From a virus: 64,000 nucleotides of DNA. A program made the position numbers and the translations under genes. The DNA lies in the IMG/VR virus record IMGVR_UViG_3300032073_000007, positions 1 through 64,000 of that record; one strand, written 5' to 3'. Shown piece by piece: positions 1-64,000 of this stretch. A model generated the notes under the pieces. The model was not told where the DNA came from. It made no database searches and was given only the letters and a program-made list of their open reading frames with translations. Every line of letters starts with the position of its first letter. The first letter of the stretch is position 1.

Positions 1-99
1 TGAGCCGATACCCACGCTCGTTGAGCCGATACCCACGCTCGTTGAGCCGATACCCACGCTCGTTGAGCCGATACCCACGCTCGTTGAGCCGATACCCAC
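1..99. repeat. Perfect 21-bp tandem repeat (TGAGCCGATACCCACGCTCGT, about 4.7 copies, truncated by the window edge)
   Basis: Units at 1-21, 22-42, 43-63, 64-84 and a partial unit at 85-99; no spacers. Confidence 0.97.
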
Positions 100-180
100 T
101 CTTGGAGAAACAACTTCGTTAACCGCTCTGTTGTAAGTTCTTAAGAAGTTAATTATCTTTTTGATGAAACCGTAAAACAT
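1..180 (-). CDS. Partial ORF absent from the track: MFYGFIKKIINFLRTYNRAVNEVVSPR(VGIGSTS)n
   Basis: ATG at 180-178 with AGGAG upstream; frame open to the window edge; the 21-bp repeat encodes VGIGSTS in frame. Confidence 0.7.
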   Translation of the reverse strand, partial: MFYGFIKKIINFLRTYNRAVNEVVSPRVGIGSTSVGIGSTSVGIGSTSVGIGSTSVGIGS

Positions 181-225
181 TATCTTATAATTTCTCCTAC
201 GAATTTCTATATAACCATCTATCTG

Positions 226-846
226 TTATGCTAATCTTATGCGACTTCTTATCTTGGAAACATGCCTTCGTTTCTCTAGAACAGAACCTCCTTCTCTGCT
301 ACCCGCCCCATTGGTATTACCTTCAATCGTAGTGACATAGCCACTTGAGTCTACGTCTTTTACAGCAAGACCAATGTGAGAAAATGTGAAAACAACTATA
401 TCACCAGCTTTAATATCTTCGTTTGTAGGCTTGCGGAGTTCGACCCCCTTACCAGATTGTTGTTTTGCCCAATTCTCAAAGTCCCAAGCTCCAGCAGTTC
501 TAGGTCTCTTGAATGATATTTTTTCATCTTCAATAGCTTCTCTAACTAACCAACAAATAAATGCAGCACACCAAGGCCAACCTTTATCTGGATCAAGCCA
601 TGTAGCAGCTTTGTATTCATCGACTCTAGGCCCACAATTACTGCCATCCACTTCAGATACTCCTATTTCCTCTCTAGCTAATAAGACCATTTTTTGTGGT
701 ATACTTGCATTTATAGCAGGAGTTTCCTTAGTGGATATTTGAGCTAAGATAGCATTCCAAGTCACTGGGCCATCTATTCCATCAGAGGAAATTCCAAGAA
801 GTTTTTGCACTGCTTTTACGACTTCTTTTTTGCCTTTAAATTGCAT
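226..846 (-). CDS. Endolysin: peptidoglycan-binding domain plus CHAP amidase/peptidase
   Basis: VKAVQKLLG..DGIDGPVTW (PG-binding motif); WPWCAAF, SHIG and TIEGNT (CHAP motifs). Start moved to MQFKG (846) to avoid overlapping the holin. Confidence 0.88.
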   Translation of the reverse strand: MQFKGKKEVVKAVQKLLGISSDGIDGPVTWNAILAQISTKETPAINASIPQKMVLLAREEIGVSEVDGSNCGPRVDEYKAATWLDPDKGWPWCAAFICWLVREAIEDEKISFKRPRTAGAWDFENWAKQQSGKGVELRKPTNEDIKAGDIVVFTFSHIGLAVKDVDSSGYVTTIEGNTNGAGSREGGSVLEKRRHVSKIRSRIRLA

Positions 847-850
847 AGTT

Positions 851-1168
851 TTATTTTCTGAGAAACTTATCGGCGTTTCTTGCGAATTTTTCTCCGATCC
901 GAACAATGCCCGTAATAACTTCTGGACTAATGACTCCAATGATACCATAAGTAATAGCTTTAGTTAGAGATGAAACGTCTGTTTGTTCTAGAACAAACCA
1001 AGCGATAGTTGCAGCTATACCCGCTGTTACAATCTTTTTGAATTGTTCCATACAAGATAAATCTTTGTTAGCGTGTAATAATCTAGCGAACATAGCCGCA
1101 GCCCCGATCAAGGAAACCAGCCAACCACCATTCAAGAATTCTTTGATTATCGATTTTTCGGGTTCCAT
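851..1168 (-). CDS. Holin
   Basis: 105 aa with 2-3 hydrophobic segments and a basic C-terminus, directly upstream of the endolysin. Confidence 0.75.
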   Translation of the reverse strand: MEPEKSIIKEFLNGGWLVSLIGAAAMFARLLHANKDLSCMEQFKKIVTAGIAATIAWFVLEQTDVSSLTKAITYGIIGVISPEVITGIVRIGEKFARNADKFLRK

Positions 1169-1179
1169 ATATTCTTATG

Positions 1180-1185
1180 TTACAC
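1180..1185 (-). promoter_or_regulatory. GTGTAA putative late-promoter motif (holin)
   Basis: 11 nt before the ATG, fused to the terminator U-tract; recurrent motif. Confidence 0.6.
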
Positions 1186-1214
1186 AAAAAAAGCCTCCCG
1201 TGAAGGAGGCTTTT
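1186..1214 (-). terminator. Rho-independent terminator after the OMP gene
   Basis: AAAAGCCTCC-ttcacg-GGAGGCTTTTTTT. Confidence 0.85.
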
Positions 1215-1240
1215 AAAATTTATATATAAATTAATTAAAA

Positions 1241-1921
1241 TTAGAACTTATAGCTAAGTCCAGCACTAACGCCCCAATCGTGATCAAGATCGTAAAGAGT
1301 GCCTTCTGCATCATTGTTAAGATAAGAGGCTTTAGCTCCAATAGAGAGGCCATTGCCGAAATCATACCCAAGAGAAACTCCAAGCTCTACAGCATTATAG
1401 TCGTTTGCGAAATTTGCAGAAGCAAAAGGAGTAACAGTGAGATTATCAATAAAAAGACCTAAGTCTTTAGAGATAATAACCTCTGCTCCATAAGAAGCAC
1501 TAGAACCAAGTTGATGCCAAGCGTTTACAGTTAGGTCTGCAATAGAGTCAGTATAAGTTAACCCTAGACCAAGCTGCTCCCAGCCTCCGTAAGAAGACTC
1601 AATCTTCCTAAAAGAAGCTACGCCTTCAAAATCTTGACCTAGAAGATTTACTGACCGACCCCAAGATACTAAAATATCAGTGTCTGTATTTCCGTCTCCT
1701 TCAAAGAGACCAATACCAACAGATAGATCTCCATCTGCAACAGAGGTTCCTAAAAGTAGGGAATAGTTTGTAGTATCCTCCCTGACGGTTAAACCATTAC
1801 GGGTGGACAAATTACTAAAAGAGATGCCACCTTCAGCAGATACATCTGAAAGGCCAGTAGCTTTAACTGCGCTAAACATTGTAGCGCACATGACAAGTGT
1901 TGTTAGAATTGTTTTGTTCAT
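1241..1921 (-). CDS. Outer-membrane beta-barrel (porin-like) protein
   Basis: Signal peptide MNKTILTTLVMCATMFSAVKA; alternating amphipathic strands; C-terminal BAM signal GLSYKF. Confidence 0.8.
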   Translation of the reverse strand: MNKTILTTLVMCATMFSAVKATGLSDVSAEGGISFSNLSTRNGLTVREDTTNYSLLLGTSVADGDLSVGIGLFEGDGNTDTDILVSWGRSVNLLGQDFEGVASFRKIESSYGGWEQLGLGLTYTDSIADLTVNAWHQLGSSASYGAEVIISKDLGLFIDNLTVTPFASANFANDYNAVELGVSLGYDFGNGLSIGAKASYLNNDAEGTLYDLDHDWGVSAGLSYKF

Positions 1922-1927
1922 GAGTTG

Positions 1928-1956
1928 AACATATATTACAGAATTGTAGCAGTCAA
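1928..1956 (-). promoter_or_regulatory. sigma70-type promoter of the OMP gene
   Basis: TTGACT-N17-TATGTT, 6 nt before the ATG. Confidence 0.5.
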
Positions 1957-1962
1957 GGGAAA

Positions 1963-2184
1963 TTATTCTTCGTCAGTCTCTGGATCTTCAAGAGGCTTGA
2001 CCTCTTGAGCAAACTCAGGATTTGAATCGACTTGCTGTTCTGGGGTTACAGCAGACCTTATTTTATTTACCAAAACGACTGCTGCTTCTGCAACACCCAT
2101 ACCTTGAGACTTAACAGCAATATCAATTAACTGAGCCAAAGCTTGGAGTTCTTCTTCTGTGAATTCAAGTTCAATATTTTTCAT
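1963..2184 (-). CDS. Small acidic hypothetical protein
   Basis: 73-aa ORF with TTGATT-N16-TATAAT upstream. Confidence 0.7.
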   Translation of the reverse strand: MKNIELEFTEEELQALAQLIDIAVKSQGMGVAEAAVVLVNKIRSAVTPEQQVDSNPEFAQEVKPLEDPETDEE

Positions 2185-2225
2185 ATATACGATATTATAT
2201 TTTTAGAATTAAAAAAATCAACTAA

Positions 2226-2495
2226 TTATTTACCACTAGGAAAATAAAGTTGCCTTTCAAGGCTTCTAAATCTATTGTCAGAGTGCCAGATTTCATCACT
2301 TTGGGGAATATAAGCACCCTTACTTGTGTTCACTGGAACCCCCTTCTTCAAGCTTAGTGTAGAAGGCTGATAAATGTTGAAAGCTTGAGTCTTCACGGAT
2401 GAGTTCGTCGCGCAAGAGGTCGCCCCTATCAGCATCACCACCGTTGGAGCGAATGTCTTCAATTTCTTGAATAATCCTTTTTCTGGTTTTTTCAT
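2226..2495 (-). CDS. Lipoprotein, putative o-spanin (Rz1-like)
   Basis: Basic N-terminus, hydrophobic stretch and lipobox-like GATSC; starts inside the upstream ORF. Confidence 0.55.
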   Translation of the reverse strand: MKKPEKGLFKKLKTFAPTVVMLIGATSCATNSSVKTQAFNIYQPSTLSLKKGVPVNTSKGAYIPQSDEIWHSDNRFRSLERQLYFPSGK

Positions 2496-2589
2496 GGTTG
2501 TTCCTTAATTCTATGTAAAAGAGCTTATTTTTTAAAGATAAATATAGCTCAATTGATTTTAAAACACTTTTAATTAACGAAAGCATCAA
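2320..2589 (-). CDS. Putative i-spanin (Rz-like)
   Basis: Helical, charged 89-aa ORF overlapping the lipoprotein gene by 176 nt; the TM segment is weak. Confidence 0.4.
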   Translation of the reverse strand: MMLSLIKSVLKSIELYLSLKNKLFYIELRNNHEKTRKRIIQEIEDIRSNGGDADRGDLLRDELIREDSSFQHLSAFYTKLEEGGSSEHK

Positions 2590-3412
2590 TATTTTGATCT
2601 ACATATTGTTCTACAGTCTGCCACTCATAATCACCTATAATCTCTAACAATTTTGAATTATCGGCTTTTGTAAATTTTTGATACTGGCCTTTTAACTCTT
2701 GAGGCATAGGTATTTCCTTAATAATGCAATTAGAGTGTGTTTTAATAATATCTGCGACATCTTTAAATGATGTAGTTCGACCTGTCCCAACATTAAAAAT
2801 ACCAGAGGCATCACTTTCTAGCATTCTGTAATGTATTTCACAAACATCATCAATGGAAACAAAATCCCTTTTATATTTGCCGCTTTTATCAAAGACTTTT
2901 ATCTCTGCATTTTGTTGCGCTTGTTTAATAAATTTAGAAACAGGACTAGCTTGGTCTCCTTTTTTTTCTTCCCCTAAACCATAAACATTAAAATACCGAA
3001 ATCCTTGATATGGATAATCTTGATTCATTAACCAACAATCAAACATGTATTTACTAAAAGCATATGGACTCACTGGTTTGCAAAAGTCGCTTTCTTTAAA
3101 GCTTCTTGACAAGCCATAAACAGAAGCACTGCTAGCATATTGAAACTTTACATCAATCAGTTTGCACATTTCATAAAGCTTTTTTGAATACTCAAAGTTC
3201 TGCTCTACTATTTTTTTTACATTTGTTTCTGTGGTGCTGGAGTTAGCACCTAGGTGGATAACGTAATCTTGATTAATTAACTCTGGATAACCAGAATCGC
3301 CAAATGATGTATCAAACTTGGTCACATCATAACCTCTATTACTTAAATAGGCGGCTAAATTGCCGCCGATAAAGCCACCTGCCCCAGTTATTAAAACTCT
3401 ATTCGTCTTCAC
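2570..3412 (-). CDS. hldD: ADP-L-glycero-D-manno-heptose 6-epimerase (extended SDR)
   Basis: ITGAGGFIG, HLGANSSTTE, ASSASVYG, YAFSK and GFRYFNVYG.GE.KKG.QAS. Confidence 0.85.
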   Translation of the reverse strand: MKTNRVLITGAGGFIGGNLAAYLSNRGYDVTKFDTSFGDSGYPELINQDYVIHLGANSSTTETNVKKIVEQNFEYSKKLYEMCKLIDVKFQYASSASVYGLSRSFKESDFCKPVSPYAFSKYMFDCWLMNQDYPYQGFRYFNVYGLGEEKKGDQASPVSKFIKQAQQNAEIKVFDKSGKYKRDFVSIDDVCEIHYRMLESDASGIFNVGTGRTTSFKDVADIIKTHSNCIIKEIPMPQELKGQYQKFTKADNSKLLEIIGDYEWQTVEQYVDQNIDAFVN

Positions 3413-3866
3413 TAGTATTTTTTGGATCTTCTCCAGAGACTTTGATATCTTGTGGCTTATTTGGATATTGTCCTTGAAGGATAGTATCTAAAATAAAAGG
3501 TTCATCAAAATCAGATTCTTGAATTTTACGCAACATATTATCAAGCTCTTCATCTCCCGTTTCTTGATCAATTTCTGCTTTGGCAAAAAAATCAAAATTG
3601 TCAGACACTGTAAAGGATTGAATCAACTCTACTACAAGCTCATCGTTTTTAAAAGATTTATTAAGAGAATAAGAGGAATGGCTAAACTTAGCTTCCTCCT
3701 CTTTTCGCTCTCCTTCAAAAATTTCTATATCTCCTTTTCCCTTTTTATATTCTTTTAAAACCCAGATTTTTTTAGTATAATCTGAAGAATCAGGGAATTT
3801 CATATCCGCATCAAAGGAAAGACTTTGATACAATTTATTATCAAGAAACTTTACTGTGTAAGGCAT
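3399..3866 (-). CDS. Hypothetical acidic protein
   Basis: 155-aa ORF with GTGTAA 10 nt upstream (3877-3882). Confidence 0.7.
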   Translation of the reverse strand: MPYTVKFLDNKLYQSLSFDADMKFPDSSDYTKKIWVLKEYKKGKGDIEIFEGERKEEEAKFSHSSYSLNKSFKNDELVVELIQSFTVSDNFDFFAKAEIDQETGDEELDNMLRKIQESDFDEPFILDTILQGQYPNKPQDIKVSGEDPKNTSEDE

Positions 3867-3885
3867 TTAAAGTGTCTTACACTAA

Positions 3886-4110
3886 TTATTCTGAATTTTC
3901 CTCCAAATTTTCTGCTTTTGCAGCCTCAACTTTAGCGGTCAATTCTTCAAAAGCTACAACTTTTTCTTCATCAGACATTTTTTCAACATTTGACTCTACT
4001 TCTTGGACTGCAAGATTATGCATAATGTTGATTGCTTCTGCTAAAGTTACGCGAGAAACCATCTCCGATGTAAGCAGGGATTTTAGATTCTTATTTTCTT
4101 CTTCAGTCAT
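3886..4110 (-). CDS. Small acidic helical hypothetical protein
   Basis: 74-aa ORF in an operon. Confidence 0.7.
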   Translation of the reverse strand: MTEEENKNLKSLLTSEMVSRVTLAEAINIMHNLAVQEVESNVEKMSDEEKVVAFEELTAKVEAAKAENLEENSE

Positions 4111-4113
4111 AAA

Positions 4114-4326
4114 TTAATCTTTCTCCTTGCTTGCATAAATCCTGATATCAGGCTGATTTGAACCCTTTTCCTTAAAGGAATTTGGGAAACAGACAATTTT
4201 TACATCATTACCCTCGGAGTCTTTAATAGACCCACTGTAGTAAGACTGCTTTTGTCCGTCAACTCTCCAAAGCGCTCCTAATTCACGCTTCTTCCATTCA
4301 TCGTTTGTTTTGGTATTTTCACTCAT
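4114..4326 (-). CDS. DUF736-like small protein
   Basis: ELGALW..YYSG..NQPDIRI pattern. Confidence 0.5.
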   Translation of the reverse strand: MSENTKTNDEWKKRELGALWRVDGQKQSYYSGSIKDSEGNDVKIVCFPNSFKEKGSNQPDIRIYASKEKD

Positions 4327-4328
4327 AA

Positions 4329-4493
4329 TTAATTGTTGTTAAATCTTCCTTCGACGCTTTTCCAAAATTCTTCTGCGCCTACGGCAAGGTATCTTCCTTT
4401 CAGACTCTTGTAAAGCTTTTTTTGAATATGATTGGCATTTTTTTTGTCGTAACCAATAAGTTGACGAATTTTTCTCGCAGCAGATCCACTCAT
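4329..4493 (-). CDS. 54-aa basic protein absent from the track (MSGSAARKIRQLIGYD...)
   Basis: ATG overlaps the Clp stop (ATGA); ends 2 nt before the next start codon. Confidence 0.7.
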   Translation of the reverse strand: MSGSAARKIRQLIGYDKKNANHIQKKLYKSLKGRYLAVGAEEFWKSVEGRFNNN

Positions 4494-6832
4494 GCTTTAT
4501 GATCGACCTTTGCGTTATCTTTTTCAATAAAAAGTTTGATATTCTTTTGTCCCTTTAGAATAGAGTCTGAAACAAAAGGAGTAATCTCAGACAATATCTT
4601 ATTGCTCAAAGCTTCTATTTTTACTTGTTCTTTTGAAATGCTTTTGATGATTTGCTGTATGTAATTAAAATCAAACGTTAAATTAATATCGTTGTCTTTT
4701 AATCTACTTTTTAGTCTTTTTAATTTCATCCATAATAATTTTCTAAGACCCTTCTCATTAAGCGTTTTAAGAGGAAAGCATTCGTCCACTAACGATAATA
4801 TGTCTGGATGTATTTTTAAATTACTTTTATCAGAAGCGGCCTTTTGGAACCCCATAGTAGATTGGCTGCTAGAAATATCACTCGTTAAAAATATTTTACA
4901 ATTTGTAAAGTCTGCTATGTCTCCATTATTCATATGAAATTTACCATGCTTAAATATCTGATTAAATAAAGGGATTGCGCTATTATCAACTTTGTGAAAA
5001 TCATCTATTATAATGACGCTATTTGGAGAGATTAAAACCTTCTCACATATTGAGGTATTATTGCCTTGAGATGTAGCTATTTTGTGAGGAGCAAATGCGT
5101 CTGCAAAATGAACGCCACTGTAAGATAAAATATTAACACCATGTTTCTGTAGGGTATTTTTAAACAGATCCATAAAGTAGGATTTGCCACTAAACCTTGG
5201 CCCACTTACCACATAACATTCTGGCGAAGAAAAATTATCTGTCTTTTTAATACCAAGACTCGACAAAGTTATTTTATTTTTTAAGTTTTGTAATAAAAGA
5301 TTTTGTCCAACAAGTGATTTTCCGATACAACTAAAAACTTTTTCTACCGTATCCCTATCATTTAGTGGATTTGACTTCTTTTTAAAGAAATCTTTTAAAT
5401 GACAAAGTTTTACTTCTGGTATTGAATCTGAAACTCCATCACTCCACTTCTCTAAACTGATATTCAACTGTTCCAAAAGGGCTGTATGATCTTTGTCTGG
5501 ATCTAAAGCAGCAGCCATAGTCTCCTCTTGTTGACTCTTGATTGACGGGGTAACATGCCAAAAATTTACTTTGGCTTGCGCCCCACAATGATCAATTATG
5601 TCGATTGCTTTATCTGGGTAGTATTTGTTGGGGATATATTTCTCACAATAACTAATTATATTTTCGAGAAATTCCTCGTTGTATTTAACAGTATGAAAAT
5701 TCTCATAATGAGAAACTATCGTAGGCAAAATCTCTTCCATCTGAAATCTTGATGGTTCTCTAATGATTACTCTCTCAAACCTCCTGTCAAGAGCGGTGTC
5801 TTTTTTAATTGTGTTCGTATATTCATTAATTGTTGTTGCTCCAATACAGCTTATTGTCCCTCTTGCGAGTTCGGGCTTTAAAATATTCGATGCTTCTAGA
5901 GAATTATTTGTTGCCCCTCCAGCACCTATCAACGTATGAACTTCATCAATGAACAAGATTAAGTTACTATATTTCTTTGCTTCATTTACAAAGTCCTCTA
6001 GTCGTTTTTCAAACTGACCTCTATATTCTGTGCCAGCCACCATGCTAGATAAGCTAACAGAATATATGACTTTATTAGCAATTAATTCTGGAGCATCTCC
6101 TGAGACAATTCTATAAGCCAAGCCTTCTACAAGTGAAGTTTTTCCAGTTCCCGCAGGACCAACTAAAAGGGCATTAGGTTTTTTCTTTCTACAAAGAATA
6201 GTCGCTACTTCATCAATCTTACCATCAAAATCAACAATCTTATCAAAGTCTTTGTTTAATGCTTTTAGATTTAGGTTTTCTGCAAACTGAGAAAGAATCT
6301 CATTTTTGTCAAACATGTCGATCCAGTCTTCTGGTGTTTCGACATCCATAAAGCTAGATGCTTCTTCAGGGTCAAAATCTTTTACAGTTAAAGAACACTC
6401 TGTAATAAATCCTAAGAAAATCTCATCAGAATATTCGTCCCCTTTAGGATAAATATTCTTTATCACTTTAGGGCAGTGATTCTCATCAAAGAAAGTCATT
6501 AGTATTACTTCTGGTGGTATGTAATCTAATTTAAAATTTTCTACAGAAATCTCTTCAGCTTCCTTCAGTAGCTTTCTTACATCTGTTTTTAAGACTTTTT
6601 TGGTATTTTTATTTCTGCGCTTTTTATTTAAAACACTTCTAGATTCCTTTATTAAATCTCTTGGATCTACGTTCAGTTTTTTGAATATAGTTGAACATGA
6701 TTGACCTAGATCATTCAAGAAACAGTGAAAAAATAAGTCAATATCTGCACCATTCCTTTCTAGGATGCCAGCGAGTTCTTTAGTTTTGTCTAGAACTCCT
6801 TGTATGTGTGGGGTAAGAGGTAATTTATCCAT
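4490..6832 (-). CDS. ClpA/ClpB/ClpC-family AAA+ ATPase
   Basis: Clp N-domain; D1 motifs GPAGTGKT, LFIDEVH, IGATT and DTALDRRF; degenerate D2 (GPRFSGKS, IIDDF, DFTNC). Confidence 0.92.
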   Translation of the reverse strand: MDKLPLTPHIQGVLDKTKELAGILERNGADIDLFFHCFLNDLGQSCSTIFKKLNVDPRDLIKESRSVLNKKRRNKNTKKVLKTDVRKLLKEAEEISVENFKLDYIPPEVILMTFFDENHCPKVIKNIYPKGDEYSDEIFLGFITECSLTVKDFDPEEASSFMDVETPEDWIDMFDKNEILSQFAENLNLKALNKDFDKIVDFDGKIDEVATILCRKKKPNALLVGPAGTGKTSLVEGLAYRIVSGDAPELIANKVIYSVSLSSMVAGTEYRGQFEKRLEDFVNEAKKYSNLILFIDEVHTLIGAGGATNNSLEASNILKPELARGTISCIGATTINEYTNTIKKDTALDRRFERVIIREPSRFQMEEILPTIVSHYENFHTVKYNEEFLENIISYCEKYIPNKYYPDKAIDIIDHCGAQAKVNFWHVTPSIKSQQEETMAAALDPDKDHTALLEQLNISLEKWSDGVSDSIPEVKLCHLKDFFKKKSNPLNDRDTVEKVFSCIGKSLVGQNLLLQNLKNKITLSSLGIKKTDNFSSPECYVVSGPRFSGKSYFMDLFKNTLQKHGVNILSYSGVHFADAFAPHKIATSQGNNTSICEKVLISPNSVIIIDDFHKVDNSAIPLFNQIFKHGKFHMNNGDIADFTNCKIFLTSDISSSQSTMGFQKAASDKSNLKIHPDILSLVDECFPLKTLNEKGLRKLLWMKLKRLKSRLKDNDINLTFDFNYIQQIIKSISKEQVKIEALSNKILSEITPFVSDSILKGQKNIKLFIEKDNAKVDHKA

Positions 6833-9386
6833 TTTTTGCTTCTCTTAACTTCATAAATATATTGGTTTCAATTGGATTTACCTTATCTACAAAAAAAGTA
6901 TCTCTGCTTTTAGACCCATTTAAAACAATCACTTTACCTTTTGCTAATTTAAACCCGCTTCTTAAGAAATCAGATAATCTTTCTTCTCTTGCGTTATCCA
7001 TGAATAGAAAGTTTTTTGTCGCTGTGTTATCACAAACTGATATCATCATGTATTTGTTACCATTTTGAGAAGTTCTAGTAAAGAAATCTTTCACCTCTCC
7101 TACAATTTGAAAAGTCTGCCTATCCACAAGATCTTCAATTTGTTTCAAATCAATTAGAGAAGAGAATCTGTCTTGGAAACACTCTCGTAGATTATGAGAG
7201 TAGCTATACCCCAGTAGGGAGCTTTCATACCTCCATTTAGCAAACATTTCATGCTTTTTATTTTGATTGTATATTTTTTTATACTCATCAAATTTCTTTT
7301 TAAATGTTTTAAATCTCTTATCTGACATTATAGGTCTATTGTCATCTCCTAGAGTTTGTTTCTCTAGCACCTCTGAGATCGCATTCAATATATCATAGCC
7401 AAACCTATCTCCGATTTTATCAAAATTTCTTTTTTCTCTATCTGTAAGGAGATTGAAAGCTTGGGCTTCAAGGACCATGCGAGTTCTGTTGGTTCCCGCA
7501 TGGTCCATTGTTCCAGCCTGTATTAAAGCAGCAAGGACTGATATGTTGATACCGCACTGCTTTGCAGCTAAAAAAACTTCATACTTATTGTTGAATTCCA
7601 TCCCCCTAAAATCAATAAGGCTTTCTATTGATTTAAGTGAAATACCCTTGATGCTATTTAACCCATAGCGAATGTTCCCATCTTCAATTGTAAACCCAAA
7701 TTCAGACTTGTATAAACAAGGAGGAAGCATTTCCATCCCAAAATCTGCGAGTTCTTCATTTACTCCAGAGACTGTCTGAAGAGGCTCTGGGTCAAACTCA
7801 GCGCACTCAAGAATAGATAGAAAAAATTCATGAGGATATTTATGTTTTAAGTAAACTGTTTTGGCCGCAAGGTCTGCATATGCAAAACTGTGAGACTTGT
7901 TAAAGGAATAGTGAGAAGCAGCCTCCAAAGAGTTCCAATAAAAGTCTGCGATTTCTTCTGTTAAATTTCTAGACTGAGCAGCATCATAGATCCTATCTTT
8001 CCATTTAGGCATTTCCTCTACCTTTTTCTTTCCAACAATCCTCCTTAAGACTTCTGCCTCCTCAAGCGTTAGTCCAAAAACTTTGTGTGCGATTTGCATC
8101 AACTGTTCTTGATACAAAATCACATTCTTTGACCAAGACAATATCGAATCAAGTTCTGGGTTTAAATCTAGTTTAGAAGGAAAATCTTTCTGTGTTTTAT
8201 ATACCCCGACAAATTCAAGAGCCGCTGGCCTAGCCAAAGCCACAACATCAGAAAGCTCATTTATGTCTTTTGGTTTTATTTCTCTACATACTTTAAAGTT
8301 AGTTTCTGCGGAGATTTGAAATAATCCCATAGGATGTTTAAAATCTTGTAGTATCTTATAAATCATTTCATCGTTCGCATCAATATCTTCAATATTAATA
8401 CCAACTTTTTTACAAGTTTTGTGTGCGATAGTCAAAGTTCTCAATCCTAAGATATCAAATTTTACCATAAGGTCTGCTACATCGTTCATGTCGTAACCAG
8501 TAACAATATCTCCGTCTTTTGTTCTCTGTAACGGAACAATGTTACCAATATCCTCTGAACAAATAGCGATACCAGATGGGTGGACTCCAGTGTTTTTAGG
8601 TAAGTTCTCTACCTTTAAGGCATTCTTAAATGTCTTTTTGTGTTTCTTTACCCATTTATTAAATTTATCACTATCTTCCCTCGCTTGATCAAGAGGAAAA
8701 ACAACGCCATGAAGCTTGGGTATCATATCAGAGACTTGATTTGCTTCATCCTCTTTGGCTTCGTCAAAATATTTAGTTGCTTCTCTTATGCAAAGTTTAG
8801 AACTAAAAGTATTAAATGTTAATATTTTTGCTGTTCTGCCTTTGTGTTTCTTCTCAATGTATTCAATAACCTTCCATCTCTGATCGTAAGAAATGTCTGA
8901 ATCTACGTCTGGCAATAAACTTCCAACAAGAAATTCCTTACCTCTTTTATCTAAGACTTTTTTGGCCCGTGATTTAGAGACAAATCTCTCAAAGAAAAGA
9001 TCATGAGGAATAGGGTCAATATTAGTCACCCCCAAAAGAAATAAAACCAAAGAGCCAGCAGCAGAACCCCTGCCAGCACCAGTAGGGATGTTGTTATCAT
9101 GGCAAAAATTTAAGACATCCCAGTTTAAAAGAATGTAGTCTGTAAATCCAAGCTCTTCAAAAGTTTCAAGCTCTTGTTTAGCCCTGTCGAAATAAATAGA
9201 TTTATTCTCGTATTTTGTTATACCCTTATCTCTTAACCCCTTCCTAGTTAACTCATACAAAATATCTTTTGTAGAACTCTCTGGATCGAGACCAATTTCT
9301 TCTAATTTTTTGATGCTGACAATTGTTTTGGGAAGCTCTACTCCCGCAGGTTCACAATCATCATATGGAGTAAAATCTTCAAACAT
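6825..9386 (-). CDS. dnaE: DNA polymerase III alpha core (no PHP domain)
   Basis: GAGRGSAAGS, PDVDSD, KFDILGL, YSFNKSH and a C-terminal OB fold; start MFEDF overlaps the upstream stop (TAATG). Confidence 0.93.
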   Translation of the reverse strand: MFEDFTPYDDCEPAGVELPKTIVSIKKLEEIGLDPESSTKDILYELTRKGLRDKGITKYENKSIYFDRAKQELETFEELGFTDYILLNWDVLNFCHDNNIPTGAGRGSAAGSLVLFLLGVTNIDPIPHDLFFERFVSKSRAKKVLDKRGKEFLVGSLLPDVDSDISYDQRWKVIEYIEKKHKGRTAKILTFNTFSSKLCIREATKYFDEAKEDEANQVSDMIPKLHGVVFPLDQAREDSDKFNKWVKKHKKTFKNALKVENLPKNTGVHPSGIAICSEDIGNIVPLQRTKDGDIVTGYDMNDVADLMVKFDILGLRTLTIAHKTCKKVGINIEDIDANDEMIYKILQDFKHPMGLFQISAETNFKVCREIKPKDINELSDVVALARPAALEFVGVYKTQKDFPSKLDLNPELDSILSWSKNVILYQEQLMQIAHKVFGLTLEEAEVLRRIVGKKKVEEMPKWKDRIYDAAQSRNLTEEIADFYWNSLEAASHYSFNKSHSFAYADLAAKTVYLKHKYPHEFFLSILECAEFDPEPLQTVSGVNEELADFGMEMLPPCLYKSEFGFTIEDGNIRYGLNSIKGISLKSIESLIDFRGMEFNNKYEVFLAAKQCGINISVLAALIQAGTMDHAGTNRTRMVLEAQAFNLLTDREKRNFDKIGDRFGYDILNAISEVLEKQTLGDDNRPIMSDKRFKTFKKKFDEYKKIYNQNKKHEMFAKWRYESSLLGYSYSHNLRECFQDRFSSLIDLKQIEDLVDRQTFQIVGEVKDFFTRTSQNGNKYMMISVCDNTATKNFLFMDNAREERLSDFLRSGFKLAKGKVIVLNGSKSRDTFFVDKVNPIETNIFMKLREAKNG

Positions 9387-10000
9387 TACAGGTTCATGTG
9401 TTTTTTTAATTTTAAGAAAATTTGATAACACATCTTAATGTCATACAAAGCGTCATGTAATTTATCTTCTTCAAAATCTATGTCGAAAAACTTTAGCAAT
9501 TGGTTTTGTGAAACCTTTGCTTTCAGACTTCTGTCATTCATAATTTTGTATTGCCAACCTAAAAAATCACTTTTTGGTTTATCCAACTCCTCTCTGTATG
9601 CTTTCCCCAAGGCTCTGGTATCATATATTCTTGGCAAGTAAGAATAATCTGGCTCTTGCCCAAGCATTCTTTGCAGGTGAGAAATCATATATACATCAAA
9701 GCCCAATAAGTTCTGACCAACAACGATGTATTGTGGATCAAATAAATACCGTTCAAACTGAGACCAAACAGAAATCAAAGATTCTGCTTTTTCATTGTAT
9801 GTGTCCCAATTAAATCCAGTTAGTTCCCTGACAACCTCTGGTATATTTAACTCCTTGTGTTTTATGAATTTGTCATGTGTCTCAATGACATTTCTCCCCT
9901 GACATATTATCCAAGATAATTGCCAAGTTTTAGACGAGTGTAAATTTAAGCCTTCTGTTTCTGTATCGAAGACGAGATATTTTTGATTACTTGGCAACAT
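9386..10000 (-). CDS. DEDDh 3'-5' exonuclease (DnaQ-like)
   Basis: VFDTETEG, GQNLLGFD and HDALYD. Confidence 0.9.
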   Translation of the reverse strand: MLPSNQKYLVFDTETEGLNLHSSKTWQLSWIICQGRNVIETHDKFIKHKELNIPEVVRELTGFNWDTYNEKAESLISVWSQFERYLFDPQYIVVGQNLLGFDVYMISHLQRMLGQEPDYSYLPRIYDTRALGKAYREELDKPKSDFLGWQYKIMNDRSLKAKVSQNQLLKFFDIDFEEDKLHDALYDIKMCYQIFLKLKKHMNL

Positions 10001-10688
10001 TTTCTAAAAAGGATTCGTAGCTAAATTCATCGGAACAAAAATCATTTAGTCTTGGGTTACTATATGTAGGGATTCTACCCTGTTTGCGAGAGCAAATAGC
10101 TTTATACATTTGGAATGCTTCAAAGTCTTCTTTATCTCTGTAGTAAATACTCTTTGCTTTTTCTGTTTTTACACCTAGCTTTTTTAGAGCTTCACTAATT
10201 TGAAAATCAAAGGGATGATTGTTAGATTCTTCTATGTAAAAATGGTCGTATTTATCTAAGGAGAGTTCACACATCCCAAAATGAAAAATATTGTTGAAGA
10301 CGTAAGAATCATAAAAGGGGACTCCAATACTAATGTCATCAAGTTCACCATTGTTTAAATCATCAAGATGAAGACATTCTCCCTCGCTGGTATAACACTT
10401 TGTATACAGTTTCCTAGCTACAGCAACCCCTTTATTGTTCTTTGGGAAGAAAATTAATTTACTTGGCTTTTCCAAATAAAAACTAGATTGCACAACAGGC
10501 AGTTTAACACCAAAAACCATAGGAACATCGGTATTTAAAAATGCTTTATTGATAACTCTAAACCCGTAGAAATTATCTTCTACTAGAATCATCTTTTTAA
10601 TCTCGCCAGACTGGGCGATGTCTACTAAATCTTCCACCCTTAACAAAGATCTACCTATGCTAAAAGTGCTTTTGAATAATGGTATCAC
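9987..10688 (-). CDS. Stand-alone PHP domain of Pol III alpha, metal ligands degenerate
   Basis: FKSTFSIGRSLL / ED..YGF / FGVKL / FFPKNNKG resemble the DnaE N-terminus; context. Confidence 0.75.
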   Translation of the reverse strand: MIPLFKSTFSIGRSLLRVEDLVDIAQSGEIKKMILVEDNFYGFRVINKAFLNTDVPMVFGVKLPVVQSSFYLEKPSKLIFFPKNNKGVAVARKLYTKCYTSEGECLHLDDLNNGELDDISIGVPFYDSYVFNNIFHFGMCELSLDKYDHFYIEESNNHPFDFQISEALKKLGVKTEKAKSIYYRDKEDFEAFQMYKAICSRKQGRIPTYSNPRLNDFCSDEFSYESFLENVAK

Positions 10689-10694
10689 TCCCGT

Positions 10695-10723
10695 AAATTA
10701 GAGTAACTCGACACGCTTGTCAA
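10695..10723 (-). promoter_or_regulatory. sigma70-type promoter of the polymerase operon
   Basis: TTGACA-N17-TAATTT, 6 nt before the GTG start. Confidence 0.55.
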
Positions 10724-11738
10724 ATGAAAAAGCTGGGCAGCCATCATATTTCACCTTTTCAATCTTCAAATCTTTGGTCTCTTTACCTTTAAGATCTTTT
10801 TTAAGGTCTGCTGATGCTATTCTTACGCCGTTTTTATCAACTAAAGTATAAAATTCTCTTGGGAACTTAAACGGACAATGCCACATCGGTGTGCCATCTT
10901 TCTTAAGTTGTCCAGCATAATCTGCTCTACCGCAAACAACTCTTCCTGCAAACCCGTCATCTCTTCCTAAATAACCCTTGTCGTAGGCTAAATTTTTTGC
11001 AGCTAAAACCTCATTAAAATTATTAATAATTTGCTGAATTTCTGTTAAAAAATACTCAAAACCCTCTAATTCGTCATCTTCTAAAGGCTCCATTGTGCAA
11101 TTGCCCTCGTTGTTGCAATCAAACTTTAAAAACAAAAACTCCATCTGGCGTTTCAAGAATTCTGGATATAGATGTTTTACAGCTAAACAATACATCAGGT
11201 TTTGCATATTGTCTGTATAGTCTTTCCCTGAAAAGATTTGTTTAGATGTTTTAAAATCTCTAATGACTGCTTGCTTTTTCCTTTTGAAAAGGAATAGCTT
11301 ATCAATAAATCCTAATATTCTGTAATTTTTAGCTCCTTCTGATACAGATATATCAAAGTCTTTTTCACTTATTGACTCTGAAGGTTTTCCATCCTTATCT
11401 CCAAAGAAATCAAAGTTCAGACCCTCTACAGTCATCTGATTGATCAGATCCATGTTCTCAAAATCATCTATATTGTGCTTTTTTGCATAAGATTCTATCA
11501 TCCTTTTTACAGGTGGAGAGGCATAAGCATTTTGTGTCTTTACAATCCTAGTATAGTGTTTTCTATGTTTTGGATTACCAAGATTTTCAAACACAGCATG
11601 GCAGATTGTCCCGCGCAGACTTCCTTCATTAGACTTGTCTGGCAATTTTAAATGATACTTGCACCAATACTGCCAAGAACACATCTGAAGTGTCTTTATC
11701 CGAGATGCTGAGAGAGGCTTGTTATCAGAATTCGTCAT
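10698..11738 (-). CDS. PD-(D/E)XK exonuclease (RecB/AddB/Cas4-like)
   Basis: LSASRI..C, GTICH, GFIDKL, DFKTSK and C-terminal cysteines. Confidence 0.85.
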   Translation of the reverse strand: MTNSDNKPLSASRIKTLQMCSWQYWCKYHLKLPDKSNEGSLRGTICHAVFENLGNPKHRKHYTRIVKTQNAYASPPVKRMIESYAKKHNIDDFENMDLINQMTVEGLNFDFFGDKDGKPSESISEKDFDISVSEGAKNYRILGFIDKLFLFKRKKQAVIRDFKTSKQIFSGKDYTDNMQNLMYCLAVKHLYPEFLKRQMEFLFLKFDCNNEGNCTMEPLEDDELEGFEYFLTEIQQIINNFNEVLAAKNLAYDKGYLGRDDGFAGRVVCGRADYAGQLKKDGTPMWHCPFKFPREFYTLVDKNGVRIASADLKKDLKGKETKDLKIEKVKYDGCPAFSFDKRVELL

Positions 11739-12771
11739 AATGGAATGAATTTTTCTTTACAAGCTTTGAATAAGAAGAAGAAAAACTTTTGTTTACACCT
11801 CTGTCATTCATGCCCTTTGCTATAGAAATAACTTTAGACATTGACTCTTGATGTTGAACATTATAGCAGTCTAGACTGTATTTTTCTATTTGATTTTTGC
11901 TCATCTCTCCAAAGTCATTTTGTTCGGGAGGGATAAAATAAACTTTATCAAAATCAATTGATTCGACCAATTTAAAAATAGATTTAATTGCGCCTTCAAA
12001 TCCTCTGTTTATAGATGAGGTGTGATCATTATTAAATGATATAAAAACTTTTTTTACAGGAAGAAGGGAAAGCCTTGCTATAAATTTGGGTGATATATTT
12101 AAGCCAAAAGACACAAGAACATTTTTGATGCCATTGTCATAAAGAGACAAACAGTCTCCCACAGATTCTACAATATGAACAGCCTCTTTCTCTGCTATCG
12201 CTTCTTGAACTTTATCTACATTGTAGTATGGAAAAAACCAACTAGATGATTTGCCCATGTGGAGCCACTTTGGTCTATCATCATTCGTTACTTTTCTTCC
12301 AGAGAACCCATGTATTCTTCCATCTTTCCTAAAGACAGGAAATATTATTCTCTGATACATTTTCCCAGACATTGCTAGGCCGCATTTAAAGTCTTGGAGA
12401 GTTTCTTTGCTGATCCCTTTTTCTAGATAAAAATCATGATGAGGAAGAAGGCGAGTTAATACCTTTTTGGAAAATGTTTTTTCTTCTTTCAATAGGTGTT
12501 TTTGCTTGATTCTTGCTCCTATATTTACACCATTATCCTTTAAATAGTGCTTTACAGCATTTACATCTTTGGTGTTTAAGGTCTTTTGTAAAAGAGCCTC
12601 GAAAGGCATAAACTGAGAGTCTTCTACATAATCTTTCCAGACTCCAGTATCCTTATAGATCTGAAGGGCTGTAGAATTATCACCAGATCTGTATACTGCA
12701 TTAGTTCTCCAATATGATCCGTGATCCTTGAGACGATACCCAAGGTTTTCTAGCACCTCTTTATAATTCAT
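11725..12771 (-). CDS. DNA primase (DnaG-like, TOPRIM)
   Basis: RIIFPV, GFSGR, PKW, IVESVGD and FNND. Confidence 0.85.
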   Translation of the reverse strand: MNYKEVLENLGYRLKDHGSYWRTNAVYRSGDNSTALQIYKDTGVWKDYVEDSQFMPFEALLQKTLNTKDVNAVKHYLKDNGVNIGARIKQKHLLKEEKTFSKKVLTRLLPHHDFYLEKGISKETLQDFKCGLAMSGKMYQRIIFPVFRKDGRIHGFSGRKVTNDDRPKWLHMGKSSSWFFPYYNVDKVQEAIAEKEAVHIVESVGDCLSLYDNGIKNVLVSFGLNISPKFIARLSLLPVKKVFISFNNDHTSSINRGFEGAIKSIFKLVESIDFDKVYFIPPEQNDFGEMSKNQIEKYSLDCYNVQHQESMSKVISIAKGMNDRGVNKSFSSSYSKLVKKNSFHYDEF

Positions 12772-14309
12772 TAAGCTCTGAGATTTATGGGTATTTCTTC
12801 TGTCTCATTTGTATTTACCTCAATGCCTCCACCATTAAAAGCATTTACGATATCTTGCAAATCTCCACACTCAGTAATCCTAAAGTTTTCTATATTTAGA
12901 TTAATAAAGTTTTGTTTTTTAGACCCATCTGGCATCTCTACAGGATGAATAGCTCTTAAAGCGTCTCTACCAAGATGCCTACACTTAAGATTGATCAGCT
13001 TATGACTACCGAAATTAGCTCCCTCCTCATGTATCTCATCTGCAACTTTTCTTCGAAGTAGGAAAAGATGAGAACAAAACTGAGTAATACCGTCAGACAA
13101 TGAAACAACGCTTTCATCATCAACTATGCCACCTGCTCCTCTATTATTGGTGATACCCAACCTGTTGGATTGCACGGAAGTGAGCATTGAAACACACGGC
13201 TTTCCGTCAAAAGATAAGTCTCTCTGGATGGTTTGCTTAAATTTATGAACCATATAAGAAACTTGTTGCCAGCCATCTACCTTCCCAATGCTGCCAAAGT
13301 CACTCTTAATATAGTCAAAGCTAAAAATTAAAGGATTGCCTCGCCCTATCTTAGAGAAGTAAAATCTTTTAAGAAGAGAACACATTTCATCTGGAGATAA
13401 TCCAGCAACATTCTCATAGTAAAACTCCATGTCTTTGATTTTACTCCAAGCAGACCTTACTTTAGCAACCACCTGATCTACTGTAAAATCTTTGTATCCT
13501 GTAGTCCTCCATTTACCTGTCTGTAAAAGCCAGACGGGAATACCTGTCATAGCAGAACACTGTCTAAAGATAAGCTCTTCCTCGCTCATTTCACCATTAT
13601 CAAAGTGAAGAACGGGAACATCATGTTCAGCAGAAACCCTTGTTGTGTAATCCATACAAAAGTTTGTCTTACCTACTCCAGACCTTGCCACAATAACAGA
13701 GATGTTACCAGCAAGCAGTAATGACCCATACATCTCATTAATTCTTGGATGAGGGCCAAGCATACCAAAGTCCTCTACAGGATTTTCACCTCGATCCTCG
13801 ACAAGATCTTCCATCATGTCGAACAAGTTGACAGGGCCAGCTTCTGTCATCTCAAAATCTTTTATGTTTTTATTATAAAGTTGATCAGACTGCTCTATAA
13901 GTTCTCCATACTTAAGATTAGGGTCTGCATTCTTTACAAAGTTGGCAACCTTCTTGCAACTCGTATATATTTCCCTACGAGCGCTATATTTTTTAAGTTC
14001 TTTTACAGAGCTTAAGAAAATGTTTTCTGTAATCTTATAGAATGCTAAAGAGAAAACATACTCCGCGACATCTACACTGTCAGGAAAAGTAACTTTTAAC
14101 TGTTGTATTCTCTGAACAAGGATTGTCTCATCAATACTTTCTGCATTATCAAGTGCATTTTTTAAAAGTTTGAATATTGATACATTTACTTTTGAATCCT
14201 CTGAGTAAAAATCACCATCATTAACAAAGCTAGAGATTTCTTCCCACTTATGTTGATGTTGAAGAATACCACTTAAAACCTTTTTTTCTAAATCGAAAGA
14301 ATAAATCAT
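12771..14309 (-). CDS. dnaB: Replicative DNA helicase
   Basis: ARSGVGKT, GEMS, FDYIK and Q.NR. Confidence 0.9.
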   Translation of the reverse strand: MIYSFDLEKKVLSGILQHQHKWEEISSFVNDGDFYSEDSKVNVSIFKLLKNALDNAESIDETILVQRIQQLKVTFPDSVDVAEYVFSLAFYKITENIFLSSVKELKKYSARREIYTSCKKVANFVKNADPNLKYGELIEQSDQLYNKNIKDFEMTEAGPVNLFDMMEDLVEDRGENPVEDFGMLGPHPRINEMYGSLLLAGNISVIVARSGVGKTNFCMDYTTRVSAEHDVPVLHFDNGEMSEEELIFRQCSAMTGIPVWLLQTGKWRTTGYKDFTVDQVVAKVRSAWSKIKDMEFYYENVAGLSPDEMCSLLKRFYFSKIGRGNPLIFSFDYIKSDFGSIGKVDGWQQVSYMVHKFKQTIQRDLSFDGKPCVSMLTSVQSNRLGITNNRGAGGIVDDESVVSLSDGITQFCSHLFLLRRKVADEIHEEGANFGSHKLINLKCRHLGRDALRAIHPVEMPDGSKKQNFINLNIENFRITECGDLQDIVNAFNGGGIEVNTNETEEIPINLRA

Positions 14310-14539
14310 ATGCTTATGTCATCGTCTTTTTTGCTCATGGCTAACTCTATTAGTTTGCCAAGAGCCATATCAACGCAAGGGTTTTCTGTTTTACTTGTCA
14401 TGCTGGGGCAACCTTCTCTATTGACATAAAGTAATATAAAGCCCTTGTTCCCCCCATTTGCTGATCCTGTAGAGTCGTAAACTTTATCTAGCAATGATTG
14501 AGGTATTCCTCCACTACCTTCTTCTGCTTCTATGTTCAT
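14306..14539 (-). CDS. Hypothetical protein
   Basis: 77-aa ORF translationally coupled on both sides. Confidence 0.75.
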   Translation of the reverse strand: MNIEAEEGSGGIPQSLLDKVYDSTGSANGGNKGFILLYVNREGCPSMTSKTENPCVDMALGKLIELAMSKKDDDISI

Positions 14540-14952
14540 TTTAAAAGTTCTATTAAGTTTTCAGGGTATTCTGATGAGTCTATGACATCAGACTCTAATA
14601 CTCTGATCAGTTTGATATTATTAATATCGCAAAAATATTCTTTCTTCTCATCTCTCTGTAATTGATGAAGAAACTTCTGTCGAGAGTCAGAGTGAAAAAA
14701 ACGATTAAACTTGTAGTGCTGATTGCCGTCTACTTCAATAGCAATCTTTTGAGTAGCATTATAAAGATCTAATGTCATTCTTGTGCCAGCAACAGGAAAC
14801 TCTTCAAAGACAACATCTGCAAACCAGTATGGTTTGACTTGATCCTTTACGTCTTTTTGTATTCCGCTTCGACACTTGGAGTCCCAGTCAATAAGGTATT
14901 TGCTGACATTTTTTATTTTTTTCTCTCGGCCATTTGAACATAAAAATATCAT
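14536..14952 (-). CDS. Vsr/DUF559-like endonuclease
   Basis: LDLY..IAIEVDGNQH..RDEKK..IKLIRV. Confidence 0.8.
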   Translation of the reverse strand: MIFLCSNGREKKIKNVSKYLIDWDSKCRSGIQKDVKDQVKPYWFADVVFEEFPVAGTRMTLDLYNATQKIAIEVDGNQHYKFNRFFHSDSRQKFLHQLQRDEKKEYFCDINNIKLIRVLESDVIDSSEYPENLIELLK

Positions 14953-16076
14953 TGCTTAAGAATGTTCTCTTTTATGAAATCTACTAATAGTGCAGTAATT
15001 TTATCATCTGACTCTAGGAACTCATAAACTGATTTAATCCCTTGGTAAGAGTCCTTAACTTCAATTTGGTTTTCTTGTAAAAGAGTTTTTATCTTTTCAT
15101 CAACCTTAATCCAAGCCCCCGATTTCTCTAGGTAGCCCCACATTAAGAGCATGTCAACTACCTCTCTCTCAAGCCAAATAGATTTACCATTGCTTCGACC
15201 ATGCTTGATTGGATAAGCAACAATTTGTCCTGTGGCTTCATTGGTTGATTTTAAGATTAGAACCTTGGCATTATGCCCATAAATTTTATTATCAGGAGTG
15301 ATTTGCTCGGTTGGCTTTTCTAGTATCTTATCACCTTTATTTTGCTTTTTAAATTCCAAAATCCAATCTGGGTAGTGCAAAATCGCATTTCCTCCACTGC
15401 TGTTTGTCTGGTTGTTTGGATCTTGCTTGGCATACATACTTGTAGTGATTGTGGATCTAACCTGAGAAATCATAATGCACATGTGTCCAAACTTACTCAT
15501 GCCCAAGCTTACTCTTTTTAAGAAGTCAGAAGTCATTAATGCTCCCCCCGCAACTTTTCTAGCATCAGAAGAACCCTTCTCTAGATCTTCTTTTGTGATT
15601 AGACCGTCCATGCTGTCAATTACAATACAGAATTTTTCTTTGTCTGGATTGTTTTTAAGCAATCCTCTCAGAAAATCAATCATAGTATCCATAATATGAC
15701 ATTCAAGAATTAGGCATGTTCCCACATCCCAATCTTCTGCTGAATGAACAAACTTGATGCCCGCTCTATCTTTAACGTCTTGACTTAATCTACCTTCAGC
15801 CATGACAAAAAGACCCTTAGAGTTTTCCACTGTCTTGAGCATATTGTGCATCACATGCAAAGCTTCATTTGTTTTGCCTCCCTCGTTTGCTCCAATAAAC
15901 CTATGTAATCCTGACCCAAATCCTCCACTCAAAACATGGTCCAAAATTAGAGATCCACTAGAGACTAGATAAGGTTCTGCGCCCTCTTCTAGATTGTAGT
16001 GATAATCTTTGTTTGATTTAAGGAACGCTTCTGTATAATCTTTTGATCCGCTGCTTTTCTTCTTCATCTTAGTCAT
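14949..16076 (-). CDS. RecA/UvsX-like recombinase
   Basis: SSGSLILD.VLSGG, GANEGGKT, IVIDS, ISQVR and SGGNA. Confidence 0.85.
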   Translation of the reverse strand: MTKMKKKSSGSKDYTEAFLKSNKDYHYNLEEGAEPYLVSSGSLILDHVLSGGFGSGLHRFIGANEGGKTNEALHVMHNMLKTVENSKGLFVMAEGRLSQDVKDRAGIKFVHSAEDWDVGTCLILECHIMDTMIDFLRGLLKNNPDKEKFCIVIDSMDGLITKEDLEKGSSDARKVAGGALMTSDFLKRVSLGMSKFGHMCIMISQVRSTITTSMYAKQDPNNQTNSSGGNAILHYPDWILEFKKQNKGDKILEKPTEQITPDNKIYGHNAKVLILKSTNEATGQIVAYPIKHGRSNGKSIWLEREVVDMLLMWGYLEKSGAWIKVDEKIKTLLQENQIEVKDSYQGIKSVYEFLESDDKITALLVDFIKENILKQ

Positions 16077-16512
16077 TTAAAAAATCTCTTAATGTTTTCG
16101 TTTTCTTTCTCACTATATCTTCTCCCGATTTCACTCCAGTGTCAACAAATTTATCTTTCTCAGGAGGCTTGTAATAAAACTCCTTATGCTTCTTTTGTAA
16201 ATACTCTTTACCATCTTTTGTTAAAAAGTATTTAATTGTATTTTTAAATACAAATGGTGGTTTTACCTTCGACAAAAAATCAGTGTCGTTTTCAAAACAC
16301 TCAAAAACTTTTGTCGCAGTATGCATCTCCATTCTCCAGTCAGTTGCTTTTGAGCCAGCAAGCATTCTCTTAACAAATTCTCTACGTTCTGTAAAGAATG
16401 GTTTTGCTTGCTTCTTCTTGACTGGAAGAAATTTATGCCCACATTGGCATAAGCTAGCTCTAGCACCAACTATTGCTTTGCAGGATGGACAGGTCTTTTT
16501 ACCCCTTGGCAT
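16069..16512 (-). CDS. Hypothetical protein with N-terminal zinc ribbon
   Basis: CPSC-x10-CQCGH; promoter TTGACT-N17-TATATT 6 nt upstream. Confidence 0.7.
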   Translation of the reverse strand: MPRGKKTCPSCKAIVGARASLCQCGHKFLPVKKKQAKPFFTERREFVKRMLAGSKATDWRMEMHTATKVFECFENDTDFLSKVKPPFVFKNTIKYFLTKDGKEYLQKKHKEFYYKPPEKDKFVDTGVKSGEDIVRKKTKTLRDFLND

Positions 16513-16538
16513 AAAGCCAATATAGACTGATTAAGAAC

Positions 16539-17576
16539 TTAAGTCAATAGCTCTATGTCATGTTTAACCATTTTATTGACTAGCTGAAGAAAATTTGTCT
16601 TAGGCTCCCAACCAAGCTCACTTCTAGCTAATTCAGAATTTCCTAAAAGAAGCTCGACTTCTGCTGGTCGATAAAATTTAGGATCTACCTCCATAAGAAG
16701 GTCATCTCCGTGATAATATCTTGTGTCAACTCCTTCTCCTTCCCATCTACATATTGATCTGTGAAAGCCCCCAAAATTAAATGCTTCCTCTACAAACTCT
16801 TTAATCGTGTGTGTTTCATCAGAAGATAACACATAATCTTTTGGTTTTTCGTCTTGATGTAACATTTTCCAAACGCCATCTACAAAATCTTCTGAATCAC
16901 TCCAATCTCTCTTGGATTCGACATTACCTAATCTCAAGGGTTCAAAGTCTTCTTTGCGACCAAACTCATTAACAATACGAGCTACATTTTGAGTGATCTT
17001 TCGAGTAACAAATTCTACTCCCCTCCTAGTTCCTTCATGATTAAAGAGCCAGCCTTGGACAGCATACAAATCATAAGAATCCCTGTAAACCTTTACAAGA
17101 TGTCTAGCGGCGCACTTAGCTGCTCCATACGGGCTTCTGGGGCGTAGTGGGTGCGTCTCGTCTTGTGGTGTAGACACAACATCACCAAATTCTTCAGACG
17201 AGCCAGCATTATAATATCGGCAGTGAGGAACGTGTTTTCTGATCGCCTCTAATTGATGCAAAACAGCCATAGCATTAGTCTGCATGTGATTGACAGGCAT
17301 TTCCCAACTTGAGCCTACGAATGAATTAGCGGCAAAATTTATAAGGTAATCTGGTTTGTGCTTAGAAATAACCCTGTCGATGTTTTCTGCATCTGTCACA
17401 TCTAAGTCGATCAGAGAAAACCTAGGGTTATCCATTAAGTGTTCTATGTTATCATGATTTTGAACACTAAGCCTACGAACTCCTGCAATAACCGTGTGAT
17501 CTGTTTCTTTCAATAGGTAGTCTGCCATGTGACTACCATCTTGACCTGTTACCCCTGTAATAATAACTTTTTTCAT
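16539..17576 (-). CDS. gmd: GDP-mannose 4,6-dehydratase
   Basis: ITGVTGQDGS, AANSFVGSS, PRSPYGAAK, LFNHEG, FVTRKI and FYRPAEV. Confidence 0.95.
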   Translation of the reverse strand: MKKVIITGVTGQDGSHMADYLLKETDHTVIAGVRRLSVQNHDNIEHLMDNPRFSLIDLDVTDAENIDRVISKHKPDYLINFAANSFVGSSWEMPVNHMQTNAMAVLHQLEAIRKHVPHCRYYNAGSSEEFGDVVSTPQDETHPLRPRSPYGAAKCAARHLVKVYRDSYDLYAVQGWLFNHEGTRRGVEFVTRKITQNVARIVNEFGRKEDFEPLRLGNVESKRDWSDSEDFVDGVWKMLHQDEKPKDYVLSSDETHTIKEFVEEAFNFGGFHRSICRWEGEGVDTRYYHGDDLLMEVDPKFYRPAEVELLLGNSELARSELGWEPKTNFLQLVNKMVKHDIELLT

Positions 17577-17584
17577 TCCAAGCT

Positions 17585-17613
17585 ATTATAGGTAACAGTT
17601 AAAGATTCTTCAA
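17585..17613 (-). promoter_or_regulatory. sigma70-type promoter of gmd
   Basis: TTGAAG-N17-TATAAT, 8 nt before the ATG. Confidence 0.65.
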
Positions 17614-17640
17614 GTTTAGTGATACTATGATTACAAGAAA

Positions 17641-18510
17641 TCATTTATTTTTTTCGTATAGGTTTATAATATTTTGAGCAACAGAAAATTTAGAGAATTT
17701 ATGCTGTATGACCGAAGATAAGTTTTTTAATATTTCAGTTTGGTAATCTTTGAAATTATTTAAAATATCTTTATACGTTTTTGTAATAGAATCCACATCT
17801 GGATCTGCCTTACAAAAGTCTGGGCAGAATTCTGAATTAGGATTATCCTTACAAACAAGAGGAACGGCCCCAGCCACCATAGCCTCTAGAGCAGGTAGGC
17901 CCAAACCTTCAAATTTAGAAGGCAATGCAACTACTTTGCTAGCGTTATAAAGTTGATTTAAAGATATATCATTTACTAAACCTAAGTAATTGCCTTTAGG
18001 AGATCCTCCTGCTGGTCCTACAATATAAGTATCAATATTCTTTAAAAGAAAAAATCTTTTATTTGGATCAAAATACCTACCCACATATAGGCAATTTATT
18101 TCTCTTGTTGCTTGAGGGTCAAACATTACATCCTTTATTGGATTAAGTATAACATTTGATTCAATCCCTATTTCACTTAGCTGATCCTTTACAGCAGGAC
18201 TGATACATGTGACTAAATCTGCATGAGACAACTGGTCTTTAAGTTTTTGAATTGGAAAATCTTTTATATGAGGAGGAATATCTAATACATTAAGAATCTT
18301 GAATCCTTTTTTCACTAATTTAAATCCACCTTCATAAAGTGCTGAATCTTTGTGTTCAGAATCAATATCTTCATAATCAAAATTATTTGCATAGATAAAG
18401 TCATAATCATTTCCTGTCACTACTTCGTGACCCAATCCTAAAAATCCTTGTTTTATTCTAGGAACTTGACACCAATATTCTTTAGCTCCATATATTTTTA
18501 CCTTGGCCAT
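17641..18510 (-). CDS. GT-B glycosyltransferase (GT4-like)
   Basis: YVGR..K and PSKFEGLGLPALEAM. Confidence 0.88.
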   Translation of the reverse strand: MAKVKIYGAKEYWCQVPRIKQGFLGLGHEVVTGNDYDFIYANNFDYEDIDSEHKDSALYEGGFKLVKKGFKILNVLDIPPHIKDFPIQKLKDQLSHADLVTCISPAVKDQLSEIGIESNVILNPIKDVMFDPQATREINCLYVGRYFDPNKRFFLLKNIDTYIVGPAGGSPKGNYLGLVNDISLNQLYNASKVVALPSKFEGLGLPALEAMVAGAVPLVCKDNPNSEFCPDFCKADPDVDSITKTYKDILNNFKDYQTEILKNLSSVIQHKFSKFSVAQNIINLYEKNK

Positions 18511-18515
18511 AGCGA

Positions 18516-19289
18516 TTAAATTCTTTTTACCTCTGGTTTTTTTTGATTAAATTTTGTAAAGAATTCCTCTCTGAATAAAAGCTTATTATTCTCTTCATCC
18601 CACTCATAAGAGCAAATTCCATTATATCTTTTTAGTTGATACTTTACTTTGGCTCTTAAGAATTCAGGAGAACCAATCCAAGAGTAATGATCTGGGAAGC
18701 ATTTATTTTTAGGTATCTCCGACATGCTTAAATTCTTATAATCAACAAGTTGATTATTAATATTGTATGCAACATCATTTTCATAATAAAAATGACTTAA
18801 AGATTTTTGACCATTGACATTTACTTTAAATATCCTAGGAGGATTAAAGTTATCTACATATTGTGATTTGGAAAAAACAAAGTTTTTAAAATTAACTTTA
18901 AATGTGCAAGTATCTGGGTTTTTTTCAATGTGTTCAATGCAATTTTTTATATCTTCTTCTGAATAAAACTCATCTTGATCAAGAAGCCAGATATAATCTA
19001 TATCATGCGAAAGAAGATGTTGCAAAGGAGCATTCCTCGAAAAAGAATCGTTTGACTCCTTCCCTAAACAGATGTAATCAACAAAATCTCTGTGGTAAGA
19101 TAAAAGTTGGATAGGGGTATCTATATCGTCACAGTTCCAGCCACATTCTACATATTCAGTATACTGATAACTAGATACAGCTACTTTATGTATATTAGGT
19201 ATTTGTTTCCAAGACTCTAGACATCTATCCGTATATTCTGGAAATCCGTAAAAATTACATAGTAAACCTATTTTCATATTTTTTCCCAA
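18516..19289 (-). CDS. GT-A glycosyltransferase (GT2-like)
   Basis: SRN..L..DYIWLLDQDE..PRIF. Confidence 0.8.
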   Translation of the reverse strand: MGKNMKIGLLCNFYGFPEYTDRCLESWKQIPNIHKVAVSSYQYTEYVECGWNCDDIDTPIQLLSYHRDFVDYICLGKESNDSFSRNAPLQHLLSHDIDYIWLLDQDEFYSEEDIKNCIEHIEKNPDTCTFKVNFKNFVFSKSQYVDNFNPPRIFKVNVNGQKSLSHFYYENDVAYNINNQLVDYKNLSMSEIPKNKCFPDHYSWIGSPEFLRAKVKYQLKRYNGICSYEWDEENNKLLFREEFFTKFNQKKPEVKRI

Positions 19290-20068
19290 AGTTGTAATCC
19301 ATGTTTAGTTCTACCTTTGGCTTTTAGCTCTTCTTCTGTAACATCGTGTGTATTAGTATCTCCTCCTGTCGCATCTACCCAAAAACTATGCCAGAACTTA
19401 TTGACTTTTAGTCTTTCTTTCAGATCAACGTATCCTAGATGATATACAAATGGCGCTCCACTAGCGCAATATTTAAGTGTGTTTTCTGCATCCCTAATAT
19501 CACAAAGAGGATAAGTTTGAAGTAATTCACCCTTGTCGTTAATAAGCTCATCAGTGCTTGTTTTATTATAATCAGGTCTTCCGTCTTCTTTAATGCCAAA
19601 GTTTACTGGACCTCTGTTAAGTCCTTTTTTGTGAATATACCATTTAGCACCAAAATCTATGTAATGATCATAATCTCCATAAAGATTTACTACAGGAACA
19701 AAAAAAGATGCATATTGATTAGACTGTAATAATTGTTGACCTAAATTTACGATAGTTTCTTTATCTCCCCCTAATCTTTCATCTAGATTCTGCTGAATCA
19801 TTAAATCTCCAGAACAAGCTTGTAATGCAGAATTTTCTGTTTTCCCATAACAGAAGGGATCATCATAAGGAATATCCACAGATACAACTTTTAAATTGTA
19901 TCCTTTTTCTTTCCCATATTCCCTAATTGCATCTTCAGTGTCATCTTTACTTTTATTAACCGCAATGCAAACCTCATCTGCATAAACAAACCAATTGTCC
20001 AATGCGTCTTTGTGGTTAAATGCTTTATCTAAAATGTTAAATGCTGTTGAATAAATACTAATTTTCAT
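19274..20068 (-). CDS. GT-A glycosyltransferase (GT2-like)
   Basis: KISIY, ADEV, NSALQACSGD..NLDER and YHLGY. Confidence 0.75.
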   Translation of the reverse strand: MKISIYSTAFNILDKAFNHKDALDNWFVYADEVCIAVNKSKDDTEDAIREYGKEKGYNLKVVSVDIPYDDPFCYGKTENSALQACSGDLMIQQNLDERLGGDKETIVNLGQQLLQSNQYASFFVPVVNLYGDYDHYIDFGAKWYIHKKGLNRGPVNFGIKEDGRPDYNKTSTDELINDKGELLQTYPLCDIRDAENTLKYCASGAPFVYHLGYVDLKERLKVNKFWHSFWVDATGGDTNTHDVTEEELKAKGRTKHGLQLWEKI

Positions 20069-20070
20069 TA

Positions 20071-20910
20071 TTAAAATTTAATTTTTTGAAAACAACTAAA
20101 GTCATGCTTATCTATGAAGCCAACTCTTTGATCTAAGATTTTATACCTATACCAATCATTTAAAAACTTGTCAAAGTTAATACATTCTTTCATATCATCT
20201 GTAAGATGTTTGCTAAAACAATCTTCTATAGACTTAATGTTAAATGGATCAAAACCTGATTCATAAATTTCTTTTATAAGTTTATTTCTGTTTTCATACC
20301 TTTTTTGAACTAATTCTCTTTGGCTTTCAAAGCCCAAAAAAAGGTGGTTGGTATTTGGTAAAAAATAATATTTAAAATTATGTTCTATAAAATGGTAAGG
20401 ATTATTTCTTCTTTCGGACCTTACATTTTTTTGATATTCTTCCTTCCAAAATGACTGATGAGATAATTCTATAGTTTTTGTGCATCCCTGAATCCCCTCA
20501 TGGGGATTATTCACAAATTCTGTTTGTTCATTTAATCTAAACAAAAATCTTTTGTTATGCAAATATACTCCATCTACGCCTACTTGATCTAAATTAGAAC
20601 AAAGTCCCTTTAGATTTTTTGTGAACTCAGGAGATAACCTTTCTAAAGTGTCTATAATTAGAAACCAATCCCCAACTTGCATTGAGCCTTGAAATAAACA
20701 ATGATTTCTGCTGAAGCTATATCTATTGCACCATTTAGTATAGATAATTTCTCCCTCTCCTTTTACACTTTCTAGATACTCTGCACCAGAATCTTTAGGG
20801 TAATGAAATGTCCAGATCAAACCGTGAAAGTCATCTTTAATAGGATCAATTAACTCACGAAGATCTTCTTCGTTACCATTTGATGTCATACCTGTAAGCC
20901 AAATCCTCAT
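20071..20910 (-). CDS. GT-A glycosyltransferase-like protein (GT2, degenerate DxD)
   Basis: YSFSRNHCL..GDWFLIIDTLER..RFLF..PHEG. Confidence 0.65.
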   Translation of the reverse strand: MRIWLTGMTSNGNEEDLRELIDPIKDDFHGLIWTFHYPKDSGAEYLESVKGEGEIIYTKWCNRYSFSRNHCLFQGSMQVGDWFLIIDTLERLSPEFTKNLKGLCSNLDQVGVDGVYLHNKRFLFRLNEQTEFVNNPHEGIQGCTKTIELSHQSFWKEEYQKNVRSERRNNPYHFIEHNFKYYFLPNTNHLFLGFESQRELVQKRYENRNKLIKEIYESGFDPFNIKSIEDCFSKHLTDDMKECINFDKFLNDWYRYKILDQRVGFIDKHDFSCFQKIKF

Positions 20911-21644
20911 CCTATTGTTTTTGAGTAAACTTGTTTAGGATTGAAAAATGAAAATGGTGTTTCGCAATCTGTCATTTTCTTTAATAGATAACCTGACAAA
21001 ATTTCGCAATGAATCTTACCCAACTTATCAAGATGTTTTTGAGCTTCCTTCCAAGCTGCAAATATTTGATCTGTTCTATTAATATTCGGTTGAAATGTAA
21101 ATGTAGGTCCATATTGAGTATAATGGATAGCTTGGGTAAGAATGTTATCATCTTCTACTAAATATGGCAAATCATCATCTTTAAATTCTTCTGCCCTATT
21201 AAACCTGACACAAATCTGTCTGGGGTTATTTTCTAGAAAATCTATAGATTTCCTAAAAGCATCTTCCAACGTTATTTGGTTTGTTTGAATTAGTTCATCG
21301 TCCTCTAACCAAAACGAATATTTTTGTTCTCTGATTATCGGATCAGAATAACTTTTAAATATATCTTTAAAATATCCAGCGGAATGAGTTAGATGATTTT
21401 CTGAGTGATGAACTATATTTTCTTTTGTCTCAATAACCCTTATATCTAGATCAGAACAAAAAGATTTTATTTCTTCCGCAATACTTTCCTCTCCATCTCT
21501 TGATTTTAGATGAAGAATCCTATTTTTAAATAAAGAGTGGTCTATCTTTTCATAGAGATTGTTGAGACAATCTTGATAAGTATGCTTACCACCATGACCC
21601 ATAGTGGTGCAAAAAACAATTAAATTGACAGGAAGTGTGGACAT
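20907..21644 (-). CDS. GT-A glycosyltransferase-like protein
   Basis: YSFWLEDD, VRFNR and FTFQP; cluster context. Confidence 0.55.
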   Translation of the reverse strand: MSTLPVNLIVFCTTMGHGGKHTYQDCLNNLYEKIDHSLFKNRILHLKSRDGEESIAEEIKSFCSDLDIRVIETKENIVHHSENHLTHSAGYFKDIFKSYSDPIIREQKYSFWLEDDELIQTNQITLEDAFRKSIDFLENNPRQICVRFNRAEEFKDDDLPYLVEDDNILTQAIHYTQYGPTFTFQPNINRTDQIFAAWKEAQKHLDKLGKIHCEILSGYLLKKMTDCETPFSFFNPKQVYSKTIG

Positions 21645-21712
21645 AAAACCTCTGGGCCTAGGGTGAGTAGACCCAGAGGTCCACTATGACCTCAAGGAAA
21701 TAATCCTCGACC
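21645..21712 (-). ncRNA. Candidate small structured RNA or attenuator leader
   Basis: Promoter TTGACA-N17-TACAAT (21747-21719), small hairpins, then a 12-bp GC-rich stem followed by TTTT. Confidence 0.45.
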
Positions 21713-21747
21713 TGTCCTATTGTAAGATAGTGACCATATTATGTCAA

Positions 21748-21861
21748 CTAATCTTCAATAATCTCTTCACTGATTTTACCTAAGATATAGGCTATAGTCT
21801 CATCAGTATAAAAATCAAGATCTTCGTCTTCCTCTTGTATTTCTGGTTCTAGGTCTGTCAT
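21748..21861 (-). CDS. 37-aa highly acidic peptide absent from the track
   Basis: MTDLEPEIQEEDEDLDFYTDETIAYILGKISEEIIED; GTGTAT 12 nt upstream. Confidence 0.55.
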   Translation of the reverse strand: MTDLEPEIQEEDEDLDFYTDETIAYILGKISEEIIED

Positions 21862-21899
21862 AGTGTAGACACTATACACACAAAAAATTATAAAAGGAA

Positions 21900-22463
21900 T
21901 TATTTCTCACATTTTAAATTATAGTCCTGCTGAGTAATTTTCTTAAAACCAAGATTAATTAAAAATCCTAACAAGCAATCTAGCTTTGGCCCATTTTGAA
22001 CAATCCCATCAGAATGAATATATTCAAAAGTAATCGAATTTAATTGATTAAAAAGTATATTTTCGATTGATAAAAGGTTTAAAAAGTCCAACCCCTCTGT
22101 ATCTACAATTAATGTATCAGTTTTTGGGTATTTTACAAGCAAGTTTGAAAGCGTTGTAGTTTTGCTCTGAAATGATTTTAAGTTCGAGTGATGGCAGTGA
22201 GCCGCTACAAAATCTGGATTTACAGAAGCCCAACTAGAGTCTTCCTTATTCTGTTCTTGGAATAGCTCTATTTCAACTCCTTTAATATCAACAGGTATAA
22301 CTGCGATAGTTTCAAAGAAAATGTGATTATAATCTTTATATCTTTCCTCTGCTTGTTTTATGCAGTTAGGATTAGCATCAATTAATACGGCACTTTCAGA
22401 TTTTTTAATTTGATCAGAATGCTCGTCTTTTCCAGTATGGCAGCCTACCTGTATAATATCCAT
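21900..22463 (-). CDS. FkbM-family SAM methyltransferase
   Basis: IQVGCHTG, IDANP, VDTEGLD and ITFE; promoter TTGTTC-N17-TATAAT 7 nt upstream. Confidence 0.85.
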   Translation of the reverse strand: MDIIQVGCHTGKDEHSDQIKKSESAVLIDANPNCIKQAEERYKDYNHIFFETIAVIPVDIKGVEIELFQEQNKEDSSWASVNPDFVAAHCHHSNLKSFQSKTTTLSNLLVKYPKTDTLIVDTEGLDFLNLLSIENILFNQLNSITFEYIHSDGIVQNGPKLDCLLGFLINLGFKKITQQDYNLKCEK

Positions 22464-22477
22464 TTAAGTTATTATAT

Positions 22478-24124
22478 TCAACCTTCGCAAGAAGAACAAT
22501 TTAAAATTGATCTAGCTAATTCTTGGCTGGGATTAGCACTCCTTTGGTAATAAAAACTTTTGACTCCCTGCTCCCAACCAAATATAAGCAATTCACTAAC
22601 TTGTTTAGGAGGGCATTTAGGAGAAATCATCACATTAAGACTTTGACCTTGGTCAATATATTTTTGTCTCTGTGCCGCTTGTATTACAATCTCTTTCTGA
22701 GAAATTTCACCAAACGTTTTAAATACGTCTTTTTCGTGATCTGACAAGAAATCCAAATGTTGGACTGATCCTCCTTTGATTAGAATTGATTTCCAAGTAG
22801 TGGCATTGTTTTTACCCTTCTCTTCAAGAAGTTCTTCAAGATGTGGGTTTTTATATGTAAATTTACCCTTGGCTAAATCTTTGGTGAAATAATTACTATT
22901 TAATGGCTCAATAGAAGGAGACACTTGACCAAGGATAAACGAACTAGATGTCGTAGGAGCAATCGCCATTGTGGTCATATTACGTCTTCCATAACCACGA
23001 AGATGTTCTGGCTCACCAAACTCTTCTGCAAGTTGTGATGTAGCTCTATCACAACGCTCTCTAATAATATTGTGAATTTCTGCATTTAAAAACTGAGCCT
23101 CAAGACCTTCAAAAGCAATATTTTTAGATTGTAGAAGAGAATGCCATCCAAGAACACCAAGACCTAAAGCTCTCTGCCTTTTAGCAAAATTATGACAGGA
23201 CTTCATAAAAGGAATATTTTCTGTTTTATAAATGTATTCCTCCATGACTGCATCCAGAAACTGAACAAGAGTTTCGACTGCATCAGTTTCTTTAATCTCA
23301 TCCCACCTAAGAAGATTTAGAGAAGATAAACAACAAACAAAAGATTCATCCTCTGATGAATGTAGAGCTATTTCACTGCAAAGATTAGAAGCGTGAATTT
23401 TTAGTTTTTTATCTTTATATGCTTGTGGGGCATCGTTGTTGGCGTTGTCTGAAAAAAATATGTATGGATATCCTGTCTCAAACCTTTTCTTTATAACACT
23501 CGCCCAAACTTTTCTTTTATCTTTATCTCCATCTACCATTGACTGCATCCACTTATCGTCGATGCAAACGGCAAATGACATTTCTTGTATAGGATTTCCT
23601 TCACTTCTAATTCTTAGAAATTCTTCAACATCAGGATGGTCTATAGGAAGATATGCAGCGAATGATCCTCTTCTTACATGACCTTGAGATACTATTGAGG
23701 CGACTTTATCGAAAAGCTCCATGAAGTAGACTGCCCCAGCAGAACTCCCTCCAACACTAATAGATTTTCCTCTGGCCCTAAGATCTCCAAAGTAACCAGA
23801 GGTTCCAGAACCGTGTTTTGTCTGCATCCCAACTTCCGCTTGTTTGTGAAGTATAGAATCCATTTTATCGCCAACATAAACACCATTACAAGAAATAGGC
23901 AATCCCCTGTCTCTACCAAAGTTAGACCAAACAGGACTAGCAAGAGAGTAGAATCCTCTCTTCATATATTCCTCAAATTTATCAGCGAATCCGCTCTGCC
24001 TTAAATATTTTTCAGCAGCCTCCGCAATTGATCTTATTCTTTTTTTAGGACTCTCTCCTTTTTGTAAGTAACCTCTTTCCAGAAATTGTTTGGAATCTTC
24101 GTTTAGCCAATAGTAGTCTTTCAT
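22478..24124 (-). CDS. nrdA: Class Ia ribonucleotide reductase alpha (short, no ATP cone)
   Basis: ISC, SNLCSEI, VCCL, APTTSS, DQGQS, YY and C-terminal CSSCEG. Confidence 0.95.
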   Translation of the reverse strand: MKDYYWLNEDSKQFLERGYLQKGESPKKRIRSIAEAAEKYLRQSGFADKFEEYMKRGFYSLASPVWSNFGRDRGLPISCNGVYVGDKMDSILHKQAEVGMQTKHGSGTSGYFGDLRARGKSISVGGSSAGAVYFMELFDKVASIVSQGHVRRGSFAAYLPIDHPDVEEFLRIRSEGNPIQEMSFAVCIDDKWMQSMVDGDKDKRKVWASVIKKRFETGYPYIFFSDNANNDAPQAYKDKKLKIHASNLCSEIALHSSEDESFVCCLSSLNLLRWDEIKETDAVETLVQFLDAVMEEYIYKTENIPFMKSCHNFAKRQRALGLGVLGWHSLLQSKNIAFEGLEAQFLNAEIHNIIRERCDRATSQLAEEFGEPEHLRGYGRRNMTTMAIAPTTSSSFILGQVSPSIEPLNSNYFTKDLAKGKFTYKNPHLEELLEEKGKNNATTWKSILIKGGSVQHLDFLSDHEKDVFKTFGEISQKEIVIQAAQRQKYIDQGQSLNVMISPKCPPKQVSELLIFGWEQGVKSFYYQRSANPSQELARSILNCSSCEG

Positions 24125-25095
24125 TAAAATAAATCTTCAGCGTCAAATGTTTGAGAGTTTTTAGCGTATTCTACAGGGCGCGTATGAAAAAAATCAGTAG
24201 CGTTATTCCCCAACAACTCTTCTTCGAACCAGATTGTATTGACCAACAATTGTTTGTCAACATCAAATGCCTTTTTAAAGCCAATTTGTTCTAATGACTC
24301 ATTGATTCTATTTTTAATAAATTCTTTCAAGATAGGTGCGCTAATGCCCTTCTCTCTATATCCATTAATCATCCAATCTACAATTTGAGATTCTGCCTTA
24401 AAAGCAGCTTGTGATTCTTCTAAGATTTTCTCCTCAAGACCATCATCGAAAAGTTCTGGATGCTCTTCTCTGATTGTGTTGATTATTTTGATGCCCGCTA
24501 AAGCATGGATATTTTCCTCATTCCTTGTATATTTAACCTGCTGCCCAGTATCCTTTAAGACGTTTCTATAGCGATTGAACCAGTTGATTACATAAAACTG
24601 GCTAAACAGAGACACGTTCTCTACAAAAAGAGTAAACAAAATTAGAGCATATACATACTGCTTTTTAGAATCTTTGTAGAACCTATGATTATATTTTCTA
24701 AGGTAATTTACTCTGCCCTCAATAAAATCTAGCTTGAGGTTCTGCTCAAACACATCCTCTAATCCCAACACTTTTAGTAATCTCTCATAGGCATTATTGT
24801 GAATAACTTCCACGTTTGCCATGACATATCCTAAATCCGTTAAACTGGGATGAGGAAGATTATCTCCTAATTTACTCCAAAATTTCTTTACAGCAACTTC
24901 AATTTGTCCAATTGCCGAGAGAGTCCTGATAATCATCTCTCTTTCGGTATCATTTAAATTTACGCTGAAATCCTGCACATCGCTGGTAAAGCTAAACTCT
25001 TTATCTGTCCAAAATCCATTATGCATAGCTTCAATAAATTCTTCTGCCCAAGGATAATGGTCTGGCTTTCTGGATATCTGTTCTTCAAAAATCAT
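24124..25095 (-). CDS. nrdB: Ribonucleotide reductase beta
   Basis: QIE, EVIHNNAY, VENVSLFSQF, EENIH and DFF. Confidence 0.95.
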   Translation of the reverse strand: MIFEEQISRKPDHYPWAEEFIEAMHNGFWTDKEFSFTSDVQDFSVNLNDTEREMIIRTLSAIGQIEVAVKKFWSKLGDNLPHPSLTDLGYVMANVEVIHNNAYERLLKVLGLEDVFEQNLKLDFIEGRVNYLRKYNHRFYKDSKKQYVYALILFTLFVENVSLFSQFYVINWFNRYRNVLKDTGQQVKYTRNEENIHALAGIKIINTIREEHPELFDDGLEEKILEESQAAFKAESQIVDWMINGYREKGISAPILKEFIKNRINESLEQIGFKKAFDVDKQLLVNTIWFEEELLGNNATDFFHTRPVEYAKNSQTFDAEDLF

Positions 25096-25104
25096 CTTGT
25101 AATG

Positions 25105-25139
25105 TTACACATGTTAGGTCTGGGATAGAAGTGAGTCAA
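25105..25139 (-). promoter_or_regulatory. Tandem sigma70 promoter and GTGTAA motif upstream of nrdB
   Basis: TTGACT-N17-TAACAT, immediately followed by GTGTAA 9 nt before the ATG. Confidence 0.55.
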
Positions 25140-25183
25140 TGCCTTTTATGGAAAAAAAGAGCTGGGCTCATTAAATTAATATG

Positions 25184-25249
25184 AACGTATAGGTAACGTA
25201 TGGAATATTATTTTAATACGTTAAGGATACGCTCGTATCCCATACGCTC
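25184..25249. repeat. Cluster of six ATACG/CGTAT repeats at the transcription divergence point (ori candidate)
   Basis: AACGTAT x2, AT-rich gap, ATACGTT, palindrome GGATACG-ct-CGTATCC, then ATACGCTC. Confidence 0.6.
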
Positions 25250-25328
25250 AATTTTTGTAATTTGGCGTTTTTTTTTGGGGTGTCAAGAAAAAAAAGTTGA
25301 TTTTTCTGATTTTTCTGTTATATTAGGG

Positions 25329-25928
25329 ATGTTGATTGAAGATCTCACAGATTCTGCTCTTGCAAACTTGATCAAAGCGTCTAATAACGAGGATGCTTTG
25401 GATGAATTGATCTCTAGGCATTCTGGAATTTATGTAGATATGCTTAAGAAATTTGGCATGAACTGCTTGACTCAAAATCAAGTATCCGACATTATGAAGG
25501 ACAAAGATTATGTGATTTATAAAGCAGCTTTGGAATATGATGAGTCAAAGGCAAAGTTCTCTACCCATCTAGCTAATAAAACAAAATATATGTGTCTTAC
25601 CCAAAAGACTAAAAACAAAAATAGTAGAATTGCTGCTAATTTTGAAGATATTAAATTTTGCAAAAAAGACAAATCATATACTCCAGATGAAGAGTGCGAT
25701 ATCAATGATTCATTTACAAGAATTATCAATCTTATAAATAAGCATAAAGACAAAAGATTGAAAACGATATTCCACGAAAGATACTTTTGTGGAAGACGAG
25801 GCAAATTAAAACCTTGGAAAGAGGTGGCAAGGAAATTAAACTTGTCAGCGCAGGGTTGCATTAACATACACAACAAAGCGGTAAAAGAAATTAATTCAAA
25901 AATAGAAAATGAAAAAATTAAATTTTGA
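25329..25928 (+). CDS. RNA polymerase sigma70-family factor
   Basis: DALDELISRH; KAALEYDESKAKFSTHL (region 2); WKEVARKLNLS (region 4 HTH). Start taken at MLIED. Confidence 0.85.
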   Translation: MLIEDLTDSALANLIKASNNEDALDELISRHSGIYVDMLKKFGMNCLTQNQVSDIMKDKDYVIYKAALEYDESKAKFSTHLANKTKYMCLTQKTKNKNSRIAANFEDIKFCKKDKSYTPDEECDINDSFTRIINLINKHKDKRLKTIFHERYFCGRRGKLKPWKEVARKLNLSAQGCINIHNKAVKEINSKIENEKIKF

Positions 25929-26997
25929 TGGCCCAATTAATTCTCTAAGCCTAGGGAATGTCTCTGTTAATTTCTTAAGAGAATTACAAAACAAAGATAT
26001 TGATCTAGCTTTATTCCCAGTAGGAGAAAAAGGAGAGTTTGATGCTTACGACAAAATAGACGAAGACTTTAGAAAGTGGGTTGGATATAATGCAAACCAT
26101 AGACTAAAAAAGCTTGATCCAGAAACCCCAAGTTTAAAAGTTTGGCATATCAATGGTTCAGAAAAAATGTTACCTAATCAATATCTATATACTTTTTATG
26201 AAGTTGATTCCCCTACCGAAGAGGAAATAAATATTGTAAACATACAAAAACACGTTTTCTTTTCTTCCTCTGAATCTGCCGAAATTTTCAAAGCAAAAGG
26301 ATGTAATAATGTGTCTTACATACCTTTAGGATTTGACCCAGATTTTCATACAATTGAAAAAGAATACCTAAAAGATACAGTCCATTTTGGACTAATTGGC
26401 AAGTTTGAACGAAGAAAGAATACACAAGCTATCATACAACTTTGGTTGCAAAAATTTGGAAATAATCCAAAATATCAACTTAGCTGCTTGGTTACAAATC
26501 CCTTTCTAGAACAAGAACAGATGGATTCTGCTATTCAAGCTTCTTTCGGAGGACAGAATTGGTCTAACGTAAATCTACTGCCTCATTTAAAAACCAATTC
26601 AGAAGTTAATGATTTTATAAATTCTATTGATATAGATTTATCTGGACTGTCAAATGGAGAAGGATGGAACTTGCCTTCTTTTAACGCTACTGCCTTGGGC
26701 AAATGGTCAATTGTCAGCAATTGTTCCGCTCACAAAGATTGGGCCACTGAAGAAAATAGCATATTGGTAGATCCTATCGGTAAACAACCTTGTTATGACA
26801 ATTTTTTCTTTAGAGAGGGAGCATCGTTTAATCAGGGAGAATACTATAAGTTGAGTGGTGATGATATTTTAGAAGCATTCGATAAAGCTGTTGAAAAAGC
26901 GGGACAACTTAACACAGAAGGGACAAAATTGCGGGACAAATTTACATATTCTAAAACAGTTGATTCTATTTTAGACCGTATATACAGCGATTTTTAA
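25909..26997 (+). CDS. GT-B glycosyltransferase (GT4-like)
   Basis: GKFERRKN and SNGEGWNLPSFNA..LGK. Confidence 0.85.
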   Translation: MKKLNFDGPINSLSLGNVSVNFLRELQNKDIDLALFPVGEKGEFDAYDKIDEDFRKWVGYNANHRLKKLDPETPSLKVWHINGSEKMLPNQYLYTFYEVDSPTEEEINIVNIQKHVFFSSSESAEIFKAKGCNNVSYIPLGFDPDFHTIEKEYLKDTVHFGLIGKFERRKNTQAIIQLWLQKFGNNPKYQLSCLVTNPFLEQEQMDSAIQASFGGQNWSNVNLLPHLKTNSEVNDFINSIDIDLSGLSNGEGWNLPSFNATALGKWSIVSNCSAHKDWATEENSILVDPIGKQPCYDNFFFREGASFNQGEYYKLSGDDILEAFDKAVEKAGQLNTEGTKLRDKFTYSKTVDSILDRIYSDF

Positions 26998-27002
26998 ATG
27001 GC

Positions 27003-27353
27003 ATGAAAAATGATAAAGACCATAGCATGAATTACAAATTAAATACACACTTATTGGATAGCTTCTTTGACGCATACGGGACAAGTAAACACGCTGATGT
27101 GAAGGATTGCGGTGATGTATACACTGCTGAATTTGAGCTTGCTGGCTTTGCCAAAGATGATATTGATATTACCGCAACAAACGACAACTTGATTATCAAA
27201 GCTAAAAACAACAAACGTCAAAAAGAATTTAAATTAAATTTATATGGCGCTGTATCTGTAGAGAATATTAGCTGCGAAACGGAAAATGGTTTACTCACCG
27301 TCACAATGCCAAAAAAATGTGTTAGTGAGCAACGAAAAATCAAAATAAATTAA
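27003..27353 (+). CDS. Small heat-shock protein (Hsp20); start may be 27027
   Basis: ELAGFAKDDIDI and ENGLLTVTMPK alpha-crystallin motifs. Confidence 0.9.
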   Translation: MKNDKDHSMNYKLNTHLLDSFFDAYGTSKHADVKDCGDVYTAEFELAGFAKDDIDITATNDNLIIKAKNNKRQKEFKLNLYGAVSVENISCETENGLLTVTMPKKCVSEQRKIKIN

Positions 27354-27733
27354 TGCCAATATATACTTACAAGCACCCTACTGAGGAGAGGTATAAGGAA
27401 GTTGTTCAACGAATGAACGATGACCATACCTACTCTGAAGATGGGGTGGAGTGGGGAAGGGTTTGGGATATCCCTAATGCTGCAATTTCTTCAAATGCAG
27501 ACCCATTTAACAGTAATGCCTTTTTAGATAAAACAGCTAACATGAAAGGCACATTTGGAGACATGATGGATTACTCTTCAGAACTTAGTGAAAAAAGAGC
27601 AGAAAAATCAGGAGGGGTAGATCCAGTTAAAAAGAAACACTTTGAAAGCTATGAAAGAGAAGTGGGCAAAAAACACCCTTCAGAAAAAGCTGCGAAGTTT
27701 GAGAATAAATCTATTAAAGTAGATTACGATTAA
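27353..27733 (+). CDS. FmdB-like protein (zinc cysteines absent)
   Basis: MPIYTY N-terminus typical of the family. Confidence 0.5.
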   Translation: MPIYTYKHPTEERYKEVVQRMNDDHTYSEDGVEWGRVWDIPNAAISSNADPFNSNAFLDKTANMKGTFGDMMDYSSELSEKRAEKSGGVDPVKKKHFESYEREVGKKHPSEKAAKFENKSIKVDYD

Positions 27734-28572
27734 ACAGTTCCTATATTTGTAATATCAACACTTCCCCAGCTACCTCCTACAAAAACTAATAGTTTATTTC
27801 CTGATATAGCTAAAGCTCCTGTTGCTGGTTGTGCGCTTGTTCCAGCTTGAGATCCATTCCCTGACCACAAAGGCAAAGCAAAGCCTGTCTTGAATCTTGC
27901 GGTGTTGTGAAAAGTAGCAGACTGCGTTGCAGCACTACCAAAAGTAGTATTCCCTGATAAAATGCTTGCTCCCAGACATTGTAAAGTTCCTGAAACGATT
28001 CCTGATGATTGAACTGAAAGATGTCGTCCTAGATAAGTATCCCCTCCATTTATATAAGTGCCGCTTTTGAACTGAATATTTAAACTCTCTTGCTTGTTTA
28101 CAAGCATTGATGTGCTAGAAAGACTATCTTTTATAGCGACACATCCAGTAGCCTCTTTAGAGAAAGTAACCGAGTTTCCTGCTAAAACAACATTGTCTTG
28201 GCTCCCTGTATTGAATGTAATGTTAGAGCCACGAACCACTACGTTTCTAAGTCCACTGATATCTCCATTAACAGAATAAAGCGCAAGATTACCATTAGTA
28301 TTTGCATCTGCACCCATCTCTGTATTAACTCCCTTAAATAACAAATTACCACTTTTACTATCAAATGTGTTACTGTCAATATTATTAGGCATACCAAAAA
28401 CCTCTCTTCCATCAGTCAATAACTGCCCTGAAAAAGAAAAATCTCCCGTTAGATCCCTAGATACATTTATCTGAACGCCAGTATCAGTTACTTGGCTAAT
28501 GTTTAAATCACCAGAATCACTAAAAAAAGTGGGCATCTGGATTTGTTCAGGTTGAATTTTGTTAAATGCCAT
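27730..28572 (-). CDS. Probable virion protein, beta-rich and [ST]G-rich
   Basis: Likely start MAFNKIQ; GTGTAA at 28598-28603; composition resembles the tail proteins. Confidence 0.6.
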   Translation of the reverse strand: MAFNKIQPEQIQMPTFFSDSGDLNISQVTDTGVQINVSRDLTGDFSFSGQLLTDGREVFGMPNNIDSNTFDSKSGNLLFKGVNTEMGADANTNGNLALYSVNGDISGLRNVVVRGSNITFNTGSQDNVVLAGNSVTFSKEATGCVAIKDSLSSTSMLVNKQESLNIQFKSGTYINGGDTYLGRHLSVQSSGIVSGTLQCLGASILSGNTTFGSAATQSATFHNTARFKTGFALPLWSGNGSQAGTSAQPATGALAISGNKLLVFVGGSWGSVDITNIGTV

Positions 28573-28610
28573 AATACAATAGATTATCTTCAATACATTA
28601 CACGAATTCA

Positions 28611-29189
28611 ATGAAATTTACTCTTTATAAGCCAAACTCCAAAAATACAGGCGCAGCTTTTAGCTTCGATCTAGCCAAAGACAAAAAAAATAACGCAGTT
28701 ATGTATGTCTCAATGATTCAACAACATAGCTGGAATGATAAGACAAAAAGTGGCTCTTTTAAGGAAAATGCCAAGAATCCTGAGAAATCTGGCACAATCA
28801 AACTTTCAGCAAATGAAGCTGGAGAAATTCTCTCTTCCTTTAAAACTAGAATACCTTTCGTGGCTTTCCATCGGAGGAATGATGATACTACAATCATCAA
28901 ATTTACTCCTTGGGATAAAAAGAGAAAAATTATGGCGAAAGATGGAGAGCAGTGGCACGAAACTCCTGCATTTGGAGTTAGTGTTACCCGAAACTCTTCT
29001 ATGACATTCAAACTTCCCTTAGAAGCTGGAGAGACAGAAGTTTTATCAGAACTTCTAAAAAAATACATTTTAGAATCTTTTGTCGTGGCAGATGCTTATC
29101 AAAGCCAAAAATCTAACTATCAAAGTAAAAAGCCCGAGGAGCCTCAACAAGAGATAGCAGAAGATGACGATTATGGAGTCCCATTCTAA
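28611..29189 (+). CDS. Putative single-stranded DNA-binding protein
   Basis: Acidic C-terminal tail EDDDYGVPF; beta-rich core. Confidence 0.55.
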   Translation: MKFTLYKPNSKNTGAAFSFDLAKDKKNNAVMYVSMIQQHSWNDKTKSGSFKENAKNPEKSGTIKLSANEAGEILSSFKTRIPFVAFHRRNDDTTIIKFTPWDKKRKIMAKDGEQWHETPAFGVSVTRNSSMTFKLPLEAGETEVLSELLKKYILESFVVADAYQSQKSNYQSKKPEEPQQEIAEDDDYGVPF

Positions 29190-30888
29190 AAAACTAAAAG
29201 TATTAGTTCACTCTAATCACAGCAGACTTGTTACTGGTTTTGGCAAAAATGCCAAAAATATTCTAATGCATTTGCATGAAGATCCAGACATAGAAGTCAT
29301 TGAAGCAGGAAATGGGTCTAAATATGGAGCGGATCTACTTACTCCTTGGCAAAGTTATGGGACACATCCTACAGACCCTAACGTGCTTAATGCGATAAAA
29401 GGAGACGGGCCTAAAGAAAGAATGGCTCAATATGGATATTATACAATAGACGATATTGTAGAAGAATGTAAGCCTGATGTATATCTTGGTATAGAAGATA
29501 TTTGGGCTTTTTCTGATTATCAAAATAAACCTTGGTGGAATAAAATAAACAAAGTTCTTTGGACCACTCTAGATAGTTTGCCAATTTTGGACCAAGCCCT
29601 ACAAATGGAGCCTCTATGCGATAAGATGCTTGTTTGGGCCTCTTTTGCAGAAAAAGAGATGAAGAGACTTGGGCATAAAAATGTAGAAACTCTACATGGG
29701 GCCGTTGACTATAGTAACTTTAAACCTTTAGAAAATAGATCTGAAATAAGGAAAAACTTTGGCATAGATGATTCTTTTGTAATTGGATTCGTTTTTAAAA
29801 ATCAATTAAGAAAATCTGTCCCAAATATTTTGCGGGGCTTCAAGACATTTAAAGAAGATAATCCAGAAGTAAAAGCAAAATTACTGCTACATACAGATTG
29901 GGCAGAAATTGGATCAGGATGGGATATACCTAGATATCTCAAAGAGATGGATATTAATTCAGAAGATGTCTTATCAACATATCTTTGTCATTCTTGTGGT
30001 TTTTACTATGTAGCTCCATATCAAGGGGAAGATAAAAATTGTCCTAAATGCAAAAAAGAAAAAACTTTTAAAACAAAAAGCAGTATAAAGGGCATTTGTG
30101 AAGAACAATTAAATGAATTATATAATTGCATGGATGTATATTGCCATCCATTCACCAGTGGAGGTCAAGAATTGCCAATTCAAGAGGCTAAAGCTGCTGG
30201 TTTAATAACCTTGGTTACCGAATATTCTTGTGGCACTGATTCTTGCTACAAAAACCAAGGAGGTATTCCTCTAAAATGGAATGAGTATAGGGAACCTTCC
30301 ACTCAATTTATTAAGGCATCTACATGCCCTAATGATATAGCGGATAAACTTTGGAAAGTTTATAGCATGACAGACTCCGATAAGAAAGAATTATCAACAA
30401 GAGGGATGGAGTATGTAAAAGAAGAATTTTCAACGCAAACTATTTGCGACAAATTAAAGAAAATACTTTTTTCTTTAAAAAAACCAGAGCCGAAAGAAGA
30501 ACAGAAAAAAGATCAATCTAAAAAAACCTTAAGCTTAGAAGATGTTCTAGGAGATGAAGGTTGTGAAAATAGAATTGCTGTGGTTTTACCCGAATCTGCT
30601 GGAGATATTTTAATTTTAAATTCCTTAATGGAAAACTTAAAAGTTACATATCCAGATAAAAATATATATATATTTACCAAACCTCAATTCTACCCAATGA
30701 TTGAAGATAATCCAAATGTTCACAAATTACTTCCTTACTCTCCTCAAGTTGAAAACTTACTATTTCTTGAAGGAAAGGGAGACCATGAAGGATATTTTGA
30801 TATAGCCTTTTTGCCAAACATAGGGACACAAAGGCACTTAAATTATCTACATAACGGCAAAGATAAAACCCAATTTGAATTACGATGA
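29164..30888 (+). CDS. GT4-like glycosyltransferase with Zn-ribbon insert and a C-terminal GT9 N-half
   Basis: KNQLRK, HPFTSGGQELPIQEAKAAG, CHSC..CPKC and ESAGDIL..LK.TYPD. Confidence 0.85.
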   Translation: MTIMESHSKKLKVLVHSNHSRLVTGFGKNAKNILMHLHEDPDIEVIEAGNGSKYGADLLTPWQSYGTHPTDPNVLNAIKGDGPKERMAQYGYYTIDDIVEECKPDVYLGIEDIWAFSDYQNKPWWNKINKVLWTTLDSLPILDQALQMEPLCDKMLVWASFAEKEMKRLGHKNVETLHGAVDYSNFKPLENRSEIRKNFGIDDSFVIGFVFKNQLRKSVPNILRGFKTFKEDNPEVKAKLLLHTDWAEIGSGWDIPRYLKEMDINSEDVLSTYLCHSCGFYYVAPYQGEDKNCPKCKKEKTFKTKSSIKGICEEQLNELYNCMDVYCHPFTSGGQELPIQEAKAAGLITLVTEYSCGTDSCYKNQGGIPLKWNEYREPSTQFIKASTCPNDIADKLWKVYSMTDSDKKELSTRGMEYVKEEFSTQTICDKLKKILFSLKKPEPKEEQKKDQSKKTLSLEDVLGDEGCENRIAVVLPESAGDILILNSLMENLKVTYPDKNIYIFTKPQFYPMIEDNPNVHKLLPYSPQVENLLFLEGKGDHEGYFDIAFLPNIGTQRHLNYLHNGKDKTQFELR

Positions 30889-32009
30889 GCCATTTAGCAG
30901 AAGAATATGCAAAATCCTGTGGAGTAAAAATCGGGAAACCAGTTTTAAAAACTCATTACTTTCCAATCTTAGAGGATAAATATATAACCATACATAACGA
31001 TAAGAAAGTTCAATCAAAAGAATACAATTTGTGGACTGATGTTTTGTCTTTGCTTAAGCCAGAACTAGGAGATATAAAAGTAATCCAAATTGGAGCCGCT
31101 GGAGAAGAAACAATTGAAGGAGTAGATAAACATATTCCCACAAATACTTTAAAACAATGTTCATACATTATTAATAATTCTTTGGGTCATGTAGGGATTG
31201 ATAGCGTCCCTGTCCATATCGCTTCTGCTCTGGACAAACCAGTAGTGGGCATTTATTCTCATACTTATGCAAATACTTGCTCTCCTCTTTGGAATGAAAA
31301 AAGTAAAGCTATAGTTATTGAATCGGATAGAGGGGGCAAGAAACCTTCTTTCTCTTTAGAAGAGCATCCTAAAACTATCAATTTCATTAAACCAGAAGAA
31401 ATAGCTCAAGCTGTGCTTGATGTATTAGACATAAATAAAACAATTAACCACAAAACTATTTTCATAGGCAATAATTACACCTCAAGTTTTGTAGAAGTCA
31501 TCCCGACTCAAAATACTGAAGTAAGAGCATCTCACATTGATGTTAGGATGGATTATGCTCACAATGAGCAAGTCTTGTCAAATATTATAAAAAACAATAA
31601 AGTAGAAGTAACTTTATCAAAACCTATCAATTTAAAATTTTTATACTCTGGACGAATTAATAAGATTGTATATAAAGCAGATTCATTTGATTCAGAATTC
31701 TTGAACGAAATAAAAAAATCTTCTATTCCTCACGTTATTATCTGCACATCTGCGGAAAACCTTTCTGACGAAAGAGCCAAAAATTTTGATTTCTTAATCA
31801 ATTATTTAGATGTAGAAGGATTAATTAAAATTAATAAAAATAAGATAAACGAAGAAGGCTTAGATCAACTCAAAATTAAAAGCAATAAACAAGTAGTTTG
31901 TGGCAATAAAGTTTTCACAAGTTTTTTTGAATTGAATTCAAGAAAAAATTTAGATCATTTTTATCTTGATCTAGAATTCTTTAGGATCTATACTGAACAA
32001 GATGAGTGA
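30885..32009 (+). CDS. GT9 (heptosyltransferase-like) C-terminal half plus extra domain
   Basis: YITIH, VIQIG and GIDSVPVHIASALDKPVVGIY. Confidence 0.8.
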   Translation: MSHLAEEYAKSCGVKIGKPVLKTHYFPILEDKYITIHNDKKVQSKEYNLWTDVLSLLKPELGDIKVIQIGAAGEETIEGVDKHIPTNTLKQCSYIINNSLGHVGIDSVPVHIASALDKPVVGIYSHTYANTCSPLWNEKSKAIVIESDRGGKKPSFSLEEHPKTINFIKPEEIAQAVLDVLDINKTINHKTIFIGNNYTSSFVEVIPTQNTEVRASHIDVRMDYAHNEQVLSNIIKNNKVEVTLSKPINLKFLYSGRINKIVYKADSFDSEFLNEIKKSSIPHVIICTSAENLSDERAKNFDFLINYLDVEGLIKINKNKINEEGLDQLKIKSNKQVVCGNKVFTSFFELNSRKNLDHFYLDLEFFRIYTEQDE

Positions 32010-32772
32010 TAAAAAAATTTACGGGCCTGATGTTTACAAGCGAAACGAGCATGGATTGCTTGGGAATGCAGACTACGAATTTAATGAAGATGGTTCCGTT
32101 AACTGGCGAGCCATGATTAAGGAGGAATTCCTCTATCCTAATAAGGATTGGTTTGCCTCAAGAAAAAAAGACGTTCCAAGTTCTGTGGAGGGTCTCTCTG
32201 ATAAGCAGCTTTTAATCATGCTAGGAGGCATTAAGGAGTTGGCTCGACTCAGAGGATTTGAGAGTGTTTCATTCAGAACTGATCACATTAGTGATAATTA
32301 TGTTGTAGCTAATTGTGAAATTGCTTGGTCTCCTAATTACGAAAGCAACAATCAAGGTGTTGTTTACCAAGATGTCGCAAATGCGACACTGCAAAATACA
32401 GACGCTTTTTGTGCTAAATTTCTAGAAACAATTGCTTGTAACCGAGCTTTTGTTCGTTGTGTTCGTAACTATCTGAATATCCACATTGTAGGAGCAGATG
32501 AGATTGATAAGTCAAAAGGAGCCAATAATTCAAATACTGTGGAATATGATGCTTCTAGCGACTCTGCCATGCTCCCATTAACGCCCGCAGGGACGCTTCA
32601 GAAGGCTTTGTCTGAAGAATTGGGAGTGAAGACCTTTGAAGATTTCAAAGCTCTTCTCAGGACGTTCTGGAAGCAAGAGAAATACAGGAATGAGGAAGCC
32701 GCAAATTGGGAGTCTTATGGAGATATTCCACCTAAAGATTGCAGAAAACTCATACTAATCTGCAAATCATAA
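32002..32772 (+). CDS. Putative single-strand annealing protein (Rad52/Sak/RecT-like)
   Basis: GGIKELA..G and IACNRAFVRCVR..LNI...DEI pattern. Confidence 0.45.
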   Translation: MSDKKIYGPDVYKRNEHGLLGNADYEFNEDGSVNWRAMIKEEFLYPNKDWFASRKKDVPSSVEGLSDKQLLIMLGGIKELARLRGFESVSFRTDHISDNYVVANCEIAWSPNYESNNQGVVYQDVANATLQNTDAFCAKFLETIACNRAFVRCVRNYLNIHIVGADEIDKSKGANNSNTVEYDASSDSAMLPLTPAGTLQKALSEELGVKTFEDFKALLRTFWKQEKYRNEEAANWESYGDIPPKDCRKLILICKS

Positions 32773-35286
32773 TTTAAAGAAGTTTCTCTGAGAAGCATTA
32801 AACGTAGACGGTATATTCCCTTTCCTTGCATTTGTATTTCCAAAGGAATCTATGGAGAATGTCTGATCTGGTGGTATAAGTGATAATGTAGACTCACCAA
32901 TTGTAGTCGTTATTCCTCCAGAACCTACTGAAATAGACAAAGAATTTATTGTTGGAGTAAATCTAGGTATATGTAATCCGTATAAAGTTCTTGAAGATGA
33001 AGCTGGACGAATGTTTGGATTAACAAGAGACCCTTTGATCTGTTTCAATTTCTCCATCTCTATAGTGCTACCACTAGCCGACGATAAAGTTAATTTGTTC
33101 GTCCTGTCATAAGGTGGAGAATCTACCTTGTAAGATTTAAACTCTACCTTGTCGAAAAGCTCGTTAAGTTGCTGTTGAGCGTCACTTGACTCTGCTACTG
33201 CATCGTCCTCTTTTTCTTCATCGTCTTCCTCTACATCATTAACTCTAGTTTTACTTCTAATATATTTCAATTTTATTGATTTTTTACCAACAATTGCCTT
33301 CTTGTATTTTTTAAATGATTTTTCTGCCAAATCATATACACCGTCAAAAACATTCCCCACCTCGTCGGTAGCTCCTCCAATGAAAAATTGTCTCTTCCTG
33401 TTTGAAGGTTCAAAAAATTCTAGATTTTCTTGAAGAGGGGCATAATTAAGAGGCTGATCCTCTTCATCTCCATCTTCTCCAGCATTTTTCTTTTCAAGTG
33501 AGGGTATATTTCTTATGCCTATAAAAAAGTGAGCTTTTTCTTTTGATCTAGATATTTTAGCGTCACCATTAGTGGATTCTGCTAAATCCATGATAGTAAC
33601 CTCTGTTTGTGGATTAGGGTTATCTTTATCCTCTTTTGATTTAGTAAGAAGTTGTAGCCAATCATTCAACATAGACAAATCATCAATTTCTCTTACTTTT
33701 TTATCTCCTCTGAATGGTCCTAATACAGTCATGTTTCCAGTGTTTTGGAAACTCATTCTTGCTGTTTTATAATCACTGTAAGCATTAGTAATATAAACTC
33801 CTCCTGCAAGTGGGAAGTATGTATTCAAATATTCATAAAGCGGGCTGCCAGAGGGTCTAGGCATTATTTTAGCTCTACCTGTTTGCTTGCCCTCGTCATT
33901 AGTTGGTTTATATTTTAGTAATTTATATACAAATTCATCAGTAATTCTGTCTAATTTTGGCAACTCAGTTGGATTGTCTTCATTTGTTTCTTTTGCATTA
34001 GCCTCGCCATATAAAAAGGGTTTGTTGTCTCCAGCCCCACTCCAATGCCAAGTCTGAGTATTAAAGGGAGAGTAATCGTATAACTTTTTAAAATCTAATA
34101 TTCTACCAAGTCTTTTTTCGTTTGGAGCCTCACCGTTTTTTGGCTTGACATTTCCGTGCATCAAAATATATGTAAATTTATCAAAAACATCAGTGCCTTC
34201 ATTTTGATTGAATATTCCAAAGAATATGCCCATTTCTGGATAACCTAACATTTCCTTGAAAACATCAGTTTTTCTAAATGGTATTCTTTTGAAGAAAACT
34301 GGTTTTGGTCTATCATCATTTTCATTTGATCTGTCTGAATTGTCTTGTGGCTTCTCAGTGGTCCCCACATATGTATTCACAATCAAATTAGATCTTTGAC
34401 TTTTAGTAAATGATGCAGATATAATATTTTCACTTGAACTATTAGTATAATCTCTAATTTGTAAAGTTGAAGCTTCTTGAGAATTAATAAACCTAATTGA
34501 ATATGTCGATGGGTCTATATACCAATAATAGCCTAAGTAGGAGGCTACAGTTCCAATGACGCTTGCTAAAGTTCCTGTCGCTTCAAATATTATACTGTTA
34601 GTAGCTTCAGTTTGAGGCAACCCAATTATAGGGATACCTGCTAATCGAACAATATCTCCAAATTCTTTTAAAGTATAACCTCCTCGGAAGTTATATTGAG
34701 ATAAATCAGGATTGTTTCTATACTCTGTGGTAACAGAACCTAAATTTAAAGATAAATCTTCTATTGGTTGCCCTCTCTTATTATAATACAAAGATATTTT
34801 TGTGCCATCAAACTTCGCCGCTGTTTCAAAATTGTAAATCTTCCCTGCTTTAATAATAGATCCCTCTCTTTGAGGCCCAACAGAGGGGAAGGGTTCTAAA
34901 CCCCTAATGTTTGGAGCGTTGATAACTTCGGCAAATGGTGCAAACGGTCCATTAAAATTTAAAGTATTATCTGGAGGACAATTCACTCCCCTCACTAATA
35001 CGATAATAGATTCTAAAATCAAACTTACTTTGTCAATATATTTCCTGCTGATTGTTTTCTTTGTAGGATCTGCATTTGTAGTAATTTCTGTGCATACATA
35101 GTTATTCATTAAAGATTGTAATTCATCATTAGAGAAAGAATTTATTTCTCCAAGATTTCCTATTACAATTCCTAACCCTTTAGATGAATCTAGATTTTTA
35201 GCGTCTACAATAGAGGTTACCGATGCACTGTGACCTCCACCTGCATTAGTAAAATTTAAATCTAGTTTTGTAATTGATTCCCTCAT
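32767..35286 (-). CDS. Tail tip/baseplate hub-like protein
   Basis: 839 aa; last gene of the tail operon; GYYWYID and C-terminal ISVGSGGITTTI. Confidence 0.55.
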   Translation of the reverse strand: MRESITKLDLNFTNAGGGHSASVTSIVDAKNLDSSKGLGIVIGNLGEINSFSNDELQSLMNNYVCTEITTNADPTKKTISRKYIDKVSLILESIIVLVRGVNCPPDNTLNFNGPFAPFAEVINAPNIRGLEPFPSVGPQREGSIIKAGKIYNFETAAKFDGTKISLYYNKRGQPIEDLSLNLGSVTTEYRNNPDLSQYNFRGGYTLKEFGDIVRLAGIPIIGLPQTEATNSIIFEATGTLASVIGTVASYLGYYWYIDPSTYSIRFINSQEASTLQIRDYTNSSSENIISASFTKSQRSNLIVNTYVGTTEKPQDNSDRSNENDDRPKPVFFKRIPFRKTDVFKEMLGYPEMGIFFGIFNQNEGTDVFDKFTYILMHGNVKPKNGEAPNEKRLGRILDFKKLYDYSPFNTQTWHWSGAGDNKPFLYGEANAKETNEDNPTELPKLDRITDEFVYKLLKYKPTNDEGKQTGRAKIMPRPSGSPLYEYLNTYFPLAGGVYITNAYSDYKTARMSFQNTGNMTVLGPFRGDKKVREIDDLSMLNDWLQLLTKSKEDKDNPNPQTEVTIMDLAESTNGDAKISRSKEKAHFFIGIRNIPSLEKKNAGEDGDEEDQPLNYAPLQENLEFFEPSNRKRQFFIGGATDEVGNVFDGVYDLAEKSFKKYKKAIVGKKSIKLKYIRSKTRVNDVEEDDEEKEDDAVAESSDAQQQLNELFDKVEFKSYKVDSPPYDRTNKLTLSSASGSTIEMEKLKQIKGSLVNPNIRPASSSRTLYGLHIPRFTPTINSLSISVGSGGITTTIGESTLSLIPPDQTFSIDSFGNTNARKGNIPSTFNASQRNFFKL

Positions 35287-36170
35287 AAAATAAATTGTTC
35301 TATGGAGTTTTCACCCCCCACAACATATGGTTCAAAACCAGAGCTTGGCAGTGTAGCAGAAGCACCTGATTTAATAATTCTTACACCTGAATATAGCTCT
35401 AAATAATTAGATTGAAGCTCTTCGACTCCATTTATGTAAAAATTCGTTCTTTTCTCGATAAATTTCTGTCCTTGCATATCTGGAGAAACACCAGTAGCTG
35501 ACAGTGTATTTTTACTCTTTCTACTCGCAGTGTATTTAAAAAATGTCTTTCTTTCATCTATAACTACTCCATTTACATTTGCAGCAGTGCTAAAACTTGG
35601 TTGAAACCCAGTCGCGGTCAACCCCGCGAATTCTGACCCTAGAAAAACACCAACTCCCTGCCCAGAGTAAACTTTCTGACCATTTAAAAAGTAATCAAAA
35701 TCTGAAAAGACATTCAATCGTCCTCGACTATTTGTGATTCCAGTTTTTAGACTTCTTCCGAAATCTTTCTCTCCTGCAAAAATACCGCCAGTAACGATAT
35801 TATATACAATAGTTGATGTAGCTTTAGCGGGAGTTGTGGCATCAAAATTTATAGTAGTTCTTTCTAGAATTGGAGCAGATTCTTTTTTTGTAAAGAAATC
35901 TCCTGTAAATATCTGATAGATACTTTGATTTATTGTTTGCGTTTCTTGCGGGATCTCTTGTTGAAGAGTTTGCCCGTTCAGCGATAATCTTATAGAACTT
36001 CTTTCTGTGTTAAAATCCAACCCTGTTGTTAAATCCCTATCATAGTAAAACTCACTAGCTGTATTGATAGCGACAACATTCCTTTTCTCAACAATATCTG
36101 ACCCCATATCAGGAGAAGAACACCCTGATATAGATACCCGACCTGTTGTTACAACACTCTCGTAAATCAT
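35283..36170 (-). CDS. Minor tail protein
   Basis: Operon position; repeated LNGQ/INGV motifs; [ST]G-rich. Confidence 0.55.
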   Translation of the reverse strand: MIYESVVTTGRVSISGCSSPDMGSDIVEKRNVVAINTASEFYYDRDLTTGLDFNTERSSIRLSLNGQTLQQEIPQETQTINQSIYQIFTGDFFTKKESAPILERTTINFDATTPAKATSTIVYNIVTGGIFAGEKDFGRSLKTGITNSRGRLNVFSDFDYFLNGQKVYSGQGVGVFLGSEFAGLTATGFQPSFSTAANVNGVVIDERKTFFKYTASRKSKNTLSATGVSPDMQGQKFIEKRTNFYINGVEELQSNYLELYSGVRIIKSGASATLPSSGFEPYVVGGENSIEQFIL

Positions 36171-37564
36171 AATCTTTCTCCTAAGTAATAAATATAATCC
36201 TTCTTAAACAATTCTGACTCTGCACTCATTTCCACGCCAGAACTTATAAACACTTCTCCGTCTATTATATCTTCATAAATAGGCTGTTGAATGACACCAC
36301 TAACTTCTTCTAAAATACCAGTTTGTATTCTTGAACCAAAAAGTTTCACAAGAACTTTCTGAGCGCCAGAGATAGCTTGCTCTTCTATGTATTCACCGAC
36401 TGCTCCTTCAACATTTTGCAGACCAAGCGTATCAAAAGCCCCTTCTCCAGTAGGTAAATATTGATAACCAGAATCTCCCTTTAAAAATCCTACCTCTTGT
36501 TTAGAAAATGTTTTTATTCCACTTTCAATAAAAGCATTATACTCAAAATATCTATCTCCTTCTCCTGTATTTGTATTGGTATCAAAACTTATTCCTCCTG
36601 ATAACATATATCTGGCAGTAGATATTTCAATACTACCCGTATGTTGATAATCATAACCAGTTATACCTGTTTTAAATGTTGTTATTTGATTATATCCAGT
36701 AATTCTTCTTGAAGATATATCAGTAGAACTTGACTCAAAGTAATCACCAATTAATCCACTGGATATTGTGAACACTGAACTTTGAGGTAAAAAACCAGAA
36801 AATAATGCAAATGATTTTAAGTTAACCTTTGAAGTCACATATTCTCCTGAAGCTCCATCTGGCCCTGTTCTAAAATATTCATTAGATCCTCCTAAATAAA
36901 ATCTACTGGTATTAGCAATAAATTCTGTATCTATAGAAAAGTCTTCGGAATCTATTGAGTTGTTTAAGACATCTACTCTACTTAAAGATAAATTATTATT
37001 TCCTAAAGAAAAACTGACAATATTTCTACGAGACAATTCTATAGAATTTGCTGTGTGGATAAAATCTCCACCCTTATCAAAACCTTGATAAAACAACTTC
37101 CCTCTATCATTTATCCCAAAGTTATAACCGCTTGCCCCTGATACCACTTCTGAGTTTATTGTCTCAGATCCTTTACCCAAGGAACCAAATAAAACACAGT
37201 TTGTTACAGCCTCATTAAATTCAAAATCAAAAATAACCGATTGATTGGAATACGGCAAATTACTAGTTCCTGTTACTTTTATATTAGATAAATTTAAATG
37301 AGCCTTATCATCTTTTAAAAATGTTCCTGTAGTATATTTTTTAGCATCAGCACTGCTTCCCCCAAAGCCAACAACAACTCCGCTATAAATACCTGTATTT
37401 GATGCTGGATCACAATTTTCTATAACTCCATAATTAATAGAAGAACTAAGGCTATCAATACCGATGTGCCTTCCGCTCATTCCAGAAAAATCATAAAACA
37501 CTAAAAGCCTATCGGTTTTCCCAAGAGCTTCTATTGTGGAGTATTCTAATGCGTTCCGACTCAT
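36167..37564 (-). CDS. Minor tail protein (LamG/lectin-like N-terminal part)
   Basis: VFYDFSG and YLGG; very [ST]G-rich. Confidence 0.55.
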   Translation of the reverse strand: MSRNALEYSTIEALGKTDRLLVFYDFSGMSGRHIGIDSLSSSINYGVIENCDPASNTGIYSGVVVGFGGSSADAKKYTTGTFLKDDKAHLNLSNIKVTGTSNLPYSNQSVIFDFEFNEAVTNCVLFGSLGKGSETINSEVVSGASGYNFGINDRGKLFYQGFDKGGDFIHTANSIELSRRNIVSFSLGNNNLSLSRVDVLNNSIDSEDFSIDTEFIANTSRFYLGGSNEYFRTGPDGASGEYVTSKVNLKSFALFSGFLPQSSVFTISSGLIGDYFESSSTDISSRRITGYNQITTFKTGITGYDYQHTGSIEISTARYMLSGGISFDTNTNTGEGDRYFEYNAFIESGIKTFSKQEVGFLKGDSGYQYLPTGEGAFDTLGLQNVEGAVGEYIEEQAISGAQKVLVKLFGSRIQTGILEEVSGVIQQPIYEDIIDGEVFISSGVEMSAESELFKKDYIYYLGERL

Positions 37565-37565
37565 A

Positions 37566-39167
37566 CTAGTAATATCTACTCATGTTAAATGATAATGTAT
37601 TCTCATTTACACTACTACTTTCTGCAAATGTAAATACTCCTGTTAAATGCCCACTCACAACATCTTTTAATTGTGGCAAGCTACCTGTCTCTGCCTCGCA
37701 AGTAGCGTTGACTGTTATTTCTCCAGCCGTTCTTTCTATTAACTTTTGTTTAGCAAATCCCCCAAGACTGGGAACAATACCACTTAGTTCTATGGGTTTT
37801 TTATCTGATATTGAAACTTTAAGCCCAGTCAAAGTTCCAGCAGAAATATCTATCCTATTATCAAAAGATAAAGAATAAGAAATAGAACTATTCTGAGGAT
37901 CTTTATTTATACTTTTATTTATTTCAACAGGATTTAAATAATCTCCACTTATGTGGTAACCTGTGGCATCTCCAGTAAAATCTTGTAGTGCTTCAATAGC
38001 TAAATTTAAAAAACCAGAATCGTCTTGGACACCGCTGAAAAAACTATCGACCTCTAGAAAGCGCTGCCCTGTTGCTGGGTCTCCTGTGGGAATAATGTTA
38101 AACGGATTATTATATTCAATGTTCCCATTAACAGCAACTGTTATCTTTGAATTATCTTTTGATGCAGATACACTAGCAGATTTTTTGTGAATGACATTTC
38201 CTATTTGATCTAAATTTTCAGGGTCATCAAACGTAAAAGCAAAATCAATTTTATTTGATCCTGTATCAACTTTATAATTAACAGAAGAGGGCTTTCTTGC
38301 GCTAAATGTATAGGCTCCACTTTCATAATCAGATAAAGATGACACAACAGCATTTACGGCTATACCAGATGCCATATCTGCTGTGATCACTCCTGTGTCC
38401 AGCATCCCTACCCCATCTTTTCCAGCCAACATTGATCCTTGGACAGAAACATTCACCCCAACACTTAATCCTCCATTTTTATCAAATGATATTTGCGTAT
38501 TAGATGTAGTAATTCCAGAATCTGTTATAGGATTTTCACTAGTGTTATATTTATAAGTTTCTGTGATAGAGTAAGAATTTGCTTTTCGATCAATGCTTTC
38601 ATTTTTACTTACTAAAAATCCAGTCGCCCCAGTTTGAAACAAACTTAAGTTATAATAACCAGTGACTCTAGAATCAACAAAGTTTTTAGCATTTACTAAT
38701 GCCGCTGAAGAATTAGCCTTTACGCCCACTGCTGATACATTGTGTGTTGCTTGAGTTATTTTTCCTTGTTCTTCGTTGAAGCTCCAGTTGTCAACAGGAT
38801 TTGTTATGCCAAAAAATTTTGAAAAAGATCTATCTGTGTAAGAAGTTAAAGAAACAGAGTAGGGTAAAACCGTAGTTAAATCTGAATCATCAAATGTTAT
38901 TGAATTTGGTTTCGAAAAAGCGAATCCTGTAGTTGATGACCCATGAGTGATCGACAGAGTTTGAAAATCTGGGAGTAGACCACTTATCATTTGCATTTTT
39001 TGCAAGTGCAAGCCACTTAAATCTACCCCAGTTAAAGTGCCGATTAAATTTATATTTTCTAAAAAATGATCTACCTTTCCTTGTATGTAGACAGGTTCAA
39101 CAGACTGCCCAACCAAAGGAGTAGGACTAGGAAAGTTATAAGAACCATATGTAATTGCTTCACTCAT
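37566..39167 (-). CDS. Minor tail/baseplate protein
   Basis: Likely start MSEAITYG; beta-rich and [ST]G-rich. Confidence 0.55.
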   Translation of the reverse strand: MSEAITYGSYNFPSPTPLVGQSVEPVYIQGKVDHFLENINLIGTLTGVDLSGLHLQKMQMISGLLPDFQTLSITHGSSTTGFAFSKPNSITFDDSDLTTVLPYSVSLTSYTDRSFSKFFGITNPVDNWSFNEEQGKITQATHNVSAVGVKANSSAALVNAKNFVDSRVTGYYNLSLFQTGATGFLVSKNESIDRKANSYSITETYKYNTSENPITDSGITTSNTQISFDKNGGLSVGVNVSVQGSMLAGKDGVGMLDTGVITADMASGIAVNAVVSSLSDYESGAYTFSARKPSSVNYKVDTGSNKIDFAFTFDDPENLDQIGNVIHKKSASVSASKDNSKITVAVNGNIEYNNPFNIIPTGDPATGQRFLEVDSFFSGVQDDSGFLNLAIEALQDFTGDATGYHISGDYLNPVEINKSINKDPQNSSISYSLSFDNRIDISAGTLTGLKVSISDKKPIELSGIVPSLGGFAKQKLIERTAGEITVNATCEAETGSLPQLKDVVSGHLTGVFTFAESSSVNENTLSFNMSRYY

Positions 39168-40707
39168 CTTTAAGAAATAAATAGTTGATAGTTCTTGTTG
39201 CTTGACCTTCTCCAAGATTTAAAGTTATTGAATCAGATGTAATATGTGTGATATCTTCATTCACTAATTCTGTTAACTCTTCCGTCTTTTCTTCTAATAT
39301 TGTTTTTGCTTGATAAATACCTGCACTTTGACTAACTACTGCCTGTGCAGACACACTAGCATTACCAACTGTTTTTAAATTTTTTGTTACAACTTGTTCT
39401 TTTAGGTTTTGTAAATCTAAAAATTTCTCAATTCTATTGATTTGATGTGTTTTATTCAATGTTTTTTTTAATTTTAAAACGCCATCGTCGTTATCTTTAT
39501 AAGAATCGTCTGTTGTGAACATAATAGTTTCAGAAATATTACCTTCTGATTTAGCAAAGTTCGTGTTCCTAGATTTTTCATAGATAGGAACAGTAGGATG
39601 AAAAAGTCTAGCAATCCTAGTTTCTTGGAAAGGTTGTTCTCTAATCCAAACAGCTTTTGCATTAACAAATTTTTCTTTATTATTTTTTCCTAAAGAATTA
39701 TATCGGATATTTAAAGTATATTCTTTAAATTTACCAGCTTTAGTCTCTGCCCCAGTGTAAGATATTATTTCATCTTGAGATGATGGGTCTGTAGTAAATT
39801 TTACAGTTAAAGTTGCGGTATATCCATCTCTAGATATGCCCTTAGAAATAGAAGAGGGAGAACCAAATTCACTAGCTTCACTCGCTTTTAGTTCATCTAT
39901 TATTTCCCCAATAGCTGTATTTAAAACATTCTCAGAATCCTGTCTTAAAGCAGATAATTGTATATTAAAAGTTTTATTAACAAAACCTTGTTTAGTTATA
40001 TCTATAGATTGAGTTTCTTTTCTCCCGACATTTTTTGCGGTATCTACAAAAGAAGTAGAAACATCTTCATTTAATTCTACAGATAAACCAATTAGATCAT
40101 AAGTTTCACTAATAAGTCCTCGAAACTTGTCATCTAACCTCGCATTTTCTGAAATACCATCTTCTTGATATCCAAAGTCAGGTCTATTTGCAAAATAGTA
40201 ATTCGTTAAAAATACTTTTGCGTCATTTAAAAATTGATCTCCCGCTTCTTGCTTATATGTGAGACCTATTTTTCTTTTTGAAGTGTATTCTCCTCCAGAT
40301 CTACTAAAATCATAAGACTCTGAAAAATCTTCAACTAATTGAGGGTTAGGTATATATCTTGTGAAAGATGTATTAGAATAATCATCTAATCTTCTGGATT
40401 CTTCTATTGTTATTGTTACAACTTCAGAACCAACTAAAGCTCCAGCTTCAAAATCAAAAGATTGTATTCTTCCATTGATGTAATCATCTGCGCCAATACG
40501 AGCTACTATATTTTCTCTACCGTAAGCGTGAACTATTGCGTCTCTTCCTTCTATTAGAACTGTATCATGATCTACTATGTTGATATCTGAAATATCAATC
40601 TGATAAGTTCCTACTACTTCATAGCCAAATAGTTCTTCTTCAGTTGCATAACTGTAAGTTATATTAACCGATGAAGATAATACATTGTTGACTATTAAAG
40701 CTGCCAT
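39160..40707 (-). CDS. Tail protein following the tape measure gene (Dit-like position)
   Basis: Synteny; beta-rich. Confidence 0.55.
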   Translation of the reverse strand: MAALIVNNVLSSSVNITYSYATEEELFGYEVVGTYQIDISDINIVDHDTVLIEGRDAIVHAYGRENIVARIGADDYINGRIQSFDFEAGALVGSEVVTITIEESRRLDDYSNTSFTRYIPNPQLVEDFSESYDFSRSGGEYTSKRKIGLTYKQEAGDQFLNDAKVFLTNYYFANRPDFGYQEDGISENARLDDKFRGLISETYDLIGLSVELNEDVSTSFVDTAKNVGRKETQSIDITKQGFVNKTFNIQLSALRQDSENVLNTAIGEIIDELKASEASEFGSPSSISKGISRDGYTATLTVKFTTDPSSQDEIISYTGAETKAGKFKEYTLNIRYNSLGKNNKEKFVNAKAVWIREQPFQETRIARLFHPTVPIYEKSRNTNFAKSEGNISETIMFTTDDSYKDNDDGVLKLKKTLNKTHQINRIEKFLDLQNLKEQVVTKNLKTVGNASVSAQAVVSQSAGIYQAKTILEEKTEELTELVNEDITHITSDSITLNLGEGQATRTINYLFLKDE

Positions 40708-40709
40708 TG

Positions 40710-43700
40710 TTAACTTCCTTGTGCGCTTTCTATTTTGGCTTTAGCATCTAAGATCGTATCCTGCGCCTGTCTAACTACCTTCTCAGCATCTAGTAAAACT
40801 TGTGTGTTTTGCTCTATTAAATCTGCAACTTTTTTTGTTTCTTCAGCATCCTTTTTTATAAGATCGCCAAAATTACCTAGACCAGTAGTAGCATTAACCA
40901 TACTTTGATACATGTTTTTCATTTCTACCGCTAGATTTTTAGTATCTTCTTCGGTGAATAAGCCCGCCAAGTTATCGTTTGCGATTTTGAGTCTGTCTTT
41001 TAAGCTTTTTGCTTCATCATCAAGTTGTTTGACTCCATCACTTACGTCTACACCTGCGTCTTTGTAGAATCCTTTAGTTCCTCCCTTGACTTCATTACCA
41101 ATTACTCCTACAAGTCTTTTACCTTCTGCTGATTTCGCTGACGCTCCGATTCCTGCTTCTAAGGTAGTTTGAAGAACTTTTGCGAGTTTCTCTGCCCCAA
41201 TGCTAGGATCGAATTGTTGTATTAAGTCTCCTATCTTAACTCCGAGACCCTGATCATCGAACTCAGACATTAGTTGACCTAACTTTTCAGGGTCCATTCC
41301 TGCTCCTTTATTTATTTCGTTTACGATTTCTGAAACTTGTTGTCCCATAAAGTCCATGTCTAAAGCTTCTCCTCCGAAGACGGTTGCTATTTTATCTGAT
41401 GCTGCTTGAATAGATGACTGCATCAGAGCCGCTCTAGCTTCTGCGTTTTTCCTCTGTGCTGCTTCTATCTCATTGATTGTCTTTTGGAACCCTATATAAG
41501 CTTTCTTTACATTTAATTCAAAATTATCTGAGGCTTTATCTAGAGCTATAGCGCTATCTCCTGCTGCTTCATTAAACGCTTTGGCATCTGCGATAAGATC
41601 TTCACTTTCTCCAGAGACATCCTCTCCAGTTCTAAGTTTCTCTGCCACTCCCTTAACTCCTTCTGCTGTAAATCTAGAGTTCGCTAGAACATTTTTGCCA
41701 GCCATTCCTGCTTGATTTTCGGCTGCTGAAACCGCTGCTCTATCTGCTTGGATGCTCGCCATAGTTTCAGCTTGACTTGCTCTTAATACGTTTGTCTTTT
41801 GGTTAAATCCAAATTCGTCTCCTGTTCCCTTCCCAGTAGGAGTAATCCCCGCCATCATGCTACCTAACTGTGCATTTTGAAGATTTTTACTTGCTGCCGC
41901 TAAGAGTTTTTTATTTGAGTCAATTACTTTTGCATGTGATGCAGCTAATGCTTCCTGCGCTGCTGCCAGTTTTTTGTTGGCTTGTTTTATTATTTTCTCT
42001 CTACCTCGTTGGTCTTCAAGTTGACGGCCATTAAGTTTCGCTCCTTTATTTACTACAAATTCTAGCTTTTGATTTGCTGAATTAAGATTCTTATAAGCAA
42101 TCTCTAATTCTTCAGCGGAAATTTTACCGTTTTTTTGTTGCCGTTGTGCCAAAGATAGCTCTAAACCATATCTATCTATATTCTCTTGTGCCTCTACTAG
42201 ACTTTGAACAAACTCTGGAGTGGCGTTACCCGTCTCTCTCATTCTTTCATCAAATAGATCTAGTGCTGCATCGCGTCTTTGTTTGCCATCTTTAGTATCA
42301 TCTGTTAAATTTTCCCCAAAACCTGCTTTCTCAAGAATTTTTGGGAGTTGCATGTCTGTGTTTTTTCTGGCAAGCTCAACAGGACTTAGATCTTTCTCTA
42401 ACTCCTCTTGTGTCATTTTCCCACCAGCGATGGCTTCACCCGCTGCTGATCCTGCCATACCACCAGCCGCTCCGAGTAACGCTCCAGCGACTAAACCTAT
42501 AGCCGTTCCAAAAACAGGAACAATAGATCCTATAGCGGCTCCTGCCGCTGCTCCTGCTAATGCTCCACCAGCACTTCCAACGATTTTCCCCGTATTTCTC
42601 TTCCTCTCTTCTTCTCCAATATCTGATCTATTAGCATTACGATTAAGCTCGAAACCAGCACCCCCAACTGTTAAAGCTGTTCCAATAAGACCCAACCCTT
42701 TTGGGCTTTTGGCAAACTTTCCAATTCTACCCCCGATTCCTTGTTTTGCATTTTGGGCTGCGGCAAATGCCCCCGCTTGAGTTCTAACTCCTCCTACTTT
42801 TTTATTATTAGCTAATGAAGCTTGGGCGCGAGCCGAACCCTTTCCCTCTCCTCCTCCTCCTCCAAAAGTTCCAAGAATTGCAAAAGTTGAGGCGACACCC
42901 GCGAATTTATCTAATGAGCCAGCCGCTCTTTCAAGTAATGATCTTTCTGCAATTCGATTTTGGGTAGTTCTTTTCATCTCCAAAATCTCTTGCGCTCTCA
43001 AAGTAACAGATTCTTTTATTTTGCCGTTTTCTTCATCTAAAAGAAGTTTTGTATTTATTCTCTCATCTAAATTAGCTTGCATGGCCGCATGTTGTTGCTC
43101 CATGCTTGCTGTGACCATCCCACTAACAGCACTTAAAGCGAAAAGACCAGTAGTCGCTTTCCCCATTTTATTTTCCATGCCCCCAAGACCCTTGGCTACT
43201 GATTTTGTCTTGGTATCAAGCTTGCTTAATCCTTTTTTAAATGTTGGGAAAAGTTTTGTCAAAGCTGCTCCAACATTATAATTGGGAACAAATCCACCAG
43301 CAAACATCCCAACACCATCACGCTCTCGCTTTATAGCATCTTGTAAACCATTGGGTTCATCTCTTAAATTAGTTACTGCAACAGGCTCACCTTTATCATC
43401 TTTGTGAACTCTCATCAGAGAAGTAGGAACTCCACCTCTTTTTGTGAAGTTTGGTATAAACCCTCTAGCCTTCCCTTTAGCTTTTTTCTTTTTGTTTGCT
43501 TCTCTATGGCGAGCCATATCATCAGCATAATTTGGATTATGCCTTAATATTTTACCAACAAAACTATCAACAGTATCTTGAGTAGCTCCAACTTTCATAT
43601 CTGCAAAAGATATGCTTGGAGGACTACGAAATATTTGACTTACCTCACCGTTCCCTACAGTGTTCAACTGTCTGACATCCCAGTCTGCGCCACCTTTTGC

Positions 43701-46022
43701 CGCTTTAAATTCTGCCAAACCTAAAGCCGAAAACACAGCGGCTTCAAATGCTGCTCCAACAGCACCCCTTATCGCACCATGCGCCCCTCTTTGCCCACCC
43801 TGAGACAGTCTGCGGTTTATGTCTGATGAATTCGCCTTATTATTTTTACCTTTCGGTATAACTAATAAGTTAGCATATTTAGTCGCAGATTTTACTACAC
43901 TATCTTTTATTCTTTGCTCAAGTTTAGAATCGTAAGGCTCCGCAGCTTTATCAATGCTTTCTCCATGCATCATGGGGGCAAACGGTCTAATTGTAGAATT
44001 AAGTTCATAGGGGTATCTATTACCACTCACTTTAGAAGAGCCTTTTTTGATACTTTTTGCTGCCGCCCCCGCTCCCAGCGAAGGAACTAAAAAACCATAA
44101 GGAGCAGGTGACACGCTAATAGGAGGTATTTTCTGTGCCGCCCTTGCATCCATTGCGGCTAATTTCTTTTTAGCATCTGCAATTTCTTCTGGAGTCTTTC
44201 TCCCACTCTTATTATTTATAATTGATTGGTAATTTCTCCTTGAATAATTCGGGACAAACCCTTTTGGGTATCTTGGTATAACAGCAGAGTCTCTACCTCC
44301 AGCAAAGTTAGGAACCTCCATTTCTTGGTTATTCATGATGAACTTCTGTCCACCAATTGTTCCCCTACCCATGTGAGCTTTCACACTTGGGCTAGCCCCA
44401 AGCATCATTGCTTCAGCTTCCTCTGCTCTAAATCCAGCATTGAATCTTCTTCCTCTCCTACCAGTGAATCCTCTTGAATCGCTAAATCCTCTAACACCTC
44501 TAGCAGAAGCAGCAGAGGCTAGATTCCTCATTAGCTGTGCTTGTGTAGTCAGTAAGGCATTTTCTCTTTTTATCGCGGCTATAACAGCTTGCTCTTTTTG
44601 AGCCTGACTCATTGTCGTGCTTTCCATTTGTTTCCTCAAAGTAGCATCTCTTTGAAGAAGCCCAACTATGCCGCCCTCAATTTGCTTGACTCTTTCTGTT
44701 TGAGTCCCCATTTGGAAAAGACTTTTTAATCCATCTCCAGCAAACCTCGCAATAAGTTTTGTTATTTTTACAAAAGCTACAGTAAATAGAACTATAGCAG
44801 GTCCACTTAAAAACGTTCCAATAGCTTTAAAGAATCCTTTTATAAAAGTATTACCCTTTTCTGGGTCTAAAGCATTATCTAAAAATTCAGTAAACTTTGT
44901 TGCTATACTTACTATGTTTTCAAGAATTGGCCCGAAGGTTACTGAACCCACCCTCTCGGCTAAACTAGTTAATCCAACAACTAACTTATTAATATTATCA
45001 GCTAAACTTTCTCCTAAAGCTTTATTTTTTTCAAAAGCTTCGTTTGTAGCAAATGCTGCTGTTTCAGCAGCTTCTTTAAATATACCAGTTTCACTACTCA
45101 AGTCTTTAAGAGCCGCACTAACTACGTTGATTTGAAAAACACCACCTGCTAATTCTTTAATTTTAGAAACGACAGTTGGATCAGATATCCCTTCTATAGC
45201 GGTCGATAATGCGCTTAACTTTTGAACACCTGTCTGGGTTGCATCTATTTGAACGCCTAATGCTTTTAGTTCTTCAATTGTAGTTCCTCTGGAAAGCCTT
45301 GTAAAAATTGATTTAAATGCGTTACCGATAACGGCTCCACCCCTCGCTGTTTTCTGCTCAACGGCAGTAACCAATCCCAAAAGCTGATCAAAACTAACCC
45401 CAGCATCTTCTGCTGTGGAACCAGCACGACTAAAGGCTTCTGCTAAATCTTGCGCTGAAACAGCAAAAGCCGTGTCAACTGCTACCATCTTATTGACGAT
45501 CTCTGTATGCTTTAAACCAGCAGATTCAAATCCATTTATAGCAGCCGTTAATGCCTTAACAGACTTTTCTGCATCCAATCCAGAAATCCTCGTTAAAACT
45601 AGAGCAGACTTTAGTCTAGAAGCTGTCTCTTCAGCGCTTAAACCTTGACGAGCTAATTCTGCTGCTCCGTCTGCAACAGTGCTAAACGATTGACCTGTAT
45701 CTTTTGCTACCTGAAATATGGCATTTCTAAATTTACTAAAACTCGCTTCTGTAGCTTGAAAGATGGAGTTAACTTCAATAAGTCTTTTTTCGACTTCAAT
45801 AGTTGTAGATATTAATTTTTTAAAGGATTGAGTAACCCCATTCAAAACGGCAGTTGTTGCCCCGAAAGCAAACACACGGGCAGTAGAGGCATCCAGAGAT
45901 TTTTGAAATTCTGAAGCCTGTCCTGTAATTCGACCTAAAGCTTGCTTAACCTGCTTTGTAGAAGCATTTAAGCTAGCAGTATTAAGGGAAACATTAAGTG
46001 AAGCATTAAAACTTTGAGCCAT
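40710..46022 (-). CDS. Tail tape measure protein
   Basis: 1770 aa; TP901-type core (ELARQG, GNAFKSIFTRL); TM segments, glycine zipper and coiled coils; GTGTAA 9 nt upstream. Confidence 0.92.
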   Translation of the reverse strand: MAQSFNASLNVSLNTASLNASTKQVKQALGRITGQASEFQKSLDASTARVFAFGATTAVLNGVTQSFKKLISTTIEVEKRLIEVNSIFQATEASFSKFRNAIFQVAKDTGQSFSTVADGAAELARQGLSAEETASRLKSALVLTRISGLDAEKSVKALTAAINGFESAGLKHTEIVNKMVAVDTAFAVSAQDLAEAFSRAGSTAEDAGVSFDQLLGLVTAVEQKTARGGAVIGNAFKSIFTRLSRGTTIEELKALGVQIDATQTGVQKLSALSTAIEGISDPTVVSKIKELAGGVFQINVVSAALKDLSSETGIFKEAAETAAFATNEAFEKNKALGESLADNINKLVVGLTSLAERVGSVTFGPILENIVSIATKFTEFLDNALDPEKGNTFIKGFFKAIGTFLSGPAIVLFTVAFVKITKLIARFAGDGLKSLFQMGTQTERVKQIEGGIVGLLQRDATLRKQMESTTMSQAQKEQAVIAAIKRENALLTTQAQLMRNLASAASARGVRGFSDSRGFTGRRGRRFNAGFRAEEAEAMMLGASPSVKAHMGRGTIGGQKFIMNNQEMEVPNFAGGRDSAVIPRYPKGFVPNYSRRNYQSIINNKSGRKTPEEIADAKKKLAAMDARAAQKIPPISVSPAPYGFLVPSLGAGAAAKSIKKGSSKVSGNRYPYELNSTIRPFAPMMHGESIDKAAEPYDSKLEQRIKDSVVKSATKYANLLVIPKGKNNKANSSDINRRLSQGGQRGAHGAIRGAVGAAFEAAVFSALGLAEFKAAKGGADWDVRQLNTVGNGEVSQIFRSPPSISFADMKVGATQDTVDSFVGKILRHNPNYADDMARHREANKKKKAKGKARGFIPNFTKRGGVPTSLMRVHKDDKGEPVAVTNLRDEPNGLQDAIKRERDGVGMFAGGFVPNYNVGAALTKLFPTFKKGLSKLDTKTKSVAKGLGGMENKMGKATTGLFALSAVSGMVTASMEQQHAAMQANLDERINTKLLLDEENGKIKESVTLRAQEILEMKRTTQNRIAERSLLERAAGSLDKFAGVASTFAILGTFGGGGGEGKGSARAQASLANNKKVGGVRTQAGAFAAAQNAKQGIGGRIGKFAKSPKGLGLIGTALTVGGAGFELNRNANRSDIGEEERKRNTGKIVGSAGGALAGAAAGAAIGSIVPVFGTAIGLVAGALLGAAGGMAGSAAGEAIAGGKMTQEELEKDLSPVELARKNTDMQLPKILEKAGFGENLTDDTKDGKQRRDAALDLFDERMRETGNATPEFVQSLVEAQENIDRYGLELSLAQRQQKNGKISAEELEIAYKNLNSANQKLEFVVNKGAKLNGRQLEDQRGREKIIKQANKKLAAAQEALAASHAKVIDSNKKLLAAASKNLQNAQLGSMMAGITPTGKGTGDEFGFNQKTNVLRASQAETMASIQADRAAVSAAENQAGMAGKNVLANSRFTAEGVKGVAEKLRTGEDVSGESEDLIADAKAFNEAAGDSAIALDKASDNFELNVKKAYIGFQKTINEIEAAQRKNAEARAALMQSSIQAASDKIATVFGGEALDMDFMGQQVSEIVNEINKGAGMDPEKLGQLMSEFDDQGLGVKIGDLIQQFDPSIGAEKLAKVLQTTLEAGIGASAKSAEGKRLVGVIGNEVKGGTKGFYKDAGVDVSDGVKQLDDEAKSLKDRLKIANDNLAGLFTEEDTKNLAVEMKNMYQSMVNATTGLGNFGDLIKKDAEETKKVADLIEQNTQVLLDAEKVVRQAQDTILDAKAKIESAQGS

Positions 46023-46040
46023 ATAGGTAAATTACACCTA

Positions 46041-46910
46041 TCAGCTTAAAAAGTCCTCTGCTTTAAGCTCGCCACCCCTCATTGCCATTTTTGTCCTCAA
46101 GTCATCTACTCCGTGAGATGTTTTAGACTCTTGATGAGGTTTTTCCTCATATTCATAAACCTTTACTGGATCACCTGCAATTTCAGAAGGAATACTTACA
46201 TTTTTAATTTTATTAAACAAAGCATTAGAATAAACAATTAGGTTCTTTTGAAAACAAGTTAACTTATCAAAAGTGACACCAAAAATTGATAGGGGATTTC
46301 CTGTTTGAGCTACATAAAAATCAAAAAAACCTCCATTATAGGAAGCCCTTAAACAAGTCTCTCTTGAATTTAAATGATTAAATTTTGCGAATAAAATAGC
46401 TGTTAAAGGCGCTTGATGCTCTTCTTTTAATTTTTCTGAAAAGTCTTTATTTAAAAAAACGGAAGAACTAACCATTTTTTTTATTTTTTTTATTTGGGCA
46501 AGATGTTCTGCGCTGTAATTTGTAATTTTAGCTTTCTCATCTTGGATCTCTTTTAATTCCTTTCTTTGAGATTCAATCTGATTGTTAAAAATCTTTCTTT
46601 GATTTGCGTCTTCTATTTTAGATAAAGCAGCTTCGGATTTTTTTATCATCCAAATAGTAGATTTTAACTTGTCTTCTTTTTTTTCGCTCCAAGAACCAAT
46701 ATTTATAGCAGACTGAACTAACTGTTCAGATGTCTGAATACCAGTTTTTACTGATTTCTCTATTTCTTGTTTCTCTTCAAAATCTAGAGATAGCACATCT
46801 AATATACTAAAGTGCTTAAAATAATAATTTGTATTTAGATATTCTAATGTAGAATACCCTTGCAATATTTCTAATAAATCAACTGAATGTGACTCATCAG
46901 TCTTGCTCAT
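46041..46910 (-). CDS. Tail assembly chaperone-like protein
   Basis: Directly upstream of the tape measure gene. Confidence 0.5.
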   Translation of the reverse strand: MSKTDESHSVDLLEILQGYSTLEYLNTNYYFKHFSILDVLSLDFEEKQEIEKSVKTGIQTSEQLVQSAINIGSWSEKKEDKLKSTIWMIKKSEAALSKIEDANQRKIFNNQIESQRKELKEIQDEKAKITNYSAEHLAQIKKIKKMVSSSVFLNKDFSEKLKEEHQAPLTAILFAKFNHLNSRETCLRASYNGGFFDFYVAQTGNPLSIFGVTFDKLTCFQKNLIVYSNALFNKIKNVSIPSEIAGDPVKVYEYEEKPHQESKTSHGVDDLRTKMAMRGGELKAEDFLS

Positions 46911-47688
46911 CTTCAAAAACTTCTTTTAATGCAGCATCAATAGACTTTTGATCATTGCCGTAATTATTATACCAAACGCTTAGAACTCTAACTAAAGTTT
47001 GATATGATTTCTCAAAAAGTTTTTGTTTTTTAAGAAATTGAACATCTTCAACGTCATCGTCTTTTTCTTGAAGTCTTAAAAGATAGCTTCTTTTTTCTAC
47101 ATAATTTTCTCCTTTAAAGAATGGAAATAATTCTTTTTTATCATCTTCCTTTAAGCTCTCCTCAAAAAAGGTAAAATTAAGAATAAACCACTCAATAAGT
47201 TTTTGTTCTGCTTTCGAGTCAGCAGTCTGACTGAATTGTCCTCTCAAACTAGTCTCGTAATCTCTAATTTGAGTCTGCGTTGATGCAAATGCAACCTTTG
47301 CATCCTCAAGCTGTTTCTTTTGCTCTTCGCTAAGTTCTTTTGCTTCTCCAAAAAACTCGATTACCCTAGCAGCATCAGTATTTTCCACAACTAATTCTCC
47401 AATAATATCCTCTGTTCTTTTTGAGGTCATCCCTCCAAGATCCCCCATCTTTTTTGCCAGCATAGCTTTTGTTAAAAAACCAGCATTAATAAATTCGTTG
47501 TATTTCTGACCATAGAAAAACTCGGCATCTTCTACGTCTGCAACACTAGGTTTGGCCACAACAACCCTAGTTTTAATAGAACTTTTAACTTTTTTAGTTG
47601 TTTCAACAGGCCCGTTTTTAGTCTTCCTTACATGAGGGACTTCTTTCTCAACCTCTCTTTTTACATCAAATGAATATAGCTCTTTCAT
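46897..47688 (-). CDS. Tail assembly chaperone-like protein
   Basis: Likely start MKELYSF; TATAAT 7 nt upstream; synteny. Confidence 0.5.
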   Translation of the reverse strand: MKELYSFDVKREVEKEVPHVRKTKNGPVETTKKVKSSIKTRVVVAKPSVADVEDAEFFYGQKYNEFINAGFLTKAMLAKKMGDLGGMTSKRTEDIIGELVVENTDAARVIEFFGEAKELSEEQKKQLEDAKVAFASTQTQIRDYETSLRGQFSQTADSKAEQKLIEWFILNFTFFEESLKEDDKKELFPFFKGENYVEKRSYLLRLQEKDDDVEDVQFLKKQKLFEKSYQTLVRVLSVWYNNYGNDQKSIDAALKEVFEDEQD

Positions 47689-47719
47689 TAGTAATATTAT
47701 ATGAAATATTAAGGCAAAA

Positions 47720-48976
47720 TCAAAATTTAAAAAATGAAAATGAGTCAATATCGAATATTTTTAGTTTAAATCCCGTGTTAATACTCGCCGCGCTATCAGA
47801 AGCAGCTATTAGTGTGTTTATATCCGAAGCAAAGTGAACGTAAGATGGCCCACCAGTAGTAGTAAAGTAACTAGTTAAAAGAACAGCCTCTCCTCCAATT
47901 ATCAAAAATATTGGATTCCCAGAATCTCCAGTGGTAAGAAGTTCGGCTAAATTATCATAAGGATCTGGCACATTCGTGGGATTAGAATCAAAAGTAGTTG
48001 ATTTAAATGAAAAGCTATTCACAGCAGTCAATACGTTTAAAGTTAATTTTTTTTCAAAATCAAAACCTGCTACTATAGGCTTGTAATATTCTTCAATTAT
48101 ATCTACGGTTGTTGTTTTTAAATAATCATTAATATTTGAAGGTAAAACCTTTGAAAAAGAAATATTATCTGGAAGTTCTTCGTTTAAAACTCCCACAGAG
48201 ATATCTTGACTAGCATGATCTGCTGTAGCAGAAATTGTTCGTGAAACCCAAGTTCCATCAGGATCAACAAAATAAACAACATCAGAAGCTTGCAATTTAA
48301 AATGCTTCGCCATTATAATATGTCTTTTTGTAATTGCTGTTGCTCCTCTTTGTCTAAAATCTAATGGAACACCATGCCCACGATTGTTCCAAACAACAAC
48401 TGAGGTGAAATCAATATCTTTACCCCAAAAATCAGTTGAACGAGCAGCATTAAATCCTCCACCGTTTAATGTTCCATTCGGGTTTGTAAAAGATTCTAAC
48501 ATACTAGCATTAGCAGCTATACTCATTGTGTTGGTGATATTATCGTTAATTTGTGAGGTAGAATGTTTTGCTAAAGAGTTTTTTGGTCGGCCTGTTACAG
48601 AAAGTGACAGTTCTGAAGTGCCATTTTTATGAAAAGATAAAGAATTTATACTTTTATCAGTGGCTCCATTGGATTTTCCTGTTATATCTAACCCATTCGC
48701 GATTAAAGTCTGATCTTTGTAATAAAAAAATGTGCTGTTCGCATAATCATAATGGACTTCTAAATCAAAAGGAACTCCACTTTGATAACCTGCAAAAAAG
48801 TTTCCGCTTTGATCAAACAAATAACCGTCTGCCCCAGAAAATGTTATTAAATTAGAAGAGTAAAATTTTCCACTCTCAAATAAAGATAACTCAAAACCAC
48901 TATCAGGACTATCTATAATCAAAGATATGTCATATATAGCATTTTGATAATTGGAGAAACTTTCATTTATAATCAT
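47720..48976 (-). CDS. Tail-module protein with C-terminal trypsin-like serine protease domain
   Basis: GATAITKRHIIMAKHF (His), DISVGVL (Asp) and GDSGNP (Ser). Confidence 0.75.
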   Translation of the reverse strand: MIINESFSNYQNAIYDISLIIDSPDSGFELSLFESGKFYSSNLITFSGADGYLFDQSGNFFAGYQSGVPFDLEVHYDYANSTFFYYKDQTLIANGLDITGKSNGATDKSINSLSFHKNGTSELSLSVTGRPKNSLAKHSTSQINDNITNTMSIAANASMLESFTNPNGTLNGGGFNAARSTDFWGKDIDFTSVVVWNNRGHGVPLDFRQRGATAITKRHIIMAKHFKLQASDVVYFVDPDGTWVSRTISATADHASQDISVGVLNEELPDNISFSKVLPSNINDYLKTTTVDIIEEYYKPIVAGFDFEKKLTLNVLTAVNSFSFKSTTFDSNPTNVPDPYDNLAELLTTGDSGNPIFLIIGGEAVLLTSYFTTTGGPSYVHFASDINTLIAASDSAASINTGFKLKIFDIDSFSFFKF

Positions 48977-49866
48977 TGTATTATGGGGAAGTAGTAAGAA
49001 AAGGTGACGCTAGTATTATCATCCAAAGAAGTTGATTCATCCACTGTCTCTAGACAACATCCACTAATGGAAAAATCCATAACAGAAGTATCATCTTCTC
49101 CTTTTAAATCAATTTTAATTACACCACTTTGGCAAACTAAACTAGATAGATTAACCCCTGTAACTTCTGTCTTTAAAACAGTAAAGCTTAAATCACCTGC
49201 GGCTGGTAACTCAGGATATCTAAACCTTGGGGTTCTTGTCCCTAATCTTGTCTTAGGGATTCTTGGCGTATTTACGCTTAATGAAAAATCTTGTATATTC
49301 AAACTTGCCGTATCAATACCCTCGTCCCCATTTGTTATTGTTGTTATCTCAATATCCTCTGGCCTAAAAAAACCTCCAAAACTATCATTTGTTTGGTCTT
49401 TTCTTTCTAAAGCTCCAACGGGACTAAAAATAGCAGCATCTCCCTCGTATGTTGCAGAACCTCTTACTAAATCTCCTACAGAGCCATTCAAAGAATAATC
49501 AACAATAGAGCTATCTAATATATCGGTTTGACCAGCGAGATCTTTTATTGTAAAATCAATTTTACCTGTGTTTAGAAACCCGAAATGTATTGCTTGATTG
49601 CCTTTACTGTAAGGTTTATTTAGGAAGAAACTATAAAAAGGGTCTATACCAGTAGCTCCAGTTGTAAGCATTATGTCCATGCTCAAAGTAGTAGTCTGAT
49701 TAGAGCCTAGTATTCTCTCAGAAGCATTCAAGTCTCCTAGCCTCCTTATTTCAGATACCTGCTTATTTGTAGAAATACTTAATGAATTAATAGCTGGTAG
49801 CCGCCCATCAGGTATTGTATTTACAAATACTTGGACATCACTAGAATTAATTCTTTCTATAGACAT
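48973..49866 (-). CDS. Tail tube paralog
   Basis: Shares RPED, VG(D/E) and LDDN motifs with 49938-51284; GTGTAA 9 nt upstream. Confidence 0.6.
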   Translation of the reverse strand: MSIERINSSDVQVFVNTIPDGRLPAINSLSISTNKQVSEIRRLGDLNASERILGSNQTTTLSMDIMLTTGATGIDPFYSFFLNKPYSKGNQAIHFGFLNTGKIDFTIKDLAGQTDILDSSIVDYSLNGSVGDLVRGSATYEGDAAIFSPVGALERKDQTNDSFGGFFRPEDIEITTITNGDEGIDTASLNIQDFSLSVNTPRIPKTRLGTRTPRFRYPELPAAGDLSFTVLKTEVTGVNLSSLVCQSGVIKIDLKGEDDTSVMDFSISGCCLETVDESTSLDDNTSVTFSYYFPIIQ

Positions 49867-49881
49867 ATACTTAGTTTACAC

Positions 49882-49912
49882 AAAAAAGCCCCGCATTTCT
49901 GCGAGGCTTTTT
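49882..49912 (-). terminator. Rho-independent terminator after the major tail gene
   Basis: AAAAGCCTCGCAG-aaa-TGCGGGGCTTTTTT, running into GTGTAA. Confidence 0.85.
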
Positions 49913-49937
49913 GTGTTTAAGATTTTTGGACTTAATA

Positions 49938-51284
49938 CTAAGTTCCGTCAGCAGCAGAGTATGGTCCCTTAACTTGGTTTTTCTTATAGAAGTATCCACG
50001 GGGGAAATTCCTACCTCCAAAGCTTGTTCCATAGTGATCAGGAAGATTCGTCTCACCTCCATTGGTGCAAGCCCCTGAATAAAAGAAGCCTTGATCAATT
50101 TGGTTATCTCCACCAATTTGAGTAGAGAATGTTAAATCAATAGTCTCATTATCATCAAGTCCTTGAGAGAATCCTTGTGAATCCATAACAGCTTTTTGCA
50201 TGATATATCTATGCTTATCTGTTCCATCTTCTCCTTTAACATTCAACGTAATGTTAGTGGTTTCGTTCCCAGCAGCACCAGTCAAAATCTTATCAACTTG
50301 ACCTGCACTGAAGTTCTTAAGAAGCGCACTAACAGACATTGTTACGTTAATTGGGAAGTCTAAAGGTTTGGCTACCGCTTTCGCAGAACCAAGAGCCTCA
50401 ATTGGAGTTCTTGAAAGAGGCACTTCGATTGAAGCGCTCTGAACATGCATGTCAGTCAAATCCGTTCCACCAAATGTGAAATCACCATCACTAAATGTAA
50501 GAGTTACATCCTCTGGACGAAGGACTAAAACACTCATGTTACCAGTGCTAGGAACACCAAGCATAAGCTGACCCGTATCCGCTCTTGCTCCTGCTTTATT
50601 TAAAGAAGGGTTATAGATTCCAGAGTTACCAGTATCAAATGTAATGTTTTCTGCCGTTCCATCAATATCGACTCTTGGGATTTCTCCGACAGCAAAATTA
50701 ACGGTGTAACTTTCGAAGTTGCAGTTTCCTAAAGATACAACATCCTGAGAATCTAATTCTGCGGTCGTATAGGTTCCAGTTGGATCTGTAAGGAAGGAGC
50801 CTTGGTTAATGCCTTCTTTTCCTTTTACATCACTTGCGCTTGTCCCAACAGTTGAAAAAGCGTCTGACCCCTCCTTAGTTGTTAAAACAAAAAGGTTCTT
50901 TTCTCTCTTGTCTGGATCTTCAGCAAGAATGCCAGATATAAACTGACTTTTTAATACGTTACCGTCGGTAATTCCATTTGTTTGAAAGCCTAAATTATAT
51001 TCATTTTCTCCGTCACCTAAGAAATAACCAAGGGAGAAAGAAGGGTTTAAATCACCAAGTGTGATTGTTCCGATTCGTGCTAACTGACCAAATTCTCTAA
51101 TATCTTGCCGTCCACCAGCAATATCAATATCAAAAGAGAAAGTGTCAACACGATGAAGTTGAGGTGGTTTTACGCCAGAGTGAGACTGTATTGAAGCGCC
51201 TAAATCGCCAATTAAGCCAGTGTTTGAAACGTAAACCGCTTTACTTTGAGAGATTACTCTCGTTCTAGATTGATTAGAAGCCAT
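49938..51284 (-). CDS. Major tail (tube) protein
   Basis: Synteny; own terminator; two GTGTAA motifs upstream (51310-51325); R..I.E.G tube-like motifs. Confidence 0.7.
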   Translation of the reverse strand: MASNQSRTRVISQSKAVYVSNTGLIGDLGASIQSHSGVKPPQLHRVDTFSFDIDIAGGRQDIREFGQLARIGTITLGDLNPSFSLGYFLGDGENEYNLGFQTNGITDGNVLKSQFISGILAEDPDKREKNLFVLTTKEGSDAFSTVGTSASDVKGKEGINQGSFLTDPTGTYTTAELDSQDVVSLGNCNFESYTVNFAVGEIPRVDIDGTAENITFDTGNSGIYNPSLNKAGARADTGQLMLGVPSTGNMSVLVLRPEDVTLTFSDGDFTFGGTDLTDMHVQSASIEVPLSRTPIEALGSAKAVAKPLDFPINVTMSVSALLKNFSAGQVDKILTGAAGNETTNITLNVKGEDGTDKHRYIMQKAVMDSQGFSQGLDDNETIDLTFSTQIGGDNQIDQGFFYSGACTNGGETNLPDHYGTSFGGRNFPRGYFYKKNQVKGPYSAADGT

Positions 51285-51329
51285 GTTAATTTAAATTAAA
51301 GTGAATTGTTTACACTTTCTTACACGGAT

Positions 51330-52214
51330 TTATAATCTAGGGAAACGATAAGTGCATAATTCAAAGTCAATATATCCTACAGAGATGTTTTTATTCAGAT
51401 TCTCCCTAATTCTCTCTGAGACTATTTTAGACACAGAAACCTCTTGTATATGGGACTTTGTTGGATTTGATTGAGATGCTACCAAATTATCGTAACTATA
51501 AGGAAAATCTTTCAAAGAGAAAGAGAAACCATATGGGAAATCTTCATATGGAATATGCGTAATATCTCTTCTGACAGTATCTCTAAATAGAGAAAGAACA
51601 GAATCTAATGTGTAATTATCAAAAGATAACACCATTACTCGCATTCTTGTCCTAGTATCTTCCTCCCCTCCAAAAGAGAATTCAGTGTTATCTGAAGAGG
51701 CTACAGAAATAAAACAAGCAGGTAAGAAATATGTGGTTTCGTCATATTCTGCTGTTTTACCATATTGATACGGAAGCTCTGTAGCACTGTCTTTAAAATC
51801 TGAGTGAAGAATTATTTGGGCATCCGTATCATTTGTAATATAAGTATTAACTTCTTTTACAGTAGAATTTGCTGTCAGCGCCGTGCTTCCTATCTCAGCG
51901 CCAGATGCTTGAGGAAATATTAATCTTCCATTCTCATAATCTGTGAAAACACCTCCGTTCTTGTCGTAGTTGCCAGTAATAAAATCATTCCCTAAAAAGA
52001 ACCCAGAATTTGGGTTATCTACATTATACTCCCCGACTAAAGATCTATACTTTCCTTGAAAAGCGATATGAGTATCAGGAACATCTGAGAAAGATCCAGA
52101 AGTAAAAGCATTATCTAAGTTGATTTGATATGCTTTAGCAGAACTACCTAACAAGCGGTTCTCAAACCATAGGTAGAAACTTGACAAAACATTCTGATCA
52201 AACTGCGCCTTCAT
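51330..52214 (-). CDS. Tail terminator/neck protein
   Basis: LPACFI..FSFGG pattern; synteny. Confidence 0.55.
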   Translation of the reverse strand: MKAQFDQNVLSSFYLWFENRLLGSSAKAYQINLDNAFTSGSFSDVPDTHIAFQGKYRSLVGEYNVDNPNSGFFLGNDFITGNYDKNGGVFTDYENGRLIFPQASGAEIGSTALTANSTVKEVNTYITNDTDAQIILHSDFKDSATELPYQYGKTAEYDETTYFLPACFISVASSDNTEFSFGGEEDTRTRMRVMVLSFDNYTLDSVLSLFRDTVRRDITHIPYEDFPYGFSFSLKDFPYSYDNLVASQSNPTKSHIQEVSVSKIVSERIRENLNKNISVGYIDFELCTYRFPRL

Positions 52215-52852
52215 TTATCTAATCTTAATAATTTCTGTTTAAAATCTTTTGTTAATTTACCAACATATGGCATTCTTTTAAAACTTACACCAGAAGACCT
52301 ATTTTTGGCTTGTATACCTGTTCCAGAAGTAGAACTATCAAACCCTGTAGAACTAAATAAATATTGTCCCAAGTTAGTCAATCCCCCCTCTTCTATACTT
52401 CTAGCCCAGCTTTTGCCAGCCATCCAAGGTATTGGAGTTAATCCATATATTTCTTCAATGCTTGGAATAAAGAAGGTGATTTGATATTTTCCTGAATTAT
52501 TTTTCCTTCTTACCTTAAATTTTATTTTTTCACTAAATATTTTAGATATAATCTGAGTTGGATTATCTCCTGAAGAAAAACCTATAAAGGAAAATAGGTT
52601 ACCGTATCCCCCTAAAGTTCCACTGGTGTTAGATGCTCTAGGCCCAGCGTCAAGCTCTATTGTTATTGGATGAGCTTCAAATTCCTTAATTAACTCAGAT
52701 TGTCTTTCTTGAATTTTGGGATCAATCAAGCCTCTGATGGCCATCGCCATGCTTTTATTATTAGGTGAATCTACCGTTAGCTCTCTAAGTAATTCTTTTG
52801 CGTTGACGGTTACTACTGGGGTAGAGACCGACATAAAATCTCTTCCAGCCAT
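52211..52852 (-). CDS. Neck/tail completion protein
   Basis: Synteny; WARSIEEG..RMPY. Confidence 0.5.
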   Translation of the reverse strand: MAGRDFMSVSTPVVTVNAKELLRELTVDSPNNKSMAMAIRGLIDPKIQERQSELIKEFEAHPITIELDAGPRASNTSGTLGGYGNLFSFIGFSSGDNPTQIISKIFSEKIKFKVRRKNNSGKYQITFFIPSIEEIYGLTPIPWMAGKSWARSIEEGGLTNLGQYLFSSTGFDSSTSGTGIQAKNRSSGVSFKRMPYVGKLTKDFKQKLLRLDK

Positions 52853-53298
52853 TAGTTTTCACGTTTTAAAAATATTGAATAAAATTGAGTATCAAATGGG
52901 CCAATAACCTTTGCGTCTCCATCTACAACATATAGTTCATTATCAACCTCTATCTTTGAACAAATTTTAATTTTTTCATAAGCTGCTGCTTTTACTTTGA
53001 TTCTAATTTGTCCCTCAGATCCAACTAGATTCATTTGCCCATTACCATCAATGATATCTTCTTTTTGCTCGTTTTTATAATATACTCTAGCACTGTAAGT
53101 ATATCTTTCGAGAGTTTCTTCTGAAGATATTTTCGCTACATCTTTCCTCCTACCATATAGAGGATTATAATTTAATTCTACAGGAACACTTGAGACTTCT
53201 TTTACATAAACATGAATATCTCTAGCAAAAGTATCGTGAACGTCACTTAATGCTGAATTAATAGCTGTTTTTTCTGCGTCTGTAAGAAGTGAGGCCAT
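52852..53298 (-). CDS. Head closure (stopper)-like protein
   Basis: Synteny and size (148 aa). Confidence 0.5.
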   Translation of the reverse strand: MASLLTDAEKTAINSALSDVHDTFARDIHVYVKEVSSVPVELNYNPLYGRRKDVAKISSEETLERYTYSARVYYKNEQKEDIIDGNGQMNLVGSEGQIRIKVKAAAYEKIKICSKIEVDNELYVVDGDAKVIGPFDTQFYSIFLKREN

Positions 53299-53302
53299 AG
53301 TG

Positions 53303-53791
53303 TCATGTTAATGTCCCAGATAGGGTGTAAGTGCCATCGGTTCCTGCGACTTGAATAGGTGAAGATTTTTGGTAATTGTATTGATATAAAAGATCATTTA
53401 ATCTTTCGCTCGTCTCAACAGACAAATCTCTATATGTTTTAGCAACAGAGTTTTTATTTTGTCTTTGTATAGTTGTATCACCCTCTTTTATAGTAACCCA
53501 ATCAACAGAATCAGAATAAGTAAATGATCTTAGAGATTCTCTAGCAGATTTTTGATAATACCAAAGTTCATAAAGAGTCCCAAAGATACTCTTCTCCACA
53601 TCTGCTAAACCTGTGCCATTCATTCTGATAGCACCAGTTGAGTTCACTTCGAACTCTTCATGGATGAGACCATTAAGCTCTCCAATGTTAGTTTCTAGCC
53701 ACCCAGAAACAAAACCAACATTATATGACCCTGTATCATTAGGGAAATCATATGTTACGATGTCAGTAGCTAAAACTCCAAGATCATTCAT
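53303..53791 (-). CDS. Head-tail adaptor-like protein
   Basis: IKEGDTTI motif; synteny. Confidence 0.55.
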   Translation of the reverse strand: MNDLGVLATDIVTYDFPNDTGSYNVGFVSGWLETNIGELNGLIHEEFEVNSTGAIRMNGTGLADVEKSIFGTLYELWYYQKSARESLRSFTYSDSVDWVTIKEGDTTIQRQNKNSVAKTYRDLSVETSERLNDLLYQYNYQKSSPIQVAGTDGTYTLSGTLT

Positions 53792-53794
53792 TAT

Positions 53795-54232
53795 TTAAAA
53801 GCCGTCCTTAAATAACCTTACAGTAGAATCATAGTCTGGGGAACTTGGATCTAAAATTGGTTTAGCAGAACCTTGAACAGTAACGTTATGTTTTTGCACA
53901 TAAAAATCAAACGACTTCATCAAAGACTTCCTAAGTAGATTCATATTCCTTTCTCTAGGAACCCCTACCCTAGCAGCTAAATCAGTTAATTCTGAAGCCG
54001 AGGATGCCTCTACGCGCTGTTTGAATATGTCTCGGTGCAAAGTTCCATATGGATTCATTTGAGGCATTCCTAGGAGTTCCTCAAGCTCTTTGACTTTTTC
54101 GATTTGCTCTTCTTTTTTACTTCGATCTTTGCCATCTGTTACATCGAATTCCTCCAAGTGTTTTTTCTCAATTCCTTTAGAAACTGGCATAGCCTCAAGA
54201 CTCTTGTTTTTAGCACTCTTCTTTTTACTCAT
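53795..54232 (-). CDS. Hypothetical protein
   Basis: 145-aa ORF after the capsid terminator. Confidence 0.75.
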   Translation of the reverse strand: MSKKKSAKNKSLEAMPVSKGIEKKHLEEFDVTDGKDRSKKEEQIEKVKELEELLGMPQMNPYGTLHRDIFKQRVEASSASELTDLAARVGVPRERNMNLLRKSLMKSFDFYVQKHNVTVQGSAKPILDPSSPDYDSTVRLFKDGF

Positions 54233-54266
54233 AATATATAATACCTAAATTTTGATATAAATCAAT

Positions 54267-54300
54267 AAAAAAGAGCCGCCCCTTTCGAGGCGACTCTCTT
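54267..54300 (-). terminator. Rho-independent terminator after the major capsid gene
   Basis: GAGAGTCGCC-tcgaaagg-GGCGGCTCTTTTTT. Confidence 0.85.
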
Positions 54301-54320
54301 TATAAGTGTTATGGTCTTGC

Positions 54321-55460
54321 TTATACGCAAAGTCCGATAAGAGCAGTATTGTCGATGCAAATACGACCCTCTTCAACTTTACCGTAGTAACCAATCTTGT
54401 TCTGACGAACAGAGAACTGGTCATCAACAAGAACTTGAAGCTCAGATGGAGATCCTTCACCAACAACAACAGGGCGAATAAGGGAATCCTTACTCCTGTC
54501 GATACCGATAACAATCTCGTCATCACCTGTTACCCAAGTTCCAGAACCACCACCACCGATAACAGTAGCACCTTCAGATGCAACGATAGCACCAAAGAGC
54601 TTGTTAAACAGTTGGCCGTTACCCATCTGGTTGATTTCCATGATGTTAATACCATAGAAGGAAGGAAGACCAGCAGCGCTGTAAAGCTCTTGACGAAGGG
54701 CTTCTGGAGCCATTTGTCCGTCAGCGGGAGTTCCACCAACAGGAGCAGCAGCAGTGCTTACAGGGTTGTAAGCCATTGCGCGGAGTTCCTCAACCATTTC
54801 TGGAGAAACCAGAAGGTCGGTGATACCAGACTTAACGCCACCAACAGGAGTTCCTCCACTGAAGGAACTGTTGATACGCTTACTCTTGGTGATCAAGTTA
54901 TTGAAGTCAGCAAGAACAAAACGATCTGCTGCTGCGGAACCAATGATGCTTCCACCAGCGGAACCACTTGTTCCAGTAGCTTTAACCAGAGCGGTTGCAA
55001 GCACGTTGAAAGCAGTTTTCGTTTGTTTCATTAAAACTTCTTGAGCCATCCGAGTGAAGGTCTTGCTAACAACATCAAGACGCGCCTTACGGACATACTT
55101 GCGATCAAATGCAAGCGCACTGTCCAAGGTGTAAGTCGAGAACTTGAGTTCGTTGTGAGCAGGGAATACCTGACTATAAGGAAGGCCACCAGCGACCTGT
55201 TGAGAATACACCTCGATGTAATCCTCACCAGTGATATCGTGGAAAAGGTCTAAGGGCAAAGAAGGATTGTCATCTTCTCCATAGGAAAGGCTGGTATACA
55301 GATTTCCAATGGTAGGAGCGTTATTAATAACTTCCGAAACGACTGGTCCAAGCAAGTCTGCGACTGCTGCCTGTGCCTCATAAGCCTCTTCACGATTATT
55401 AGATCCCATTGCTCGGATAAGAGCTAACTGATCTTCAGTTCTTTTAATTGTGATTTTCAT
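54321..55460 (-). CDS. Major capsid protein (HK97 fold)
   Basis: 379 aa after the protease and decoration genes; TDLLVSPE, FYGINI and IGYYG; terminator follows. Confidence 0.8.
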   Translation of the reverse strand: MKITIKRTEDQLALIRAMGSNNREEAYEAQAAVADLLGPVVSEVINNAPTIGNLYTSLSYGEDDNPSLPLDLFHDITGEDYIEVYSQQVAGGLPYSQVFPAHNELKFSTYTLDSALAFDRKYVRKARLDVVSKTFTRMAQEVLMKQTKTAFNVLATALVKATGTSGSAGGSIIGSAAADRFVLADFNNLITKSKRINSSFSGGTPVGGVKSGITDLLVSPEMVEELRAMAYNPVSTAAAPVGGTPADGQMAPEALRQELYSAAGLPSFYGINIMEINQMGNGQLFNKLFGAIVASEGATVIGGGGSGTWVTGDDEIVIGIDRSKDSLIRPVVVGEGSPSELQVLVDDQFSVRQNKIGYYGKVEEGRICIDNTALIGLCV

Positions 55461-55472
55461 GATCGTAAAATA

Positions 55473-56102
55473 TTAGCAGCTAAGTTTAAGAATTGCGTAT
55501 GCACCAGCGAAAGCATCGGTAGTGCTACCTTGAGATTCCCTATTACCAGTAGCGATAAAGGTTCCGATAGAGTGAACGTGATGCTGACCGTGGGTAGCAG
55601 CAGTGCTGGTCACTCCAGTGATGGTTCCATTTAAAGAAGGAACAGCATATTGGTTGACTGTAGGTGAAACACCGTTAGTCAAACCCCTTGTGTTAATAGT
55701 GAAGATCCCTTTCGTAGCGATAGGAACAGCTTCACCAGAAACAACACACTGAAGTTCTTCTTTTTTCTGTGGATAATAAAGTAAATTCTCTCCATTTTCA
55801 TCCTTATTACGAACATCTCGTAAAAGAATTCCCAAAGCCTTTTCGTTGCCTCCAGTTGATTCCATTTTAGTTACCTTATAAGGAACCTCTGGATAGAGCG
55901 AAAGACCCTTGCCTAAAGTATTGAGGAACGAGTCAGAATCGCCTCGCTCAACATACTGGACAGGCTCATTATCTAAGTTAGCAGCGCTAACTTTGACAAC
56001 GGAACCTGCTTCACCTGTTTCGGCATCGAGAGAATAGAAGTTAATAACATCATTCTCGTCATATTGACGAAACGGCAATAAACGTGTAATTTCGTTAGCC
56101 AT
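55473..56102 (-). CDS. Capsid decoration/cement protein
   Basis: ALGILL and VVSGEAVPIATKG; lies between the scaffold and capsid genes. Confidence 0.6.
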   Translation of the reverse strand: MANEITRLLPFRQYDENDVINFYSLDAETGEAGSVVKVSAANLDNEPVQYVERGDSDSFLNTLGKGLSLYPEVPYKVTKMESTGGNEKALGILLRDVRNKDENGENLLYYPQKKEELQCVVSGEAVPIATKGIFTINTRGLTNGVSPTVNQYAVPSLNGTITGVTSTAATHGQHHVHSIGTFIATGNRESQGSTTDAFAGAYAILKLSC

Positions 56103-56127
56103 AATTGATTAGTTTGTTTTGTTTTTT

Positions 56128-57630
56128 TTAGTTAGAAACTTCTACTGAGAAGTTCTTCTTCAGCCTCTCGACGAAAGAAATTTGTTCGCTAGCTTCTGCG
56201 TTATTATTAGGGATGGAAGCCTCGGCCTCATCTCCTTCAACTTCAAGCGCCTCTTCAGGCTCTTCTTCAGTTGCTTCCACTTCCTCTTCAATGTCATCTC
56301 CCTCTTCACGGCTAGCTACAGCTTCGTCAATGCGAGCTTTAATTTCAGCTTCCTGAGTTTCGATGTTCTTTTTGAGTTTGTGGGCAAAAATAACTTCAAG
56401 CTTATCTTTGTAATTGTTAAAGTCTTCATCGGAAGAACCAAGCTCCTTGACTTCTGCGGTAACTAAGGCAAGCTCTTTTTCATTAAGCTCGTAGTCGCTG
56501 TCAATAAAGTTCATACGGTCATTAAAAAGATCCACAGCGGCTTTGGCCTCTACTTCGTTTTTAAGAGTATTGAGTTCTTCTTTAGTATGCTTGAAAGAGT
56601 CTTGTAACTCTGCAAGCTCCGCTTCGGCTTTAGCCTTGGCTTCCTTTTCAACTTCCATCTTGGATGTCCAAGACTCGTTGTGTTCTACGAGAGTATCACG
56701 GATAGTCTCGCTAACAGTTTTAGCCTCTGAGCCTTCCTTCACTGCGGAAGCAACGCTCTTGGACAACTGAGTAATAAGTTGGTCGAATTGTTCTTTATCC
56801 ATATTAAAAATGTTTTTTAATTTGTTTGACTTTACATTAATATTAGTGTTTCGGGAAATTTTTTCTAATTTTTTATCACTTGAGTCATCTTTAGTTGTAT
56901 AAACTCCTGTGACAGCAGCGGCTGGGTTTTTAGTTAAAGCCGCTCCTAATGGATACGTTTGACCAACAATCAATCTATTAACAGGCTCGCCTTCTGGATT
57001 TTCTCCTTTGCCACCTAAACCCTTGACATATTGTTTTAGGTCTTCTTTTTCTGCACCTGTCACAACAGTTGAATCTTGTAAAAATTTAGATCCAACAGCT
57101 ACTTCAAATTCTTTAAATGCTAATTCCCAGCTAGTAGAAATACTTTGATAGGTTTCGTTATCTTCATTTGAAGCTTCTTCAATTGCCTCTGCTAATTTTG
57201 GGTAAACTGACTTATAAATTAAACCAGCAGCATTCATGTAGAATGGCTCCTTTTTGTCGGCGTAAGATTCAATATCGTTATTTTTAAAGTCAAACTCTCG
57301 TTCTGAGAAGGACGCATTAATCATGTGGCCGACGATTTTATCTTTTTTATGTTCGATATTAATCGGTTTATTGATAAATCTTTTTATAGCAGCTATGGCA
57401 GTCTTAGCGTCGATGCCATCGCCATTTTTGTTGAACTCATTAACTTTTGCTAAGTTAAAGACAACAGGTAAAACATCAATATTTTGATCTGGGTCAAATC
57501 CCTCTGGCAGCAGTGATTCTGCGGCTTCTTGAATATTTGCCTGAGAGAGTCCGAATGCTTCGAACTCTTCATCTTTTATCTCTCTTACCTTGCCTTCAAA
57601 TAAACAAATATTAAAATCATCCAATGACAT
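56128..57630 (-). CDS. Prohead protease-scaffold fusion
   Basis: NKNGD, INIEH, STSWE and GAALTKNPAA; acidic coiled-coil C-terminus; GTGTAA 8 nt upstream. Confidence 0.8.
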   Translation of the reverse strand: MSLDDFNICLFEGKVREIKDEEFEAFGLSQANIQEAAESLLPEGFDPDQNIDVLPVVFNLAKVNEFNKNGDGIDAKTAIAAIKRFINKPINIEHKKDKIVGHMINASFSEREFDFKNNDIESYADKKEPFYMNAAGLIYKSVYPKLAEAIEEASNEDNETYQSISTSWELAFKEFEVAVGSKFLQDSTVVTGAEKEDLKQYVKGLGGKGENPEGEPVNRLIVGQTYPLGAALTKNPAAAVTGVYTTKDDSSDKKLEKISRNTNINVKSNKLKNIFNMDKEQFDQLITQLSKSVASAVKEGSEAKTVSETIRDTLVEHNESWTSKMEVEKEAKAKAEAELAELQDSFKHTKEELNTLKNEVEAKAAVDLFNDRMNFIDSDYELNEKELALVTAEVKELGSSDEDFNNYKDKLEVIFAHKLKKNIETQEAEIKARIDEAVASREEGDDIEEEVEATEEEPEEALEVEGDEAEASIPNNNAEASEQISFVERLKKNFSVEVSN

Positions 57631-57638
57631 ACTTCTTC

Positions 57639-59600
57639 TTACACAGAAATTTGAGTTGAATGATATAAAATTGCAGAAGACAAGTCATCTAACTGATGTT
57701 GAGAACCCAATTCAAGAACCTTGGCATTGACATTTAATAAACTTATTTTGTCTAAATCTTCTACTATTTCAGTTAAAGTAGGCTCCCATTCACTTGCGTC
57801 TTTTGCTATAACAATAGATTCACAAACTTGAGTAACCATTTCTTTTTTTTGCTTAGACATCCGTTTCAAACCGAATTTAGAAGCAAATTCTTTAAAGGCT
57901 AATAGTTCAAATTCATTTAATCTTTTAGTTGCCTCGACAATATTCTTTTTTGAATAATTTGAGTTTGATACTCCTACTGGTCTACCACCAGAAGGCGAGA
58001 CAGGTTTCTCTTCTTTTTTTTCTGGCTCTGATGAAGTTTCACCATCATCATACAAATTTATTGTATTAACTAAGGGCATGTAGTGTCCCTTTTCTCTATC
58101 GTCTACAAATTTCGTTTGAGCCGCTTCCATATCTTTCCCTTGAGGGAAAACTCCAGTATGAACAACTTGCATCCCTTGTTCTGGGGTAAGAACACCAAGC
58201 TCCATAAGTCTCGTTGCTAGCTTGGACAAGTTATTATCATCCATCGTATCTGTCTTTGCAAACTTCGCTTCTGGGAAGCTACGCAAGCCAGCAGCCTTAC
58301 AGATTCTTCTAATTTCTGGATTAATAAAGTCATGCAAGAAAGATCTCCTAGACTCTTCAAGCCTTTGGAAGAAAACCTTCATTTTCATTGTGGCATCAGA
58401 ATACTTTGAATCGCCAATCAAAACATTTTGCAAACCATCTTCAATGTCTTTGTTAATAACTGCATATTTTTCTGGCCCAACAACTTTTCTAATATCAGGA
58501 ATGATAAAATCTGCTTTAGTAGTATAATCAGAAACAAGCACACGACCTACGCTTTGATTTTTAAATATCTGCTGCATAGCTGCTAGATTTCTATGATTTA
58601 CTCCTCCCTTGTCTGGCTCATTACCCATCGTGACAAGTAACACAACATTCTCAATAGATCTACTAATTGCCTGATCAATGTTTTTTAATTCTATTTTTCT
58701 ATTGATATCGTCTAGAACAGAATAACCGACTGGAACAGCCATCGGCTCATAGTCTTGTTTTTTAGAAAAGACTACATGTAATAACTTAGGATCTAATTTA
58801 ATTTGAATCCTTGTCATTGCATATTGATTCTTCCCGTTGGTAAGTGCTTCTTGCACATCTTTTGGTAAAGATTTAAACATCTCTAACTCATGATCTGTCT
58901 CTGGTTTTTGGAGCCTAGAGATCTCAAAAGGAGTTAAGACTTTGAAATATTCATAACCACTAAAAGAAACCGAACCTTTGGTCGCTATATCTGTAGGGTT
59001 AATCAGTAAATATTTTATAGGAATTTCTTTTCTCGCGCTTGCCCCATATGCCTCCAACATTTTTTGAGAGTTTTTGAGTGGTATTTTTCCATCCACTCTA
59101 TAAAAGAAGACATTTCCCGATCTGTAATATTCTCTAAAATATTGTTCTTTTAAGTTGTGCATCCTGATTCTCTTGAACCAAGCATCAATAAATTTTCTTG
59201 ATTTATCATTACCCCCCTCTAAATAAATATCAGAGTCTGCAAACTCAGACAATAGATCTACAGTCCCCCTAAATGACGAAATATTAAAGTAAGCTTTCTG
59301 ACAAAGTTCTACCGCCTCCCTAGTGTCTGCCCCTCCTTTTTCATAATTAAAGGGTAAAATACCATTTTTAATATTTTCAAATTTGTTATCTAACCCCAAA
59401 GTCGCTACTGCGTTGGTTCGCGCCTTTGTTCTGGCTGTTGGAGAAGTCAAACGTGAAGCCTCGCTTGAACTAAAAATAGGTTCGCCAATTAGCTCTGGGC
59501 TAAAACCATCTTCTTGTGGGTTTAATAAATTTTCTATGGGAGTATCCGTCTTGTTGAATTTTTCCCAATACTCTGATCTTTTGGTATATTTACGAGGCAT
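57639..59600 (-). CDS. Portal protein
   Basis: Between TerL and the protease; REYYRSGNVFFY; likely start MPRKY with GTGTAA 8 nt upstream. Confidence 0.8.
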   Translation of the reverse strand: MPRKYTKRSEYWEKFNKTDTPIENLLNPQEDGFSPELIGEPIFSSSEASRLTSPTARTKARTNAVATLGLDNKFENIKNGILPFNYEKGGADTREAVELCQKAYFNISSFRGTVDLLSEFADSDIYLEGGNDKSRKFIDAWFKRIRMHNLKEQYFREYYRSGNVFFYRVDGKIPLKNSQKMLEAYGASARKEIPIKYLLINPTDIATKGSVSFSGYEYFKVLTPFEISRLQKPETDHELEMFKSLPKDVQEALTNGKNQYAMTRIQIKLDPKLLHVVFSKKQDYEPMAVPVGYSVLDDINRKIELKNIDQAISRSIENVVLLVTMGNEPDKGGVNHRNLAAMQQIFKNQSVGRVLVSDYTTKADFIIPDIRKVVGPEKYAVINKDIEDGLQNVLIGDSKYSDATMKMKVFFQRLEESRRSFLHDFINPEIRRICKAAGLRSFPEAKFAKTDTMDDNNLSKLATRLMELGVLTPEQGMQVVHTGVFPQGKDMEAAQTKFVDDREKGHYMPLVNTINLYDDGETSSEPEKKEEKPVSPSGGRPVGVSNSNYSKKNIVEATKRLNEFELLAFKEFASKFGLKRMSKQKKEMVTQVCESIVIAKDASEWEPTLTEIVEDLDKISLLNVNAKVLELGSQHQLDDLSSAILYHSTQISV

Positions 59601-59643
59601 ATGAAAGTTTACACTAAAGTTATAAAAGTTACTTTGAAACTTT

Positions 59644-61539
59644 TCAAATCGCAAAGGGAATAAATGTTCCTTCTGGTTTCTGCTCTAAAGATGCATTCTC
59701 AGCATCAAAGAATACTTTTGCAAACCAATTCCCTAGAACTAAAGAAGAATAAGAGTCTTTTCTAGCTCTATTCGGGCCTTTCTGTCTTCTTAAATTTTGA
59801 GGTAAGTTAAATGATTGAGAGCCTTGGGGGTTAGCAATAACCTCAATGTTAGCGCATTCCGACTTTGTAAGTTCAACCACATACTTTTGGTGGTCTATGA
59901 AATCAATCATCATAGCTCCCTTAGAAGCCTTGGGGGATTTTATGTCCCAGTTTAATTTATCTATAGGCAAATTCTTTTTTCTTTGCTCATCAAAGTGAGA
60001 GTCGATTGCTCTAGAAGCAAATAAAATTCTTTTATGGTCTATCGCTGCTTGCAACATCTCATTGGCATTTCTAATCCAGTTTGATGTAGGTTTTCTTAAG
60101 ATGCAGTAATTCCTTTCTCTTAAGTTATATTGATTTTTAAAACTTGTTATATCTGTATTCCAGTTCTCTGGCTTCTCTAAATCAACATCAATCACACCTA
60201 TGTTTATATTCTCGTTTTTAAACAAAGCACTTTCGTTACAAGAATTTATAAACTGAACTCCTCCATTATAGTCACCACATATACCTACAATATTAAAATG
60301 TTTCAGCAAGTATAGCATATATTCCATATGCTGTTTTAAAGAAACCCCTGCTATGGCATAACCATGAACTAAACAAACTTTTTGTGCTTCTCTGTCTATC
60401 TTGAAGACATGCATAGCAAAATGGTCAGCACTTGTGTTCCCAGCCCAGTTTGGGTCAAAAGATAATAAGTATTCATGACTGGGGTTACCAACTACTTCGA
60501 CAGCGGGTAATTCTCCGTCTGGTATCGTGCAAGCGGCCATCTTTGATAATCTGTAATATCCATCACTCTCATCTATGAATTGTGCGCCAAACTCTCTTTT
60601 AAACTGCATTTCACTCATGGTGGCTTTAGCTTGTTTAAGCAGATTCTGATCGTATAGCATTGATGGGGCGCAGTCGTAACTAAGCTGCATTATTAGCCTA
60701 TAAGCATCATCTTTAAGGGTATCCTCTTCCTCATCTTCTTGCCCATCCCCTTGTCCTTGTATTAACTCTTCATATTTTTTATAGAGTTTATACATATACT
60801 CAAATTTAAATGATGGAGATGAAAGAATAATAAGTTTGTTATTAGGCCATATATATCTATCCTTTTCTCTCATCTCGCCTTTGTCGATTAGACGGGATTC
60901 TAAATTGTATAGTTCCTCCCTCTCGATAGGATTCTCTACCACCCCCAAAAATGGTATAATAACTTCATTAAATATTTTTTCAGGTATCGTTAAGAACTCA
61001 TCCAACACAATCCTATTAAATCGAAATCCACGAAGTCTCTCACCATTAGCTAACGGAAGGGCTATCGCCCTAGCCTTACCTAAAGTCATTGTCCATTGGT
61101 CAGTTCCTTTTGTTATTTTAAATCCACATTCTTTAATTAGACTTGCTTCGGGTTTGCTAATTATATCCTCCATCTTTTGGAAGATTTGTTTAGATTGCCT
61201 AAATGTCCCAGCAATAACCCCTATGTTTGAATTTGGGTTGAGTAGGCACTCCAGTAATACGTAGATCGCAGTAGAGAATGTCTTCGACATACCTCGCGAG
61301 AATACGAACATGGAATAGTCAGAAACCATCATCCCCTTAATAGCCATAGCCTGAAAGGGGAATAACTTAACACCTAAAAATAACTCAGAAGTAAATGCTA
61401 TATTGTTCCGCAAGAACTTATACAGCAAATACTTCGCTTCTTCTTCTTTGATACTGCCATCAATTCCCTTTAGGAACTCGTTGAGTTCCTGAGAGGAATG
61501 CTCAAACCGATATCCTTGTTCTCCCTTTGTCCAAGACAT
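59644..61539 (-). CDS. terL: Terminase large subunit
   Basis: LFPFQ, SRGMSKT, RGFR..IVLDEF, FKREFGAQF, SFDP and RKDSYS. Confidence 0.92.
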   Translation of the reverse strand: MSWTKGEQGYRFEHSSQELNEFLKGIDGSIKEEEAKYLLYKFLRNNIAFTSELFLGVKLFPFQAMAIKGMMVSDYSMFVFSRGMSKTFSTAIYVLLECLLNPNSNIGVIAGTFRQSKQIFQKMEDIISKPEASLIKECGFKITKGTDQWTMTLGKARAIALPLANGERLRGFRFNRIVLDEFLTIPEKIFNEVIIPFLGVVENPIEREELYNLESRLIDKGEMREKDRYIWPNNKLIILSSPSFKFEYMYKLYKKYEELIQGQGDGQEDEEEDTLKDDAYRLIMQLSYDCAPSMLYDQNLLKQAKATMSEMQFKREFGAQFIDESDGYYRLSKMAACTIPDGELPAVEVVGNPSHEYLLSFDPNWAGNTSADHFAMHVFKIDREAQKVCLVHGYAIAGVSLKQHMEYMLYLLKHFNIVGICGDYNGGVQFINSCNESALFKNENINIGVIDVDLEKPENWNTDITSFKNQYNLRERNYCILRKPTSNWIRNANEMLQAAIDHKRILFASRAIDSHFDEQRKKNLPIDKLNWDIKSPKASKGAMMIDFIDHQKYVVELTKSECANIEVIANPQGSQSFNLPQNLRRQKGPNRARKDSYSSLVLGNWFAKVFFDAENASLEQKPEGTFIPFAI

Positions 61540-62455
61540 TTACTCGTTCGTCTATAAAATATTGTAAGTCAACATTCCACATAGCTTCTCCGTGATAAAG
61601 AATAAGTGGAATTAGCTTTTTAGCTCCTGCTCTGTTGTGTGCAAAAATGATTTGTATGTTTTTGGGGTAGTCTATAATTAAGTTTCTTATATTGTGCCAT
61701 AGGTAACCAAGATTAGACTTAAACTTAGAAGTCTTGTTGTCTTCTTCTAATTTGTCTATTGTTGTTTCTGCTACAACAAACATGTAAGAGTTAAACTCTA
61801 CGCACCTGTCCATCTCGCGTCGAAACCTGTCAATGTCCTTACCGAAGGTTTGCCTAAAGTCATCTTGTGATTTGCGATCAACAAATGTCTTTGTATATAG
61901 GTCTCCTCTTGCAGTATAGTCTCCGAAGTCTAATTTATTTGTTACAGAGTCTTGAAACTTAAGTGGGGCTTTTTCTCTAGTGTCAGTAAAGATAGGTATA
62001 GTCTGATAGTCATGCTCCCAGAAATCTTTGGGTAGATTTGTATTGAAGTAATTTTCTACCTCAAGTTCTTCTAAGAAGGCAGAATAAGAACCCCAGAACT
62101 TTTTATAGTAAAATATGCTTGCCATCTGCGACAAGTCATAAAAAAGGTTTGGCGGTGATATAGAAATTTCTTTTGATGTAAATTTATCTACTACCTTTTC
62201 TTTGATATATGTTTTGACCTCCTCCTCTGGAGCCGAGTCCATCCATAACTTAAAATTATCATAACAGTTAAAGCTATCCCTAAAATATTGATCATAAGAT
62301 CGAAAAGCCAGTTTTTCACCCGTGTATAGGTCTCTTCGGTCGTAGTGTTTGACATAATAATCTCCTATAGTTAGAGAATGAGCTTTCAAGTGAGCATGGA
62401 AGCTCCTCTTTTTGTCAAACTCTTTACCACATTCTTTACAGACAAAATTGCTCAT
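61502..62455 (-). CDS. C2H2 zinc finger plus ERCC4/XPF-type nuclease
   Basis: CKEC-x12-HLKAH; DTREK, GDY and DRKS.DD. Confidence 0.75.
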   Translation of the reverse strand: MSNFVCKECGKEFDKKRSFHAHLKAHSLTIGDYYVKHYDRRDLYTGEKLAFRSYDQYFRDSFNCYDNFKLWMDSAPEEEVKTYIKEKVVDKFTSKEISISPPNLFYDLSQMASIFYYKKFWGSYSAFLEELEVENYFNTNLPKDFWEHDYQTIPIFTDTREKAPLKFQDSVTNKLDFGDYTARGDLYTKTFVDRKSQDDFRQTFGKDIDRFRREMDRCVEFNSYMFVVAETTIDKLEEDNKTSKFKSNLGYLWHNIRNLIIDYPKNIQIIFAHNRAGAKKLIPLILYHGEAMWNVDLQYFIDERVNVLDKGRTRISV

Positions 62456-63513
62456 AAGATCTCTTTTTTAGATATTCCTAGAATCCGAGCTTTGTAGTCA
62501 TCCATAGACTCAAGTCGGTCAGCTTCTTCTTCGATTAGTTTGTTTTGCATTTCTGCCATCATAATCATCCTATCACGCTCCTCTTTCTCTTGAAATGCCT
62601 CCACTAGCGCAGCAATGCTACCGTTTTGCTCTCCTCTTGCCTTTAAACGCGCCTGACGGCTTCCGTTGAGGTCTTTGGTCAAAGATTCGATTCTTTTCTC
62701 ACATTGATTTAGCTCGTCGCTGGTGGCCTTTATAAGCTCAGTAAGACGCAAGGTTATATCTCGCTCATTTTCTGTGTCATTGAGCATATTGTTCAATCTG
62801 TCGATTCTTTGCTGAATATGCTTCTGACGAACATAGTTCGTGCAAACAGTAATATACAAGTTTAGCTCATCATTTGTTAAATCGGGCTTGTCCCACACCG
62901 TCCGAACAAACTCACTCTCAAATAAGTCTCTATCTGCTATTGTTGAGTATTGATTAATGAAATGAACGAAACGAGGACTCTTCAGGTAGAAGAGAAGCCT
63001 TTCGCACATTTTCTTTTGTTTTGTTTGTATTGATATTTCGTCAAATGTCTGACCAGCCCAATCGTTAACCTTCTTAATGGCCCTAGATAGCGATTTAGGA
63101 GGAGTCCACTTGTCACTAGTGATCATATCATTGTCATCGACAATCTCTGGCCTGTAACTACGGAGAAACTCCATAACCATCCTATGCTGCTGACTAAGTG
63201 GCTGTATCTCTCTATCCCGAAAAGCTAATCTAGTAGCCTCTAAAGCATTCATACCTCTCTCGATGTTATCACTCATCAAGAATTCTCTTTGTTCAGTTGT
63301 TAAATCTATTTCTTCAACTCTTTGTGGTGTGGTGGTATTAAATTCTAAATTATTATTAATTAAAAATGCTCTGACAGCCCGACCCTCCTTAGAACGACCA
63401 TCCAAACTATCGTTTTCAAACACTATTTGTGTGATATGCCTCAAATCTGGATTTTTAACGAACTCTTCTTGTATTTGAGTCTTTTGTTTCTCTGTTAATG
63501 CTAAATTGTTCAT
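62452..63513 (-). CDS. Hypothetical protein, possible terminase small subunit
   Basis: Coiled-coil C-terminus; position upstream of terL. Confidence 0.4.
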   Translation of the reverse strand: MNNLALTEKQKTQIQEEFVKNPDLRHITQIVFENDSLDGRSKEGRAVRAFLINNNLEFNTTTPQRVEEIDLTTEQREFLMSDNIERGMNALEATRLAFRDREIQPLSQQHRMVMEFLRSYRPEIVDDNDMITSDKWTPPKSLSRAIKKVNDWAGQTFDEISIQTKQKKMCERLLFYLKSPRFVHFINQYSTIADRDLFESEFVRTVWDKPDLTNDELNLYITVCTNYVRQKHIQQRIDRLNNMLNDTENERDITLRLTELIKATSDELNQCEKRIESLTKDLNGSRQARLKARGEQNGSIAALVEAFQEKEERDRMIMMAEMQNKLIEEEADRLESMDDYKARILGISKKEIL

Positions 63514-64000
63514 AAAATGTCATTGTTCTTTATAATCTTAAGAGCAATTAAATAAAATTTCTTTTTTAAATTTGCCATCTGTTTGTATCTCGGTTTTTTC
63601 CGCTTGGCAGAGTCGGCTTTGAACCCAAATTTCTTCGCAACATCATTTTCTTCAATGTTCTCGACGTAAAGCATGTAATAAATCTTTTTATGCTTCTCGC
63701 TTAACTGATCCATTACAAGTTTATGCAATTTCTCAGCCGAACCATCATAATCAACAAAATCTTTTATTGTCGCGGTTCCTGTCGAAACACCTTCTTCCAA
63801 AGCTAATGGAAGCTTTATGTTATACGCTCTTTCTTTTTTCTTTTTCCATTTAGCAAAATCAGGGCAAGATTCATCTTGCTCTTGGCTTTTTGTAAATTCA
63901 CAAGAGTTTGCCCCCATATTATGAGGGCAGCGCAAACATGGCTTTGCAAAACTTGAATAATTATTACGAATCAGGTTTTTAATCTGATTTGATATAATCA
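63510..64000 (-). CDS. Second sigma70-family factor with Cys cluster (5' end truncated by the window)
   Basis: Frame open to the edge: IISNQIKNLIRNNY..KPCLRCPH; region-4-like LSEKHKKIYYMLY..DVAKKFG. Confidence 0.65.
   Translation of the reverse strand, partial: IISNQIKNLIRNNYSSFAKPCLRCPHNMGANSCEFTKSQEQDESCPDFAKWKKKKERAYNIKLPLALEEGVSTGTATIKDFVDYDGSAEKLHKLVMDQLSEKHKKIYYMLYVENIEENDVAKKFGFKADSAKRKKPRYKQMANLKKKFYLIALKIIKNNDIL

Follow-up and report, generated by a model that had tools for sequence, protein, structure and literature searches.

Why should several tail proteins of one phage carry an excess of serine-glycine and threonine-glycine pairs ([ST]G) near a set of glycosyltransferase (GT) genes? 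The question is raised by positions 1 to 64,000 of the IMG/VR virus record IMGVR_UViG_3300032073_000007, the whole stretch that was analysed and is called the window below. A sequence-only reading of it had taken [ST]G for a sequon on exposed virion proteins, to which phage enzymes attach sugars so as to form a glycan coat. The observation is confirmed here, and its interpretation is partly supported.

Excess of [ST]G in proteins of the window

The expected number of [ST]G pairs and the z score were obtained for each protein from 2000 shuffles of its own sequence. Four genes on the minus strand stand out: 36167-37564 (465 aa; 25 pairs against 10.7 expected, z 5.2; 8 of the reverse G[ST]), 37566-39167 (533 aa; 24 against 9.6, z 5.3; 7 reversed), the ORF at 27730-28611 (16 against 7.4, z 3.7) and 35283-36170 (295 aa; 12 against 5.6, z 3.1). 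In these proteins the pair is 2.2-2.5 times as frequent as composition predicts (z 3.1-5.3), the reverse pair occurs as expected, and S or T precedes 47% of the glycines (77/163; 33.8 expected). The SG/TG counts given earlier were exact on recount, including the contrast with the neighbouring gene 39160-40707, and the observed/expected comparison proposed with them gave an excess over composition that is specific for direction. Homologues also agree with the earlier gene bounds, placing the start of the 37566 gene at 39167 (533 aa) and probably that of the 27730 gene at 28572 (280 aa). Moreover, homology among the four proteins is not detectable (hhalign probability <1%), the pairs are spaced without a period, and they are encoded by many different hexamers, in line with general codon usage. 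The bias is therefore not due to composition, codon choice, periodic repetition or common ancestry.

The orientation of the tail module is set by the tape measure protein (40710-46022, minus strand). The 515-aa tail protein directly after it (39160-40707, minus strand; 2 pairs against 5.3 expected) is an internal control in which [ST]G is depleted, both in the window copy and in all relatives, and the 839-aa product of the last tail gene (32767-35286, minus strand; 7 against 9.7) is an unbiased one. In a 418-aa protein of the structural module (47720-48976, minus strand; 11 against 6.1, z 2.3), 7 of the 11 pairs lie within the first 130 aa and the signal over the whole protein is weak; the remaining window proteins have z between -2.2 and 2.0. 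Upstream of the tape measure, neither the proteins of the capsid module nor those of the tail shaft, tail tube included, have an [ST]G bias. Because the capsid and tail-tube proteins are unbiased, the glycan coat of the virion proposed earlier is overstated, and the distal tail tip at most would be decorated.

Conservation and structural context of the sites

The AF2 model of the 465-aa protein (pLDDT 79) has an N-terminal ConA/LamG-like jelly roll, matched by Foldseek to lectin-like jelly rolls, and a beta-rich C-terminal part with very long strands that is modelled at low confidence. The 533-aa protein is predicted to be a multi-domain tube-fold (Dit/hub-like) tail-tip protein, its model giving weak Foldseek matches to phage neck, Dit and baseplate tube-fold proteins. 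The gene 27730-28572 lies within the GT operon on the opposite strand, and its relatives are of variable length (251-739 aa), as for a fibre. In relatives of the 295-aa protein (35283-36170) the bias is equal or stronger (z up to 7.5).

The pairs form fixed alignment columns in 105 homologues of the 465-aa family and in a set of 69 homologues, and T289, T299, T302, S422 and S442 are invariant in 105/105 sequences of the former. The S/T and G positions have a conservation of 0.81-0.95, with flanks that do not exceed the alignment mean (0.55-0.61); the other conserved glycines of the 465-aa family have conserved contexts. Judged from these alignments, the sites behave as small conserved tags amid variable surroundings. 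Many columns hold S or T specifically, not either, Thr is about as frequent as Ser, and N or D seldom replaces them.

The sites had been expected in surface loops; loops are found among the modelled positions, but so are helix caps, helix interiors and strands (including strand starts in the hub-like protein). Since the secondary structure is so varied, N/D substitution is rare and neither N-G nor D-G is enriched in the four biased proteins, [ST]G is not a generic turn signal. In the 465-aa model, about one in three sites falls within a predicted strand and has hydrophobic neighbours, and the flanks of [ST]G are richer in hydrophobic residues (0.45-0.59) than the background (0.32-0.34). If modelled correctly, such sites within strands would be hard to reach for a transferase acting on folded protein, which counts against glycosylation. 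The hub-like protein has full-length homologues (36-44% identity) in which NS, NN, KE, ES and the like stand in place of nearly all sites, so the hub-like fold does not need [ST]G. In two relatives (L032 and L033) the hub-like protein has lost the bias and the GTs are retained.

Genes for glycosyltransferases and sugar precursors

The plus-strand operon is headed by a sigma-70/ECF-like factor (25200-25928, weak match), followed by a core GT-B-like glycosyltransferase (25909-26997; phrog_2170, E 2e-18) and an Hsp20 small heat-shock protein (27003-27353). Further downstream, 29164-30888, a core gene of the phage group, encodes a GT4-type glycosyltransferase fused to a GT9 N-lobe (about residues 466-574). 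Its GT4 part contains an invariant Cys4 insert (C275, C278, C293 and C296); TIGR02195 matches at residues 470-524, and the PDB matches are BshA and the GT9 structure 3TOV. The next gene (30885-32009), overlapping it by 4 nt, encodes the GT9 C-lobe, the donor-binding half (PF01075, E 4e-8), and then about 180 poorly conserved aa. In a profile search of this C-lobe against the PDB, WaaF (1PSW, E 4e-4) was the best match and TibC was not matched; for the two GT9 halves, LPS heptosyltransferases I, II and III and WaaF match best. The C-lobe gene is always adjoined by one for a 256-aa protein with no assigned function (32002-32772; highly conserved, 49-100% identity), and two more conserved operon proteins (27353-27733 and 28611-29189) likewise have no assigned function. 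The three-gene set of GT4(Cys4)-GT9N, GT9C and 32002 occurs in more than 541 IMG/VR contigs (46-98% identity), and the module is a core gene set that is better conserved than the tail proteins. The description of the GTs as apparently soluble agrees with the finding of no strong hydrophobic segment in any of them (maximum a borderline 1.66, in 17641).

On the minus strand, 16539-17576 encodes Gmd, GDP-mannose 4,6-dehydratase, as called before (TIGR01472, E 1.5e-93), which is kept in relatives at 74% and 41% identity; a GDP-4-keto-6-deoxymannose reductase was not found. The HldD-like ADP-heptose 6-epimerase (2570-3412, minus strand) matches TIGR02197 with E 1.6e-67, under the curated cut-off, and is present in the relative G001 (74% identity) and absent from the complete relative G002. 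Between them in position and the operon lies a variable glycan island (17641-22463, minus strand; genes at 17641, 18516, 19274, 20071, 20907 and 21900), at whose position relatives have other small GT2-like and methyltransferase genes. It encodes a GT4-like glycosyltransferase (17641), two weakly matching GT2-like proteins (18516, E 2e-4; 20071, best match SunS, E 5e-4 to 5e-5) and an FkbM-like methyltransferase (21900-22463; E 2.3e-6, under the cut-off). Eight GT ORFs had been counted earlier; the calls at 17641, 25909, 29164 and 30885 are solid and those at 18516 and 20071 weak, while 19274-20068 and 20907-21644 have no detectable GT similarity.

Recurrence of the bias in divergent lineages

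In 37 loci of divergent lineages, with the module at 46-55% identity, all ORFs of at least 200 aa were scored, and 25 of 364 reach an [ST]G z of at least 4. All 25 lie downstream of the module, on the strand of the tail genes, and 24 have no BLAST match to any window protein. They belong to other tail-tip families, including lambda-J-like proteins, with z up to 9.4; in the J-like proteins the bias is confined to the C-terminal ~1000 aa. No biased protein was found within 10 kb at 13 of 33 of these loci (large tail genes in the flank, complete module), and no protein has a z of at least 3 in two larger fragments of relatives (G005, 59% complete, and G006, 20% complete). By these counts, the bias recurs where the module adjoins unrelated tail-tip proteins, though not at every module-bearing locus. 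In 54 virion structural proteins from nine cultured phages (lambda, T4, T5, six J-like proteins), none reaches a z of 4; the maximum is 3.3, and T5 pb4 has this value without any known glycosylation. A homologue of the GT4-GT9N gene was not found in the nine phages. Since the module is present in every relative, a clean comparison with relatives that lack the GTs is not available, and the association is confounded by common descent in one large clade. What the sequences establish is a conserved signature that does not depend on fold and is associated with the module.

Comparison with known systems

The genes for the bacterial autotransporter heptosyltransferases (BAHT) TibC and AAH adjoin those of their substrates, TibA and AIDA-I; TibC heptosylates Ser313, part of an S-G pair in TibA, and modified Ser only, and AAH also accepts the L,D form of ADP-heptose, made by HldD (PMC4358343). 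The likeness would lie in a soluble cytoplasmic GT9-related GT-B enzyme, a beta-rich surface protein from an adjoining gene that is hyperglycosylated at many Ser, a four-Cys metal finger inserted in a C-lobe, and an ADP-heptose donor. In the phage, however, two genes share the GT9, whose N-lobe is joined to a GT4; the Cys4 insert belongs to the GT4 and not to the GT9; the GT9 profile matches WaaF and not TibC; Thr occurs about as frequently as Ser among the putative acceptors; and the targets would be tail-tip proteins of several folds in place of beta-helical passengers. The analogy with AAH/TibC drawn earlier fails on these differences. The best sequence matches of both phage GT9 halves are the LPS core heptosyltransferases WaaC, WaaF and WaaQ (GT9), which use ADP-L,D-heptose made by HldD, and the phage has an HldD-like gene. 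Those are single-chain enzymes, whereas the phage N-lobe is fused to GT4, the C-lobe has the extra ~180 aa, and the phage scores are far under the equivalog cut-offs (29.7 vs 185 bits).

Mycobacteriophage GTs modify virion proteins of their own phage, and the glycans are carried there by the C-terminal ends of capsid and tail-tube subunits (Freeman et al. 2023, Cell Host Microbe, via PMC12619734). Phage-encoded GTs and virion proteins as targets (here putative) are common to both, whereas in our phage the capsid module and tail shaft are unbiased, the candidate sites take the form of a dipeptide scattered over the distal tail proteins, the GT families are others (the GT4/GT9 split module, with Gmd and HldD), and the hosts are probably Gram-negative marine bacteria.

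A eukaryotic giant virus, the chlorovirus PBCV-1, has a comparable gene set: Gmd, several soluble GTs and sugar methyltransferases. In the cytoplasm these modify a structural protein of the virus itself, its major capsid protein, with N-linked glycans at sites of a non-canonical kind, and viral lineages differ in the glycans that they bear. Except for the same Gmd enzyme family, we presume that it has no sequence relationship with this phage.

Possible function of the [ST]G pairs

Because a conserved excess of [ST]G is found in unrelated tail-tip proteins and a conserved GT set adjoins them, the pairs may be sugar-attachment sites. We assume, with a probability of about 45%, that [ST]G is a tag read in trans on distal tail-tip proteins, most plausibly as an O-glycosylation site. 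Against protein glycosylation counts that the GTs belong to families known from the synthesis of envelope glycans. In a rather doubtful alternative, [ST]G would be a structural or assembly idiom shared by the tail-tip proteins of the clade, such as glycine kinks capped by S/T in beta structure of a fibrous or intertwined kind that monomer models miss. The GT module would separately remodel the host envelope; it might, for instance, add heptose to the LPS core and so keep competing phages or released virions from adsorbing. The matches of the GT9 halves to LPS heptosyltransferases and not TibC, the LPS/O-antigen precursor supply by HldD and Gmd, the module loci without a nearby biased protein, and a putative outer-membrane beta-barrel gene, which points to a Gram-negative host, all suit such remodelling, and receptor-modifying genes commonly adjoin tail genes, as P22 gtr does. 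But host-surface morons are usually variable, and the module is among the group's best conserved genes. For the idiom, S or T is fixed per column, the flanks are enriched in hydrophobic residues, and a long-strand C-terminal half at low confidence is expected for an oligomeric fibre; yet at least seven families without detectable homology would have to share an S/T-specific idiom in this clade only, at sites spanning helices, loops and strands, with which homologues of the same fold dispense. Moreover, J-like, Dit-like and hub-like proteins of other phages are unbiased, and the usual turn pairs are not enriched.

It is improbable that another factor reads the pairs in trans, either for a different modification (e.g. 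phosphorylation or acylation) or as an assembly chaperone peculiar to the clade, a role for which Hsp20 and the small conserved proteins of the GT operon would be candidates. Tag-like behaviour does not in itself specify a sugar, and the operon does encode Hsp20 and the conserved proteins 27353-27733, 28611-29189 and 32002-32772; but dipeptide reading is not known for chaperones, the window yielded no recognisable gene for a kinase, an acyltransferase or any other enzyme that modifies proteins, and of the conserved genes beside the biased ones only those of the GTs encode enzymes. Hypermodification of phage DNA, with an unrelated protein bias, is very improbable: GT-B enzymes of other phages glycosylate DNA bases (PMC12619734) and the module is core and soluble, but three related records, including a complete 146.9-kb genome, yielded no ThyA-like hydroxymethylase (control genomes matched), in agreement with the earlier reading, and no TET/JBP gene in a search that had no positive control. 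The chemistry to which GT9, HldD, Gmd and FkbM point, that of heptose, 6-deoxyhexose and O-methyl sugars, is moreover typical of lipid or protein glycans.

If O-glycosylation is correct, [ST]G would have been selected repeatedly on distal, outward-facing tail-tip proteins, where a phage enzyme would read it in trans as an acceptor in the cytoplasm. The candidates are the soluble GT module beside the tail-tip genes (GT4-Cys4/GT9N, GT9C and the further core GT), in which the Cys4 of GT4 may form a metal ribbon and the two GT9 halves together one composite heptosyltransferase-like site, with donors that Gmd (core) and HldD (part of the clade) would supply. We infer that the module acts on the tail proteins, which sugars are added and in what order; heptose priming, 6-deoxyhexose extension and methyl capping would follow from gene content. 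The group is an abundant one of uncultured marine phages, probably with Gram-negative marine bacteria as hosts, in which the hypervariable island, with its small GT2-like enzymes and methyltransferases, may extend the glycan and diversify it between phage lineages.

The phage and its probable host

The window belongs to a contig of ~111 kb with 35% G+C and comes from an uncultured marine tailed phage, whose homologues derive from marine assemblies of Tara, JGI and ENA. Its replication module comprises split genes for Pol III alpha, epsilon and PHP, together with DnaB, a primase, a RecA-like gene and a class I RNR, and its long structural module on the minus strand includes a 1770-aa tape measure. 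The replicative polymerase at 6825-10688 is laid out as three separate ORFs, namely the Pol III alpha core (6825-9431), an epsilon-like exonuclease (9386-10000) and an ORF with a weak match to the PHP domain (9987-10688; E 0.0026, under the Pfam cut-off). None of the cultured phages in INPHARED resembles the window by DNA (megablast) or by tail proteins (tblastn), and the large terminase shares only about 25% identity with Bacillus phage terminases. The gene for a CHAP-domain endolysin (226-948) adjoins one for a 226-aa protein (1241-1921), which by weak matches is a putative outer-membrane beta-barrel. Because of this putative barrel, the host is probably Gram-negative.

Excess of the [ST]G dipeptide in four tail proteins

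The hand counts of [ST]G made in the sequence-only reading were all reproduced, and the comparison with 2000 shuffles per protein supports the excess that they had indicated. The dipeptide reaches 2.2–2.5 times expectation (z 3.1–5.3) in the products of 36167-37564 (465 aa), 37566-39167 (533 aa, hub-like), 35283-36170 (295 aa) and 27730-28572 (280 aa), and in the same four proteins the reversed dipeptide G[ST] is at or under expectation. The signal is weaker and confined to the N-terminus in 47720-48976, and in the shuffles of the window it is absent from 39160-40707, 32767-35286, the tape measure, the capsid-module proteins and all the enzymes. In the four biased proteins 77 of the 163 glycines are preceded by S or T (33.8 expected), and the classical tight-turn pairs N-G and D-G are at or below expectation. 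S and T are about equally frequent at the putative sites, around which the residues at -2, -1, +2 and +3 present only a mild enrichment of hydrophobics.

Composition as the cause of the excess is ruled out by the shuffles, and a periodic fibre repeat by the site-spacing histogram, which has no peak. All S, T and G codons are used at the sites in whole-gene proportions and the hexamers are diverse, which rules out a DNA-level motif or a codon-pair effect; since the site codons mirror general usage, the signal resides in the protein and not in the DNA.

Conservation and structural setting of the sites

The family of the 465-aa protein (105 homologues, 36–91% identity) has a mean of 24.6 [ST]G against 10.7 expected. 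Most of its sites are fixed columns, several of them invariant, and many columns hold specifically S or specifically T without free exchange. In both large families the conservation of S/T and G at the sites is 0.81–0.95, with flanking residues at or below the alignment mean, and in the 465-aa family conserved glycines outside the sites sit in stretches that are themselves conserved.

In the AF2 model of the 465-aa protein (pLDDT 79), a ConA/LamG-like jelly roll at the N-terminus is followed by a C-terminal part of low confidence with very long strands, and the sites are found in loops, strand ends and strand interiors. In that of the 533-aa protein (pLDDT 77), tube-fold modules like those of Dit, hub and neck proteins follow one another in a chain. 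The Foldseek matches to such proteins are weak but consistent, and the sites of the 533-aa protein occupy loops, helix caps, helix interiors and strand starts. Where surface loops had been expected for the sites, helices and strands are occupied too in these two models. Furthermore, full-length homologues that share 36–44% identity with the 533-aa protein have nearly all sites, T46-G47 excepted, swapped for unrelated dipeptides. In the homologue of locus L032 there is 1 [ST]G observed against 6 expected, so that the bias of the whole protein is gone. The fold is evidently kept in these homologues without the sites.

The glycosyltransferase module

The sequence-only reading had listed eight glycosyltransferase (GT) ORFs. 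Four of them (17641, 25909, 29164 and 30885) are well supported, two have weak GT2-like matches, and no GT similarity is detectable in 19274-20068 and 20907-21644. Its call of Gmd is confirmed by PF16363 (E 9e-102, positions 1-332 of 332) and by TIGR01472 (E 1.5e-93, 313.8 bits, under the strict equivalog cut-off of 415), the HldD-like epimerase is nearly clear, and the FkbM methyltransferase (21900-22463) has a weak match. The small GT2-like ORF 20071-20910 in the variable island has SunS, the peptide S-glycosyltransferase of SPbeta, as the best match in both NCBIfam and the PDB (E 5.6e-5 and 5e-4). PDB sequence searches with 29164, 19274 and 20907 gave no informative match, and the ESM Atlas search with 32002-32772 returned unnamed viral clusters only.

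The ORF 29164-30888 encodes a GT4 enzyme whose last ~110 aa match the GT9 N-lobe (the N-terminal 55 positions of TIGR02195 align with residues 470-524), and the next ORF, 30885-32009, starts with the GT9 C-lobe (PF01075, E 4.4e-8, residues 85-144). A GT9-related GT-B catalytic domain is therefore present with its two lobes on different polypeptides (hereafter GT9N and GT9C), and GT9 is encoded by two ORFs in all relatives. At the locus L005 (15488-19241) the GT4-GT9N and GT9C genes are parted by a GT4-like gene that shares 57% identity with 17641-18510 of the window, so the halves are separate polypeptides and not the result of a sequencing frameshift. An insert in the GT4 C-lobe of 29164-30888 carries a CxxC...CxxC motif, whose C275, C278, C293 and C296 are invariant in 29 of 29 sequences. 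The motif is reminiscent of the iron finger of TibC, though it belongs to another GT family.

The genes 25909, 29164, 30885 and 32002 are present and syntenic wherever the fetched flank reaches them in all 31 viral contigs with a homologue of the 465-aa protein, and they are 57–85% conserved there, whereas the tail proteins are 31–65% conserved. When IMG/VR was searched with the GT4-GT9N alignment, more than 541 contigs matched at 46–98% identity. The genes of the GT module form a core set. Gmd is conserved in relatives, and HldD is present in the related record G001 and absent from the complete relative G002 (146.9 kb). In the place of the five-gene island after Gmd, relatives have other small GT2-like and methyltransferase genes. 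The plus-strand operon with the core GTs (window 25200-27353) has a sigma-70/ECF-like factor at its head (weak match) and an Hsp20 gene inside. As a late promoter linking the GTs to the late genes, GTGTAA was rejected (30 matches against 25 expected from shuffles, and none before the plus-strand GT genes); several copies lie 5–30 nt ahead of minus-strand gene starts (46032, 49876, 51310, 28598 and 25105).

Recurrence of the bias in unrelated tail proteins

The four window families are mutually unrelated in profile-profile comparison (hhalign probability <1%). The module was also found, at only 46–55% identity, in 37 loci of divergent lineages, in which BLAST, hmmsearch and hhalign all failed to relate the tail genes beside it to the window tail proteins. 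An inherited repeat or shared domain was rejected, with hhalign probabilities below 8% among the window families and between these and the far-lineage families, except for the pairs F1-F4 (68%) and F1-F6 (32%) over ~112 aa. Judged from such profile comparisons, the bias is not inherited from a single ancestor.

At these far loci 25 of the 364 ORFs of at least 200 aa reach z ≥4, and all 25 are on the tail-gene strand, downstream of the module. They include an 874-aa protein (49 [ST]G observed, 18 expected; z 9.4), a 621-aa protein (z 8.6), a 2055-aa protein (z 8.0) and a family of ~298 aa (z 4–6). The largest family (family 0) is lambda gpJ-like, with the Phage-tail_3 domain PF13550 at E 1e-12 to 1e-16 and 27–34% identity to J-like proteins in 1742 cultured phage records, lambda included (tblastn); its bias is found only in the C-terminal ~1000 aa, past the conserved J core. 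Two tail proteins downstream of the module, both on the minus strand and in a BLAST family (E ≤1e-6) separate from the J-like proteins, are biased in reverse: that of L125 (15280-21615, 2111 aa) has 75 G[ST] and 23 [ST]G against 52 expected (z -5.2), and that of L129 (15280-19503, 1407 aa) has z -4.7.

Large tail genes lie in the fetched flank of 33 far loci, and at 13 of them no protein within 10 kb has z ≥4. One of the 13, on the related record G004, does show strong bias in other parts of its contig, namely in an [ST]G-rich 218-aa fragment (C1:1-656, L139; z 9.2) and a 703-aa protein (51209-54965, L141; z 7.0). The J-like protein of G004 is unbiased. In the related records G005 (59% complete) and G006 (20% complete) no protein is at z ≥3.

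The bias is not a general trait of phage tail or J-like proteins, as the controls from cultured phages were negative. In lambda, T4 and T5, z runs from -1.6 to 3.3 over 47 structural proteins. For seven further tail-tip proteins, six of them J-like and the other from an adjacent ORF, of Burkholderia, Vibrio, Moraxella, Klebsiella and Stenotrophomonas phages the range is -0.6 to 1.1, in their C-terminal halves too. Pb4 of T5 (L132:10485-12551) has a mild excess (19 against 10.1 expected, z 3.3) and is the sole control protein above z 3. Homologues of GT4-GT9N are missing from 50,697 cultured phage records, except for a 22% GT4 match in S-CBS4.

Possible readers of the dipeptide

The [ST]G excess is genuine and unusual, and it recurs reproducibly from lineage to lineage. 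The sites are explained most economically by a tag that is read in trans, and no reader is evident other than the conserved GT module encoded next to the tail-tip genes. We give O-glycosylation of the tail tip a probability of about 0.45. In the extended proposal, [ST]G would be a two-residue sequon on the receptor-binding tail tip of a very abundant uncultured clade of marine and aquatic phages, and its reader a heptosyltransferase complex of two GT4/GT9 chains that bears a metal finger. The O-glycan would then be varied by the swappable island of small GTs and methyltransferases, and the outcome would be a virion-tip serotype, analogous to bacterial O-antigen. Taken as a whole, this proposal is rather doubtful. 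The chemistry suggested earlier, a heptose primer with a 6-deoxyhexose and a methyl cap, is a putative one read from gene content only.

It is also conceivable, if on the unlikely side, that [ST]G is an unrelated structural idiom and that the GTs are directed to the envelope. The presence of the module does not always bring bias nearby, and, because the bias-bearing phages form one large clade that always has the module, there is no GT-less sister for comparison. On the other side, the sites of the 533-aa protein are lost while the fold is kept, which argues that they are an overlay on the fold and not part of it. The LPS of the host as the GT target is a serious rival, since both GT9 halves resemble LPS heptosyltransferases (the NCBIfam matches are heptosyltransferases I, II and III) and the host, given the putative barrel, is probably Gram-negative. 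Full-length single-chain matches to the LPS equivalogs WaaC, WaaF and WaaQ above the curated scores are absent: the matches reach at most 29.7 bits against a cut-off of 185.3 and 28.8 bits against one of 134.6, and extend over the C-lobe only. Other readers or targets make up the remainder. Glycosylation of DNA by the GTs is unlikely, since a search for ThyA-like hydroxymethylases, whose positive controls were matched, came up empty in three related records, and no TET/JBP gene was found in a search run without a positive control.

Comparison with known systems

To our knowledge, virion glycosylation by phage enzymes is documented only for mycobacteriophages, on the capsid and tail tube and with no defined sequon. 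For this known phage precedent, PMC12619734 places the glycans on capsid and tube C-termini. In the window, the proteins of the capsid module and tail shaft upstream of the tape measure (48973-57630) have no excess of [ST]G (z -1.0 to 2.0), a result that bears on this motif and not on glycosylation as such.

The nearest functional analogue of the module is the BAHT family (TibC/AAH), soluble GT9-like enzymes with a Cys4 finger that are encoded beside their substrate and hyper-heptosylate its serines; one mapped site is an S-G pair, and the acceptors of TibC are Ser, not Thr (PMC4358343). Like BAHT, the phage pair has a GT9/WaaC-related GT-B domain and its genes adjoin those of the candidate substrates. 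However, BAHT enzymes are single chains that assemble into a dodecamer by means of a beta-barrel at the N-terminus and a beta-hairpin thumb, whereas the phage enzyme is split in two ORFs. The four Cys of the BAHT iron finger are in the heptosyltransferase C-lobe, whereas the phage Cys4 is in the GT4 domain, and GT9C has no conserved Cys4 (Cys conservation 0.17–1.0, one invariant). A profile of 19 GT9C sequences searched against PDB sequences did not match TibC at E up to 5 and matched WaaF (1PSW) at E 4e-4. Moreover, the putative phage sites are T as often as S. The analogy to AAH/TibC drawn in the sequence-only reading therefore fails in several defining features.

Implications

Should tail-tip glycosylation not be the explanation, the signature would remain as the mark of a convergent constraint, so far unexplained, on the sequences of tail-tip proteins. 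If it is, environmental phages of a large group with a wide distribution would be adding glycans to their own receptor-binding apparatus at a dipeptide that is simple and predictable, and the modification would be readable from sequence alone. The pair of polypeptides that share a split GT9, one of them also with a complete GT4 domain, could then be a compact protein O-glycosylation system for glyco-engineering, and virion glycan serotypes would be a new variable in the host recognition, grazing and adsorption of marine phages.
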